Assembly: GCA_009103225.1 (NCBI GenBank)
Contig: RHPI01000977.1
Coordinates: 68,478 to 101,186 of the forward strand
Origin: Chlorokybus atmophyticus
Taxonomy: Eukaryota > Plantae > Mesostigma and Chlorokybus algae
Length of the DNA stretch: 32,709 nt
Direction of reading: 5' to 3'
The notes beneath the pieces were generated by a model. It saw nothing but the letters and a program-made list of their open reading frames with translations. It did not search any database and was not told the origin of the DNA. This document shows positions 1 through 32,709 of the stretch, piece after piece. The position numbers were made by a program, and so were the translations under genes. Positions within the stretch are counted from its first letter, which is position 1. Each line of letters opens with the position of its first letter.

Positions 1-421
1 GTGTAACATTTCAAAATCAGTCATGCACGCGCGCAGGTAGCTCAAGCATACGCGCGCACGCCCGTACACAGCCGCAATCGTCAATGTCCGCATGCACGCA
101 GCCACACACCTGTTCGCGCATGCATGTCCGCACGTACATACGCACAGCGCGACACACAGTGACGCACCCATGCAGGTAGATGCTCAGGTCTTGAGTATGA
201 GCACATCAAGTCATTGCATATACTGTATATACTGTATGCACGCTCAGACACACTCGGACATACACATACATGCATACCCATGCGGACACATATGCAGGCA
301 CGCAATTTCAATGTACTACAACCTGCACAATTTCAATTCTGTCAAGCTTATACAAAGTCCCTTCCTTCTCTTGACAAAGTGGAGTACACCTTGTCAAGAG
401 GCGAGGGGAAGGCACTGCAAC

Positions 422-1000
422 TCATGAGTTCCCATCGATGGCATTCAATTCGTCCAATGCGCGTTGTGTTGAAGATGGTGCAGCAGTTTTGTTATGTCTC
501 TCATACTGCAGCTCCAAGAACGTGTAGTACTCTGTCCGATTGTCTGCCTCAAGGTAATGTCGATTGCCAACAGGCCACTGCTTCCACAGCTCGAGCCGAT
601 AGTAGTTGGCAATGTCAATCGGCTCAACCATCAGGCGGAAAGTGTCGCCTCTTGCACACCAGAGATTGGACTTGTTGAAAAAGAAAGCAGGCAACATGCC
701 TTCCATGTAACGATTGTATGCTGAACGCCAGAAGTCCCGTAGAACCCTGTCATGTCAGGTTGGTCACCGCACGATGTGGAGGTCATACCAGTACTTAGCA
801 AGCCGTAAACTGCATTGAACTCAAACTGCAATGCATGTCGTCTGACCTGCATGCGTGTTTAACTGATTTCAAGCGCTCTGCTTGCGAGCTGTCATCACCG
901 TCACGATATGCTCTGAAGTCGGCGTAGTAGTCCGCAGAAGTCTGCGCAAAGGCTTGTATCGTTTCCATGGCAGCTTGTACCTCATTGCGCAACTTGTCAG
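422..1000 (-). other. EDS1/PAD4-type EP-like domain of copy 1
   Basis: AAMETIQAFAQTSADYYADFRAY...HACR|VLRDFWRSAYNRYMEGMLPAFFFNKSNLWCARGDTFRLMVEPIDIANYYR...HYLEADNRTEYY is colinear with the recalled PAD4 segment SMARIEWY...GYYDFFKRY...RIRLAKFW...LPFDF...W...YQLLAEPLDIANFYK...HYLEGNRPKRY. EPIDIANY is at 625-602. Confidence 0.8.
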
Positions 1001-1021
1001 TAAATTCTGTTTCATGTTTTC

Positions 1022-1337
1022 GCTGCTCGGCAATACGCGAACCGCCCACTGTCGGTGATTCCAAAGCTGCAAGGGTAAATGCATTGAGATTACGCGTGTC
1101 ATGTGGTAGGTCAACCCTGCATGTCAGATGCCAATCAGGCCGCAATGCAAACCTGGGCTGCATGGGCTGCATGAAGGGCGGCTTCTGCTGCTCGGTGATA
1201 CGCGAACCGCCCACTGTCGGTGACTCTGAAGCGCTGCAAAGGTAAATACACTGAGACTACGCATGTCATGTGGTAGATCAACACTGCACGCTAGATGCCA
1301 ATCAGGCCGCAATGCAAACCTGGGCTGCATGAAGGGC
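1022..1337. repeat. Tandem duplication, 2 copies, period 165 bp, each carrying an 86-nt intron copy
   Basis: The unit gctgctcgg..atacgcgaaccgcccactgtcggtga...gcaatgcaaacctgggctgcatg starts at ~1022 and ~1187. Intron copies are at 1319-1234 and 1152-1067. Confidence 0.9.
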
Positions 1338-2110
1338 TGAACACTTCCCAAGTGTTTGACGAGGGTGTCGTACCCAACCCAGGTTCCCTATTGCACGCAG
1401 AACCAGAAGACCCGCGGAATTACTTAAGCACACGTCATTTAAAACTATTTTGACTAGGTGCATGCTGCAAGGTCTCGCTCGTTCATTGAGAAGTGTGCAC
1501 AGCTTGGAGCAAATGCACTACACTCTTTGTAGTGTTTGAAACTTGCCTGCTGATCGCCAAGGGTAAAGTAGTTAAAATTTCCGGATCTGTGCAGGTACGT
1601 GCTTTCTGTCTCGAGGGGCCTGGAAGACGACTGGAACCAACCAGCCAGAGCGGTTCTGCTCTTCGTAGACCTTGGTTAGTATGTTCGTGTACTCGTCGTG
1701 CGTTCCTGCTCCCAATCTGTCAGCTGCAGTCGGCGTTTTCAGTGAAACCGTTCGTAATGCTCGTCACAAGCAACGATCACCTGCAATGTCACGAGTACAA
1801 CCAGCAAACCGATCAATGCATGGCTGTTGTGCAGGCGTGCCTGCTGACGGCATGAGATGCGAGAAGTTGGGATTGTCTGATGACGGCGACCACGCGCAAG
1901 GTGTTCTACACTTTGGAGACGATGTGACAACAAGTACCTTTGTGCCATCGTTTGAACATTTGACCAATAAGAATCGGCCATGACTGGTTTCCAATTTTGT
2001 AGTCGACAATGACGTCTATATTGTCTTGTTGCAGTTGCTCAGCAAGCCTCCGCACACGCTCTGCATGATGCTTGTCAAACTGGCAGTAGCTGATAAACAC
2101 AGTCAACTTG
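1320..2110 (-). other. SEFIR domain of copy 1 (three exons)
   Basis: TVFISYCQFDKHHAERVRRLAEQLQQDNIDVIVDY...SWP...|VIVACDEHYERF...GAGTHDEYTNILTKVYEEQNRSGWLVPVVF...VPAQIRKFNYFTL...|WVGYDTLVKHL resembles the recalled prokaryotic SEFIR consensus (VFISYS.DS..H...V..LA..L...GIDV..D; V..VC...Y..R; G.G...E; K.IPV.F; Y..L; GY..L...L). Confidence 0.75.
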
Positions 2111-2268
2111 GCCTCTGACGCCGCGGACGCTGCCTTTGTAGCCTCTTGTCCCTGTCCGCTATGTGCCACAGCACATGCAAATAACCATAAGCATGGTACC
2201 TGTAGTACAACACTTGCCGCACATGGCATGTGTGCATGATTTGCAACGAAAGCTATAGCAAAACTTAC

Positions 2269-3524
2269 GCAATAGCAGCATGGTTGACAGCCGCTGCCGC
2301 CTCCACCTCCGCCTTCGTCTCCCGCAGGTGCTGCTGCAGCACAGCAAAAACAGCAGGATCCAACATACTGAAAGATTTTGGCAGTGCCTTCAAGTGGGAG
2401 CACCCGTCCAGTTTCAGCTTTCGCAGTGCAGAGAGCTTGCCAAAGGACTCCGGCAGCACCGCCAAACTGTCGCACCAGCTTAGGTCCAGCTCACGCAAAG
2501 CAGCGAGCTTGCTGAAGGACTCTCCCAGCACTGCCAAGCGGTCGCACGCGCTCAGATTCAGCGTTTGCAGATTGTTCAATTCGCCGAGGGACTCCCGCAG
2601 TGCCTCTAGGCTACCGCAATAGCTCAAGTCAAGCGTTTGCAGGGCAACGAGACTACCAAAGGACTCCGGCAGCTCCGCCAAACTGTTGCAATTGGTCAGG
2701 TCCAGCATCTGCAGGGCAGTGAGTTTGCCAAAGTACTTTGGCAATGCCGCCAATCTTTCGCAACTTCTCAGGTCCAGCGTTTGCAGCATAGCGAGGTTGC
2801 CAAAGGATTCCGGCAGCTTCACCAAGCTGAGGCTATTGCTCAGGTCTAGCGTTTGCAGCATAGCGAGGTTGCCAAAGGACTCCGGCAGCTTCGCCAAGCT
2901 GTTGCACTTGCTCAGGTCCAGCATTTACAGGGCAGGTTGCCAAAGGACTCCGGCAGTGCCGCCATGCTGCCGCAATAGCTCAAGTCAAGCGTTTGCAGGG
3001 CCACGAGACTACCAAAGGACTTCGGCAGCTCCTCCAAGCTGAGGCTTTACCTTTAAGTCCAAGTCCTGAAGGTGCATGAGATCTCCTACAGACTCGGGTA
3101 GCTTGTGCAAACCGGTTCTAGAGAAAACTAGAGTCTGTAGCATAGCGAGCCCGCCAAGCGCTTCAGGCACATTCATCAGAGGTTCACAGCCCCGCAGCAC
3201 CAGGATTTGCAGCGCCTTGAGGTTTCCAATGGACTCAGTCGCCACCATTGAGACATCAACATGAACGGTTTTTTCTACAATTAGAATCACTAATGTAGTG
3301 CACGCAGCGGCATTATACAAGAAACTGCTCAAGGCGGAACAGCGTGGACGTCTCCACTCGAGATAGACCAGCTCTCTACGGACCCTATTGGGAGCGTGAA
3401 GTGTGCCATCCCAATCAGTTGTGCCAAGGTCTAGCATGCGGAGGCGAGGCATGAAGGCCATGCCACGTAATGTTTCGCTCCAGTTGAGTCCAGCCCAGGA
3501 CACAGTCTCGGCTTGTTCAGAGCC
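2269..3524 (-). other. Leucine-rich repeat region of copy 1
   Basis: About ten 24-aa repeats of the type LQTLDLSxCxSLxxLPESFGxL (ORFs 2265..2924 and 3009..3530), typical of TNL LRRs. Confidence 0.93.
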
Positions 3525-3711
3525 CTGCATACAACAACAGCATGCCTAAGATCAGCAGTTCTCACGCGCTCACTTCCAACAGCCATGCTGTCACATACTC
3601 TTGAAACACCGTGGGTTGCACGTTTTTGCTGGACGCATGCATGCAACCTTCACAAGCCAGTCAAAAGGACATGAGATGAAGGAACCAAGCTGGAGCGTGG
3701 CATACATGCAC

Positions 3712-4983
3712 CTCTTGAAGTAATGTGCTTGATTCCTTTGGCAACCAGATGTGCTTGGGCGGGTTGGCTCGACTGGCAATCATTCGCCCCATGTCGCGAA
3801 GTTGGCCATGTACCAAAAAGCAGATATTGCCTTGTGCACCCAATGAGAATGGCTTGTACTGGTCTTGTCTCCATACCAAGCGAATAAGGGACAATTCCAC
3901 CAGGGTATTCACTTATAGTGCCGCGCCCTTGCCCCACGCTGGAAGCAGAAACTTTTCATTTTTCCCAAATGCGAAGCAGCAGATGTCCAGAAACACTCGC
4001 TGATAAGTGGGCTCTAGGTAATTGTAGCTGAGCTCGAGCGTTTTCCACAACCGGTTATCCTTGGTACCTTCAAGCCCCTCTGCCTTTTGCAATTGATCCA
4101 GTGCGTCTTTCCAAAACTGCACATCACTGTTGCTGCTGCGCTTGTGAAGAAAGGATCCCACGACCTCGAGCGCGAGTGGCAGGCCTTGACACGCCTGGAT
4201 AATATCGTTGGCGATTGGCTCCAACTTCACAGGCACGGTAAGCAATATGCCAGGTTCAGTGAAGGCATAATTGTTGAACAGTTCTCTAGCCGGCTGATCG
4301 TCGAGCAGCAGCACCTCCTCCACCAATGTATGCTTCGCATGCCCCTTCAATAACTGGTGATTACAGAGGTCACCAGCACACGACTGCCTAACAACACGAT
4401 ATTGAGTCAGTCGTGTAGTGTCAGCCTTATTGTGTCAGTCTCACTGTGTAGGCAATGATCCACTGGTAATGTGCCTTACCGGTACCCAGCAGAGGGCTGT
4501 CTCCCCAAAAATTGCAACAACCGAGGAGGGCTTCTTTCTGATCCTCGCTCCAGACGTCATCAACAAAAAGCAGCACCTTCCGCCCTTGCAAGCGGTTCTT
4601 GAGAATTGCCTTTCCTTCATGAATGGAGGTCAATGCCTCTACAGGCTCACTCCCCAGCTTTTTGAAGCATTTGTTGTTGCAGCTGTACCAGCTTCCCGTT
4701 CTCTTTACATGCATCTTTTTCGACCGCTACAATGCAGCAGCTGCCTGGGAATTTGCTGTACAGGCTGTTGTAAACTGCTATTGCAAGTGCAGTCTTTCCG
4801 ATACCGCCAATGCCATGAAGACCCAGCATGATGACCTTGCTTCCAGCGGCAGCAGCATTCAACTTGTTGAGTACAGCTTCAACGCGCCTGTCAATGTCCA
4901 CTGGATGTTTGGCGACTTCCAAGCGGGGGGGTAGCCTTCTCAGCACGCCTGACACCACTGCATCTACTAAAGCAGTCCTGGTA
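3712..4983 (-). other. NB-ARC domain of copy 1
   Basis: P-loop GLHGIGGIGKT (~4792-4815), kinase-2 LLFVDDVW (~4549-4575), RNBS-B GSRVLVTS across the 4480/4387 splice, GLPLAL (~4168-4185), LELSY..L...QRVFLDICCF, and MHD-equivalent VHGQLRDMGR (~3790-3815). Confidence 0.93.
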
Positions 4984-5070
4984 CTGCCAACAAAGAGCAG
5001 ATGTTGAAAACATTGCCGCAATCATGATGACAACGGCATCACAACACGAACCAGTGACAACCCAACTCAC

Positions 5071-5661
5071 GGTTATTGATTGACCCTCCAGCCCGGTCTG
5101 TTGAACGCCTCCTCTACCGCCGTGCGATATTCAAGTTGATTTTGGACGTATAGGGTCTCACCGCGCTGGCATGCGCTGAAAACACACAACATGCTGGTCA
5201 TGATGGAAATCCTGCTGATTGCTGGCGAGTCTAGGAGAAAAGGTAAACTATACTGCCAGTACAGTGTACCCACCTGTGAATACTTTCCAGGATTATGGCT
5301 TTGAGATCGTCAAAGTCATCATAGAAGATAGGCATGATTTGATGTTTCCTGGACTCTCCAACATAATGCGCAGCTCCTCTAGGCAGTAGCAGGATTTCCC
5401 GTATCGACGAGAAAGGACAGGCATCTTGATGCGAGCGGACCGCACATTGGCAATGATGACATCCCAAGCTCCGTTGGTTTCCCCGGGCTGCAAGCTGAGC
5501 TCGTCCACGAAGCAGGTGATTCCAACTCTGTCAAGCATGCGATGCAGATAGTCAACAAGATTGTTCTTGACGTCAGGCCCTCTATGGCTCAGGAAAACGT
5601 CGCAGGGAGAGTGAGGGATAGTCTTTGACAGCGGCATATTGTCTCCGTCTGCAACACGCAA
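5071..5661 (-). other. TIR domain of copy 1
   Basis: DVFLSHRGPDVKNNLVDYLHRMLDRVGITCFVDELSLQPG...PVLSRRYGKSCYCLEEL...IMPIFYD matches plant TIR motifs (DVFLSHRG.D, SxWCLxEL, PIFY). The catalytic Glu position (CLEEL) is retained. Confidence 0.92.
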
Positions 5662-6099
5662 GTTGACTGGTCAGTGGGCTCATGGAGCATTATTTGCTGG
5701 AGGGAAATGCCGTCTGGCGATCAGCTGGTGAATAAGGGAGCTGCACAGGATCGATACAAACCGCAACGCACACCAACATGTCAAGCACATTTGAGTAGTA
5801 GTCGTAGTGTTGGTCAACAACCTACCGTTGAGGTTTGCATTGGGGGCCAAAGGTTTGTTCATTACGACCTGCAGCCAGCTCCTCCTCCTTGCTGGCCTGC
5901 AGCGGGACAAACCGAATTGTCATGAGCTTGAGACGCCTGTAACGCACAGTGACATGCAACCATATACATATACATATACATATACACCATCATTCGATTG
6001 GAGTCACTAGGTGTTTGCCAGCAGAGTGCAATATATTGCACACTGATGACAAGAAGTGTGTGCGCACACTGCATGCATGTGGTTTCCAAGCAAGTCGCT

Positions 6100-6730
6100 A
6101 GCCAGAATTCCCATCCGCGAATGCCAAGCAAGCCCAAAAGTAATTGTACTGAGTACCAAACACGGTTGCAGGTGAGTTCGACTCTCTACACGCAACGCCT
6201 CGCAAACAATTACTCGCAATGAGGTTGCGACCTAGCACCATACTATACTGAACAACTGACATGCAGCAGAGAGTGCTCGCTTGCACATGCGCTTCAATAT
6301 GGCCAAGCTCATTGCCTGCCAAGCTGGTGGCGCGGCGCTGGACGGCAGCACCAGCTGCTGGCGGCCAGCACCGCCAACTTACACCCAGTGCCATGCATGT
6401 TTGTCAAGCACTGCATGGCTACCTGAGTGTAGCTAACTTGCTGCCATGCTGTTCTGGCATTCTTGCTCGCCGCATCTAGCGTCCGCACACGACCATCAAC
6501 CCACCTTCGCCCGGTGCGCTGAAGTCAGCTGTCTTCAGCTGTGCTTTGGGCTCCTTCCATCCAACGCTCGTGTCCTCCCGCAGGTGGTGCGGGGCGGCAT
6601 CGCCCCTCAGCTCCGGCACCTCCACGCCCCGCCCCTCGCCTTCCGCCGCTGCCCAGCGCTCGCTCTGGTGCATGTCTGTGCCACCCGCCGCGTCCTCCAA
6701 GGCTGACGCGGAGCCAGGTACACTGTACCT
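6100..6730. repeat. Upstream block of TNL copy 1, inverted-homologous to ~20100-20660
   Basis: Shared motifs include caccttcgcccggtgcg (~6502 and reverse complement at ~20290), agcaccgcca.ctt.cacc and tctacacgcaa. Boundaries are approximate. Confidence 0.75.
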
Positions 6731-8069
6731 GACAAAGTGCCGCGGGCGGGAGCAGATCCGGCTCAATAAACAGGTGAACGGCATCGAACCTGTATGCATC
6801 AATGAATCATGGAATGGGTTGGGGTTGTCTTGACCTGTGAACCAGGAGACGGATGCCACCAGTGGTAGCCTGACAGTGCTACCACTGGTAGGCCTATACA
6901 CAGATTAAAATTAGAAACCATGGCGTATACCTCACATGCTCGTATACAGGGCTCCCGAACTCTTATCATGCCATCAATGCAAGCCTATCAGATGATCGCG
7001 TATCATAACATGAAAGCACATTATGCTGCACATGACATGACAGGCTATAATGAGAAGTTGATAAGGGTTTGGGAGCCCTACCATACCCCAAGTTCAATGC
7101 AATGCATGTGCATAGGCCTAGCACTGCTATCAAGGATAGCCTGCACGCATAAAGCAACTTAGGCCTAAGTGCGGGGCAGCCGCGGGCTCCATCCTGGGCC
7201 GGAGAATTCTGGCTCGTTTGAGTCTTAACAGTCGATGCTCAAGCTTGTTTGCTTAATTGCCCGGCGGCACGGCACGGTACAGCACGGCACGGTGCGGTGA
7301 GGCGGTGGGGGGCGGGCTGCAGGGTGTGCCCGCCGCAGGGCTGGAAGGGTTCTCCGGGAAGGAGGGGTGAGAAACTCAGCGCAGCAGGCGCCAGCTTCGT
7401 CCGTCAGCGCCATGCAGGGAGGCGCTGGTTAGCAAACGCAAGCGGCGCAGCTGGAAGCTATCACGCTGACCGTCTGACGTAGATGGCTGAAACTGCAAGC
7501 AATGCTTCCGCCTTCCGCAGGTGCTCTGCAGTTAGACTCTATCTGCAATGCCTCGCCACTGCTGCCTGCCCTCCACAGAGCTTGTAGCTGAACCAATTCC
7601 TCACAGCTCGTGAATGAGCATGTGTACCGCACAAAGTACCACAGGCTGATCAGCGCCTATGTGTTTTCATGCATGCGTCCGTGTACATAGCCGCATGTGT
7701 GTGTGTGTGCATGCATGCGTCTATGGACACGGACGCAGGCATGCACACTCATGCGCGCGCGCACACATGATTAAACACACATCTTCACATACAAGTCTAT
7801 ATATATGAACATGTTTGCTTCTTGCAGCCATTCAGTACTTTTAGCTGCTTGTGCGCAGCACCGTAACTTACGGTGAGCATGCTGTGGTATTTGAGTATGT
7901 GCAGTTGCTCTGTTGTCAACGTCATTAGGGCCATACTGCAGGCAGCAACAGTAATAGCTTGGTGCAGTTGCAGAGCAAGAAATTGTCGGGCACGTTGTAA
8001 ACTGTTGAACAGAAGAATCACATTGATACAGTCTGCTTCTGTAGTATTGAACTCAGCTAACAACTCTTG

Positions 8070-8070
<1 letters not shown>

Positions 8071-8165
<95 letters not shown>

Positions 8166-8166
8166 N
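8071..8166 (+). repeat. Poly-C run (95 C) ending in an N
   Basis: Seen directly. The terminal N suggests a contig join, so the length is unreliable. It lies at the position homologous to the poly-G near 18714 and 19124. Confidence 0.95.
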
Positions 8167-8259
8167 ATTCTTTGATAGGAGTTGGGCGCACTGCACCCAT
8201 TGTAAGGCTGGCCTGCACTGCGCTTGGCTGAGCAGCACAACCAGAAGCGCTTGCTTGAG

Positions 8260-8985
8260 ATGGACCGATTGGTGATTCGGAGGCTGCCTGCAGTGCTAGC
8301 TGCTGCTACATCCATTGTTACTGGTGCCGGCTACTGGAACCACACATATCTCAATTTGGACGCTCCTTATGATGCTGCTATGGTGTAAGTTCAACTACAG
8401 CTTTCCTTGTAAAGCAAGCAGAGCATTCCTGTTGCGACAAAATGCTGCACCATGCTCATAAGATTTTGCATGTGCTGCGGCAAGTAGCGGGCAGGGACGA
8501 GAGGCAACAGGGGCACTGTCCGCGACGCCAGCGGCAATATTGACAGCAATCATCAGCTGCTGCCAGTTTGACAACCAAGACAAAGAGCGCGGAGACTTGC
8601 CGAGCAACTGCAACAAGACAACATAGACGTCATCGTGAACTTCAAGAACCAGTACAAGTCATGGCCGGCTTTCATTGCAGATGCTGCCGGCACAAAGGTA
8701 GCACTTGTCACATTATTACTGGTGGTGAACACCTTGCGCATGGTTGCTGTCATCAACAAACCCCAACTTCTGGCATCTTATGTAGTAAACAGGCACGTCT
8801 GCATGATAGCGATGCATGCTGTGATTTGCAAATCGCAATTGTTCTCATGATGCTTTAGGTGATCGTAGCCGTGTGATGAGCATTATGAGAGATTTTAATT
8901 CAGGAGCCGACCGCAGCTGATGCATTGGGGGCGGGGATGCACGACTACTACACAACGTACTGAACAAGGTTTATGAGAAGCTGAG
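8260..8985 (+). pseudogene. Decayed signal-anchor-SEFIR gene (paralog of 16716-18563), no EP part found
   Basis: Exon 1 MDRLVIRRLPAVLAAATSIVTGAGYWNHTYL...|gtaagt is homologous to MGGLASLRLHAVLAAAAAIVAVAGYWKHTHL. It is followed by ISCCQFD...EQLQQDNIDVIVNFKNQYKSWPAFI...GTK|VIVA.CDEHYERF...GAG.HDYY...NKVYEK with several frameshifts. Homology ends at ~8985. Confidence 0.85.
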
Positions 8986-9710
8986 GTAGTTGGTTCTAGT
9001 TGTTATGTTTTGTAAACAAATGCTTCTACACATGCAGACTTGCCTACCACTCTAGACACTCCAGACACTCTAGACATATGTACACCGGTTGTGTAGCGCT
9101 TCATGCTCAACTATAGGCTTTCCAGTGGCTCCTTGCAAGCAAAGCATCATCACACCAGCACAGCAAGCACACGCACAGCCATCAGCACAAGACTCTATGA
9201 CACGCACTCTTACACCCACACGGTCACAGACACGCTCACTACCAACACATGGTGCATTAAGTACGAGAAAGTTTTGTCAGGCATCCTTGGACTTATGTGC
9301 ATAACAAAGGGCAGCACTTGGTCAGCAGGTGCACCTGCTGTGCACCTGCTCACCAAATGACTGCTTGCTGCAACATGCTTTGCATGTACTTGTCGCCAAG
9401 GCATGACATGACAGATCATCTTCAGCTATCTTTGTCGCAATCACTAAGCTGGAACATATTCACACAATCTATTAATTACCTCAGCTCTGACGTTTGCCCC
9501 ACCCTTATCCACACACCGTTAAATGGCATATTATTCGGATGCCAATGACCATCATGCTGTACACGCATATTGGGTTGCATTATATGCATGCACACGAGCA
9601 GTCGATGTGCATCTCATATAAGTATCTACGTGTTGAAACTGTTCGCAGATAAAGGCTACTATGTCTCCTCACTGCCTCGCAGATTGGCAAGTGCGAGGTG
9701 GATTCAACAG

Positions 9711-10412
9711 TCAGAGAGATAGGATTACTACCCAAATGAGCCTCATCCTCCTTAACAGCTTGCGAAGTGACGTTGATGTTCCCGCTTTCTCATCAGAGAG
9801 CCGATGAGCCTCCTGCCTGAGGTCATCATCAGGCTCCCGGGCCCCTCTCACCCCAGCAGTGACGAGCTCCTCTAGTGCGTTGTCGATTGAGCTCTTATTC
9901 CTCTCAGGGTACGCATTGCGGTATGCCTGCTCCAGCAGGTAATAACGCCGCGGCCGCACAACAGCCTCAGCAACCGAGAGACGAAGGTAATGCTTGCCGT
10001 TGGAGGCATAAAAATTCGCACCCTTTTGAGAATACCAGTTGGCAATGTCGATGGGCTCCACCAGCAACCGGCGAGCCAGTTGCTTGTGGAAGAAAGAATG
10101 TCCTCTGGGATGGAACCGCGCTCGTACTGCGTTGTAACCCAATCCCAAAAGTTTTTTCAGTTTACCCCGAGCTCTCTCAATCTGTGGTGGCCGGTTCTTT
10201 TTGAAGCCAACATAGTAGTCCTGTTCGTCCTGGTACTGCTTGATAACATCCATCGCGTCATCAACACTATCGTACTTCATGGACAGCTCTGCTGTCTGCC
10301 TGTTCCGAGCATCTTCCCTGTTGCGCACAAACGCGTAGAGTCCATACAGGAACCCGAGCAAGCCAACCAGACAGGCGAGGATGCTGGGCCAGGGAGGCGC
10401 TTGTTCAGCCAT
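9711..10412 (-). CDS. Intronless 233-aa protein: N-terminal TM helix plus EP-like domain plus hydrophobic C-terminal tail
   Basis: Open frame from ATG 10412 (MAEQAPP) to the stop at 9711. Hydrophobic SILACLVGLLGFLYGLYAFV, then DAMDVIKQY...DYYVGFKK...RARGKL...RRLLVEPIDIANWYS...KHYL...RPRRYYLLEQAY (EPIDIA at 10058-10041). Ends RRMRLIWVVILSL. An upstream in-frame alternative start exists at 10487. Confidence 0.85.
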   Translation of the reverse strand: MAEQAPPWPSILACLVGLLGFLYGLYAFVRNREDARNRQTAELSMKYDSVDDAMDVIKQYQDEQDYYVGFKKNRPPQIERARGKLKKLLGLGYNAVRARFHPRGHSFFHKQLARRLLVEPIDIANWYSQKGANFYASNGKHYLRLSVAEAVVRPRRYYLLEQAYRNAYPERNKSSIDNALEELVTAGVRGAREPDDDLRQEAHRLSDEKAGTSTSLRKLLRRMRLIWVVILSL

Positions 10413-13400
10413 ATGTAGGTTGTAATGAGCCCCACGCGTGCATGCGCTCTCGTGCCCCTTTGCACAGCAGACTTTAGCACTGCGCATGCCAGCGAGTGTT
10501 AGTGTTGGTGTTCAACTACTGTCCAACCGATCCTATTGCCGTGGAGCGGAGATATTGCAACGCCCCTCAGCAGTGCGAAACGCTCCTGCCAACCAAACAG
10601 CATGCCAGACTAACTCAATGTGTGCATGCTGGCGAGCCAGATCAGCTTGAAGGGGTAAGCTGCCCTAAATCAGCACCAGCCCAGCCAAGCTGCGGCGACT
10701 CGGACTGGCAATAGTTTCATGCTACTCAGTTCAGCTGACGAGCAGAAACCATGACGCTACTCAGTTCAGCTGGCGAGAATGGTGGCGGCAACAGCTCTCG
10801 GACATGTTCACATCATGGCTTTACGTGAACCGCGCTAAACAACGTGAAATTGAAAGTCAGAAGCTAAAATGTTCTCTACAGCGGCTAGGATGGATCAAGC
10901 AATGTCAGCATTACAATGCTACGCCGGTATGCATGCATGTAAGCCAAGATTGAGCAAGCTTCGCAAGCTGTCACTGGCACTGGTGGATACACAAACAGGC
11001 AGCGCTAGCACGGACGGCTTCTTGCACCTTTTGGCTAACAAGCCGCACCAACCTCTTACGAGGTTAGGCTTCAGGCTTCCTTGCTCCAGCAAGCTCTGGA
11101 GATTGGGGACAGCTTCAGAGCCATGACACTGCGTCCAACTGACCCAGCCAGCAACCTCGGCGACCTACAGCAGCGCTCCTTTCTTCAGGCGCAAGCAGGG
11201 GTTGCCCTTACCCTTAGCCCTTCAGTGCAACGGCAGCGTCGCCGCTCACCCCCTCCTCCCTCCCGCCCCACAGCGTCAACACTGGCTCAGTCTAACGCGA
11301 GAACTCCGTCTGAGAGGTAAGATAAAGTCTTGCGGCAAGCTTGACTTTCTCTCATCGGCTACAGGTAACAAGATTCGTGTCACACGAAACATGTCGCCGG
11401 GTCATCAAGCACAAAATGGTCATAAAACAATGTCGCCTTCTGACAAAGTCTTTTTCACAAAGGTTGGACTGACAAGCATGGGCTCTGTTGGTTGGGTTTT
11501 ATTGACCGAGCCGTGAGGCGTAAGTTGGTGTTGGTGCGAGCTATGCTACAGCCGCAACCTGAATGCCTGAATGCCGAGCTAGAGGTGGGCGGAGGAGCCT
11601 GCAGGGCTGAGCTGAACCGTCATGTAGGCCGCTCTGCTGCTGGGGATAAGTGGTGCAAGCCGCCCACTACGTGACAGCGACACCCCCCTTTTCCCGCCAG
11701 CCGGCTGCGCAGAGCACCAGCTAGCATTGGCCGCAAACATGCACGATGCCCTATGCCTTCTGCTGCTGTTCTCAAGTTTGGTGTAGGCTGCGCGTGTTTG
11801 CTGCAGCTATGACAAGCTGCTTGCTTGGGCATTACTGTTCAAACCAGGATTGAATGAGTCTAGCAGAAGTTGCGTACATACTACTTCAATGTAGTATGAT
11901 ACTACATCGAAGTGCTTACGTTGCAATGACTGCAGTTAGCATAGCAAGCTGCAGCTAATAAGGAGGTTTATTGGTGGCTCAGCAGCAAGGGTTCCTAAGC
12001 CACTTTCGTACCTGCAGACAAGGCTCTAGAAGTCATAGATCCTCGTGACGCTGCGAGGTACGTCTGCAGGTACGAGTGGCTCAATAGATTGAACTAGCAG
12101 TAACTGAAAGTAGCATTGACGCGCGAAGAAGTGACTAGCCCTCGTGATATAACTCTTGCACGAAGCTGTCATGTCACTGCTTGCATTCAGGATACGCTGC
12201 TGACAACGTGACAGCAGCCAGCTCGTTGCTGTCATGTTCTCCATCACCATCATGACAGCCCTGCATTCCGCGGCCAGCATACAGTTTTCGCATGTCTTCC
12301 ATGCTGCGTTTCGGTATCTGCTGAACGGTGCACAATAGCATCATACCTGGATCTTCAGAAATGCTGCACCCTTGAACACAATATAGAAGCAATGGTTAAC
12401 ATGACTTCAAGCCTTACCATTCATACATGCAGTCCCGCGCATACATCTCTGCACGTTCTCCCCATGCATACACTACTGTCTCTCTCTCACTGACATCTGT
12501 ACAGACTTGCACGCAGTCATGATCATGCACTTTCGCTAACACACCCATCCCACAACCACCTACATTCTTACACCCCCACACACATATATTCGTTTAATCT
12601 CACACTCCCAGACAACTGAAAGCTTGAGCTGATGTCTTTCAACAAGCTTTACAAAAGGGGAAGTTCTAATGGTGTACAACACCTGGATGCTTGCATGAAG
12701 AAGTGCATACGTGCAGTGTGGGGGAATGAGAGCATGAGACGCAGGATTTGAAAAGCGGCGGAGTGGGCGGCCAACCTGCGCTGCAGCGGTGCTGGTAAGC
12801 CTGGTAAGCCGAGGTGAAGGCAGCCAGCCGCCAGGCAACGACGATGACACCTACTTCATACACGGCGAAAACGACAAGGCTGCCGTCGCCCCTCCCCCGG
12901 CCAGCACGTCCGGCTAAGTCAATCTCACTTGCCTTGACTTTTTCCTCCTCGCTACACTAGTACAGACTTATGGGGTGGAGGAGAAGAATTGGTGTTAGTT
13001 GCAATGTTTGCGTGCGATGGACGATTGCGGGTTGGCGGATGGACAACGACCGAGGTTGGGCGAAGCCTAACAGATGAATGTCGATGGACGGCTGGCTGAT
13101 TGGGTGGTTCGAAACTTCTGGTCGCCACTGTTGTGTCTGTCAATTGAGCTGGAGCATGTCAACAACCGCAAAGCGAGCTCAGCCTCAGCCTGCTTGCATG
13201 TTAAAGCCAATCTCGAATGCATGCCTCACGAGCACACAAGCACAGTCACACGCACACGGGCGCACACACGCATCCCCCCGTCCCCCCTTTTATCCATAAG
13301 CCAACGTGACCTCTGTGCGCATGCTTACCTTGCCTGGTTGCAGTACCAGTTGGTGTTTTGTTGTCGCTAGTGGCGTTGGGAGAGAGATGGCTGCGGTAGT

Positions 13401-14310
13401 GCTACAGCTTGGGTTACAGCAGCATGAGGTGGTTGAGCATTCGTGTTGTAAGGCCCTGCGATGGTTGGGTGCGCGTGCTCTTGTCTATTGCATTGTTCAT
13501 CTGTCTGCCTGCCTGGCTTGTCTCGTGCTCATGCCTGCATGCAAGATGATGCGGAGTGCAGGAGCATCTCCTCAAGTTGCAGGTGTTAGCGCTGCCACAA
13601 GAAGAGGCCGCGCCGCAGGAAGAGAAGGTGCTGCGACAGCAAGAGCTGCAACAGAGGGAGGCGTTACTGCTACAACTCTAGCAAAGCAGTGCAGGGCAAT
13701 CTTTGCGAAAGCTGAGCACCTCGACCATCTTTGTTGCCTTTCGTTGTCTCTTGCACATGTTGTCGTAATAGTCACCTCCTCAATTGGGCATGCTCCTGGT
13801 GTGTGCATGATCCATGGTCGTGAGCGTGAGGGTCATTTGGCCTTGCATCAAGGCGCCCTTAATCGGTATGTCCATGACGTGTTGCATAAACGACTCGCGT
13901 TGAACTTGCTGCATTGCAAGTAAACTTCTACACCAGCAATTCAGTACTGCCACCGGCGTTGTAACATGCAATGCGTACATAAATTGGTCGTATGCATCTG
14001 ATTGGCGTGCGCTGAAAAGCTCGTGGTTGATATTGCGAAGTGAGGTTGTAAAGGGTGAAGCTGACGGTGATGTGGGGGTAGAAGGTGGTGGGAGGCAGGG
14101 CAACCACGGCGCTCAATCAGCGAGTCGATGTAGCATACGTGCATACTCAGTGAGTACAACGCTGGTAAGCACGCCACGCACACGCAGGGATGGGAGTCTG
14201 TTGTACCTTGCGTCCTATGGCAAGTAGTCTATTTTTACGCGTGACAATGAGGCAGTACCTGCAGACCTTCTTTATGACGGTTCAGCAAGCTCTTCCCAAA
14301 CAATCAATCC

Positions 14311-15650
14311 TGAACTTTGCTCCCTATTGTCAATGTTGCCCGGAGCCACCAGCTGATTGATAGCGTCCCCCCACCATCAACTCCAAAACCCCCGAACCCA
14401 AAGGTGAGTGAGTCTGCAAAATTGACAAGGGTGCCGCAATCTTCTCAGCTCCACCCATGTACCTGTGTTTCCTGGACTCAATTGTGGTGCATGTGCGTGC
14501 GCGTGCGTGTCCGTCCGCAGACCCTGGCATTGTGGCCTCCCAAAGCTGATCGGCGTCACATCGCAGGGGGCAGGGGGCGGCTGTACCTGAGAGTGGAACA
14601 CACCAAGATGGGGCGGCTGGATGCGTATGGATTGGGCATGTGGTGTGCATGCTGTCTGCTGATGACAGCGGGCTGGAGGCGGACTGCGTCCCCATCCCTA
14701 GCTACGGGTCCTTGTTTGGCACCAACGCCATTGGCGGACAGTCCTTCTTTTCTATCAAGTTTCCACTGAATTCCTCACTCACAACTGACTACGGCACTGG
14801 CGAGGAGTACATCACCAACAACGGCGTCGACGAACGCAACTCCCTTCGCGGCCTACTCCGCTGCACTCTCAACGTGTTCACACTGCAGCTGCCGCCTTGT
14901 GAGGCCGTGCGTGCTCCCGGTATGTAATCTACTTGGTTACACTCTCACAACATGAGCAACAACAAGCTGGTACGCGCCTGCGCGTGTCTGTGCGCGCGCC
15001 CGTGCGCGCGCACACATCCATGTCTGCATGGCTGCATGTGCATAGATGCGCACACTCAGGAACGCACACACATGCTCACAGGCATATGTCACTGCAGGTA
15101 TATGGACAACAGGTTGAAGGTCCCTGACAGGCCGCGGCTTGTTGGTGTCCCATGAGCGGCCGGCGGTGTACGAGGACCGCGTGGCGTGGGGGGTGGGCGA
15201 CCGCATGGCCGCCAACAACCCGCGGAGAGCCATCATGACCTGCGCAGGGGAGGACTTTGCAGGCACATGCACATCAGCAGACGACCTTCGGGCACTTTCG
15301 CCCAACCTCAACACATTCCGGGTCGTGAGCGAGTCACGCACGCCCATACATACACGTATTTGGTGCTATACTTACCACGTTGTGTACAAAATCTGCAATT
15401 CATAGACGCTGTTAATGCACCATCTGGTTCGTGAACGCTCAGCGCATACGTCGCATAAACACCTAACGACCAGGTTAATTTGCCTGCTGTCAAGCTGCTG
15501 TCCAGCATTGCTATTTCCTTTTGTTGCTCACTTATAAGTCCCCGGTGCTACTGCAGCCCACCTAATCCACCGGGTGTACACGACGATAGCGAGCATATTA
15601 TTCTATTCGTACTTGAATCAGATAACCAACAGTGGTCAGGCCTTGCAGGT
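14311..15650 (+). other. Possible multi-exon gene fragment of unknown function
   Basis: Several strong GT/AG junctions around CA/GT-rich intron-like stretches. Exons ~14521-14622 and ~14669-14920 join in phase (RLDA|GLEADCVPIPSYGSLFGTNAIGGQSFFSIKFP...). Downstream pieces do not join without stops. No family recognised. Confidence 0.25.
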
Positions 15651-15712
15651 GCAGCTGATTGAGTGTCAAGTTAGACCAGACTACCCTAATGGTTCAGGTT
15701 TATGCTGGAGAG

Positions 15713-16334
<622 letters not shown>

Positions 16335-16715
16335 NATGCGCACGCAGCAAGCTCCAGCATACACTCGCACACGCACACAGCCGAGATCACCGTCGTCCAC
16401 ATGCACGCAGCTACAGACCTCTTCACATGCATGTCCGCACGTATATGCGCACACAGAGAGACACACAGTGACGCACACACATGCAGGTATGCGCTCAGGC
16501 TTGAGTATGAGCACATCATGTCATGCACATTTTGTATAAATGCTTAGGCCCGTTTAGACATACACATGCAGACTCAAGTGGACACATATGCAGGCTCGCA
16601 AGGCTCTTCCAGCGTTCAATCTAATATAACCTGTTTTCTCAAGCTTAATTTGAGGTTTCGTCTCGTGACAAGGTAGAGTACACCTTGTCAAAAGGCGAGA
16701 GGAAGGCACCTCAAC

Positions 16716-18563
16716 TCATGAGCTCCCTTCGATGGCGTTCATCTCGTCCAATGCGTGTTGTGTTGAAGACGGTGCATCACTTTTGTTATGTTTCTCATAC
16801 TGCAGCTCTAAGAACGTGTAGTACTCTGGTCGGTTGTCCGCCTCAAGGTAATGTCGATTGCCGACAGGCCATTGCTTCCACAGCTCAAGCCGGTAGTAGT
16901 TGGCAATGTCAATTGGCTCAACCATGAGTCGAAAACTGTTGCCTCTCGCACACCAAACATTGGACTTGCTAAAAAAGTCAGCAGGCAACATGCCATCCAT
17001 GTGCCATTTGTACGTAGTACGCCAGAAGTCCCGTAGATACCTGTCAGGTTGGTGGGGGGGTTACATCAGTACTTAGCAGTTTTTCACTTTGCAATGAACT
17101 TGAACTTGAACTTGCAACTGCAATGCATGTGACCTGACCTGCGTGCGTCCTCGACTTTTTTCAAGCGCTCTGCTTGCGGGCTGCCATCACCGCCACGATA
17201 TGCTCTGAAGTCAGCATAGTAGTCTGCAGAGGTTTGCGCAAAGGCTTGTATCGTGTCCATGGCATCTTGTGCCTCATTGCGCCACTTGTCAGTAAACTCA
17301 GTTTCATGTCTCCGCTGCTCGACGACACTCAAAACGCCCATTCTCGGTGACTCTGAAGCGCTGCAAAAGTAAACGCACTGAGACTTCACTTGTTATGTGG
17401 TATCAATATGTCGTATCAACACTGCATGTCAGACGCCAATCAGGCCGCAGTGCAAACCTCTGTGGCATGGGCTGCACAAAGGCCGGAACATTTTTCAAGT
17501 GCTTGACGAGGGTGTCGTACCCAACCCAGGGAGCCTATTGCACGAGGATAGGAACAGAAGACCCGCGGACTAATTAAAGCAGCACATCATGGAATACTAC
17601 GTTGAATAGGTGCATGCTGCAAGGTCTAGCTCGTGCATCAAGGAGTGTGCACAGCTTGGAGCACCTCACTCTTTGAACTTACCTGATGACCACCAAGGGT
17701 GAAGTAGCTAAATTTCCGGATCTGCGCAGGAACATCCTTTCTTGCTCCAGGAGGCCGGAAAACGACTGGTACCAACCACCCGGAAAGGTTCTGCTCCTCA
17801 TAAACCTTGTTCAGTATGTTCGTGTACTCGTCGTGCGTCCCCGCGCCCATCTTAACAGCTGCGGTCGGCTGCTTTAATGAAAACCGCTCATAATGCTCAT
17901 CACAGGCCACGATCACCTGAAGCGTCATGAGAACACCCTCAAGCCAAGCATGCCTTGCTGTGATGCAGACGAGCCTGCTTTTTGACAATGTTGAAAGCAA
18001 ATTGCGGGAATTGTTGGTGACAGCGACCATGCGCAAGATTCACGACCAGGAATGATGTGACAACCGGTACCTTGGTGCCATTGTTCAACATCTGCCCAAC
18101 AAAAGCCGGCCAGGACTGATACGTATTTTTGTAGTCGACAATGACTTCTATATTGTTTTGTTGCAGTTGCTCGGCAAGCCTCCTCACACGCTCTGCGTGA
18201 TGCTTGTCGAACTGGCAGTAGCTGATAAACACAGTCATCTTGGCCTCTGGTGCCGCGGACAGTTCCCCTGTAGCCGCTCCTCCCTGTCCGCTATGTGCCA
18301 CAGCACATGCAAAGTACCATAAGCATGGTACAGCATCGGCAAGAAAGAAGCTTGTGCATGCTTTGCATAGAAAGCTGTAACAAAACTTACGCAACAGCAG
18401 CGTTGTTGACAGCAGCTGAGTCTTTTTCCTTATACGTATGCTTATCCTGGTGTTGTAAACTACCCGGGTGGAGATGCGTGTGCTTCCAGTAGCCAGCGAC
18501 AGCGACAATGGCTGCAGCCGCAGCCAGCACTGCATGCAGCCTCAGAGATGCCAGCCCGCCCAT
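16716..18563 (-). CDS. Intact 6-exon signal-anchor-SEFIR-EP protein, 416 aa
   Basis: Exons 18563-18391, 18290-18071, 17916-17683, 17534-17458, 17360-17139, 17040-16716 (173+220+234+77+222+325 = 1251 nt). All introns are GT-AG, phases are compatible and there is no internal stop. Protein: MGGLASLRLHAVLAAAAAIVAVAGYWK...TVFISYCQFDKHHAERV...GAGTHDEY...WLVPVVF...GYDTLVKHL...DYYADFRAY...RRYLRDFW...LPADFF...FRLMVEPIDIANYYR...HYLEADNRPEYY...EGSS*. An assembly gap lies upstream, so a further 5' exon cannot be excluded. Confidence 0.88.
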
Positions 18564-18652
18564 CTCAAGACGCTTCCACTTCTTCTACAAAGCCGAGAGC
18601 GGTGCAGGCTAGCCTTACAAATAGGAGGAGCAAGCCCAGCTCCTGTTCCAGT

Positions 18653-19136
18653 TGAGTTCATTAGCCATGCCCAAACCCACCAAGCGCTATACAGCTGCGG
18701 AAGACCAAAACGAGGGGGGGGGGGGGGGGGGGGNNNNNNNNNNNNNNNNNNNNNNNNNNNNNNNNNNNNNNNNNNNNNNNNNNNNNNNNNNNNNNNNNNN
18801 NNNNNNNNNNNNNNNNNNNNNNNNNNNNNNNNNNNNNNNNNNNNNNNNNNNNNNNNNNNNNNNNNNNNNNNNNNNNNNNNNNNNNNNNNNNNNNNNNNNN
18901 NNNNNNNNNNNNNNNNNNNNNNNNNNNNNNNNNNNNNNNNNNNNNNNNNNNNNNNNNNNNNNNNNNNNNNNNNNNNNNNNNNNNNNNNNNNNNNNNNNNN
19001 NNNNNNNNNNNNNNNNNNNNNNNNNNNNNNNNNNNNNNNNNNNNNNNNNNNNNNNNNNNNNNTGAGTTCATTAGCCATGCCCAAACCCACCAAGCGCTAT
19101 ACAGCTGCGGAAGACCAAAACGAGGGGGGGGGGGGG
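18653..19136. other. Assembly gap (N 18734-19062) flanked by an identical ~70-bp sequence ending in poly-G
   Basis: tgagttcattagccatgcccaaacc...gaccaaaacgagggg occurs at 18653-18733 and again at 19063-19136, typical of unmerged contig ends. Confidence 0.85.
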
Positions 19137-21120
19137 ACAACTGCTGTCAGCTGAGTAAGAATTACCATGAATGTCACGGTAATTTCTGCAGTTCAGAAAC
19201 TTGCACGACTTGCACGACAGCAGCTGCACAAAACGAAGCCAGTACTGTTACTGCCGCCAGTAAGGCCCAAATACCATTGACAACAGAACTTCTCATGCTT
19301 AGGTGCTACAGGATGCTTGCCCTAAGTTACACGGACGCTGCTGCACACAAGCAGCTATATAACTGAGTGGCTGCAAGGGGCACATGTTCATGGCGTTGTG
19401 AAGTTTTGTGTGTCTGTGCGCACAAGTGTGTGCATGCGTATGCATACATACACAGGTGCATGCATGCATGCACGCACACGCACAGGCGCGCGTCAGCATG
19501 TGTGCTGTACGTACAGATGCTGTTGCGCGAGCTGTGAATTTGGTTGAGCTAGAGAAGCTTTCTGGAGGGCGGTCAAGCATGAAAAAGTGGGGCAACCCGG
19601 GGGGTGGGGGTAAGTGCGTGGGCACAACAAATTCACAAAGACGGTAGCAACGGCATTGCAGCGCACCTGCACAAGAAGGCCGAACTCTAAGCTATGCTTG
19701 CGGAGGCAGTAGCCATCTCCGTCAGACTGCGGCGTCAGAGTTACTGCTAACCAGCGCCTCCCAGCATGGCACTGACGGGCTGACAAAAGCTGGCAACCTG
19801 ATGCGCTTTGCGCCCTCCCCCTCCCGGCAAGCCCCTTCCAGCCGCCGGCGGCGCAGCCGCTACACCGCCTAGCAGTCCGTGCCGCCAGTACACAATACTG
19901 GCATATCTACCACATGCAATACTGTATGACCATAACAACAACTTATACTCTTGACAAGGAATGAGGATGCCAGGAGTCCTGGCCGAGCGCACGCATGACA
20001 TGAGAATCTCACATTTCATGACGAGATAGGGTTGTCTAAGAAGCCCAATGTTGGTTTGATCGTGTCAACTCAAGTGCATTTTACATGCTTACACCCTGTT
20101 AGGGGTTACACGTAAGCTGGACGCGCGGTACCTGACTCTGCGTACGGCTTGGGAGCGGACGGCATGGACATGGACATGGACCGGAGCAAGCGGGCGGGAA
20201 GGGCGGGGTGGGGCGAAGGGGCGACGCCTCCTTCCTACGGACAAGATAAGGTGGGACAAGCGTATAAGCCAAGCGCAGCTGCATTCCCCGCACCGGGCGA
20301 AGGTGCGTTGCCGTCACGCCGTCCAACTTTGTGTGGTTGTGTGCGCTGCTTGCACATATAAAAGCAGCATGCCATATGCAGAACAGAAATGTAATGCTTG
20401 ACTTGCATGGCTCGCTCGGTGCAAGCTGGCGGTGCTTGCCGTGGTCGGCAGCGCCATGGCAGGGAATCGACTTGGTTACAGATTCCGAGCGCATGCGTCA
20501 GTGAAGTCACTTCACTGGATGTCAAACATCTAGTTTATTGTCTGCTAGGCCGCAGCCTCATTAGCACCAAGTCGGTACGAGTGGCCGTTTACGAGACATT
20601 GCGTGTAGATTGAAACTCGCTTGTAGCCGTGTACAGTTCTTGGTTCTTGGCTACACTTACTCTTGCTTGGTGCATTGTTGAGAAAGGGTTGCGCACGCAA
20701 TTGCTGTGGCTAGAGACTGCATGCGTAGGTAGCACAAGCACACGCTTCCTGTCATCCGTGTGCGGTCCATTGCATTCCGCTGGAAAGCACCGTGCAGTTA
20801 TATCTAAACATCGGCAGCCTATACATGTGGTTGCGTGCGTGTCATGGTTGCGCACAGGCATTGTGAGCTCAAGTATTATGTATTGCTGCAGGCTACCAAG
20901 GGGGAGCTTGCTTTGATGTCTCAATGTTTGCTTCAGTTGCAAATCAGGACGGTACGCCGGGGAACAACACATACGCGCCTTGATTGTGGTGCTGCATATG
21001 CTGCGCATGTGTTTCGCGCTATTCTTTGCAGCTTATTGTGCAAGAAGGTTATAAGCCATCAAGTGCCATCTACTACAGTCACCATGAGTCCACTGACAAA
21101 CTTACATATTGCACATCACA

Positions 21121-24017
21121 GGCAGATGGACTCCATCAAAGACCATCCCTCACCCTGGCAGTGATATTTTCTTGAGCCATAGAGGGGACGTCAAGAGGAA
21201 CTTTGTTTATTTCCTAAGCCACCTTCTTAAGCAAGCAAGTGAGCATGACCTGCTTCGTGGATGAACTTAGCTTGCAGCCTGGGGACAAAGCCTGGTTTGT
21301 GATTACCGGCAATGTATGGTCCGCTCGTATAAAAATGCATGTTCTATTGTGTAACTATGGGGACTCTTGGTACTGCTTTGAAGAGCTGCGAATTATGATG
21401 GAGGATGCAGAAAACATCGTCAAGCCCATCTTCTTTGATGATAACTTTGACAGCCTGCAAGCCATATTTTAGGAAAGTAAAAGCAGGTGAGTAGATTTGT
21501 ATACATACACACTGTCGCTCATTAAGGTAGACATGTTCCTGGTTGCAAACATGTTTCGTGCTTGCAGCGCATGCCTCAATGGTAAAGAGGAATACATCCA
21601 AAACAAATCGGCATACTGTGATGCGCTTGATATAGCATTTACAACAACGGTTCTTCATGCCTTGGCTCCGCATGCTAGACCTTGCTACAACTGATTGGGA
21701 TGGCACACTTCCTGTTCCCGACAGGGTCCGTTCAGAGCTGGTCTATCTCGAGTGGAAACGCCCGCGCTGTTCAGCCTTGAGCAATTTCTTGTGTAATGCC
21801 GCTGCATGCCAAAACTTGGTCGTCCTAATCATAGAACAAGCCGTCCATGATCATGCCTCAATGACAGTGGCTAAGTCCATAGGAAACCTCAAGGTGCTGC
21901 AAATTCTGGTGCTGCGCGGTTTTTATGATTTGAACGAGCTGCCTGAAGCGCTTGACGGGCTCACTATGCTATAGACTTTAGTTCTCTTCAGAACTGGTTT
22001 GCACATGCTACCCGAGTCTGTTGGAGGTCTCATGCATCTACAAAAACTGGACCTAGCATTAGCCTCAACTTGACGGCGCTGCCGGAGTCTGCAAATGCTG
22101 AACCTGAGCAAATGCAACAGCTTGGCGGCGCTGCCAAAGTCTTTTGGCAAACCGGCTGCCGTACAGACGCTGGACCTGAGCAAGTGCGACAGCTTGATGG
22201 CACTGCCGGAGTCCTTCGGCAAGTTGGACAACTTAGAAAACGCTGAACCAGAGCGCGTGCGACTACTTGGCGGTACTGCAGGAGTCCTTCAGCAAGCTCG
22301 CTGCTCTGCGTGAGCTAGACCCAAGCTGGTGCGCGAGTTTGGTGGCGCTGTCGAAGTCTTTTTGCAAGCTCACTGCTCTGCACAATCTGAAGCTAAACGG
22401 GTACTTCCATCTGAAGGCGCTGCCAGAAATCTTCAGTGCGCTGCATCCTGCTGTTGTTGCTTTGCTACAGCACCAGCAGGAGGCGAAGGCAAAGGCCTCG
22501 GCCGCTATCGATAATGCTGCTACTGCTGTGCAGCAGCACCAGCAGGACGCGGAGGCCAAGGCCGAGGCCGCTGTCAACCATGCTGCTACTTCGTAAGTTT
22601 AGCATGGCTGTCTTCGCAAACCATGCGCAAACTCTTGTGCGGCAAATGCTTTACCATGCTTATAACAATTTGCGTGTGCTGCGGCATATAGCGGACAGGG
22701 AAAAGAGGCGAAGTTGACAGTATTCATCAGCTACTGCCCCTTTGACAAGCATCACGCAAAGCGTGTGTGGAGGCTTGTTGAGCAACTGCAACAAGATAAA
22801 GTACCCGTCATTGTCGACTACAAATCTGGATACCAATCATGGCCAGCTTTTATTGGGCAGATGTTTAAGGATGGCACAAAGGTACCAATGGTCACATCAT
22901 CTCTGATAGTGTAGAACATCTTGCGCATCGTGGCTGTCATCATCCATTCCCATCTTACATAGATTATATAGTAAGCAAGCACGTGAGCATGACAGACATG
23001 CATGCTTGGTTTCCGGTTGTTAACATAACGTTTCAGGTGGTGGTGGTTTGTGATGAGCATTATGAGCGATTTTCATCAAAACAGCCACCCGCAGCCGATA
23101 GGATGGGCGCGGGGACGCACGACGAGTACACGAACATACGAAACAAGGTTTATGAGGAGCAAAATCTTTCCGGGTGGTTGGTTCCAGTCATCTTCCGCCC
23201 CCCCGGAGAAAGAAAGCACGTACCAACGCTCATTCGAAATTTGGCTACTTCACCCTTGGCGATCAGCATGCAAGTTTAAAGGGGGAGGTGCATTTGCTTC
23301 ACGCTATGCAAACCTTTATGCACGAGCAAGACTTTGTAGCATGCGCTCAGTCTTTCTGAATGGTCTTACATGACGTCTGCGTTAGTAACTCCGTGGCTCT
23401 TTCGATGCCATCCTCATGCAATGGTAACCCTGGGCTGGGTACGACACCCTCATCAAGCACTTGGGAAGTGTGCCGGCCTTCATGCCCATGTCACACAGGT
23501 TTGCATTGCAGCCCACTTGACCTGCAGTGTTGACCTACCATGACATCCATAGTCCTAGAGCATTGTATATTGCAACGCTTCAGAGCCACAGAGAGTGGTC
23601 GAATCGCGTATTGCCACGCAGCAAAGCCATGAAACAGAGTTTGCTAACATGTGGCGCAAGGAGGTATAAGACGCCATGGACACATAACAGCCTTTTTGCT
23701 GACCTCGGCAGACTTCTACGCTGACTTCAGAGCATATTATGGCAGTGATGGCAGCCCGCAAGCAAAGCGCTTGAGAAGGGTCGACCGTGCACGGAGGTTA
23801 AGATTTGCGCAATTGAACGCTTGCTCGGTACTGTTATGACCTCCCCACCAACCTAACAGGGTTACACGGGACTTCTGGCGTATAGCATACAAGTGGTACA
23901 TGGATGGCATGTTGCCTATTTTTTCAGCAAGTCCAGTGTTTGGTTTGTGAGAGGCAACACGACGCGACTCATGGTTGAGCCCATTGACATTGCCAATTGG
24001 GCTCGAGCTGTGGAAGA
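21121..24017 (+). pseudogene. TIR-(NB-ARC deleted)-LRR-SEFIR-EP(truncated) relic, copy 2 of the fusion NLR
   Basis: TIR DIFLSHRG.DVK...TCFVDELSLQPG...SWYCFEEL...KPIFFDD. TIR exon 2 runs out of frame directly into MPWLRMLDLATTDWDG at ~21650. Shortened LRRs, SEFIR exons (22700-23490), and EP up to LMVEPIDIANW (23977-24000). Many stops and frameshifts. Confidence 0.9.
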
Positions 24018-26715
24018 TGTCATGCCTATTGCCCGCGCATACCAGCTATTATCGAGCATGCCTACATCGAAACCATCGTCCGGCCTACCAGCATACCAAC
24101 TCGCGCGCGTCACTGATCAGTAGCTAGGTCATGACTCTAGAGTAGCTCACGACCAGAGCCTACATAGGCACCGCGCGTAGCTGTTCAGTTGTGAGTTCGG
24201 TTATAAGTGGTGTTCTATATCAAGTGGTGATTGCTGTGGAAATAGCCTCGAAGTAACTGTTAGCTGTTCTGAACAGTCATGATTTGACTTGTATAAGTAG
24301 TCACGGTATTCACCGGATCAGCTGGTGACACTGTGAGTGAGAAAGCTAAGAGCTTGTGAAGCGACTTGAATGGCTAGCACGACATTCCGGTTATTACTGA
24401 GAAACCCCTCACTATGTGAGAGCCTGTGGATGCTCGTGTGCATCGTGCTTGTCATTGCTGTGAGCTTGGTGTGCCTGGTTGCAGTGTGCTTGTTGGCATC
24501 AATCAGGGCATAGTATCCACGTGTTGCTTGCTCATTCACCTCACTAAATAGTATAACACATTTTCCGCTCATGCAAAGAATTGTGTAAACAGCACTACCT
24601 ATAGTAGTGGCTTGTTGACTCACAGTGTCACCCTCTGTGCTCAAGTCAGTGCGTCGTATTCTGCATCAGAGCGTGCAGTCTATATCTGGGGACACATCCA
24701 TGTGCATTCGTTGTCACTGTCATCACATAATGCACACACAAGCACTAGTGTGGTGAGTGGTAGCGGCATCAAGACAGGCGGTAGAGCACAAACACTCTAC
24801 CCTGCATACACTTTAACACTATGATGGCTTTTGTACTATATATAGTACTTGTACTATAGGAAGTACTGAAAAACAGACTTTTTGGGCCACCAGGTTATAA
24901 GAAGTAAATTAATTTGTTAATTAACATATCCTATATGGTTAAACTCAAAATTTGAAGGAGAACACGGGAAAATTGTCCTTAGAAATTTATTGCTTAATAG
25001 TCAACTAGGTCTGCAATTTCAAAGTCAAGTCTAAACTGCGTTTTTTGGGTATTTTTCGCCCATTTTGGCGGCGCTTTCAGCAGTGAGTTAGCCCCGCTCC
25101 TAGCAAGCTCTGGCGGCTGAAAAGCCCTGGCGATGGCGTCCTCATCGGAGGCAGCGGCGGCGGCGGCGGATAGGTCCAGGGGTTGGGTAGGTAGGAAGGT
25201 GAAGGCCCCAGCTACTTACTGGACAGTAGCGTGGGCTAAGGCAGAGTTTGGGGCAGCTTGGCAAGTTGCCTACATTGATGGGCACGTTGTGGGCTTCAAG
25301 CAGGGGCCCACAACGAGCGGCGATAGCTGGGAGGTGTGGTGGGCATATGACGGCACCAATGGCTTGCTTGCCTTGAATGCCATGCTATCCTACCTTCAAG
25401 AAGAAGAGGGCGACTCACGTCAGCAGCAGAAGGGTGGGGAGGACTTAGCAAGCCTCTTGCATGCGTTAGATGATAGGCTGGAGGAGGAAGAGGAGTGCTT
25501 GCCAGAGGAAGAGGAGCAGCGCCTGCCAGAGAGTGAAGAAACGGAGATAGAGGAGGATGAGGAACTGAACAGTAAACATAAGGGAAGGATGAGGGAGAGA
25601 GGCAAAGGGAGAGGCAGGGGAGGCAGGGGGCGTGGAGTTGCAGCTGGTTGCGGAGCAGGGAGAGGGAGGGGAGGAGGGAGAGGCTCATCCCAACCAACTG
25701 TGCCACGCGGGTCAGGCAGGCCGAGGGGGAGGGGGCGGGCGCCGCGCGCGCATGTGCGTGTCAGCCTGCGCCAGCCGCTGGACAGTGAGGACGAGGTGTC
25801 TCCTGATTCTGCAAGCAGCGAGGATGAAGCCCCCACCGGTAGGTATTGCGTGCACATGCATGCGCTCAACAGAATACATCACAACCCACACAACACTTAT
25901 TGTTGACTACACTCACAGGCATGGATGAAGATGTAATTGGCAGTGCATATGATGATGAGGAAATCGATCCGCGTGCTGTTCGTTGGCGTGTGGGTGGAGA
26001 GGATGAAGTGTACAATTGGCTTGCTGCTGATTCTTTCGTGGGTCATACGGGTCCGTGCATTCAAGACTTGAGTGGTAAAAACCCCTTGCAACTCTTCCTC
26101 CTCTTCTTGCCATTGGTTTTTTGGGATCATGCGGTGATGTAAACCAACCTATACGCTAGCGCCCAACGCACACACCTTGATGTTGAAGCGGGTCGTGCTG
26201 GATTCCTGTCACACGTCAAGAGTTGTTGCAATGGGTGGGTCTCACGCTAGCCATGGCATGTCACACATTAAATGACATGCAATCTCATTGGCGCACCGGT
26301 CTAATGGGGGCAATCACATTTCCTAACGTTGCACGGTGTATGCCATTCAAACGCTATCAAGCCATAAAACGCTACTTTCACCTTAATGATAATAGCCAAC
26401 GCCCTAGTGAACATGCTACACGTGAGTACCGGCTATGGCACATACTACCCGTAATCAACACACTACGTGACACATTCCGCAAGAACTATAAGCCTGGTAA
26501 ACACATTACTATTGATGAGTGCACCATGCCTATACGCAATAAGACGTGCCCTATTCATAAATACAACTCTAGCAAACCTTACAGGTTCGGTATTGAAGTG
26601 TTCCAAGCATGTGACTCGGACACATACTATTGCTATGATTTTATAGTATATGACAAGCTACCTAGGCACGAGTTGCACACATGGGTAGTGAAAGAACTAG
26701 TAGCTAATGTGCCAT

Positions 26716-27393
26716 ATGAGGGGAAGGAGGGGGGCACAGGGGAACTGATTGGCTGAAGGGGGAGTGATTGCGAACTACAAAGCACGTACTTTCGGGCTGC
26801 TTCTCCCACCGGACGAGAGTCGAGTTGGTTGTGGACGAGTTGCTCTTGCAGCTCTCGAACAAACTCCATGCGTGTGTACGTTGGGTTTGCGTGCACAAAG
26901 CAAACCCACACGTTAGCAATTGCCCCATCAAACAGGCCCCACTATGCTCGGTGCCACCATGTCACCGCCTTCGATTGCTTTTGTATACTATAGTTTGTCT
27001 TTAAGCAATACTTGTCATATTGATCAACGGCATCCTTGTGTAGGTTGTATACGACGGCGCACTCCGGAGCAACAACATCCGCACGCCGACCATCGGTTTG
27101 CAAACGACTCACAACATCATGACTCACACCATGACTTGTGGATAGAAAGAAGACGGGCTGCTTATCCTTCAAACACACCGCAATCAAGCCATCACTAGGG
27201 GCAATAGCACACTTGAATGTTCCTTGCACGTCGTGATTGTCTAGAATTACCATACTAGAAGGATAACCAACACGGTTAGCTAGTATAGTGCCTGTGCCAT
27301 AGTGTCCACGTGATCTCAACCATAGTAGTACTTTAGGTGAAGTGAAGCCTCAATCTAGGACAATGTGGTGATGTCCTCCCTCCTTCCCCTCAT
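26716..27393 (-). other. 678-bp internal inversion bounded by perfect 16-bp inverted repeats
   Basis: atgaggggaaggaggg at 26716-26731 and ccctccttcccctcat at 27378-27393. Flipping the segment restores the frame ...VPYEGKEGGHHHIVLD*GFTSPKVLLWLRSRG. Confidence 0.9.
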
Positions 27394-27488
27394 CAACACG
27401 ATTGTTATCACCATCATTACCTCACATCGCTCTCATGCCAATCAGCGTTTTCTCTCCCTTCTACCCTTCACTTACATTATCATCAACG

Positions 27489-27910
27489 CCCTCCCATCAG
27501 CCAGTCAGTCCGCCCCCCTCCCCTCTCACTTACACCATCATCAACATCACCACCACAACTCCCTCCCATCAGCCAGTCAGTCTGCCCCCCTCCCCTCTCG
27601 CTTACACCATCATCAACATCACCACCACAACTCCCTCCCATCAGCCAGTTGGTCCGTGTTCCCTCCCCTCTCACTTACACCATAAACAACATCACCACCA
27701 CAACTCCCTCCCATCAGCCAGTTAGTCCGTGCCCCCTCCCTCTCACTTACACCATCCTCAACATCACCACCACAACTCCCTCCCATCAGCCAGTTAGTGC
27801 GTGCCCCCTCCCCTCTCACTTACACCATCCTCAACATCACCACCACAACTCCCTCCCATCAGCCAGTCAGTCCGTGCCCCCTCCCCTCTCACTTACACCA
27901 TCATCAACAT
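27489..27910 (+). repeat. Minisatellite, about six 72-73 bp units, inside a transposase intron
   Basis: The unit ccctcccatcagccagt.agt..g..ccctcccctctcacttacaccatc.tcaacatcaccaccacaact starts at 27489, 27561, 27633, 27706, 27778 and 27851. Confidence 0.93.
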
Positions 27911-29154
27911 CTCCCTCCCTCCAACTAGTCCCGTCAGTCAGTCCCCCTCCTCTCCCCCTCTCAATGTTGTGCTCCCCTCACCACCCCTCACCGTGCTTTG
28001 CAGGCATATAGATGCATTCAAATATGTGATTGGGCGCTTCTCTGGACACCATTTTGTCTGCATGCATCCCACCAAGCAAAGGTGGTGCTTGGTGTGCAGC
28101 GCCGACGCCAGGAATGCAGAGTTGCAGCTCGGGGGAGTAAGAGGCAGAGGCAAGAAGTCATGCTATTGGTGTGAGCCTTGCAATGTGTACTTGTGTAAGG
28201 AGCCGTGCTTCCAAAGATACCACACCGACCGGGCAATTGTGGGTGTTGATGTTGGCCCCAAGCGGAAGAGAAGGAGCATAGCTGAGAGTATGTAGATTGG
28301 CCTAGGTTGGCACTTTAGTGACGATTGTGATGAGAAATTTGACTCATTTATGGTGATGGCCACATGCTACACTTTGCGTGTAGACAATGTATAAGACATG
28401 CAATGCGGTGTGTACAGACGAGTATTGTACACAAGTCAAGCTAAAAGGAGGCCCATAACCTTGCTATATCATACATGTGACACAGCCAATACATGCCATA
28501 ACCATAGGTCTACTCAACATCTCATTTGCGGCGCTATCGAAATGACCACTTGCGCAGTGCGCAGGCTATATACCCACAAGCACTCTATGATTTTTCATGC
28601 GACCCTCGGATGCCAATGGGCTGAGTGAGTAATTTTCCATGGATATACACATCATACAGAGAGCGTCATTAAGAGGGCTTGATTTTTAGACCTCTACATT
28701 GCATGTGGCCTGTTACCTAAAATTCACCTTAACAGTAATTTTTTCAGTACAGTTACTGGCCAGGCTAGTGTTAACCTGTGGACTAGCTGTCTGAGCATGC
28801 CCACCCCGTTTTCTTCAATAGACAGGGGTGACCTCAGCAGCTGGAGCCCAACCACCAATCTCATGTTAAAGAAAATAGCAACACATGTAGCTAAGGCTGA
28901 TGCTGGACATGCACACACACAACTCTACAGCCGCGAGAGCATACACAAAAGCAACACTTTCACTTCATTACAACTCATTCATGGGTTTTATACCCGCTGC
29001 AGTTACACCTGTCTACTCTAGAAGCAACTGTGTACGCTACACGTCATCCTTTCTCATGAGCTTAGCTGCATAACGTAGCTAACTTCAAGACCTTTCCAAC
29101 AAGCTAAGCCACGCGCCAAATGGTTACGTAACCACCAAGTTATAAGCGTTCTTT

Positions 29155-29248
29155 TGCGCGCCTAGAAGTTGCGCCTAGAACCTTCTCTTCGACTGGAGTC
29201 TCCGCCTGGAACCTTCTCGAATGGTGTCCGCGCCTGGAACCTTCTGGC
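29155..29248 (+). repeat. Four short cgcct(a/g)gaa(ccttct) repeats upstream of gag
   Basis: Copies near 29157, 29177, 29204 and 29229. Confidence 0.6.
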
Positions 29249-29273
29249 GGCCAAACCTTCGGAGTTTACACCT

Positions 29274-30863
29274 ATGCTTATATGGAGGGCAAGGCTGACC
29301 GGATATAGAAATATCCTCAACATCTCACCTACGAGCGGACCAGTGACGGGAGCAACGATCGCAGTAGCAGAGGCTCGCGTGCTGTCTCCGGCTTCACTCC
29401 GTTCCTGTCTGATCCTCGGCATCGAACTTCCCCACTCTCGTCCGACAGTCAAGTTCCATTCCAAGATGCGACAGCAGGCTCTGAAGAAAAAAGACTGGTT
29501 TAATGAGATTTCTTTTCACATTGCTGCTCATTATCTGGACCATGAAGCGCATGATGTCTAAAAGTCTGTTGCTGTACTGCATCGAGTTAATGATTATGGC
29601 GAGCTCGCCAGCACCATAGCATCTGTGTCACGGCACAGTCCAGCAGCCGTCTTCCCACCTACCACTCCCGCTGCAGTCACCGGGTTGTCGTTAGCAGCAG
29701 TCATCGACAGGGCAGAGGAGAAGGAACGAGAGTTGGTGATCGTAAACCTGACCCCTGCAGAGATTAAGACGAAGACGGCCGCACAACGGGCCCGGATCCT
29801 AGACCGTTCTGCTGCTATCTTTGAAGAACAACGAGCTGCAGCCGTTGAGGTGGGCACACCCCTACCGTTGGCAACACGTGGCTCGCGTGCAGGAGGCAGT
29901 GCTTTCACCCTCAGGTCAGTCGCACTGCGCGCACCAGCCATCACTGTAGGTGCTGCCATCTCTGACTCTCCACTTAAGGACCTATATGCTGCACTTCGTC
30001 GCACCTTCCCATCGCAAACCACCAGCAAAGTGGAGGAGCTGAGACGGTTCCGATGCAAGCCCTACGAGGACCCTCTACGCCTGTACTCCAGACTTGAAGG
30101 GTTGCTAAAGGACACTGACAACAAGATTGTCAGTGACGAGGCTGCTGCAGTGGTATATGTTAATGACTTGGATGCCATCCTGAGCGAGGTGACGCGCCTG
30201 ACCCTGAACTACAGCAGGCCCCTTGACTACACGCTCAAGGAAGCTTTCGAGACTGCACAAGCCATCCATAAGCGCTTGGTGTATGAGAAGGCAGTGCTGT
30301 ACACCAGCCGCAGTGCCTCACGGCATGTAGCCAGCACAACTACCGAGCTACGCGTCGTGAACGTGGCCGGGACGCTCCACCATCACACGACAAAGGGAAA
30401 CGGTCAGCGCATACTGCTTTGCCTGCCCCTGTGCTGTGTCGTAGCTGTGGACGGCACGGGCACTACCAAAAGGAGTGCACCGAAGAGTACTCAACCCTGG
30501 TCTGCGACTATTGTCACAAAACAGGCCACTTAGAGTCAGTCTGCTGGCTCGAGTTCCTGGAGTTGAGACAGCCAACAGCTACAACAGCAACAACACTGGA
30601 GGCCATTAACAGCAACAACTCTGGGGGCTACAATAGCAACTAAACCGGAGGCCACATAACAACAACAACAACTACACCAACGCTCGCAAGGAAGAGCAAG
30701 GCTACAGGGGGAAGAATCGTCCTCCTCAGCGCAAGGACTGGAAGGACGTCCGCGCGCTGCTGTTGTTGCCGCTAAGGCTCCAGCCAACCCGTCAGCTGAT
30801 GACCATATTGCTGCCCTTATGGCGCGTATGACACGCTTGGAGGAAGACAAGGAGCAGGACTAG
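29274..30863 (+). mobile_element. Decayed retrotransposon gag-like ORF with two CCHC zinc knuckles
   Basis: Gag-like helical segment LYAALRRTFPSQTTSKVEELRRFRCKPYEDPLRLYSRLEGLL...YTLKEAFETAQ, then CRSCGRHGHYQKEC (30437-30478) and CDYCHKTGHLESVC (30503-30544). Stop at 29559-29561 and frameshifts. No protease, RT or integrase seen downstream in the window. Confidence 0.75.
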
Positions 30864-30893
30864 CGTGCCTGCTACTCTGCCCGATGGGCACTG

Positions 30894-31913
30894 ATGGCTC
30901 CGAAGCGCACAAGAGACATTAGCACTCCGTCACGCGTTCAACCATCCCGACGAGCCCGAGGGGAAGCCGCAACATTGTCAGCAGCTATTTCCTGTGAAGC
31001 CACTTGTAGTGCTGCACTAGCAGCAATAGCTACACCGGCTACGACATCGAATCCGTCAACGTCAGCAGCAACTACTCCAGTTGCACCAAAAGTTGGTACA
31101 TCGGTGGGCACCGTGACGCCAACAATGGTGAGCACGCTGGCGACAGCCACTGCTGTCACCGACTCTGCAGCAATAGGTCGCACCGGTCCCGCTCCAACTG
31201 CAGGATCACTTGTATTAGCGAGCGTTGAGACCACTCTCGCGCCACTAGGCGGCACTCTTGCAACCACTGCCAGTGCCATTGTCACGTCCGCTGTCACTGC
31301 AGCGACGTGTGCAGCTACATTGCCCGCCCTCGATGTCACCCAGGCTGTCCCGCGAGGTCAGCAAGGTAAGCGCGCATGGGAGACCATCATGCGTGGAGCA
31401 GATCCCACTACCATTGCTTTTAGGCGCGGAGGAGAGCGCAAAACGCACGTTGAACGCAGTGATCGCGTCTTCCCATTGCCTGAATGAATCACACCCTGCC
31501 AGAACAGACTCAGCGGCAACTGGAGGATGAAATCCTCGTCGGCACGGCGCCTCCCATGCGAGATTGCGTCTTTGTGGTCAAAGCCTGTTGTGCTGGAGTT
31601 GGCACTACAGCTGTTCTAGACTCTGCATAACAACATGCAGACTGCGCCACGCCAGCCCGCACCAGTCCGTCGTCCTTTCAAGCCAAGCCCGCTGGATGCG
31701 TATCGGGACCGGCAACCCAACGTACAGCAGCACATCATTAATACAACTGACATGCCTTTGGGGGATAACGAAGCACTGAGACCCCTCAGTACCAATCGGC
31801 TTCACGAGCGCTACACGGCTGTGGAGCAAGCGTTCACATGGCGGCAAGACCAAACGGCAGCAATCAATGCAAGAGCACAAGCCCTTGCTGCTGCTCGCGC
31901 TTCCGTTCTTTAA
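30894..31913 (+). other. Ala/Thr/Pro-rich low-complexity ORF pieces following gag, probably part of the same element
   Basis: ORFs 30894..31487 and 31635..31913 directly follow gag on the same strand. No domain recognised. Confidence 0.35.
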
Positions 31914-32709
31914 CCGACAATCGCTGGCCCATTGTCCAGCACGACACCTCTCGGCGTTGAGCCCGACATTGACCAGGCGAGGGCGCTAGCCCAACAAACC
32001 AGGGGGTAATGGCCCCGCTGCTACCGGCCGTATTGGAAGACTTACCTGACGATCAACGGGATCCAGGAACAGGCTACCTCACACCACAAGGGTGTACACA
32101 GCGGGATGGAGCAGGCTCGGTCGGAGAACAGCAACTTCGCACTGCCCTGTTGCGACAAGCAACCATGCTACATCGATTAGAAGGCATTGGCCTGAGACGG
32201 ATGATGCACACGGATTGACGTTCGGGGACCATGCATGGTCCTTCCACGGACCCCGCGGGCCATACATGGTCCGTCCCCGCGGACCACGAGTGTCTGGTCC
32301 GTATACGTACCTCCATACCCAAAGCGTCTCTAGAGACGGTGTGGTATGTGTGGTCGAGACGCTCAGCGTCTCTGCCGGTCGGCCTATGGACGGCACGTTA
32401 TAAGTCCCTAACCTAACTGGTATCTATATCGGTTACCGACTGGTGATATCGAGACCTTGCAAAGGCTTGGATATCAGCAATCTTTACTCTCCTGTGGGTG
32501 GGCGTTGCTAGCGTGGGCGGCGGCGTGGGCGGCGGCGGCGGCGGAGGAGGCGGCGGCGGCGGAGTTACTAGTGCTAGTGTACTTAATGCTAGTTGTGCTT
32601 GACCGTGGAGGGCCCCTCCTTTGGGTTATATGATCAGTGGGCAGGGCACTGGTTAGTTTTGTTCCTTGCTGCACTGGTGAGTCAGTTGATACGATGCTTG
32701 TGTGTGCGT

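Follow-up and report, generated by a model that had tools for sequence, protein, structure and literature searches.

A 32,709-nt stretch of the genome of Chlorokybus atmophyticus, an early-diverging streptophyte alga (hereafter the window), carries several paralogous genes in which a shortened EP domain of the EDS1 type is combined with a SEFIR domain of bacterial type, a TIR-NLR module or a membrane anchor. Judged by sequence statistics and predicted structure, this domain is a true homologue of the EP domain of EDS1, PAD4 and SAG101. EDS1 is a hub of plant immunity whose EP part has long been regarded as a seed-plant invention, and a lipase-less EP domain fused to bacterial-type SEFIR and TIR-NLR modules is a concrete candidate for TIR signalling outside seed plants. 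As a whole, the window is best explained as a birth-and-death cluster of immune-type genes around this EP domain, which may act as receiver of a nucleotide made by TIR or SEFIR domains; we regard that combined reading as about an even bet.

The initial annotation of the window had proposed a non-seed, probably algal host, and this is confirmed by the JGI Chlat1 gene model Chrsp235S03603 (P0089), which matches the window at 100% identity and identifies the source. The same annotation had reported the motif EPIDIAN at four loci, all of which were located: 605-625(-), 10038-10058(-), 16899-16919(-) and 23977-23997(+). By our own estimate, one given 7-mer is expected by chance about 5e-5 times in the ~65,000 six-frame codons, and the colinear motifs that surround it are real. 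Of the three architectures proposed, TNL-SEFIR-EP (locus 1), signal anchor-SEFIR-EP (locus 3) and anchor-EP (locus 2) stand, but locus 4 is a decayed TIR-LRR-SEFIR-EP copy and not an anchor form, and a fifth, anchor-SEFIR fragment is added. Decay affects most copies, and locus 3 is the only one that is clearly intact. The features are as follows.

422-5637, minus strand: locus 1, with TIR, NB-ARC, LRR, SEFIR and EP colinear (Pfam on exons)
About 5637-5234, minus strand: locus 1 TIR, frame break near 5352
5021-3916, minus strand: locus 1 NB-ARC, lacking one G after 4364 in the assembly
3545-3012 and 2924-2269, minus strand: locus 1 LRR (Pfam on exons)
2159-2268, minus strand: predicted locus 1 LRR-SEFIR intron, 110 nt
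2158 to about 1935 (+1 near 1954) and about 1783-1575 (-1 near 1748), minus strand: locus 1 SEFIR exons
About 1070-846 and 748-425, minus strand: locus 1 EP exons, stop at 422-424
8260-8900, plus strand: fifth copy, fragmentary, in which a membrane-anchor exon precedes the N-terminal SEFIR half, with several frameshifts and stops
9711-10487, minus strand: locus 2, a single-exon 258-aa ORF with an N-terminal membrane anchor and the EP-like domain
16716-18563, minus strand: locus 3 (P0089, 416 aa), with N-terminal membrane anchor, bacterial-type SEFIR, linker and EP-like domain
18563-18391, 18290-18068, 17919-17680, 17534-17461, 17362-17138 and 17042-16719, minus strand: locus 3 exons (approximate, from mapping of P0089), stop at 16716-16718
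16719-17362, minus strand: locus 3 EP-like domain, two exons, P0089 residues ~235-416
18734-19062: assembly gap, intergenic, separating the divergently oriented loci 3 and 4, with poly-C flanks
21082-24120, plus strand: locus 4, decayed copy (blastn against locus 1, frames, indels)
21082-21493, plus strand: locus 4 TIR remnant, frameshifted
21636-22592, plus strand: locus 4 LRR, with internal stops
22593-22691, plus strand: locus 4 intron
22692-22893 and 23016-23246, plus strand: locus 4 SEFIR exons
23574-23783 and 23857-24120, plus strand: locus 4 EP exons

The similarity of the EP domain extends well past the 6-residue motif. Two exons exceed the 23.1-bit cut-off of the Pfam profile EDS1_EP (PF18117), at 37.5 bits in locus 1 (425-754(-)) and 41 bits for the last EP exon of locus 3 alone (16719-17060(-)), and the complete P0089 protein scores 42.7 bits, with SEFIR (38.1 bits) and TIR_2 (35.8 bits) also recognised. 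Locus 2 (9714-10511(-), ~21.2-21.3 bits) and the locus 4 exon at 23857-24120(+) (17.4 bits) remain below the cut-off; P0025, a paralogue of locus 2, reaches 55.6 bits. The best sequence matches of known structure in a phmmer search of the PDB are PAD4 (E 1.6e-5) and EDS1 (E 0.006). In the AF2 model of P0089 the EP part is well predicted (pLDDT 85-98) and the SEFIR half poorly (pLDDT 40-84). EDS1, PAD4 and SAG101 fill the top 23 places of a Foldseek search of the PDB with this model (OsEDS1, 8zf0_B, E 1.2e-5 over 173 columns, rmsd 2.3 Å), the AFDB match is AtEDS1 366-504 (rmsd 2.0 Å), and 150-175 residues superpose on EDS1 and PAD4 EP domains with an rmsd of 2.0-2.7 Å, although seed-plant EDS1 sequences in its alignment make the model partly dependent on these proteins. 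Of the suggestion that this TIR-to-EP system is either ancestral or convergent, the convergent origin is ruled out by the sequence statistics, and the ancestral one is no more than a candidate: the tree has an unresolved backbone, on which seed-plant sequences group apart as a clade of their own.

The algal domain is shorter than its seed-plant counterpart. The match covers Pfam profile positions ~6-122 of 211 and ends at AtEDS1 residue 504, so that about the N-terminal two thirds (~AtEDS1 366-504) is present; the C-terminal helices (AtEDS1 ~505-623) are absent and the proteins stop ~30 residues past the RPxYY element. The earlier observation that no lipase-like exon accompanies the EP exons also holds: the Pfam search gave no Lipase_3 match on any frame scanned, the tblastn matches of the lipase+EP proteins P0069 and P0081 in the window were confined to EP exons, and the single GxSxG in its six frames lies antisense to an LRR exon.

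EDS1 holds the phosphoribosyl part of pRib-ADP through D469, N472 and Y473, and R493, K478 and R425 make further contacts (10.1101/2022.04.01.486681). These contact residues map onto the EPxDIANY and RPxRY motifs, and the equivalents of D469, N472, Y473 and R425 are kept. At locus 3, the arginine of a DARR motif corresponds to R425, EPIDIANY to E466-Y473, and NRPEYY to R490-Y494. The most conserved columns are E466, P467, D469, N472, Y473, R490 and P491 (48-63 of the 64 family members). At the position of R493, P0089 and the SEFIR-EP clade have Tyr, and only 25 of the 64 members have Arg. The PAD4 contacts K380, Y383 and F387 are missing, P0089 having V, A and S in their places. The lipase-like domain drives EDS1 heterodimerisation; as both this domain and the C-terminal third of EP are absent, a two-protein cavity of the EDS1-PAD4 type cannot form in the known way.

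P0089 and P0001 carry SEFIR in the place where the EDS1 family has its lipase-like domain. The algal SEFIR matches the Pfam SEFIR profile (38.1-41 bits) more strongly than TIR_2 (35.8-37.7 bits), and in PADLOC P0089 is recognised as bSEFIR (78.9 bits, E 1.6e-22) versus 13 bits for ThsB. Together with 31% identity to a Deinococcus plasmid protein over 204 aa (pairwise E 2e-15), these matches indicate that it is of the bacterial anti-phage (bSEFIR) type. In bacteria, SEFIR serves as an anti-phage gene (10.1101/2022.05.11.491447) and has been counted among the systems that deplete NAD+ (PMC11559045). In the algal domain, GAGTHDE stands where bacteria have GVGTE, and no catalytic residue could be assigned. 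P0089 matches locus 3 exon by exon, and since basic residues come just after the membrane anchor, the positive-inside rule predicts a cytosolic SEFIR-EP part. Locus 3 also retains the LRR exon's final 30 nt together with the LRR-SEFIR intron (18390-18291), evidence of recent exchange between fused and free SEFIR-EP forms. The assembly gap lies 171 bases upstream of its start codon (18563); it is crossed by no exon, so that frame continuity is not at issue. Every run of N adjoins a simple repeat, namely poly-C at 8071-8165, poly-C at the left edge of the gap and (TC)311 at 15713-16334.

The remaining copies document the decay. Locus 1 is probably a pseudogene, judging from indels called against loci 3 and 4. 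Gap-free contigs from two low-coverage DNA sequencing runs that hold the window sequence (X1 and X2) span positions 5352, 1954 and 1748, so that its frameshifts are read-supported, and the TIR frameshift near 5352 is seen in the assembly and both runs. Both runs also show an extra G after 4364, and its addition restores the RNBS-B motif GSRVLVTSRN; the NB-ARC motifs are then intact. The TIR, although frameshifted, retains the CLEEL catalytic-glutamate motif. In locus 2, an extra base within an A-run (+1) together with a 13-nt deletion shifts the ~28 codons ahead of the EP motif out of the frame of P0025, which leaves a scrambled helix. Locus 4, in which no NB-ARC is present, has exonic indels of 1, 2, 4, 5 and 34 nt, the 5-nt deletion falling directly after EPIDIAN at 23999. 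The fifth fragment was matched at 8260-8679 by tblastn with P0001 residues 1-114, and three-frame translation shows its breaks.

Association of EP with TIR-superfamily domains is found beyond the window as well. Physical fusion of the two, as the initial annotation had noted, is seen with SEFIR in P0089 and P0001 and with a canonical TIR in P0004, an anchor-EP-TIR-partial SEFIR-EP protein. In other copies the SEFIR-EP unit lies behind TIR-NB-ARC-LRR, or EP alone follows a membrane anchor. Elsewhere, three independent contexts place EP-like genes next to TIR or TIR-NLR genes; in L007 an anchor-EP gene stands amid three TIR-NB-ARC(-LRR) genes, and contexts L001, L005 and L006 have TIR ORFs no more than 4 kb from EP. 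No TIR is on record beside EP in contexts L008-L011 or in Elliptochloris (L002). In trebouxiophyte-type algae, EP comes after an EDS1-like lipase. We found these fused architectures described in no paper, although a 2026 preprint already mentions 'short EP-like sequences' from green algae (bioRxiv 10.64898/2026.05.20.726525).

In the mechanism that we propose, a ribose-phosphate nucleotide made by putatively NAD-cleaving TIR or SEFIR domains would be received by the EP-like domain, and its binding would alter the oligomeric state of the EP-bearing protein. This change might switch on the attached SEFIR, which would then consume NAD+ as bacterial SEFIR defence does, or allow action at the membrane through the anchor, and either event would lead to a cell-autonomous defence response. 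SEFIR-EP would thus be a sensor-effector fusion comparable to Thoeris ThsA, the TNL-SEFIR-EP form would unite signal maker, sensor and effector in a single chain, and the EDS1 heterodimers of seed plants would represent a later development of the EP receiver that includes a lipase part.

The part of this scheme that joins the NLR to SEFIR-EP depends on the LRR-to-SEFIR splice of locus 1, a supported prediction from consensus sites and JGI models, and one may ask whether the TNL ends instead at the in-frame TAA (2265-2267), with SEFIR-EP as a separate downstream gene and the fusion a gene-model artefact. The LRR frame does reach this stop, an in-frame ATG and a hydrophobic stretch lie within the 110-nt intron, and no full-length TIR-NB-ARC-LRR-SEFIR-EP occurs among the retrieved proteins. 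However, the stop sits in a perfect GTAAGT donor, and a CATAG acceptor re-establishes the reading frame in all three copies, the counterparts being at 18390-18291 (locus 3) and 22593-22691 (locus 4); the JGI model P0003 joins LRR to SEFIR exactly there, P0089 uses the same junction from anchor exon to SEFIR, and the ATG is missing from the corresponding place in locus 3. We therefore consider an artefact improbable; it would bear on the NLR link and not on SEFIR-EP or TIR-EP, and tight conserved adjacency would link TNL and SEFIR-EP even as separate genes.

Two other readings concern function. The EP-like domain may be nothing more than a helical scaffold or a module for oligomerisation, without any role in small-molecule recognition, the fusions arising by shuffling of immune-type assembly domains and EPxDIANY being needed for folding; the conserved motif could indeed be structural rather than ligand-binding. 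A partial domain that cannot form the heterodimer cavity, the absence of PAD4-type contacts and R493 from the SEFIR-EP clade, and the action of SEFIRs through SEFIR-SEFIR contacts in animals and bacteria, where a D40A mutant abolishes defence (10.1101/2022.05.11.491447), are all compatible with this, yet the best-conserved columns over more than ten divergent clades coincide with the EDS1 phosphoribosyl contacts, and the recurrence of EP beside TIR genes in several contexts unrelated to one another is more readily explained by a producer and its receiver than by a generic scaffold, so that we judge a pure scaffold rather unlikely. We think it more doubtful still that SEFIR-EP in the TNL copies is an integrated decoy, copied from pathogen-targeted free anchor-SEFIR-EP signalling proteins and guarded by the NLR rather than used for signalling. 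The unit does lie C-terminal to the LRR, the usual site of NLR integrated domains, free genes (P0089 and P0001) coexist with the fused form, and locus 3 bears the trace of recent exchange between them, but no Chlorokybus pathogen or effector is known and the fused copies in the window are decayed. As a decoy requires a signalling role for the free proteins anyway, it would supplement the nucleotide-receiver reading and not replace it.

Compared with EDS1, PAD4 and SAG101, the algal proteins share an EP domain homologous in sequence and predicted fold over ~150-175 residues, the EPxDIANY helix and RPxRY element, and a genetic association with TIR-domain proteins. Unlike them, they have no lipase-like domain and hence no LLIF-type heterodimer interface, lack the C-terminal third of EP (Pfam positions after ~122-138 of 211), do not retain the PAD4-side ligand contacts, keep R493 in only part of the family, and fuse EP to SEFIR, TIR-NLR or an anchor in an early-diverging streptophyte alga. 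EDS1-family proteins also form heterodimers that recruit the helper NLRs ADR1 and NRG1; RPW8-type helpers are seed-plant-specific (PMC9153377, PMC10834447). With plant TNLs, locus 1 shares the TIR glutamate motif, an NB-ARC with P-loop, kinase-2, RNBS-B and GLPL, plant-type LRRs and the usual domain order; it differs in its frameshifts and in the C-terminal SEFIR-EP unit, which was found reported for no NLR in searchable papers. The bacterial bSEFIR proteins (Millman et al. 2022, 10.1101/2022.05.11.491447) have the same N-terminal SEFIR subtype (25-31% identity to Deinococcus and Bacillus proteins), a similar helix after the core (GYDTLVKHL versus GYESLLRLL) and a single chain with a C-terminal helical domain of ~200 residues, but the bacterial C-terminal part shows no relation to EP (hhalign probability 0.1% and no Pfam match), and the algal gene is interrupted by five introns and encodes a membrane anchor or NLR ahead of SEFIR. 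Although EP has no sequence relation to SLOG or SAVED domains, the proposed logic would resemble that of Thoeris (the ThsB TIR maker and the ThsA sensor-NADase) and other bacterial sensor-effector fusions, in which a nucleotide from a TIR-type enzyme reaches a binding domain fused to a NAD-consuming or membrane-acting effector.

Four loci of the window carry the EPIDIAN motif, as the initial annotation had reported. A six-frame search of the window returned it at 605-625(-), 10038-10058(-), 16899-16919(-) and 23977-23997(+); the chance expectation for one given 7-mer over ~65,000 codon positions is estimated at ~5e-5. These loci and a fifth fragment are listed here.

Gene copies in the window
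422..5637(-), locus 1: TIR-NB-ARC-LRR (TNL) exons with a predicted link to SEFIR and EP exons
8260-8900(+), fifth fragment: N-terminal membrane anchor followed by half of a SEFIR domain, interrupted in several places
9711..10487(-), locus 2: one 258-aa open reading frame with a membrane anchor and an EP-like domain
16716..18563(-), locus 3: intact anchor-SEFIR-EP gene
21082..24120(+), locus 4: frameshifted TIR remnant (21082-21493) and LRR with stops, without NB-ARC, followed by SEFIR and EP exons

The window has a G+C content of ~50%, and its open frames are short, with GT..AG introns between them; it is therefore eukaryotic. A phmmer search with the EP exon of locus 3 against 1.84 billion representative proteins gave 85 matches, the top ones being JGI Chlat1 models of Chlorokybus atmophyticus. 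One of these proteins, P0089 (Chrsp235S03603, 416 aa), aligns to locus 3 in six exons with 100% identity, so that the window is from Chlorokybus, locus 3 is an annotated gene and the earlier suspicion of a host outside the seed plants was correct. The gene models have been public since the genome release. Undetermined bases occur at 8166, 16335 and 18734-19062, each adjoining low-complexity DNA at which the assembly breaks: a run of 95 C (8071-8165), a (TC)311 microsatellite (15713-16334) and a poly-C tract at the left edge of the third gap, respectively. The third gap separates the divergent loci 3 and 4 and is 171 bases upstream of the start codon of locus 3; no exon spans it, and thus no part of the finding rests on continuity there. 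The Met-Gly-Gly-Leu start of the anchor is common to P0089 and its paralogue P0001. Further along the window, a piggyBac-type transposase fragment (26187-26753(+); DDE_Tnp_1_7, 87.4 bits) is followed downstream by a 73/145-bp tandem repeat (27484-27911), and Pfam gives no match for the long ORFs at 25121-25903, 27346-28008, 29562-30530 and 30864-31484.

The EP part is homologous to the EDS1-type EP domain. What had been proposed from a short motif is upheld by Pfam matches above the cut-off, by phmmer against PDB and by Foldseek, all of which point to EDS1, PAD4 or SAG101. Pfam EDS1_EP scores 37.5 bits on locus 1 (cut-off 23.1), 41 bits on the exons of locus 3, 42.7 bits on P0089, ~21 bits on the locus 2 ORF and 17.4 bits on the EP exon of locus 4. 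Among all PDB chains, the best phmmer matches of P0089 are to PAD4 (7xdd_A and 7xey_B, E 1.6e-5, residues 300-387), followed by EDS1 (8zf0_B, E 0.006) and SAG101. An AlphaFold2 model of P0089, computed from 64 family sequences that include four from seed plants and hence not fully independent of these, has a pLDDT of 85-98 across residues 241-416. Foldseek matches 1-23 of this model against PDB are all EDS1, PAD4 or SAG101 chains, with the best local superpositions covering 151-173 columns at an rmsd of 2.3-2.6 Å; in AlphaFold DB, residues 366-504 of AtEDS1 are matched at 2.0 Å. In a feature search of the ESM Atlas with the EP part, no score exceeded 0.59, which is below a useful level. The algal domain is short: it ends ~30 residues past the RPxYY element, the final third of EP is absent, and positions beyond ~122-138 of the 211 in Pfam EDS1_EP are never matched. 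The window contains no lipase-like exon, in keeping with the initial description of the cluster as lipase-less.

The conserved motif of the family falls on residues of known function in EDS1. The 5-phosphoribosyl group of pRib-ADP is recognised by EDS1 D469, N472 and Y473 (Huang et al., 10.1101/2022.04.01.486681), with further contacts from EDS1 R493, K478 and R425 and from PAD4 R314, K380, Y383 and F387 (10.1101/2022.04.01.486681). An ungapped alignment of seed-plant EDS1 with AtEDS1 (7xdd_B) places EPLDIANY at E466-Y473 and RPTRY at R490-Y494.

Conservation in the 64-sequence family alignment, numbered by EDS1 position
E466: kept in 63/64
P467: kept in 59/64
D469: kept in 54/64
N472: kept in 55/64
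Y473: kept in 48/64, with Trp in 11 more
R490: kept in 61/64
P491: kept in 57/64
R425: kept in 32 of the 45 sequences having a residue there
R493: kept in 25/64

The SEFIR-EP clade has Tyr at the R493 position, and the PAD4-side contact residues are not conserved in this alignment. These counts indicate that the motif typical of the whole family corresponds to those residues of EDS1 that bind the phosphoribosyl group, and that the heterodimer-type pocket is incomplete. The EP-like domain may receive a ribose-phosphate nucleotide, made by TIR or SEFIR, and may control a membrane activity or the SEFIR domain to which it is attached. As the main rival explanation, the role of EP would be purely structural.

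The EP domain occurs in several architectures within this alga. P0089 has a hydrophobic helix at its N-terminus (residues 4-23 in the model), and Pfam assigns it SEFIR (38.1 bits) and TIR_2 (35.8 bits) in addition to EP; the locus 3 exons likewise contain the SEFIR/TIR_2 start. On the minus strand from 5670 to 425, locus 1 matches TIR (42.4 bits), NB-ARC in three pieces, LRR (up to 106.8 bits) and the SEFIR/TIR_2 start ahead of EP. Paralogues lie outside the window.

Chlorokybus proteins outside the window
P0001 (other scaffold): anchor-SEFIR-EP, as P0089
P0003 (other scaffold): LRR-SEFIR-EP
P0004 (JGI Chlat1 Chrsp5S06985): anchor, EP, canonical TIR (50.5 bits), partial SEFIR, second EP
P0015, P0025, P0035 and P0060 (other scaffolds): anchor-EP

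P0004 is an independent EP-TIR fusion. Word-based homologue searches with P0001 and with the SEFIR region of P0089 returned six Chlorokybus proteins and no others, and the same kind of search with P0003, in which LRR proteins dominated the matches, returned no further LRR+EP protein.

Locus 3 is intact and the other copies have decayed. Relative to loci 3 and 4, locus 1 carries a +1 indel near 1954 and a -1 indel near 1748, both in SEFIR exons and leading to a stop when the splice pattern of locus 3 is applied, and its TIR frame is broken near 5352. Two public low-coverage DNA runs, X1 and X2, both contain an extra G after 4364 that is missing from the assembly; with this G the NB-ARC exon reads GSRVLVTSRN and RNBS-B is restored. 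At least one indel error is therefore present in the assembly, and frameshifts seen in it require support from reads. Gap-free X1/X2 contigs cover 5352, 1954 and 1748, and these three breaks are not assembly errors. Locus 1 as an intact TNL-SEFIR-EP gene was rejected on account of these covered breaks, and the copy is most likely a pseudogene. Within it, a 167-bp tandem duplication at 1022-1331 (1.9 copies, 88% matches), missing from loci 3 and 4, spans the small intermediate exon between SEFIR and EP together with its donor. In locus 4, the SEFIR and EP exons contain indels of 1, 2, 4, 5 and 34 nt. The locus 2 ORF is kept, but one extra base (+1) in an A-run, together with a 13-nt deletion, places 28 codons out of frame relative to P0025; these codons account for the drop in EDS1_EP score from 55.6 bits in P0025 to 21.3 in locus 2, and the +1 may be an assembly error. 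The cluster as a whole follows the birth-and-death pattern usual for NLR clusters.

The link between the NLR part and SEFIR is predicted from splice-site logic and JGI models. The stop codon that seems to end the upstream exon in loci 1, 3 and 4 falls within a perfect GTAAGT donor, and a CATAG acceptor ~100-110 nt downstream restores the frame into the SEFIR exon. The JGI models place an intron at this junction after the anchor exon in P0089 and after the last LRR exon in P0003. Contigs of the low-coverage, DNA-like runs continue through the introns, with no splice joints at the predicted sites. Locus 3 keeps the last ~30 nt of the LRR exon upstream of the donor; from this remnant it follows that exon replacement produced the anchor form from an NLR-linked form, or the reverse.

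Beyond Chlorokybus, the 85 phmmer matches are mostly short proteins from metagenomes and run assemblies, many with an N-terminal hydrophobic helix; one is from the trebouxiophyte Elliptochloris bilobata and bears the UniRef name 'EDS1 EP domain-containing protein'. EP-like genes are repeatedly found close to TIR genes. In L007:168-17607, a piece of JGI metagenome 3300060284 (Ga0590114_0002527), an anchor-EP gene stands among three TIR genes, all of them long ORFs without introns.

Genes of the metagenomic piece L007
168-1868: TIR-NB-ARC
3989-8581: TIR-NB-ARC-LRR-Sel1
10001-10663: anchor-EP
14551-17607: TIR-NB-ARC-LRR

In L001:1715-6975 (GCA_030012885.1, JASCQV010002970.1), a 243-aa EP-like ORF (60.5 bits) and a TIR ORF on the opposite strand (65.6 bits) are 4 kb apart, with a chitin-binding CBM_14 ORF further on. 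In L005 and L006, the EP exon is flanked by partial TIR exons, and 2.2 kb upstream, in the same orientation, there is a Lipase_3 exon (33.8 and 27.2 bits, respectively). Four further EP contexts, L008-L011, have no TIR on record; in one of them (L010:1-20561; ENA ERZ23498485 scaffold_24), a 186-aa EP-like gene lies among ORFs of 400-1150 aa without a Pfam match on record.

Seed-plant EDS1 is colinear with L005, L006 and the Elliptochloris piece L002 through the lipase-like regions GHSLGG, RHDIVPR and PFGTY and then EP. The alignments each run along one strand.

Lipase+EP alignments
L002:6800-10630 (JALJOU010000074.1)
L006:7400-10450
L005:7560-10240 and 18550-19970, arranged in tandem, with partial TIR exons close by

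The NCBI annotation has two separate genes, of 213 aa and 142 aa, at the Elliptochloris locus. From these alignments, L002, L005 and L006 look like EDS1-type lipase+EP genes in chlorophytes or trebouxiophyte-type green algae. A maximum-likelihood tree built from the EP core (107 columns, with a backbone that lacks resolution) pairs the Chlorokybus SEFIR-EP clade with the lipase-linked chlorophyte clade as its sister (96/90) and places the seed-plant sequences in a clade of their own (96/85). This EP-core tree singles out no algal clade as nearest to seed-plant EP, the sister relation of the SEFIR-EP and lipase-linked clades being the only one supported.

The algal SEFIR domain is of the bacterial type. 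The PADLOC model for bacterial anti-phage SEFIR scores 78.9 bits on P0089 (E 1.6e-22), with the Thoeris TIR models far lower, and tblastn against plasmids found SEFIR proteins in Deinococcus, Bacillus and Nostoc. For WP_249396465.1 from Deinococcus, identity is 31% over 204 residues; the helix that the small fourth exon encodes lies within this match, and the exon is thereby supported. The nearest relatives in the plasmid collection (L003:2977-4362, Deinococcus sp. QL22; L004:2971-4422, Bacillus cereus) are single-gene SEFIR proteins with an integrase or a phage-type AimR gene as neighbour; this points to a bacterial origin of the algal SEFIR exon set. The long PADLOC envelope on P0001 had given rise to the idea that EP itself goes back to the C-terminal domain of bacterial bSEFIR; this idea was rejected, as there is no BLAST or Pfam similarity and the hhalign probability is 0.1%. 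Algal and bacterial SEFIR align ambiguously at GVGTE/GAGTHDE, where the model is poor, and no catalytic glutamate was mapped.

Reviews and surveys state that EP proteins are restricted to seed plants (PMC10834447, PMC9153377, PMC9806590), the EDS1 family is defined as lipase plus EP in seed plants only (PMC10834447, PMC9153377), and TIR signalling without EDS1 in algae, mosses and ferns is treated as an open question (PMC10834447, PMC9153377, PMC9806590). A literature search found no paper combining Chlorokybus with SEFIR; these proteins are described in neither of the two papers on both Chlorokybus and EDS1, and they are likewise absent from a survey of NLRs in non-flowering plants. Short algal EP-like sequences are mentioned in a 2026 preprint (10.64898/2026.05.20.726525), and an earlier mention is probably to be found in an Annual Review article.

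Taken together, these observations admit a joint reading that we put forward tentatively and consider rather doubtful as a whole: the shortened EP would be an ancestral receiver of TIR- or SEFIR-made nucleotides throughout green algae, the anchor-SEFIR-EP proteins would be eukaryotic Thoeris-like sensor-effector fusions built from a bacterial anti-phage SEFIR gene, and seed-plant EDS1 would come from an algal lipase-EP gene of the kind found beside TIR genes in trebouxiophyte-type algae. If this joint reading is true, the EDS1 node now called 'seed-plant-specific' is an ancient TIR-EP pathway of Viridiplantae. The finding itself pushes the origin of EP back by several hundred million years. 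With EP fused to SEFIR, TIR and TNL in Chlorokybus and lying beside TIR-NLR genes in other algae, EDS1-free TIR signalling gains concrete, testable proteins, and the questions raised are whether small EP domains bind TIR products and whether binding turns on a SEFIR or membrane activity.

The closest known systems include bacterial SEFIR defence. Bacterial SEFIR protects Bacillus subtilis against phage phi29 (10.1101/2022.05.11.491447) and is listed among the NAD+-depleting systems (PMC11559045). Unlike the Chlorokybus proteins, bacterial SEFIR proteins have C-terminal domains unrelated to the algal EP; in the alga, the bacterial anti-phage subtype bSEFIR and a plant immune domain are joined in one polypeptide.

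Follow-up and report, generated by a model that had tools for sequence, protein, structure and literature searches.

In seed plants, TIR-made signals are perceived by receptors, the EP domains of the EDS1 family. Integrated domains are known from a class of immune receptors, the NLR-IDs, for example Arabidopsis RRS1, which carries a C-terminal WRKY domain. In the literature, EP domains are treated as a seed-plant invention and as the hallmark of the EDS1 hub, and robust EP homology is placed only in seed plants (PMC9806590; bioRxiv 10.64898/2026.05.20.726525). The TIR-NLR signaling route in algae and bryophytes is therefore open. In EDS1, Asp469, Asn472, and Tyr473 touch the phosphoribosyl part of pRib-ADP (bioRxiv 10.1101/2022.04.01.486681). 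No report of a SEFIR-EP or TNL-EP fusion was found in the literature.

A 32,709-nucleotide stretch of genomic DNA (the window) of Chlorokybus atmophyticus, a streptophyte alga and early-branching green alga, was analyzed. A locus on its minus strand, copy A, carries in order TIR, NB-ARC, LRR, a SEFIR/TIR_2-like domain, and an EDS1-type EP domain according to Pfam. The locus is most probably the pseudogene of a Chlorokybus TNL-SEFIR-EP fusion gene that was once functional and was inactivated recently. Each exon of copy A was analyzed separately, and the intact sister, copy B, served as a proxy for the whole. Exon 1 (5274–5637, ATG at 5637–5635) encodes the TIR domain (Pfam TIR at 5293–5661, E = 8e-11), and exon 2 (5071–5175) encodes its C-terminal part, with an acceptor and a GTGAGT donor in phase with the stop-bearing frame. 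The NB-ARC domain, split into three Pfam pieces, occupies exon 3 (4480–4983; P-loop GIGKT and Walker B LLFVDDVW, with Pfam NB-ARC on both pieces) and exon 4 (3712–4387; RNBS-B, GLPL, and winged helix), and the motifs GSRVLVTS(R) and GLPLAL are also readable. Exon 5 (2269–3524) contains the LRR (LRR_14, E = 1e-30) and a tail ending in AAVNHAAI and a split Ala codon; it shows approximately 63% identity to the LRR part of the JGI model P0003. Thus, the TNL order of N-terminal TIR, central NB-ARC, and C-terminal LRR is present, and copy A can be aligned with moss and liverwort NLRs by tblastn, whereas no continuous open reading frame runs across the TNL exons. When the LRR was used to search for Chlorokybus relatives with an unfused or full-length TNL, mostly generic LRR proteins and no useful match were returned.

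The downstream exons correspond to those of a SEFIR-EP gene family. Exon 6 (1938–2158), which encodes the first half of the SEFIR/TIR_2-like domain, is 85% identical to exon 2 of copy B at the nucleotide level, and exon 7 (1547–1780), the second SEFIR half, aligns with exon 3 of copy B. Exon 8 (1153–1387), a linker split by a 158-nt tandem duplication, also aligns with copy B. Exon 9 (847–1066), encoding the first EP helices, was assigned by alignment with exon 5 of copy B and by tblastn with the JGI model P0097. Exon 10 (422–746, stop at 424–422) encodes the EP core with the motif EPIDIANYYR (Pfam EDS1_EP at 422–706, E = 1.6e-8); this exon is free of lesions, with 86.8% nucleotide identity to copy B and zero indels. 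The 847/746 junction proposed in the initial annotation was reproduced when the JGI model of copy B was projected onto copy A.

Copy B (16716–18563, minus strand; JGI Chrsp235S03603) is an intact, six-exon, membrane-anchored SEFIR-EP gene of 416 aa, with exons exactly as in P0097, GT-AG sites at all introns, and Pfam matches to EDS1_EP (7e-11) and SEFIR (2e-9). Compared with the Chlorokybus SEFIR-EP genes Chrsp235S03603 and Chrsp103S01043, copy A shares exons 2–6 at 81–87% nucleotide identity, together with the introns and the SEFIR and EP domains. On the other hand, in both of these genes the place of the TNL is taken by an N-terminal transmembrane exon, and both are intact whereas copy A is broken. 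Copy C (21082–24016, plus strand) is a decayed TIR-LRR-SEFIR-EP copy, from which NB-ARC has been deleted entirely. P0003 is an LRR-SEFIR-EP model that starts at a Met within the LRR exon, has a shortened SEFIR half, and contains neither TIR nor NB-ARC. Of the five members of this family present in the window, four are damaged. Gene E, a 258-aa TM-EP open reading frame, was considered as a structural query and dropped because it is more divergent and partly out of frame. In the protein tree of the SEFIR-EP paralogues, copy C and P0003 are sisters (support 100/100), and A, B, P0001, (C, P0003), and (P0098, P0002) form a polytomy. The tree neither supports nor rejects a grouping of copy A with copy C and P0003.

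The assignment of the C-terminal domain to EP made in the initial annotation agrees with both the Pfam match and a fold search. The last exon of copy A scored 34.9 bits against the EP domain PF18117 (cut-off 23.1) over a partial stretch of the profile, about positions 6–122 of 211, and copy B scored 42.7 bits. Ten of the 11 PDB sequence matches of the copy A EP at E ≤ 1 were EDS1, PAD4, or SAG101 chains. When an AF2 model of copy B, built from algal sequences only, was used in the fold search, all 22 matches at E ≤ 0.001 were EDS1, PAD4, or SAG101, and the best alignments to the EDS1 family had an rmsd of 2.4–3.3 Å over 151–181 columns. The EP homology is thus firm at the level of sequence comparison and of the predicted fold.

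Like EDS1, PAD4, and SAG101, the Chlorokybus protein has an EP-type helical domain with a Pfam EDS1_EP score above the cut-off, and the EP(L/I)DIANYY motif is invariant. The conserved ligand-pocket residues of this family are D469, N472, Y473, K478, and R493 of EDS1 and R314, K379, K380, Y383, and F387 of PAD4. The DIANYY motif is kept and is compatible with the D-x-x-N-Y spacing of Asp469, Asn472, and Tyr473 in EDS1. In contrast, the PAD4-type contacts are not kept; Lys379, Lys380, Tyr383, and Phe387 correspond to N, L, A, and T in copy A (numbering relative to 7xey_B). The domain context also differs, in that the partners of EP in copy A are SEFIR and a TNL, not the lipase of the EDS1 family. 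No Pfam Lipase_3 match, indicative of an N-terminal class-3 lipase-like alpha/beta-hydrolase, was found in copy A, copy B, or any Chlorokybus family member, whereas the Ginkgo and Arabis EP matches do carry Lipase_3. Among 93 EP-profile matches in 1.84 billion representatives, there was no algal protein combining NB-ARC and EP. The sole other match uniting the two domains was KFK28610.1 of the seed plant Arabis alpina (2011 aa), in which the order is lipase-EP, lipase-EP, and then TIR-NB-ARC-LRR. Unlike in copy A, full EDS1-type lipase plus EP units precede the TNL in this protein and SEFIR is absent; it may well represent neighboring genes merged by annotation.

The SEFIR domain of copy A was detected by Pfam as one weak exon. 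Exon 6 alone matched TIR_2 (PF13676) at 1.6e-4 and SEFIR (PF08357) at 6.8e-4, both under the curated cut-offs, and the SEFIR match of copy A reached 20.4 bits against a cut-off of 23 and was limited to this exon. In contrast, the intact sisters P0001 (41 bits) and P0097 (38 bits) exceeded the cut-off over positions 2–143 of 150. On these profile scores, the family is assigned a SEFIR domain, of which copy A carries a broken copy. Bacterial SEFIR/TIR_2 clusters were nearest to the SEFIR half in a language-model feature search (0.95, 181 shared features); unlike the bacterial proteins, the Chlorokybus SEFIR is eukaryotic, split by introns, and fused to EP. The predicted structure of the SEFIR half in the copy B model has low confidence.

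The LRR exon of copy A ends at 2269 and is followed by a 110-nt intron (2159–2268) with a gtaagt donor at 2268–2263 and an ag acceptor at 2160–2159. The exon starting at 2158 completes the split Ala codon in phase, and the splice junction described in the initial annotation is therefore borne out by the canonical GT-AG sites and the codon that they divide. The second copy with the same junction is copy C, whose donor and acceptor are identical to those of copy A, and one blastn HSP between the two (1180–2786 vs. 23628–22089) passes through the junction. Because this alignment is continuous, copies A and C have a common origin. The in-phase junction is common to three paralogous fusion loci (copy A, copy C, and the JGI model Chrsp114S01646); it is therefore apparent that the fusion is not a one-off assembly join, as had been claimed. 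The same intron is also present in copy B and is removed by splicing in the JGI models P0097, P0001, and P0003. The paralogues and gene models suggest that this junction is, or once was, spliced in copy A as well.

If the donor were unused, a TAA at 2267–2265 would follow the last LRR codon. The locus might then always have consisted of two genes, a TNL ending at this stop and a separate SEFIR-EP gene or fragment, with the in-phase junction being incidental; the start of P0003 at a Met inside the LRR exon makes an internal start conceivable. However, the SEFIR-EP part of copies A and C lacks a start exon of its own and has kept no more of the copy B exon 1 than its final codons, and the donor, acceptor, and phase are preserved in all three fusion loci. 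Furthermore, the TIR part and the SEFIR-EP part each evolved under purifying selection once A and C had split, an event that itself postdates the fusion (see below). An arrangement of two genes is therefore considered unlikely.

The homology between the LRR exon of copy A and exon 1 of copy B is confined to the tail adjoining the donor. Through this shared tail and the shared intron, the SEFIR-EP module of copy A is traced to the neighboring SEFIR-EP family, and copy B is a member of the family that donated it. A DNA rearrangement probably placed the last LRR exon of a TNL in frame onto exon 1 of a neighboring membrane-anchored SEFIR-EP gene, at the 3′ end of that exon. The TNL would thereby have gained the first intron and all downstream exons of that gene, and the membrane anchor would have been dropped. 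The fused gene was then duplicated, and its descendants are copy A, copy C, and one further copy that lies on a different scaffold.

The initial annotation described one gene encoding a single TNL-SEFIR-EP chain. Its domain architecture stands; the single chain does not, since the reading frame of copy A is broken by about eleven lesions, which are spread over the exons between TIR and EP inclusive. In exon 1, three-frame reading showed a switch from f0 to f2 near 5340–5333, and the tblastn HSPs of moss TNLs break off at 5338–5350, matching this site. An in-frame TAA (5075–5073) lies in exon 2 two codons upstream of the donor. The frameshift in exon 3 near 4663–4652 is located in homopolymer runs. 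Exon 4 contains a TAA at 3915–3913, which is crossed in one frame by moss and liverwort NLR tblastn HSPs. Exon 5 shows frame changes near 3056–3045 and near 2935–2922, the latter with 4 nt missing and a TAA at 2927–2925. A +1 insertion is present in exon 6 at 1954. In exon 7, a −1 after 1748 leads to a TGA at 1741–1739, a +1 at 1577 leads to a TAA at 1574–1572, and the donor is changed from GT to GC at 1546–1545; the GC donor is common to copy C. The tandem duplication (1339–1182) contains a second copy of the end of exon 8, of the intron, and of the beginning of the exon that follows (88% between 1022–1164 and 1187–1331 in self-blastn), and the acceptor of exon 9 has 2 nt fewer than that of copy B.

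These lesions were compared with DNA-read contigs from two separate sets, which represent low-coverage, unspliced DNA and contain no joints; the single run labeled as RNA gave the pattern of low-coverage DNA. Seven lesion sites (5340, 5075, 1954, 1748, 1577, 1546, and one duplication edge) lie inside independent read contigs, all without an indel. Contigs 5314–5591 and 5145–5405 cover the TIR frameshift, contig 4944–5151 equals the window sequence including the TAA of exon 2, contig 1851–2009 covers 1954, and contigs 1635–1802, 1561–1725, and 1236–1599 cover the lesions in exon 7. Three to four lesions fall outside the read contigs listed, namely those near 4655, near 3913, and near 2930 and the one at the 1066 acceptor, and the site near 3050 lies in a read-covered bin whose contig is not among them. 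In exon 4, one additional base after 4364 is present in both read sets but missing from the assembly at 4364/4365, and this base restores the NB-ARC frame and the motif GSRVLVTSRNHQLL. The apparent frameshift at 4364 is thus an assembly error, and the assembly carries at least one proven indel error.

Alternatively, the breaks might be assembly errors or be bypassed by splicing, and copy A might be a live single gene with TIR-NB-ARC-LRR, SEFIR, and EP in one chain. The proven 1-nt error imitates a frameshift, the lesion near 4655 falls in homopolymer runs without read coverage and could itself be an assembly error, the last EP exon is undamaged, and the SEFIR-EP branch of copy A is as constrained as that of the intact copy. 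However, contigs from the two read sets match the window, without indels, over the frameshift in the TIR exon, over the TAA at 5075, and over the three indels or stops in the SEFIR exons. If the ancestral splice sites are used, the +1 at 1954 brings a stop into frame five codons after the start of the following exon, and no alternative GT was found in the nearby sequence. The tandem duplication and the GC donor are further damage. It is therefore very improbable that copy A is a live gene. Translation from the first ATG ends within the TIR domain, and the SEFIR-EP part is unreachable in frame. Copy A has multiple frame breaks, retained introns, and mostly intact splice sites, as is characteristic of an unprocessed pseudogene. 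These results clearly indicate that copy A is now unable to make a TNL-SEFIR-EP chain.

The dN/dS values of the SEFIR-EP branches were 0.20 (0.12–0.37) for copy A, 0.19 for copy B, and 0.70 for copy C. None of 1000 bootstraps for the copy A branch reached a dN/dS of 1. In addition, the dN/dS of the TIR part between copies A and C was 0.18–0.31. Purifying selection therefore acted on both parts once copies A and C had diverged, an event later than the fusion. The dN/dS values suggest that the fusion was functional for a long time before its loss. It could be argued that the fusion was dead on arrival, a rearranged product that was copied within an NLR cluster as mere junk DNA, given that every readable fusion copy (A, C, and P0003) is damaged or truncated and that the window contains a single undamaged family member among five. 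Nevertheless, the upper 95% bound of 0.37 for the copy A branch, its bootstraps, and the TIR values argue against neutral decay from the outset, and this explanation is hardly credible. The pseudogene of a once-functional fusion remains the preferred interpretation. Since the dN/dS of the copy A branch equals that of the intact copy B, copy A must have died recently. Its low dN/dS despite many lesions is surprising and fits only with inactivation in roughly the last 10–20% of the branch. The constraint on copy A could also be mimicked by gene conversion from copy B. Selection would thus have kept the fusion for most of its history, and copy A has since gathered its frame-breaking lesions.

Like the NLR-IDs, copy A consists of a complete TNL followed by a post-LRR module copied from a free-standing gene family, and intact members of the source family are present in the same cluster. 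Unlike in known NLR-IDs, the integrated module is SEFIR plus EP, and copy A is a pseudogene; a decoy role of the module is putative. The integration point is visible in the DNA, where the TNL uses the first intron of the donor gene. The initial annotation named an integrated decoy and a cis-acting executor as candidate roles of EP; the sole evidence bearing on past function is the purifying selection on the TIR and SEFIR-EP parts following the fusion. In the intact ancestor, NLR activation may have brought the N-terminal TIR and the C-terminal SEFIR-EP module together. The module might have acted as a bait for pathogen effectors aimed at free SEFIR-EP proteins, or it might have been a built-in reader and relay of nucleotide signals made by TIR or SEFIR.

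Chlorokybus therefore possesses an EP domain that resembles EDS1, PAD4, and SAG101 at the level of the fold and is linked to SEFIR, a TIR-like domain. The SEFIR-EP module became part of a TNL, where, judging from the dN/dS values, selection retained it. The route of capture is preserved at the locus, with the donor gene next door and the breakpoint within an exon. Because copy A is dead, it serves as historical evidence and not as a reagent. We propose, tentatively, that TNL-SEFIR-EP was once a working single-chain receptor, which perhaps still exists as an intact paralogue elsewhere in the genome; this is possible but rather doubtful. If true, a TIR-type NLR and an EP-type domain would have been functionally coupled in cis in a streptophyte alga, long before the EDS1 hub of seed plants, neither a lipase domain nor a helper NLR being involved. 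The EP module would then read nucleotide signals made by TIR or SEFIR, or bait effectors that attack free SEFIR-EP proteins.

The minus strand of the locus at 422-5661 (locus A), read from 5661 to 422, showed the following Pfam domains in order: TIR (E 8e-11), NB-ARC in three pieces, LRR (LRR_14, E 1e-30), a weakly matching TIR_2/SEFIR exon, and EDS1_EP (EP; E 1.6e-8). Self-comparison of the window revealed several occurrences of the SEFIR-EP module (A to E). Copy B (16716-18563, same strand as A) was 77% identical to A, and its exons were identical at every residue to the JGI model Chlat1 Chrsp235S03603 (P0097, 416 aa); this exact match defines six exons with GT-AG at every intron. Copy C (21082-24016, opposite strand to A) was approximately 70% identical and has TIR and LRR sequences upstream without NB-ARC. 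Fragment D (8224-9000, plus strand) is a fourth, decayed family member, in which an ORF resembling the transmembrane (TM) exon 1 is accompanied by pieces of SEFIR exons 2 and 3 across all three frames, with stops. Copy E (9711-10487, minus strand) is a divergent intronless TM-EP ORF.

D adjoins a poly-G/C tract and, at 8166, a single N. Directly downstream of B lies a (CT)n/(GA)n microsatellite of over 600 nt (15700-16335), which ends at a single N (16335), and a 329-nt run of N (18734-19062) directly upstream indicates that the B promoter region is incompletely assembled. E is open, but approximately 32 of its codons are out of frame relative to the paralogue P0005 (Chrsp114S01653): the conserved 'NFWDWVTTQYERGSIPEDI...' helix lies in a different frame flanked by two compensating shifts, and the EP Pfam match weakens from 7e-15 in P0005 to 2e-4 in E. 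This frame switch represents either damage or two assembly errors, and E does not read as a cleanly intact gene.

The LRR exon of A ends at base 2269, two bases into an Ala codon, and is followed by an intron with the donor gtaagt at 2268-2263 and the acceptor ag at 2160-2159. Base 2158 completes the Ala codon and thereby keeps the SEFIR exon in phase; if the donor is left unspliced, a TAA follows the LRR exon immediately. When the exon structure of B was projected onto A and C in a three-way alignment, this intron had the same donor, acceptor, and phase at all three loci, and the second junction proposed in the initial annotation (847/746) was reproduced in A. The intron is also spliced out in the JGI models P0001 and P0097 (both TM-SEFIR-EP) and in P0003, a 680-aa LRR-SEFIR-EP model from a different scaffold, all of which read ...AAVN(H/N)AA(I/V/T)A|GQG... 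across the junction. Furthermore, a single blastn HSP between A and C extends across the junction, with the linker exon on one side and the LRR on the other. The fusions in A and C are therefore homologous, and are neither independent joins nor an assembly artefact.

In order to catalogue the lesions of A, the locus was read in three frames and compared with B, C, P0003, and bryophyte NLRs. The 5' half contains a TIR frameshift near 5340, a TAA at 5075-5073 two codons ahead of a donor otherwise in phase on both sides, an NB-ARC frameshift near 4663-4652 within homopolymer runs, and a TAA at 3915-3913 in the winged-helix part, across which foreign NLRs align in one frame. The LRR changes frame near 3050 and again near 2930, where 4 nt are missing and a TAA occurs. 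Further downstream are a +1 at 1954, a −1 after 1748 (TGA at 1741-1739), and a +1 at 1577 (TAA at 1574-1572). The donor of exon 7, which encodes the second SEFIR half, has changed to GC, as in C, and the acceptor after the linker exon lacks 2 nt. The linker exon also carries a 158-nt tandem duplication (1022-1164 and 1187-1331, 88% identical, about 145-158 nt), whose unit spans the end of this exon, the next intron, and the beginning of the first EP exon. The terminal EP exon was undamaged. Translation from the first ATG stops within the TIR domain, and if the ancestral splice sites are used, the +1 at 1954 leads to a stop five codons into the following exon.

These lesions were compared with contigs from two public DNA runs bearing different organism labels. 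The read contigs contained no indel relative to the window across 5340, 5075, 1954, 1748, 1577, 1546, and one duplication edge, and differed from it at a single place, 4364-4365. Both read sets have an extra base after 4364 that restores the NB-ARC (RNBS-B) motif GSRVLVTSRNHQLL; the window therefore omits 1 nt there, an assembly error mimicking a frameshift. Since this was the sole disagreement, the read-covered lesions of A are real. The site near 3050 falls in a fully read-covered bin with no reported indel, its contig being outside those listed, and the lesions at 4655, 3913, 2930, and 1066, which also lie outside the listed contigs, could be assembly errors. Other single-base frame breaks in this assembly need a read check before any pseudogene call. 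Copy C is more decayed than A: two acceptors are lost, several indels are present, the EP exon is truncated, and the NB-ARC region (approximately 1.8 kb in A) is wholly deleted, so that TIR passes to LRR within approximately 160 nt (21493-21653). In both C and P0003 the LRR tail is tandemly duplicated and 30 nt are deleted from SEFIR exon 2, which identifies them as sister copies; the protein tree was a polytomy except for C plus P0003 and P0098 plus P0002.

Nei-Gojobori dN and dS were estimated with bootstrapping for three branches over 309 codons common to A, B, and C (B exons 2-6). By this simple method, limited to three taxa and with gene conversion from B possible, omega was 0.20 for A (95% interval, 0.12-0.37), 0.19 for B (0.10-0.34), and 0.70 for C (0.44-1.25). 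A and C inherited the fusion from a common ancestor, so that A was in the fused state along its whole branch, irrespective of root position, and the omega of A indicates purifying selection on SEFIR-EP while joined to the TNL. Past constraint extended to the TNL part, with an A-C omega of 0.18-0.31 for TIR; the first LRR block gave 0.63. The five indels in approximately 1.1 kb of A coding sequence are consistent with neutral decay during roughly the final tenth to fifth of the branch, by a back-of-envelope estimate assuming about one indel per ten substitutions, and such recent decay is compatible with the omega interval of A.

A profile of the last EP exon of A was searched against 1.84 billion representative proteins, and only 93 had E ≤ 0.001. 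The Chlorokybus family ranked first, followed by short green-algal proteins (Myrmecia bisecta and Elliptochloris bilobata, automatically named 'EDS1 EP domain-containing' in UniProt) and metagenome proteins, and then by Ginkgo EDS1 homologues. Among PDB sequences, 10 of 11 matches to this exon at E ≤ 1 were EDS1, PAD4, or SAG101 chains, centred on EP(L/I)DIANYY. B was modelled with AlphaFold2 from an alignment restricted to algal and metagenomic sequences. The model had a pLDDT of 93-98 across residues ~245-416, and all 22 Foldseek matches in the PDB with E ≤ 0.001 were EDS1-family chains (best E 9e-6; rmsd 2.4-3.3 Å across 151-181 columns; 19-27% identity). Green algae have been credited with 'short EP-like sequences' (bioRxiv 10.64898/2026.05.20.726525); the likeness in Chlorokybus, at the level of the predicted fold, exceeds that description. 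The second half of SEFIR was of poor quality in the B model. The SEFIR half scores above the Pfam SEFIR and TIR_2 cut-offs in the intact sisters, and in the Atlas its closest neighbours are bacterial SEFIR/TIR_2 clusters.

The Chlorokybus EP is shorter than that of seed plants (Pfam positions ~6-122 of 211), and the copies lack the lipase domain of the EDS1 family. The spacing of its D-I-A-N-Y motif matches EDS1 Asp469, Asn472, and Tyr473, which touch the phosphoribosyl group of pRib-ADP (bioRxiv 10.1101/2022.04.01.486681). In contrast, the PAD4 contacts Lys379, Lys380, Tyr383, and Phe387 are absent, so that ligand binding cannot be deduced. Two kinds of EP core were seen in the EP-family alignment and in P0005, P0008, and P0021, NRPEYY when linked to SEFIR and RP(R/E)RY in TM-EP proteins. 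The Arg of the TM-EP core aligns with PAD4 Arg420, which may be the equivalent of EDS1 Arg493. The two cores hint at two partner types, perhaps like EDS1 and PAD4.

The common form in Chlorokybus is a free TM-EP or TM-SEFIR-EP protein (P0001, P0097, P0005, P0008, and P0021), and genes of this donor family lie adjacent to A. In B, exon 1 codes for a hydrophobic helix resembling a signal anchor and then for a short tail, and the TM exon is also retained in D. The LRR exon of A resembles exon 1 of B in this tail only, clearly over the last ~26 nt and more faintly over ~24 codons. The simplest reading of these sequences is an in-frame join between a TNL stripped of its native 3' end and the last part of exon 1 in a SEFIR-EP gene nearby, from which the TNL would have acquired intron 1 and exons 2-6. 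P0004 (JGI Chrsp5S06985, 640 aa, different scaffold) contains a TM helix, EP, a canonical TIR, the back half of SEFIR, and a second EP core, an arrangement indicating that EP and TIR-type domains were combined more than once in Chlorokybus.

The ancestral product is inferred to have been a single TIR-NB-ARC-LRR-SEFIR-EP chain. It may have carried an integrated bait: as in known NLR-IDs, a duplicate of a free signalling protein would sit behind the LRR; the intact free SEFIR-EP copies in the same cluster fit this model. Alternatively, EP could have been a built-in reader or relay sensing TIR or SEFIR products within the same oligomer. The bait model is slightly favoured, at low confidence, because the module joined to the TNL reproduces nearly all of the free gene except its membrane anchor.

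No report of EP or SEFIR-EP integration into an NLR was found in the literature searched. The sole other NB-ARC and EP protein among the EP-profile matches was an Arabis alpina model, in which, unlike in A, full lipase-EP units precede the TNL and neighbouring genes have likely been merged. A falls outside the EDS1 family, since it has no lipase domain and only a partial EP, and it resembles an NLR-ID. The order of TNL, SEFIR, and EP and the in-phase junction given in the initial annotation held, but A does not encode the single chain proposed there, its frame being broken repeatedly. A is a former TNL that has become an unprocessed pseudogene, and the best reading of the locus is a TNL::SEFIR-EP fusion family member that died recently. 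The locus records how the fusion arose, the genes from which it came, and its upkeep by selection.

What the first reader, a model, noticed from the sequence alone, without database searches (positions are those of the whole stretch)
9711..10412. Stand-alone intronless TM-EP gene: a second, highly divergent EP paralog and possible heterodimer partner
It shares only motif-level similarity with the SEFIR-linked EPs (AMD.I..., DYY..F[KR], L[LM]VEPIDIAN[WY]Y, HYL, RP..Y, SS...AL[ED]E). It keeps RPRRY, matching the seed-plant RPxRY whose Arg (recalled as Arabidopsis EDS1 R493) lines the signalling cavity, while the SEFIR-linked copies have RPEYY or RTEYY. EDS1-family proteins work as heterodimers, so two membrane-anchored, asymmetric EP proteins 6 kb apart may pair (inference).
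Basis: partly seen in the sequence, partly recalled or inferred. Interest (0 to 1): 0.82.

Follow-up and report, generated by a model that had tools for sequence, protein, structure and literature searches.

The report
Damaged copy of algal membrane-anchored EP gene

Summary
The 233-codon ORF is real. It lies on the minus strand at 9711-10412 and has an N-terminal membrane helix, an LLVEPIDIANWY motif and an RPRRY motif.

Compared with its only close relatives, two Chlorokybus proteins, the window copy has three changes:
- one extra A at about 10152;
- 16 nt missing at 10070/10071;
- 2 nt missing at 9745.

As a result, residues 87-114 are out-of-frame filler and the family's stop codon is lost. 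The true reading, NFWDWVTTQYERGSIPEDIL..., sits in another frame. None of these indels appears in any public-run contig covering those sites (no contig bridged the 16-nt site). The copy is therefore either recently damaged or mis-assembled.

The intact family is a genuine lipase-less short EP domain:
- Pfam EDS1_EP scores 55.6 bits.
- The AlphaFold model fits PAD4 at Z 16.6 and 1.5 Å.

This membrane-anchored family forms its own clade, apart from the SEFIR-linked EPs. The same membrane helix plus short EP design recurs in at least 10 other environmental protein clusters.

RPRRY does align with the PAD4 R420 / EDS1 R493 position, but RPxRY is the consensus of the whole family. The heterodimer idea could not be tested and has little support. 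The scan had already found intact membrane-anchored EP genes elsewhere in this genome.

The parts
9711..10412 (-).
   Evidence: ORF listed. There are no joints inside it in the laid contigs. Its only close relatives are Chlorokybus P0001 (84% identity) and P0002 (74%).
10326..10391 (-). N-terminal membrane helix, residues 8-29. The basic stretch after it suggests that the EP domain faces the cytosol (inference).
   Evidence: Kyte-Doolittle 19-residue mean 2.29, with RNREDARNR on the C-terminal flank. AlphaFold gives a long helix from residue 8. The equivalent helix is present in P0001-P0005 and P0008.
10155..10325 (-). In-frame N-terminal part of the EP region, residues 30-86 (AMDVI, DYYVGFK, ...ERARGKLK).
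   Evidence: Aligns residue for residue with P0001 and P0002.
10152..10157 (-). A6 run carrying one A more than every public contig that covers it. This is the first frame break (+1).
   Evidence: In one search table 4, all depth at this site lacks one A, including a contig otherwise identical to the window over 10103-10251 (X2 record 15; X1 depth 580).
10071..10154 (-). Out-of-frame stretch. The ORF reads KLLGLGYNAVRARFHPRGHSFFHKQLAR (residues 87-114). The neighbouring frame (10073-10153) reads the conserved NFWDWVTTQYERGSIPEDILSSTSNWL.
   Evidence: The alternative frame (10070-10153, which adds the Ala codon) is 26/28 identical to P0001. Reading it through with X at the breaks raises the family-HMM score from 65.9 to 108.6 bits, and from 36.2 to 68.0 bits with the model built from long EDS1-family-like proteins.
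10070..10071 (-). Junction of a 16-nt deletion relative to the relatives. The codons for (A)RGNNY are lost. This second break (-16) restores the ORF frame.
   Evidence: P0001 and P0002 read WLARGNNYRLLVEP. Contigs coming from 9970-10070 continue with the reverse complement of ATAGTTGTTG, which codes NNY (table 7). The window DNA reads TGGCTCGC|CGGTTGC.
9747..10070 (-). In-frame C-terminal part: RLLVEPIDIANWY, HYL, RPRRY (9942-9956), SSIDNALEE and an acidic/helical tail.
   Evidence: Identical at protein level to P0001 over this span. RPRRY aligns with AtPAD4 RPKRY, residues 417-421.
9714..9746 (-). Eleven-residue tail MRLIWVVILSL, created by a 2-nt deletion that removes the family's stop codon (relatives end ...LLRRR*).
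   Evidence: table 4: 'TC put in behind 9745' in all depth of X1 and X2. This gives AGG AGG AGA TGA on the gene strand. P0001 ends RRR.
11211..11267 (-). Upstream block similar to the N-terminal extension of the P0002 gene model. In the window it carries a stop, so it is probably a 5' UTR exon ahead of an intron.
   Evidence: tblastn of P0002 residues 32-51 gives 80% identity with an in-frame stop. A GTAAGG donor-like site is visible. Joints 10450>11068 and 10460>11239 appear, but they come from relatives' contigs.
8375..8980 (+). Neighbour: a degenerate SEFIR pseudogene convergent with the TM-EP ORF. It is not part of the TM-EP gene.
   Evidence: tblastn with the window's SEFIR ORFs gives three frames, in-frame stops and 36-63% identity.
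16716..18563 (-). Neighbour: the SEFIR-EP gene 6.3 kb away, the proposed partner. It reads RPEYY.
   Evidence: P0009 (Chlat1 Chrsp103S01043) is 88-94% identical over its exons.

Best explanation
The locus is a copy of a Chlorokybus gene family that encodes small proteins of about 230 aa. Each has one N-terminal membrane helix followed by a lipase-less 'short EP' domain, equivalent to the first ~160 residues of the EP domain of EDS1/PAD4/SAG101.

In this assembly the copy carries three indels relative to all its relatives: +1 A at about 10152, -16 nt at 10070/71 and -2 nt at 9745. The first two cancel each other. The ORF therefore stays open, but 28 residues in the EP core are out-of-frame filler, five residues are missing, and the stop codon is replaced by an 11-residue tail.

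Shown: family membership, the frame break, the EP fold of the intact relative, and the separate clade.

Unresolved: whether the indels are recent mutations, making this a young pseudogene or crippled allele (about 60%), or assembly errors over an intact gene (about 30%).

Inferred mechanism for the intact family: the helix tethers a cytosolic EP module to a membrane. There, alone or paired with another EP module, it would bind nucleotide signals made by the neighbouring SEFIR/TIR enzymes and pass them on. This would be an EDS1-like receiver without the lipase domain.
For: Frame break:
- P0001 and P0002 read ...GKLKNFWDWVTTQYERGSIPEDI(F/L)SSTSDWLARGNNYRLLVEPID..., where the window ORF reads ...GKLKKLLGLGYNAVRARFHPRGHSFFHKQLARRLLVEPID.
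- The neighbouring frame of the window is 26/28 identical to P0001.
- Family-HMM scores are 65.9 bits for the ORF, 108.6 bits for the read-through with X at the breaks, and 145 bits for P0001.
- Pfam EDS1_EP gives 21.6 bits for the ORF (below the 23.1 threshold) and 55.6 bits for P0001.
- In the public-run contigs, every contig covering 10152 lacks the extra A and every contig covering 9745 has the extra TC. Contigs entering from the 3' side of 10070 carry the NNY codons.
- The exact ORF, as 233 or 258 aa, is absent from a 15-billion-protein collection.
- Upstream of the break, the window and the P0002-like contig differ by 4 non-synonymous and 6 synonymous changes in codons 4-49. This points to past purifying selection and recent damage.

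EP identity of the family:
- phmmer of P0001 against the PDB hits PAD4 at 4e-8, EDS1 at 1e-7 and SAG101 at 8e-5.
- The AlphaFold model has pLDDT 83.9.
- Its top 24 Foldseek hits are all EDS1/PAD4/SAG101.
- VIA-align gives Z 16.6, rmsd 1.5 Å over 131 residues against PAD4 293-452. The next unrelated fold scores Z 6.4.

Family and clade.

Link to TIR-type genes:
- The window holds SEFIR-EP genes and a TNL.
- An unrelated environmental contig has a TNL, an EP gene and a TIR-only gene within 12 kb.
Against: - The ORF is still open, which would need some luck. The other two frames of the coding sequence hold 8 and 14 stops.
- Pieces identical to the window are present at high depth in runs that look like RNA, so the locus or a twin is probably transcribed.
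- AlphaFold still models the out-of-frame stretch as helix, though pLDDT falls to 73-75 and the PDB fit degrades to E 4.8e-3 and rmsd about 11 Å.
- No contig bridging the 16-nt junction was seen in either form.
- The runs are only guessed to be RNA, and their strain identity with the window is not known.
- Ligand binding, membrane location and any pairing are untested.
Confidence: 0.6

Rival explanations
1. Assembly artefact. The real locus is an intact third TM-EP paralogue of about 238 aa, like P0001. The extra A, the missing 16 nt and the missing TC would be consensus errors in a repeat-rich, gap-containing assembly of near-identical paralogues.
For: - A contig identical to the window over 10103-10251 differs only by lacking the extra A, and no run shows any of the three window-specific indels.
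- The window has N gaps flanked by poly-G runs (ORF translations), which suggests modest assembly quality.
- The 3' half is almost identical to a relative at the nucleotide level, with 1 difference in about 190 coding nt, whereas the 5' half differs at 9 of 158. A chimeric consensus would produce this pattern.
Against: - A 16-nt loss is not a typical polishing error.
- The window also has private single-base differences at 9602, 9650, 9716, 9739 and 9879, as expected of a genuinely distinct sequence.
- No contig was shown that is window-like and also carries the 16 nt.
Confidence: 0.3
2. The 233-aa protein as written is a working, highly divergent EP paralogue that heterodimerises with the SEFIR-EP protein 6 kb away to form an asymmetric, membrane-bound EP-EP signalling cavity.
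For: - TM-EP and SEFIR-EP genes lie together in this window.
- Judging by gene names, they also lie together on Chlat1 scaffolds Chrsp114 (S01646, S01650, S01653) and Chrsp103 (JGI ids 626 and 627).
- The short EP covers segments that line the seed-plant pocket: the positions of EDS1 H476 and R493 and of PAD4 R314 and F387 fall within or at the edge of the aligned range.
- The ORF is open and probably transcribed.
Against: - The EP core of this copy is frame-shifted. It loses the nearly invariant FWD...LP.DF...W..RG..Y block.
- R versus Y at the R493 position does not mark partners, since both EDS1 and PAD4 keep the Arg.
- The lipase-like domain that seed-plant dimers depend on is absent (an LLIF variant in that domain fails to bind PAD4).
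- Gene clustering is equally well explained by tandem duplication in an immune-gene cluster full of pseudogenes.
- No interaction test was possible.
Confidence: 0.08
3. A chance ORF or non-gene. The EP-like motifs would be coincidental.
For: Pfam alone is sub-threshold on the ORF.
Against: - The ORF is 84% identical to an annotated Chlorokybus protein that passes Pfam at 55.6 bits.
- It matches EP exons elsewhere in the window with E as low as 5e-8.
- Expressed relatives exist.
Confidence: 0.01

Closest known systems
EP domain of seed-plant EDS1 / PAD4 / SAG101 (Pfam PF18117; PDB 7XDD, 7XEY, 4NFU, 8ZF0)
   Same: - Same helical fold: Z 16.6, rmsd 1.5 Å over 131 residues against AtPAD4 293-452 for the intact relative.
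- Same core motifs: FWD, LP.DF, W..RG..YR.LVEP.DIANYY, HYL, RPxRY.
- The Arg at the EDS1 R493 / PAD4 R420 position is kept.
   Different: - No lipase-like alpha/beta-hydrolase domain.
- Only the first ~115-124 of the 211 Pfam positions are matched.
- An N-terminal membrane helix is present instead.
- The organism is a streptophyte alga, not a seed plant.
- This particular copy is frame-broken inside the domain.
Chlorokybus SEFIR-EP / LRR-SEFIR-EP / EP-TIR proteins (e.g. Chlat1 Chrsp103S01043, Chrsp114S01646, Chrsp5S06985; window 16716-18563)
   Same: - Same short EP module, 33-38% identical over ~104-140 residues.
- Same genome and the same gene clusters.
   Different: - They form a separate EP clade.
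- Their EP is fused to a SEFIR or TIR enzyme domain, whereas here it stands alone behind a membrane helix.
- They read RP(E/D)YY or RPVQY instead of RPRRY.
Short EP-domain proteins of other green algae and environmental eukaryotes (e.g. Elliptochloris bilobata KAK9825429.1, named 'EDS1 EP domain-containing protein' in UniRef; P0012, P0017, P0028, P0069, P0098 ...)
   Same: - Lipase-less short EP that passes Pfam's threshold.
- At least 10 clusters at 50% identity share the layout of an N-terminal membrane helix plus short EP in 186-254 aa.
- One EP gene lies between a TNL gene and a TIR-only gene.
   Different: - They are only 25-40% identical to the Chlorokybus TM-EP clade and fall on other branches.
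- Most of their source organisms are unknown.
[quoted passage not shown]
Bacterial signal-activated membrane effectors (a ligand-sensor domain joined to membrane helices, as in CBASS or Pycsar systems). This is an analogy recalled from general knowledge and was not tested.
   Same: The layout is a small-molecule-sensor-like domain tethered by membrane helices, encoded next to nucleotide-signal-producing TIR-type enzymes.
   Different: There is no sequence relation: the PADLOC scan found nothing. The genes are eukaryotic. Membrane disruption is pure speculation here.

Membership tests
Pfam EDS1_EP domain (PF18117) | HMM score at or above the gathering threshold of 23.1 bits | tested here: not met
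   The window ORF as written scores 21.6 bits, E 1.8e-4, and only residues 98-141 match profile positions 52-99. The intact relatives pass: P0001 55.6 bits and P0002 49.6 bits.
Pfam EDS1_EP domain (PF18117) | The ancestral reading of the locus (frames joined with X at the breaks) matches EP profiles | tested here: met
   With HMMs built here without Chlorokybus sequences, the read-through scores 108.6 bits against 65.9 for the ORF. With a model built only from long EDS1-family-like proteins, the scores are 68.0 against 36.2.
Pfam EDS1_EP domain (PF18117) | All-helical EP fold that superposes on solved EDS1/PAD4/SAG101 structures | tested here: inconclusive
   Met for the intact relative: top 24 Foldseek hits are all EDS1/PAD4/SAG101, with Z 16.6 and 1.5 Å. 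The model of the window ORF still lists the family first, but only at E 4.8e-3 and rmsd about 11 Å.
Pfam EDS1_EP domain (PF18117) | Full-length domain (211 profile positions) | tested here: not met
   Only positions ~10-99 (P0001) up to ~4-124 (other short EPs) are matched. Structurally this corresponds to PAD4 293-452 of 541.
EDS1 protein family (EDS1/PAD4/SAG101) | N-terminal lipase-like alpha/beta-hydrolase domain | tested here: not met
   There is no lipase hit. The protein starts with a membrane helix, and EP follows about 30 residues later.
EDS1 protein family (EDS1/PAD4/SAG101) | Positively charged residue at the EDS1 R493 position (RPxRY) | tested here: met
   RPRRY (residues 153-157) aligns with AtPAD4 RPKRY 417-421. 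PAD4 R420 is described as the counterpart of EDS1 R493 (PMC6377607).
EDS1 protein family (EDS1/PAD4/SAG101) | Exclusive heterodimer that forms an EP-EP ligand pocket | not testable with these tools
Chlorokybus TM-EP clade (P0001-P0005, P0008) | N-terminal membrane helix followed by a stand-alone short EP, placed in this clade | tested here: met
   The window ORF aligns in A1 with a shared helix and shared EP motifs. Its closest relatives P0001 and P0002 sit in the clade with SH-aLRT 88.
Chlorokybus TM-EP clade (P0001-P0005, P0008) | Uninterrupted reading frame through the EP core and the family stop codon | tested here: not met
   Three indels of +1, -16 and -2 nt relative to relatives and to all public contigs.

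The most novel reading that the evidence does not exclude
Intact members of this family may be membrane-bound EDS1-like receivers that need no lipase domain. Two short EP modules would close a pocket around a nucleotide made by the adjacent SEFIR/TIR enzymes and trigger a response at the membrane. The pair could be TM-EP with TM-EP, or TM-EP with a SEFIR-EP encoded next door. That would place the TIR-to-EP signalling logic of seed-plant immunity at the base of the streptophytes and in other algae.
Probability: 0.15. Interest if true: 0.85.

Novelty: new variant of a known kind. Interest (0 to 1): 0.45.

Why it matters
Papers read here treat the EP domain as defining the EDS1 family and as confined to seed plants. 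One preprint notes only 'short EP-like sequences' in green algae.

A family of membrane-anchored, lipase-less EP proteins with a confident EP fold is therefore of interest. It is encoded beside SEFIR/TIR and TNL genes in Chlorokybus, and the same layout recurs in other environmental eukaryotes. It offers a concrete handle on how TIR-derived signals might be read outside seed plants.

This particular locus adds less. It is the damaged or mis-assembled member, and intact copies exist elsewhere: Chlat1 Chrsp114S01653 and S01650, and other pieces of this genome already noted by the scan. Its main use is as a warning that the open 233-codon frame hides a compensated frameshift. It is also one more example of TM-EP and SEFIR-EP genes sitting together.

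Tried and rejected
- The C-terminal 66 residues (window 9873-10070) searched alone against PDB sequences gave no hit. The piece is too short.
- The look-up of encoding contigs for P0001 found nothing on record, so the DNA and neighbourhood of the intact paralogues could not be fetched.
- An exact look-up of the 233-aa and 258-aa ORFs found neither in the collection.
- I checked whether Chlat1 proteins are encoded in the window. None is 100% identical; the best are 94% for SEFIR-EP and 84% for TM-EP. The window may therefore come from another assembly or strain, or from unannotated loci. I left this unresolved.
- I considered that the ORF might be the front of a longer TM-EP-TIR/SEFIR gene. I rejected this because the only SEFIR-like sequence downstream (8375-8980) lies on the opposite strand and is degenerate. 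P0001 and P0002 are also stand-alone.
- I considered a 3' intron at TGG|GTAGTA (about 9730). I rejected this because a contig runs unspliced over 9572-9936.
- Sub-threshold Pfam hits (DUF4760, Cas_Csd1, ZapB) are most likely due to composition or the membrane helix. The PADLOC scan found nothing, apart from one ZorA hit at E 0.03 on the helix of P0008.
- AlphaFold on the window ORF did not discriminate sharply. The filler is still modelled as helix.
- Literature searches for EP + EDS1 + SEFIR found no paper. Searches for EDS1 + Chlorokybus found two papers, one mentioning algal EP-like sequences only in general terms; the other was not opened.
- Read laying is capped at one call, so I could not go back to look for a contig bridging 10070/10071.

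Full report
**What is at the coordinates.** The minus strand of 9711-10412 holds an ORF of 233 codons plus stop.
- Residues 8-29 form a strongly hydrophobic helix (Kyte-Doolittle mean 2.29), followed by a basic stretch.
- Within the window, the ORF matches the EP-coding exons of two SEFIR-EP loci, at 16740-16946 and 473-637, with E 5e-8 and 2e-7. Those loci read RPEYY and RTEYY where this ORF reads RPRRY.
- A fourth EP fragment lies on the plus strand near 23920-24000.
- Pfam places the ORF just below the EDS1_EP threshold: 21.6 bits against 23.1, with only residues 98-141 matching.

**The frame problem.** A word-based search of 5.8 billion protein clusters found only two relatives, both from Chlorokybus atmophyticus (JGI Chlat1): Chrsp114S01653 (P0001, 258 aa) and Chrsp114S01650 (P0002, 331 aa).
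- Both read ...GKLK-NFWDWVTTQYERGSIPEDI(F/L)SSTSDWLARGNNY-RLLVEPIDIANWY... The window ORF reads ...GKLK-KLLGLGYNAVRARFHPRGHSFFHKQLAR-RLLVEPIDIANWY....
- The neighbouring frame of the window (10153-10070) translates to NFWDWVTTQYERGSIPEDILSSTSNWLA, which is 26/28 identical to P0001.
- The window therefore has one extra A in the run at 10152-10157 and lacks 16 nt at 10070/10071. Together these shift the frame and restore it 82 nt later.
- A further 2-nt loss at 9745 removes the family stop (RRR*) and adds the tail MRLIWVVILSL.
- Removing only the extra A would give a stop after 179 residues.
- HMMs built here from non-Chlorokybus relatives score the ORF at 65.9 bits, the read-through (X at each break, no letters added) at 108.6 bits, and P0001 at 145 bits. 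A model built from 18 long EDS1-family-like proteins gives 36.2, 68.0 and 90.1 bits.
- The lost block holds the nearly invariant FWD / LP.DF / W..RG..Y columns of the whole family.

**Is the damage real?** I laid the contigs of four public runs on 8400-12400.
- Runs X1-X3 are only guessed to be RNA. They have no depth over 9338-9471 or 10544-10677 (X1 none from 8936) but hundreds-fold depth (X1) over the gene, which fits RNA.
- Pieces identical to the window exist (10238-10395; 9880-10038), alongside contigs 6-10% different. By their amino-acid changes, the main set of divergent contigs is P0002-like.
- Every contig covering 10152 has one A fewer. This includes one that is otherwise identical to the window over 10103-10251.
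- Every contig covering 9745 has the extra TC.
- Contigs entering from the 3' side of 10070 continue into NNY codons.
- The exact ORF is not in a 15-billion-protein collection.
- Upstream of the break, codons 4-49 differ from the P0002-like contig by 4 non-synonymous and 6 synonymous changes. The lineage was therefore under constraint until recently.
- My split is about 60% a recent, real defect, about 30% assembly error over an intact gene, and under 10% a working protein as written.

**The family is a true, short EP domain.**
- P0001 passes Pfam EDS1_EP at 55.6 bits, matching profile positions 10-99 of 211.
- By sequence alone it hits solved PAD4 (4e-8), EDS1 (1e-7) and SAG101 (8e-5).
- An AlphaFold model of P0001 residues 31-258, built with 110 aligned relatives, has mean pLDDT 83.9 and pTM 0.72.
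- Its 24 best Foldseek matches in the PDB are all EDS1/PAD4/SAG101 chains.
- VIA-align gives Z 16.6 and rmsd 1.5 Å over 131 residues against AtPAD4 293-452. The next unrelated fold scores Z 6.4.
- The model of the window ORF keeps high overall pLDDT (84.7). However, pLDDT falls to 73-75 over the filler, and the model fits the same structures only at E 4.8e-3 and rmsd about 11 Å.

**Wider relatives.** An exhaustive phmmer search of 1.84 billion representatives found 107 proteins at E<=1e-3.
- The top eight are all Chlorokybus.
- They comprise more TM-EP proteins (Chrsp231S03548 and S03549, Chrsp121S01800, Chrsp103S00004), a truncated SEFIR-EP-like protein (Chrsp258S03871), SEFIR-EP (Chrsp103S01043), LRR-SEFIR-EP (Chrsp114S01646) and an EP-TIR-EP protein (Chrsp5S06985).
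- A maximum-likelihood tree puts the six Chlorokybus TM-EPs on one branch (SH-aLRT 88) and the SEFIR/TIR-linked EPs on another (95). The long seed-plant-type proteins form a third group (92). Deeper order is unresolved. 'A second, divergent EP lineage' is therefore correct.
- Outside Chlorokybus, at least ten 50%-identity clusters of 186-254 aa share the N-terminal membrane helix plus short EP. All pass Pfam's threshold, and all match only the first ~4-124 profile positions.
- One sits on a 678-kb contig beside a LINE-type reverse transcriptase, which indicates a eukaryote.
- A short EP gene without a called helix lies between a TNL gene and a TIR-only gene on a metagenome contig.
- A 142-aa EP protein from the chlorophyte Elliptochloris bilobata is already named 'EDS1 EP domain-containing protein' in UniRef.

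**RPRRY.** In the phmmer alignment, RPRRY pairs with AtPAD4 N416-RPKRY-421.
- Bhandari et al. 2019 state that PAD4 R420 has a sequence and structural environment highly similar to EDS1 R493, but lies outside the cavity, and that R420A has no effect (PMC6377607).
- EDS1 R493 and H476 contact the TIR-derived ligand (bioRxiv 10.1101/2022.05.02.490369).
However, RPxRY is the consensus of the whole alignment and of most hits.
- TM-EP thus keeps the ancestral state and the SEFIR-linked copies are the derived ones. Because both seed-plant partners keep the Arg, the difference says nothing about pairing.

**Heterodimer idea.** No tool here predicts complexes.
- In favour: TM-EP and SEFIR-EP genes are neighbours in this window. 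Judging by gene names, they are also neighbours on Chlat1 scaffolds Chrsp114 and Chrsp103. The short EP spans segments that line the seed-plant pocket.
- Against: this copy is broken. The lipase-like domain on which seed-plant dimers depend is missing. The cluster is full of duplicates and pseudogenes, including the SEFIR pseudogene at 8375-8980 and a stop-containing LRR-SEFIR-EP at 21654-24006, so tandem duplication explains the proximity equally well.
- I put a specific TM-EP/SEFIR-EP heterodimer at roughly 0.1, and any EP-EP pairing in the family at about 0.15.

**Known or new.**
- Papers read here describe EP proteins as confined to seed plants (PMC10834447) and the EP domain as what uniquely defines the EDS1 family (PMC9806590).
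- Kennedy et al. [quoted passage not shown]
- I found no paper describing a membrane-anchored EP protein or a SEFIR-EP fusion.
- Earlier notes of this scan describe intact TM-EP, TM-EP-TIR and SEFIR-EP genes on other pieces of the same genome. The family was therefore found before on other DNA. I used those notes as leads only.
- My verdict: the family is a new variant of a known kind, and this locus is its damaged or mis-assembled member.

Noticed in passing
window 8375-8980 (+): A degenerate SEFIR pseudogene, spread over three frames with in-frame stops, lies convergent with and only ~0.7 kb from the TM-EP ORF. Contigs from the public runs also map here, partly from paralogues.
   Followed up: partly
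window 21654-24006 (+): A fourth EP-bearing locus: an LRR-SEFIR-EP copy 70-86% identical to Chlat1 Chrsp114S01646 (P0010), with at least one in-frame stop before the SEFIR part. Its EP fragment RLMVEPIDIANW lies at 23920-24000.
   Followed up: partly
window 26223-26756 (+) and 26942-27319 (-): A PiggyBac-type transposase fragment (Pfam DDE_Tnp_1_7, E 2.5e-21) lies inside the immune-gene cluster. The minus-strand ORF was not scanned.
   Followed up: no
window 15700-16350: A (CT)n/(GA)n microsatellite about 650 bp long, with strong GC and AT skew.
   Followed up: no
window ~7950-8060 and ~18700-19060: Assembly gaps (N runs) flanked by long poly-G / poly-C. This is a sign of modest assembly quality and bears on whether the TM-EP indels are real.
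   Followed up: no
L002 569-12514 (JGI metagenome 3300060285 contig): In an unrelated environmental eukaryote-like contig, a 1019-aa TIR-NB-ARC-LRR gene, a short EP gene (P0011) and a 210-aa TIR-only gene lie within 12 kb. This is the same trio of gene types as in Chlorokybus.
   Followed up: partly
P0006 (Chlat1 Chrsp5S06985, 640 aa): One Chlorokybus protein has an N-terminal membrane helix, an EP domain (80-177), a TIR domain (267-423) and a second EP-like region at 532-616.
   Followed up: no
window 10413-10487 (-): The stretch upstream of the ATG at 10412 is homologous to the N-terminal extension of the P0001 and P0002 gene models, but in another frame. Relatives' contigs carry a 1-nt insertion at 10415-10417. 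This is either 5' UTR or a fourth frame difference.
   Followed up: partly

What the first reader, a model, noticed from the sequence alone, without database searches (positions are those of the whole stretch)
16716..18563. Intact membrane-anchored SEFIR-EP protein (416 aa), invisible in the ORF track
Six exons join without any disruption, whereas all paralogous SEFIR-EP copies in the window are damaged, which points to purifying selection on this copy. Exon 1 (58 codons) encodes an N-terminal hydrophobic helix followed by YWK. A TM-SEFIR layout recalls animal IL-17 receptors and bacterial SEFIR proteins, but here it has a plant EP-like output domain.
Basis: partly seen in the sequence, partly recalled or inferred. 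Interest (0 to 1): 0.88.

Follow-up and report, generated by a model that had tools for sequence, protein, structure and literature searches.

The report
Intact algal SEFIR-EP immune-like gene
The early-branching green alga Chlorokybus has an intact, expressed gene that joins a bacterial-type TIR-like (SEFIR) domain to a short but genuine copy of the EP domain, which is usually treated as the hallmark of the seed-plant immune hub EDS1; this suggests the link between TIR-type enzymes and EP domains is much older than seed plants.

Summary
On the minus strand, six GT-AG coding exons (18563..16716) give an uninterrupted 416-aa protein. RNA contigs from three runs show all five introns at exactly these borders, plus a further 5'UTR intron (18643-19666).

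The protein is identical to the public JGI model Chlat1 Chrsp235S03603 of Chlorokybus atmophyticus, so the gene itself is not new.

- **SEFIR domain:** residues 76-235 pass Pfam SEFIR and TIR_2. They hit the bacterial defence model bSEFIR at 1.6e-22. The fold matches solved SEFIR and TIR domains. Glu161 is invariant in 39 bacterial relatives.
- **EP domain:** residues 243-416 pass Pfam EDS1_EP. The model superposes on rice EDS1 and Arabidopsis PAD4 EP domains (Z 18.7 and 16.7). The domain is short: it ends near EDS1 residue 560. There is no lipase domain.
- **Copies:** the three other copies in the window are broken. An intact 85%-identical paralog lies elsewhere in the genome. dN/dS against the nearest broken copy is 0.28.
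- **Membrane anchor:** plausible but weak.

Catalysis, ligand binding and partners are inferred, not shown. This scan had already noted the family: truncated copies on other pieces of this genome and a dead TNL fusion in this window. No searched paper mentions SEFIR together with EDS1.

The parts
19667..19875 (-). Non-coding 5'UTR exon. The upper end is approximate and is set by how far the RNA contig reaches.
   Evidence: The loose end at 18645 in X1, X2 and X3 matches 19670-19699 exactly. The donor is CAG|GTGCGC. There are two in-frame uATGs, both closed by stops.
18643..19666 (-). 5'UTR intron (GT..AG). It contains the assembly gap (run of N) and its duplicated 74-nt flanks.
   Evidence: repeat D10.
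18391..18642 (-). Exon 1: the rest of the 5'UTR, the ATG at 18563, the hydrophobic N-terminus and the start of the linker (aa 1-58).
   Evidence: An in-frame stop lies 21 nt upstream of the ATG.
18486..18554 (-). N-terminal hydrophobic segment, aa 4-26 (LASLRLHAVLAAAAAIVAVAGYW). It is a candidate signal anchor or signal peptide.
18071..18290 (-). Exon 2: the end of the linker and the first half of the SEFIR domain (strand A VFISY, helix A, strand B, helix B).
17683..17916 (-). Exon 3: the second half of the SEFIR domain.
17683..18238 (-). SEFIR domain core, aa 76-209 (genomic span, includes intron 2). The bSEFIR match and the fold run on to about aa 235 in exon 4.
   Evidence: Pfam SEFIR 38.1 bits and TIR_2 35.8 bits. 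PADLOC bSEFIR 1.6e-22. Fold matches.
17827..17829 (-). Codon of Glu161 in the motif GAGTHDEY. This is the candidate catalytic glutamate.
   Evidence: Invariant in 39 bacterial bSEFIR-type sequences and 2 algal ones. Coordinates.
17458..17534 (-). Exon 4: the end of the SEFIR fold and the interdomain linker (aa 210-235).
17139..17360 (-). Exon 5: the first long helices of the EP domain (aa 236-309).
16716..17040 (-). Exon 6: the EP core with EPIDIANYYR, and the stop codon.
   Evidence: Pfam EDS1_EP 4.5e-10 on this exon alone. phmmer.
16719..17338 (-). Short EP domain, aa 243-416 (genomic span, includes intron 5).
   Evidence: pLDDT is 80 (aa 241-250) and 88-98 in the following ten-residue blocks. 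VIA Z 18.7 to OsEDS1 394-560 and Z 16.7 to AtPAD4 292-464.
16566..16715 (-). 3'UTR, at least 150 nt.
   Evidence: RNA contigs reach 16566 (table 8).

Best explanation
Shown: this is a real, spliced, expressed gene of Chlorokybus, identical to JGI Chlat1 Chrsp235S03603. Its 416-aa product has four parts:
- a short, weakly hydrophobic N-terminus;
- a low-complexity linker;
- a SEFIR domain of the bacterial anti-phage (bSEFIR) type, which keeps that family's invariant glutamate (E161);
- a C-terminal domain homologous in sequence and fold to the first ~170 residues of the EP domain of EDS1, PAD4 and SAG101.
There is no lipase domain.

Inferred mechanism: the protein is a stress or immune signalling module. 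On activation, probably by self-association, the SEFIR domain cleaves NAD+ as bacterial SEFIR and TIR domains do. The fused EP domain acts as the pairing and nucleotide-sensing or relay surface, either with itself or with one of the many membrane-anchored stand-alone EP proteins of the same genome.

The module works alongside NLR-type sensors. Receptor genes have captured it more than once: the TNL-SEFIR-EP and LRR-SEFIR-EP copies in this window, and P0003 elsewhere.

The N-terminal segment probably tethers the protein to a membrane with the domains facing the cytosol.
For: - Gene and expression.
- Selection: dN/dS 0.28 against copy A, with SEFIR 0.26 and EP 0.29. Against the intact paralog P0001, the domains are 85-90% identical and the linker 72% with indels.
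- SEFIR by sequence: Pfam SEFIR 2.3e-9 and TIR_2 1.3e-8, both above the curated cut-offs. PADLOC bSEFIR 1.6e-22. The ESM Atlas nearest clusters are all bacterial SEFIR/TIR at 0.95. tblastn finds plasmid SEFIR proteins at 24-32% identity, and the three I scanned (the Deinococcus and two Bacillus proteins) are themselves strong bSEFIR members.
- SEFIR by fold: the domain model has pTM 0.69. Its best matches are IL-17R/ACT1 SEFIR (Z 13.0), IL-17RA SEFIR and SPARTA TIR (Z 11.9 each) and the prokaryotic SEFIR 5y8e (Z 10.9).
- Conserved glutamate: E161 is invariant across 41 sequences.
- Bacterial SEFIR as an NADase: bacterial SEFIR is listed among the NAD+-depleting defence domains that yield ADPR and nicotinamide (paper 10.64898/2026.09.04.749371).
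- EP domain: Pfam EDS1_EP 6.6e-11, 42.7 bits against a cut-off of 23.1. PDB sequence hits are PAD4 1.6e-5 and rice EDS1 6e-3. The top 24 Foldseek hits are all EDS1, PAD4 or SAG101. VIA gives Z 18.7 and rmsd 1.8 A over 159 residues.
- Ligand contacts: EDS1 contacts D469, N472, Y473 and K478 (paper 10.1101/2022.04.01.486681) align with D353, N356, Y357 and K364 (alignment).
- Link to NLRs: LRR regions lie directly upstream of copies A and B, and P0003 is LRR+SEFIR+EP.
- Membrane theme: a strong N-terminal transmembrane helix is common in the stand-alone algal EP proteins.
Against: - No enzymatic, binding or localisation data exist. I inferred E161 as the catalytic residue from conservation and by analogy with TIR NADases; I did not superpose it on a known active site.
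- The EDS1 R493 equivalent is Tyr382, T482 is Val368, and PAD4 K379, K380, Y383 and F387 are not conserved. The seed-plant ligand pocket is therefore not preserved as such.
- The EP domain lacks the last ~60 residues of the EDS1 EP domain.
- The first AF2 alignment included two Ginkgo EDS1-family sequences, which could pull the model towards the EDS1 fold.
- The N-terminal segment is marginal for a membrane helix.
- The dN/dS partner is a pseudogene, so 0.28 is an average over a mixed history.
Confidence: 0.5

Rival explanations
1. Non-catalytic adaptor. As in animal IL-17R/Act1 signalling, the SEFIR domain serves only for homotypic SEFIR-SEFIR assembly, for example with the SEFIR parts of NLR-SEFIR-EP receptors. 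The EP domain recruits a downstream partner, and no small molecule is made.
For: The best structural match is the IL-17RA/RB/ACT1 SEFIR assembly. SEFIR-EP modules sit at the C-terminus of LRR and NLR genes. This fits homotypic recruitment between free and receptor-borne modules.
Against: By sequence the domain is much closer to bacterial bSEFIR (1.6e-22) than to the general SEFIR model built largely on animal proteins (2.3e-9). It also keeps the bacterial family's invariant Glu and GxG motif, and that family is reported to deplete NAD+.
Confidence: 0.25
2. Secreted or lumenal protein. The N-terminus is a cleavable signal peptide (n-region MGGLASLR, Ala-rich h-region, AVA|G), so the SEFIR-EP part lies outside the cytosol.
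For: The uncharged run is only 16 residues and ends in a -3/-1 Ala-x-Ala site.
Against: TIR and SEFIR enzymes use cytosolic NAD+ (established knowledge). Related algal EP proteins carry long, clearly membrane-spanning helices followed by basic residues, which points to a tether with cytosolic domains. I could run no signal-peptide predictor.
Confidence: 0.1
3. A redundant young duplicate with no function of its own: one member of a fast-turnover family that simply has not yet been hit by a disabling mutation.
For: Three of the four SEFIR-EP copies in this window are already broken. Further truncated copies exist elsewhere (P0002 and P0084; scan notes).
Against: dS to copy A is 0.45, so the duplication is not recent, yet the frame is clean over 1251 nt. 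omega is 0.28. The gene is transcribed and correctly spliced in three RNA data sets. The two domains are more conserved than the linker.
Confidence: 0.08

Closest known systems
EDS1 / PAD4 / SAG101 (seed-plant EDS1 family; Pfam EDS1_EP PF18117; PDB 4NFU, 7XEY, 8ZF0)
   Same: The C-terminal helical domain is homologous in sequence (42.7 bits; PAD4 1.6e-5) and in fold (Z 15-19, rmsd 1.3-2.3 A over 150-160 residues). It includes the EPxDIANYYR motif, whose D, N and Y contact pRib-ADP in EDS1. It also occurs in a genome with TIR-NLR genes.
   Different: There is no lipase-like domain; a SEFIR domain sits in that N-terminal position. The EP domain stops at about EDS1 residue 560. The R493 equivalent is Tyr. 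The host is a streptophyte alga, not a seed plant. In my quick tree the seed-plant EP clade groups with the algal TM-EP type rather than with this SEFIR-linked type, but support is weak.
Bacterial bSEFIR anti-phage defence proteins (PADLOC PDLC03957; Pfam SEFIR PF08357)
   Same: The SEFIR domain matches at 1.6e-22. It shares the VFISY strand, the invariant Asp and Tyr, and the GxG..E motif with E161. Bacterial members are reported to deplete NAD+.
   Different: The bacterial C-terminal region (profile positions about 200-412) is absent. The EP part alone gives no PADLOC hit. The gene is eukaryotic, with spliceosomal introns and an N-terminal hydrophobic segment.
Animal IL-17 receptors and Act1/CIKS (SEFIR adaptors)
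   Same: SEFIR fold (Z 13.0 to 9ot1_E and 11.9 to IL-17RA 4nux), with a hydrophobic segment N-terminal to the SEFIR domain.
   Different: There is no extracellular FnIII ligand-binding domain, because at most ~10 residues precede the hydrophobic segment. By sequence it is closer to the bacterial type. It carries an EP domain that the animal proteins lack.
Stand-alone TM-EP proteins of green algae (e.g. Chlorokybus P0025, P0015, P0036; Elliptochloris bilobata KAK9825429.1, named 'EDS1 EP domain-containing protein' by UniProt)
   Same: The same short EP unit (Pfam positions ~10-120 of 211), and an N-terminal hydrophobic segment.
   Different: Those proteins have no SEFIR or TIR domain and carry much stronger transmembrane helices. 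They form a different branch of the EP tree.

Membership tests
SEFIR domain / STIR superfamily | Match to the family HMM above the curated threshold | tested here: met
   Pfam SEFIR 38.1 bits (cut-off 23) and TIR_2 35.8 bits (cut-off 28) on P0083.
SEFIR domain / STIR superfamily | Flavodoxin-like five-strand alpha/beta fold that superposes on solved SEFIR and TIR domains | tested here: met
   The AF2 domain model has pTM 0.69. Foldseek top hits are the IL-17R/ACT1 SEFIR and the prokaryotic SEFIR 5y8e (E 7e-6 to 2e-5). VIA Z 13.0, 11.9 and 10.9. Structure alone does not separate SEFIR from TIR (SPARTA TIR Z 11.9).
Bacterial bSEFIR defence proteins | N-terminal SEFIR domain of the bSEFIR type with its conserved motifs | tested here: met
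   PADLOC bSEFIR 1.6e-22, 78.9 bits. Invariant F/I/S/Y, D110, Y140, G157 and E161 in 41 aligned sequences.
Bacterial bSEFIR defence proteins | The family's own C-terminal region | tested here: not met
   P0083 residues 236-416 alone give no PADLOC hit at E up to 10. The whole protein gains only about 4 bits over the SEFIR part alone.
Bacterial bSEFIR defence proteins | NAD+ depletion on activation | not testable with these tools
   Needs an enzyme assay. Only conservation of E161 supports it.
EDS1 family (EDS1/PAD4/SAG101) | EP domain | tested here: met
   Pfam EDS1_EP 42.7 bits (cut-off 23.1), covering only profile positions 14-122 of 211. VIA Z 18.7 to OsEDS1 394-560. So this is a shortened EP.
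EDS1 family (EDS1/PAD4/SAG101) | N-terminal lipase-like alpha/beta-hydrolase domain | tested here: not met
   No Lipase_3 or hydrolase hit on P0083, whereas Ginkgo P0065 shows Lipase_3 at 9.4e-23. A SEFIR domain occupies the N-terminal position.
EDS1 family (EDS1/PAD4/SAG101) | Complete EP domain, including the C-terminal helices | tested here: not met
   The protein ends where the alignment reaches EDS1 residue ~560 or PAD4 ~464.
EDS1 family (EDS1/PAD4/SAG101) | Basic residues of the nucleotide pocket (EDS1 K478 and R493; PAD4 R314 and K380) | tested here: inconclusive
   D353, N356, Y357 and K364 align with EDS1 D469, N472, Y473 and K478. R493 aligns with Y382, and PAD4 K379/K380 align with N336/V337 (alignments; residue list). 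This is a sequence alignment only.
EDS1 family (EDS1/PAD4/SAG101) | Heterodimer with a second EP protein and recruitment of a helper NLR | not testable with these tools
   No complex prediction or interaction assay was available.
IL-17 receptor-like TM-SEFIR receptors | Extracellular ligand-binding domain, then a transmembrane helix, then a cytosolic SEFIR domain | tested here: not met
   The hydrophobic segment starts at residue 4-11, so there is no ectodomain. The segment itself is marginal.

The most novel reading that the evidence does not exclude
The SEFIR-EP protein is a one-chain or two-protein ancestor-like version of the seed-plant TIR-to-EDS1 pathway. The SEFIR domain makes an NAD-derived nucleotide. 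An EP-EP pair, its own or with a membrane-bound TM-EP partner, binds that nucleotide and turns it into a downstream signal. On this reading the coupling of TIR-type enzymes to EP receptors arose in green algae before land plants and before the lipase domain joined the EP domain.
Probability: 0.2. Interest if true: 0.92.

Novelty: new variant of a known kind. Interest (0 to 1): 0.72.

Why it matters
Plant-immunity papers treat the EP domain as unique to the EDS1 family and as an invention of seed plants (PMC9806590, PMC10834447, 10.1101/572826). A 2026 preprint concedes only 'short EP-like sequences' in green algae and says robust homology is limited to seed plants (10.64898/2026.05.20.726525).

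Here the homology is robust: it passes the Pfam threshold and gives Z 18.7 at 1.8 A rmsd. The domain is expressed and under selection. It is also physically fused to a TIR-superfamily domain of the bacterial NADase type.

A gene fusion is the classic hint of a functional link. This protein therefore gives a direct, cloneable test of two questions: whether EP domains already read TIR- or SEFIR-made nucleotides in algae, and what non-seed plants use in place of EDS1.

The gene model itself is already public, and the scan has met the family before. The value lies in the intact full-length reference copy and in the evidence gathered on it.

Tried and rejected
1. **EP as a descendant of the bSEFIR C-terminal region: rejected.** The bSEFIR match first seemed to run into the EP region. 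The EP part alone gives no hit.
2. **Word-index protein searches found nothing beyond the genus.** I searched with P0001, with P0083 60-235 and with P0083 240-416. All found only Chlorokybus paralogs, so they say nothing about distant relatives.
3. **No clean dN/dS between intact copies.** The look-up of encoding contigs found no CDS for the intact paralog P0001, so I used the broken copy A instead.
4. **The search for related loci failed three times.** It failed with the algal alignments and with a single Deinococcus protein. A three-sequence bacterial alignment worked.
5. **The ESM Atlas fold search was unhelpful for EP.** With the full model it gave only the SEFIR match plus periplasmic-binding-protein noise at TM below 0.3, and no EP relatives.
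6. **The sigma-70 promoter/terminator scan is meaningless** for a eukaryotic gene, and I ignored it.
7. **IL-17-receptor-like layout: rejected**, because there is no ectodomain.
8. **I could not find who first reported 'short EP-like sequences in green algae'.** The preprint's reference list is not held, and searches for 'EP-like', PF18117 with algae, and SEFIR with EDS1 gave nothing further.
Full report
**1. What is in the sequence**

The window is eukaryotic: it has short GT-AG introns, long (CT)n microsatellites and an assembly gap.

On the minus strand, six open segments join through canonical GT..AG introns into a 1251-nt CDS, which encodes 416 aa plus a stop. The exons are 18563-18391, 18290-18071, 17916-17683, 17534-17458, 17360-17139 and 17040-16716.

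Exon 1 is 57 codons plus two bases, not 58.

**2. Is the gene real**

Public RNA data of the same organism were laid on 16560-18720.
- RNA runs X1 and X3 show all five coding introns as joints at exactly the predicted borders; X2 shows four of the five.
- RNA depth is zero in the intron-only bins.
- A DNA-like run (X5) covers the introns.

All three RNA runs also continue past 18645 into sequence that maps to 19670. This defines a further canonical intron at 18643-19666, which spans the N gap, and a non-coding first exon at about 19667-19875.

An in-frame stop lies 21 nt upstream of the ATG. The two in-frame uATGs are closed by stops, so the start at 18563 stands. The RNA reaches 16566, giving a 3'UTR of at least 150 nt.

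**3. Identity of the organism and the protein**

I ran an exhaustive HMMER search with exon 6 against 1.84 billion representative proteins, followed by a word-index search. These returned P0083, the JGI Chlat1 protein Chrsp235S03603 of Chlorokybus atmophyticus (EukProt EP00898). It is identical to my spliced model over all 416 residues.

So the gene is already in a public annotation. That confirms the earlier scan note's lead that the genome is Chlorokybus.

**4. Paralogs and selection**

The three other SEFIR-EP copies in the window are all damaged:
- Copy A (425-2166, minus) changes frame within exon 3. It hangs behind an LRR/TNL region.
- Copy B (22630-24088, plus) has two stops in exon 5 and frame changes in exons 3 and 6. 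It lies behind another LRR block.
- Copy C (8260-8954, plus) is a stop-ridden fragment in which the conserved motif has become GAGMHDYY.

Elsewhere in the genome there is an intact 415-aa paralog (P0001, 85% identical), along with truncated or fused relatives (P0002, P0084, P0003, P0004).

I compared the gene with copy A over 310 in-frame codons by the Nei-Gojobori method:

| Measure | Value |
|---|---|
| dS | 0.45 |
| dN | 0.125 |
| omega, all codons | 0.28 (bootstrap 0.19-0.38) |
| omega, SEFIR part | 0.26 |
| omega, EP part | 0.29 |
| Differences at codon positions 1 / 2 / 3 | 39 / 38 / 75 |

Identity to the intact paralog P0001 varies by region: SEFIR 90%, EP 85%, and the linker 72% with indels.

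This is purifying selection on both domains. The caveat is that the dN/dS partner is now a pseudogene.

**5. The N-terminal domain is a SEFIR of the bacterial type**

Sequence evidence:
- The full protein passes Pfam SEFIR (38.1 bits) and TIR_2 (35.8 bits).
- It hits the PADLOC model of the bacterial defence protein bSEFIR at 1.6e-22.
- Its nearest ESM Atlas clusters are all bacterial SEFIR/TIR proteins.
- tblastn finds plasmid-borne SEFIR proteins of Deinococcus, Bacillus and Nostoc at 24-32% identity over ~90% of the domain. The three I scanned (the Deinococcus and two Bacillus proteins) are strong bSEFIR members.

With 39 bacterial relatives fetched from GTDB genomes, the alignment has 13 invariant columns. 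These include VFISY, D110, Y140, G157 and E161, so GAGTHDE161Y corresponds to bacterial GGVGTE.

A domain model built on that alignment (pTM 0.69) is a five-strand alpha/beta fold. Its best PDB matches are listed below.

| PDB match | VIA Z |
|---|---|
| IL-17R/ACT1 SEFIR assembly | 13.0 |
| IL-17RA SEFIR | 11.9 |
| SPARTA TIR | 11.9 |
| Prokaryotic SEFIR 5y8e | 10.9 |

Bacterial SEFIR is listed among the NAD+-depleting defence domains (10.64898/2026.09.04.749371). That E161 is catalytic is my inference from conservation and from the TIR analogy.

**6. The C-terminal domain is a genuine but short EP domain**

Sequence evidence:
- Exon 6 alone scores 40 bits against Pfam EDS1_EP.
- The whole protein scores 42.7 bits (cut-off 23.1), covering profile positions 14-122 of 211.
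- A sequence search of the PDB gives PAD4 (1.6e-5), rice EDS1 (6e-3) and SAG101. The alignment runs through FW..., LP.DF and EPxDIANYYR.

Structural evidence:
- In the AF2 model, mean pLDDT is 80 for residues 241-250 and 88-98 in each following ten-residue block to 416.
- All top 24 Foldseek hits in the PDB are EDS1, PAD4 or SAG101.
- VIA-align gives Z 18.7 with rmsd 1.8 A over 159 residues to OsEDS1 394-560.
- It gives Z 16.7 with rmsd 1.3 A to AtPAD4 292-464.

The algal domain therefore corresponds to roughly the first 70% of the EDS1 EP domain and lacks the last ~60 residues.

The pRib-ADP contacts listed in 10.1101/2022.04.01.486681 map as follows, using the sequence alignments only:

| Seed-plant contact | Residue in this protein | Conserved |
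|---|---|---|
| EDS1 D469 | D353 | yes |
| EDS1 N472 | N356 | yes |
| EDS1 Y473 | Y357 | yes |
| EDS1 K478 | K364 | yes |
| EDS1 T482 | V368 | no |
| EDS1 R493 | Y382 | no |
| PAD4 K379 | N336 | no |
| PAD4 K380 | V337 | no |
| PAD4 Y383 | A340 | no |
| PAD4 F387 | S344 | no |

The fold and part of the pocket are conserved. The seed-plant ligand site as a whole is not.

**7. The N-terminus**

Residues 4-26 are hydrophobic (KD 2.0). However, the uncharged run is only 16 Ala-rich residues, the Hessa-scale sum is +2.6, and the run ends in AVA|G. That fits a weak signal anchor or a signal peptide about equally well.

In favour of a tether: most stand-alone algal EP proteins found by the HMMER search carry a strong N-terminal membrane helix (Hessa sums near or below 0), and the segment is conserved in the paralogs. 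I rate membrane anchoring as plausible but unproven.

**8. Family and context**

The short EP unit (Pfam positions ~10-120) recurs in 82 proteins at E below 1e-3 among 1.84 billion representatives. These include:
- several Chlorokybus proteins;
- the chlorophyte Elliptochloris bilobata;
- many unnamed metagenome or transcriptome proteins;
- at the weak end, Ginkgo EDS1-family proteins.

Architectures in Chlorokybus include TM-EP, SEFIR-EP, LRR-SEFIR-EP and TM-EP-TIR-EP (P0004). The full SEFIR-EP architecture was found only in Chlorokybus.

I built a quick tree of 37 EP cores. Support is weak to moderate and the midpoint root is for drawing only.
- It places the SEFIR-linked EPs with the Elliptochloris sequence and two unidentified lipase-EP genes.
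- It places the seed-plant clade (SH-aLRT 95) among the TM-EP types.

The window itself is a cluster: a dead TNL-LRR-SEFIR-EP gene, a SEFIR fragment, a TM-EP ORF, this intact gene and a dead LRR-SEFIR-EP gene.

**9. Mechanism**

What is shown:
- an expressed gene under constraint;
- a bSEFIR-type domain that keeps the family's invariant Glu;
- a fused short EP domain;
- repeated capture of the module by LRR/NLR genes.

What is inferred: the SEFIR domain cleaves NAD+ on activation. The EP domain provides pairing and nucleotide sensing or relay, alone or with a TM-EP partner. The N-terminus tethers the protein to a membrane.

The main rival reading is a non-catalytic SEFIR adaptor.

**10. Comparison with the literature**

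The searched literature treats the EP domain as defining the EDS1 family and as arising in seed plants. One 2026 preprint mentions short EP-like sequences in green algae but denies robust homology. No paper in the searchable library contains both SEFIR and EDS1.

The protein is not an EDS1-family member, because it has no lipase domain and its EP domain is truncated. It is not a bSEFIR defence protein either, because it lacks that family's C-terminal region. It is a new combination of two known domains in an unexpected lineage.

**11. Scan history and tool notes**

The scan has seen this family before: truncated copies on other pieces of this genome and the dead fusion in this window.

Noticed in passing
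L006 (ENA ERZ26867466, contig ctg25145) 1409-5937 and L007 (ENA ERZ26858887, contig ctg238838) 1585-4225: Two unidentified intron-bearing contigs carry EDS1-like lipase exons on one strand and in gene order (GHSLGG; FGxPLVGD...RHDIVPRxLLSP), 50-59% identical to Ginkgo EDS1. These are followed by an EP exon of the algal type, 59% and 41% identical to this gene's EP. In L006 a TIR exon lies 1.3 kb further on. If these organisms are not seed plants, the lipase-EP architecture is also older than thought.
   Followed up: partly
window 9711-10487 (-): This is an intronless 258-aa TM-EP ORF, 80% identical to Chlorokybus P0025. About 35 residues of the EP core read differently (KLKKLLGLGYNAVRARFHPRGHSFF against KLKNFWDWVTTQYERGSIPEDIFSS), which looks like a compensated frame change. 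Its Pfam EP score drops to 21.3 bits, against 55.6 for P0025. It keeps RPRRYY, the equivalent of EDS1 R493.
   Followed up: partly
window 18653-18726 and 19063-19136, flanking the N run that begins at about 18735: Two 100% identical 74-nt copies ending in poly-G flank the assembly gap inside the gene's 5'UTR intron. This is probably a gap-closing artefact and not biology.
   Followed up: no
window 18237 and 16884-17012 (RNA contigs in X1-X3): RNA contigs branch away from the window at 18237 into sequence that is absent from the window. One high-depth X3 contig differs at 6 of 129 bases. So near-identical paralogs elsewhere in the genome are also transcribed.
   Followed up: partly
window about 15700-16350: A very long (CT)n microsatellite of about 650 nt begins roughly 200 nt beyond the mapped 3' end of the gene.
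   Followed up: no
P0004 (Chlorokybus Chrsp5S06985, 640 aa); P0072 (Arabis alpina KFK28610.1, 2011 aa): P0004 reads TM helix, EP, canonical TIR, the rear part of a SEFIR, then a second EP in one chain. The Arabis protein, named a TIR domain-containing protein, has an internal EP-like stretch at 962-1116. Both are further TIR-EP fusions.
   Followed up: no
window 2367-3041 and 27444-27950: Tandem 72-nt (24-codon) repeats. The first set lies in the LRR block of copy A. The second set lies in a region I did not examine.
   Followed up: no
P0001 residues ~203-215 against window 17683/17534: The paralog's public model carries an extra SSKSVD at the exon 3/exon 4 junction. This looks like read-through into the start of the intron (GTAAGTTCAAAG...) from use of a different donor. 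It may be a gene-model error or an alternative splice form.
   Followed up: no

Follow-up and report, generated by a model that had tools for sequence, protein, structure and literature searches.

SEFIR domains belong to animal IL-17 signalling and to bacterial anti-phage defence. The window analysed here, a stretch of 32,709 nucleotides from the early-branching green alga Chlorokybus atmophyticus, had been read from its letters alone as carrying at 17458-18240 a prokaryote-like SEFIR domain with a conserved Glu, possibly a NADase and possibly of horizontal origin. What gives the locus its weight is that a streptophyte alga has an expressed SEFIR of bacterial type, which is under purifying selection and keeps the invariant Glu of the family, and that this SEFIR is fused to an EP domain here and to TIR-NB-ARC-LRR receptors in sister copies. 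It offers a testable protein both for the reading of TIR-type signals outside seed plants and for eukaryotic SEFIR domains as possible enzymes.

Gene structure and copies in the window

The interval 17458-18240 holds, on the minus strand, three exons of a SEFIR/TIR-like domain that runs from strand A (VFISY) to the last helix. A profile and word search led to a public Chlorokybus atmophyticus protein of 416 aa (P0008, jgi/Chlat1/3612), residues 76-233 of which match these exons exactly; residue for residue the protein is the product of the SEFIR exons, one exon upstream and two downstream, and it served as the reference for the spliced product. RNA-type contigs from three public runs (X1-X3, from two studies) contain exons only and lack all five introns, each bounded by GT..AG on the gene strand, with joints at 18290/18391, 17916/18071, 17534/17683, 17360/17458 and 17038/17137. 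Transcription and splicing of the gene thus follow the model, and the introns that had been proposed from the sequence alone are real; a fourth public run holds the SEFIR-EP gene in its unspliced DNA form. The protein is thus already public, in a proteome with computed Pfam labels, and no paper on the gene family was found, nor does the full-text literature that was searched hold a paper combining SEFIR with EDS1 or with a streptophyte.

All six exons lie on the minus strand. Exon 1 (18391-18563) carries the start codon and encodes residues 1-58 of P0008, including a hydrophobic N-terminal helix (mean hydropathy of 2.0 over residues 4-22) that is a putative membrane anchor, and contig coverage takes the 5' UTR to 18645 at least. 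Exon 2 (18071-18290) encodes a linker and the first third of the SEFIR, that is strand A with VFISY, helix A, strand B and helix B; the SEFIR part starts at Met76, an ATG at 18238 in this exon. From the translation and the secondary structure of an AF2 model, exon 3 (17683-17916) would supply strand C (VIVACD), a SEFIR-type insertion, helix C with GAGTHDEY and strand D (WLVPV), and it contains the GAG codon of Glu161 (17827-17829, minus strand), which is the invariant Glu and the candidate catalytic residue. The C-terminal helix of the SEFIR, with GYDTLVKHL...PAF..P, is encoded by exon 4 (17458-17534). Exon 5 (17137-17360) was assigned to the helical N-terminal part of an EP-like region from P0008, the contig joints and an AF2 model of residues 232-416, and exon 6 (16716-17038) encodes the core of an EDS1-type EP domain (LMVEPIDIANYYR...) and the stop codon. 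This copy is a stand-alone gene for a membrane anchor, a SEFIR and an EP domain, and lies outside any NLR.

A back-translated GAGTHDEY pattern occurs in exactly three places in the window, at 1689-1712 (minus strand), 17824-17847 (minus strand) and 23106-23129 (plus strand), where chance would lead one to expect none, and was matched in none of 100 shuffles. When single exons were used in tblastn, the copy described above (copy 2) proved to be the sole intact one of the three. Copy 1, with its SEFIR exons at 1322-2166 on the minus strand, forms the C-terminal end of a TIR-NB-ARC-LRR gene and its exon B is broken in frame, tblastn giving two overlapping matches whose frames differ, one of which runs through stop codons. 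Copy 3 (22684-23484, plus strand) stands behind LRR exons, with a weak LRR_14 match upstream, and has a shifted end of exon B and stop codons downstream. There is also a relic copy (8260-8954, plus strand) made up of the anchor exon and SEFIR fragments, in which the Glu has been replaced, as it reads GAGMHDYY at 8898-8954 (plus strand). The sequence-only reading was right that the Glu of THDEY is kept in three copies and lost in the relic, whereas copies 1 and 3 cannot be counted as intact.

Between the copies the SEFIR exons differ by a dS of 0.56-0.85 with a dN/dS of 0.20-0.27, which shows that the SEFIR was under purifying selection through most of that time. It is this combination of age and constraint that makes the conservation of the motif informative, and the unchanged eight residues in three copies thus reflect more than recent common descent.

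Family assignment and origin of the domain

The PADLOC bSEFIR model scores P0008 at 78.9 bits over model positions 37-250, the paralogue P0001 at 74.4 bits and exon A of the window alone at 40.2 bits. Pfam SEFIR (PF08357) is listed for P0008 in precomputed Pfam assignments and scores P0001 at 41 bits as a whole protein and at 44.0 bits as a domain piece, against a cut-off of 23. Bacterial SEFIR proteins have been defined by a SEFIR match that is stronger than their TIR matches (10.1101/2022.05.11.491447), and for the domain piece the SEFIR score does exceed that of TIR_2, by the small margin of 44.0 to 40.5 bits. The plant TIR model PF01582 matches none of P0001, P0003, P0005, P0006 and the domain piece; on the TIR of the window's own TNL it gives 41-42.5 bits.

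Searches with the whole domain lead to the same place. A tblastn search against plasmids returned 14 records, all of them bacterial proteins annotated as SEFIR or TIR, at 22-32% identity and over about 95% of the domain, with 11 of the 14 covering at least 80% of the query. Four plasmid proteins (from Deinococcus, Nostoc and two Bacillus) score 183-352 bits on the bSEFIR model and can be aligned with the algal domain over its full length, and the ESM-Atlas clusters closest to the domain in language-model features belong to bacterial SEFIR/TIR families (0.95). The C-terminal GY..L.K.L...PAF..P, which had been said to follow bacterial SEFIR sequences, does align with a bacterial Y..L.R.L...P....P, where P231 is invariant. 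Single exons behave differently from the whole domain: with exon B as query, phmmer against 1.84 billion representatives retrieved nothing beyond Chlorokybus paralogues and three metagenomic fragments, with no bacterial match at E<=0.001, and a word-index search gave no match. A word-index search with the P0001 domain gave Chlorokybus paralogues only. Since exon B alone matches very little, the likeness to bacteria is one of profiles and of the whole domain, and is distant.

Taken at that level, the evidence supports a SEFIR-type domain that resembles bacterial bSEFIR, and the prokaryote-like character first proposed for it is borne out by the bSEFIR score, by SEFIR ranking above TIR_2 and by the bacterial neighbours in the plasmid and ESM-Atlas searches. 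With bSEFIR (PADLOC PDLC03957; structures 5y8e/5y8f) the algal domain shares, over its whole length and at 23-32% identity, VFISY, the CD..Y of strand C, the Glu of G.G..E, a VP and the C-terminal Y..L...P....P. The differences are that the algal SEFIR is preceded by a membrane helix, where the bacterial one stands at the extreme N-terminus, that the algal gene has introns, that GAGTHDE stands in place of the bacterial GVGTE, and that an EDS1-type EP takes the place of the bacterial C-terminal domain.

In an unrooted maximum-likelihood tree of 46 domains, 41 of them bacterial rows with a bias to Firmicutes and the others algal or metagenomic, Chlorokybus and two metagenomic sequences form one clade (support 100/97) that is separated by a long branch from every one of the bacterial rows; neither nesting among bacteria nor a donor lineage is visible among the 46 domains. 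The phylogeny by which the possible horizontal origin was to be judged, run with bacterial SEFIRs as the comparison, sets the algal and metagenomic sequences apart and points to no bacterial donor. The metagenomic relatives L001 and L002 are eukaryote-like, with sparse ORFs and one GT..AG intron each at a position unlike that in Chlorokybus, their SEFIR starts at the initiator Met, and neither EP nor other Pfam domains were found adjoining the metagenomic relatives. The tree and these intron-bearing relatives together thus identify a small, old eukaryotic SEFIR subfamily with a long residence in eukaryotes.

That a bacterial gene of bSEFIR type was transferred horizontally, long ago, into an ancestor of Chlorokybus or into an older eukaryote, and acquired introns and partner domains later, has a probability that we would put slightly below even. 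Such a transfer would fit the patchy distribution of the domain, with detectable relatives that are all bacterial outside Chlorokybus and the three metagenomic fragments, and the exon B search, which matched no other known plant or alga among the 1.84 billion representatives. The placing of the SEFIR at the very N-terminus in L001 and L002, like that in bacterial proteins, points the same way. A transfer sits less well with a clade of alga and metagenome that is on a long branch and is not nested among the 41 bacterial rows, with an identity to bacteria of only 23-32%, and with the absence of the bacterial C-terminal domain (hhalign probability 0.24%); the Firmicute bias of the bacterial sample and a tree that has neither outgroup nor animal SEFIRs also count against reading a transfer from it.

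The invariant glutamate and the function of the domain

A 63-sequence alignment of the alga, the metagenome and 59 bacterial proteins has eight invariant columns (V132, Y140, G155, G157, E161, Y170, P181 and P194), of which E161 is the only Glu and the only charged residue, and E161 is invariant in each of the alignments A1, A2 and A3. It lies in GAGTHDEY in the alga and in GVGTE in bacteria, and the family profile matches the sequence of the Bacillus cereus SEFIR crystal structure at 3e-49, with E83 of GGVGTE in the E161 column. The AF2 model of the SEFIR built from this alignment has a pLDDT of 76.6 and a pTM of 0.74, with lower values in the loop before helix C, and in this part runs from strand C (66-71) through a short additional helix (73-79) and a loop to helix C (93-107) and strand D (114-118). 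Residue 96 of the model, within the first turn of helix C, corresponds to E161, a placing that agrees with the position first suggested for the conserved Glu.

The TIR NADases have their catalytic Glu at E642 in SARM1, E77 in SPARTA and E88 in RPS4. In plant TIRs the catalytic Glu lies within helix C (PMC9153377). The TIR_2 profile was used as a ruler for the position of the Glu, standing in for a residue-level superposition. For the canonical TIR of the window, a gapless piece puts the CLEEL Glu, which aligns with CLMEL of flax L6, at TIR_2 position 71, and in the metagenomic relative P0005, where residues 3-62 correspond to TIR_2 positions 50-93, the equivalent Glu falls at 68-71. This is consistent with E161 being within three positions, or one helical turn, of the catalytic Glu of TIRs, as estimated from topology and profile arithmetic, these being the basis because the C-terminal half of the SEFIR profile matches no TIR by sequence and an hhalign comparison with the TIR of the window covers no more than the N-terminal part. 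Phmmer of single exons against the PDB and Pfam searches with short pieces around the Glu gave no match.

The bacterial SEFIR defence system is described as a single protein whose N-terminal SEFIR depletes NAD+ (10.1101/2024.02.11.579819), with ADPR and nicotinamide as the products. That the bacterial family is reported to do so makes it reasonable to regard the algal SEFIR as a candidate NADase, and as the sequence pattern that defines the fold and the invariant Glu are both present in the alga this is the best-supported reading, to which we incline by a little more than even. The SEFIR would cleave NAD+ as bacterial bSEFIR does, the catalytic residue being Glu161 at the beginning of helix C, and by analogy with other STIR enzymes it would be activated when molecules assemble.

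In structural comparisons, VIA-align places the model closest to the SEFIR assembly of IL-17RA, IL-17RB and ACT1 (9ot1_E, Z 15.3) and to the IL-17RA SEFIR (4nux, Z 13.2), followed by the SPARTA TIR as the best TIR (Z 12-12.9), the B. cereus SEFIR BcSEFIR (5y8e/5y8f, Z 11.8-11.9), the IL-17RB SEFIR (3vbc, Z 11.1), the RPS4 TIR (Z 10.6) and the SARM1 TIR (Z 10.5), and in Foldseek four 9ot1 chains lead at E 3e-5 to 1e-4. The domain is thus predicted to have the STIR fold, SEFIR structures rank first, if not by much, and, from the RPS4 score as from PF01582, ordinary plant TIRs are not its best matches, a result that would have told against the original reading had it gone the other way. The main rival to the NADase reading is that the domain is a non-enzymatic assembly module at the membrane, as the SEFIR of IL-17 receptors and Act1 is, and that Glu161 has a structural or interface role. 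Animal SEFIR domains are scaffolds and have no reported enzyme activity, and those of IL-17RA, IL-17RB and Act1 are of the same Pfam family as the algal one. Assembly does matter in the bacterial defence protein too, as D40A at a predicted SEFIR-SEFIR contact abolishes defence (10.1101/2022.05.11.491447). By sequence, however, the domain groups with the bacterial NAD+-depleting family and not with animal SEFIRs, to which it has 14-16% identity, the family profile retrieves neither IL-17R nor Act1 chains from the PDB at E<=1, and among the charged residues only the Glu that begins helix C is invariant, all of which makes a purely assembling role unlikely, though one to be taken seriously.

As for the TIR NADases (SPARTA TIR-APAZ, SARM1 and plant TNL), the algal domain has in common with them the STIR fold, at Z 10-13, and a conserved Glu that the model places at the beginning of helix C, whilst it differs in the additional residues that separate strand C from helix C, in having no motif of the W/C-L-x-E-L type and in its lack of a PF01582 match; the TNL of the window has a separate, ordinary plant-type TIR with CLEEL. 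That the domain is a plain, divergent TIR of TIR_2 type, for which the SEFIR label would be superfluous, is improbable: TIR_2 is also above its cut-off on P0001 (37.7-40.5 bits against 28), exon A alone scores slightly higher on it than on Pfam SEFIR (26.4 against 24.4 bits, with cut-offs of 28 and 23), and the SPARTA TIR differs from the SEFIR structures by no more than about 2 Z units, but the bSEFIR score is about twice that of either Pfam model, the domain aligns end to end with annotated or modelled SEFIR proteins including the BcSEFIR crystal sequence, and about 20 residues with a short helix separate strand C from helix C in the AF2 model, P0005 having 16 extra residues over the TIR_2 profile from strand C to the end of strand D.

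The EP-like region

The C-terminal 185 residues of the algal protein resemble EDS1, PAD4 and SAG101. PF18117 (EDS1_EP) scores 37.8 bits on exon 6 and 39.6 bits on P0001, against a cut-off of 23.1, and for the AF2 model of residues 232-416 of P0008 (pLDDT 69) the 12 best Foldseek matches in the PDB are all EDS1, PAD4 or SAG101, at TMq 0.49-0.64 and E of only 0.008-0.3, so that an EP-like fold is suggested by the model. Robust homology of the EP domain is generally held to be confined to seed plants. The algal protein is unlike EDS1, PAD4 and SAG101 in that a short EP is fused to a SEFIR and a membrane anchor, and no lipase-like domain was found in P0008 or P0001.

In bSEFIR an N-terminal SEFIR is followed by a C-terminal domain of about 300 residues, a layout that the algal protein does not follow, since its SEFIR starts at residue 76, behind the membrane helix. 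Of the bacterial layout the algal protein keeps no more than the SEFIR module, with the EP in the place of the presumed bacterial sensor. As it replaces that sensor part, the EP would most likely regulate assembly or read nucleotide signals. Considered as a whole, the locus is an expressed six-exon gene for a putative membrane anchor, a bSEFIR-like SEFIR and an EP without lipase, and its SEFIR would, with a likelihood a little above even, cleave NAD+ through Glu161.

A bolder and rather doubtful extension of the NADase reading would put the TIR-EDS1-helper pathway of seed plants into one chain, with the EP binding the nucleotide signals of the neighbouring TIR receptors, the SEFIR assembling in response and NAD+ being cleaved at a membrane as the final, executing event. 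On such a reading the EP would have begun as a sensor on a prokaryote-derived NADase, before it joined the lipase-like domain of EDS1.

A derivation of the EP from the C-terminal domain of bacterial bSEFIR was also considered and was rejected, as hhalign of the post-SEFIR region against 30 bacterial C-terminal regions gave a probability of 0.24%. The thought of such a homology had been prompted by two separate observations, that bSEFIR envelopes extend to residue 272-367 and that BLASTP alignments run over 57-68% of P0008.

A plant-type TIR in the same gene as copy 1

The TIR-NB-ARC-LRR (TNL) gene that ends, at its C-terminus, in the frame-broken SEFIR exons of copy 1 (1322-2166, minus strand) also contains a plant-type TIR exon at 5293-5661 on the minus strand (PF01582, 42.5 bits), in which the catalytic motif CLEEL is aligned with CLMEL of flax L6. 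As this TIR exon is of the ordinary plant type, the locus carried a SEFIR domain alongside a canonical TIR within one gene before that gene was broken.

SEFIR relatives in metagenomic contigs

Relatives of the algal domain are found in two metagenomic contigs (ENA), L001 (4716-5448) and L002 (5133-5800), whose SEFIR genes are 33-35% identical to the algal SEFIR gene. In both the SEFIR domain begins at the initiator methionine, and a single GT..AG intron is present at a position where Chlorokybus has none; a search for an EP match downstream of the SEFIR domain in these genes found none. L001 contains a one-base frame slip, with contig coverage of ~3x, and ORFs for a C5 DNA methylase and DUF5906 lie near the SEFIR gene of L002.

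Flanks of the SEFIR-EP gene and an EP-like ORF

In three runs a contig matches the window as far as 18237, immediately upstream of Met76 of the minus-strand SEFIR-EP gene, and then continues for 205-255 letters that differ from the window. This divergence could be an assembler-merged transcript of a paralogue or fusion gene, or an alternative 5' exon.

An intronless ORF on the minus strand (9711-10487) has a weak match to EDS1_EP (21.3 bits, under the cut-off); it aligns with the SEFIR-EP genes at 33% identity and has their LVEPIDIAN.Y core.

Transposon remains and assembly features

A piggyBac-type transposase (PF13843, DDE_Tnp_1_7) is represented by two fragments, at 26223-26753 on the plus strand (76.8 bits) and 26945-27319 on the minus strand (29.9 bits), and since they lie on opposite strands the element is broken or rearranged. 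There is also a long (CT)n microsatellite at ~15700-16330. An assembly gap, seen as a stretch of Ns at ~18730-19020, is bordered by G-rich and C-rich tracts and lies immediately upstream of the SEFIR-EP gene.
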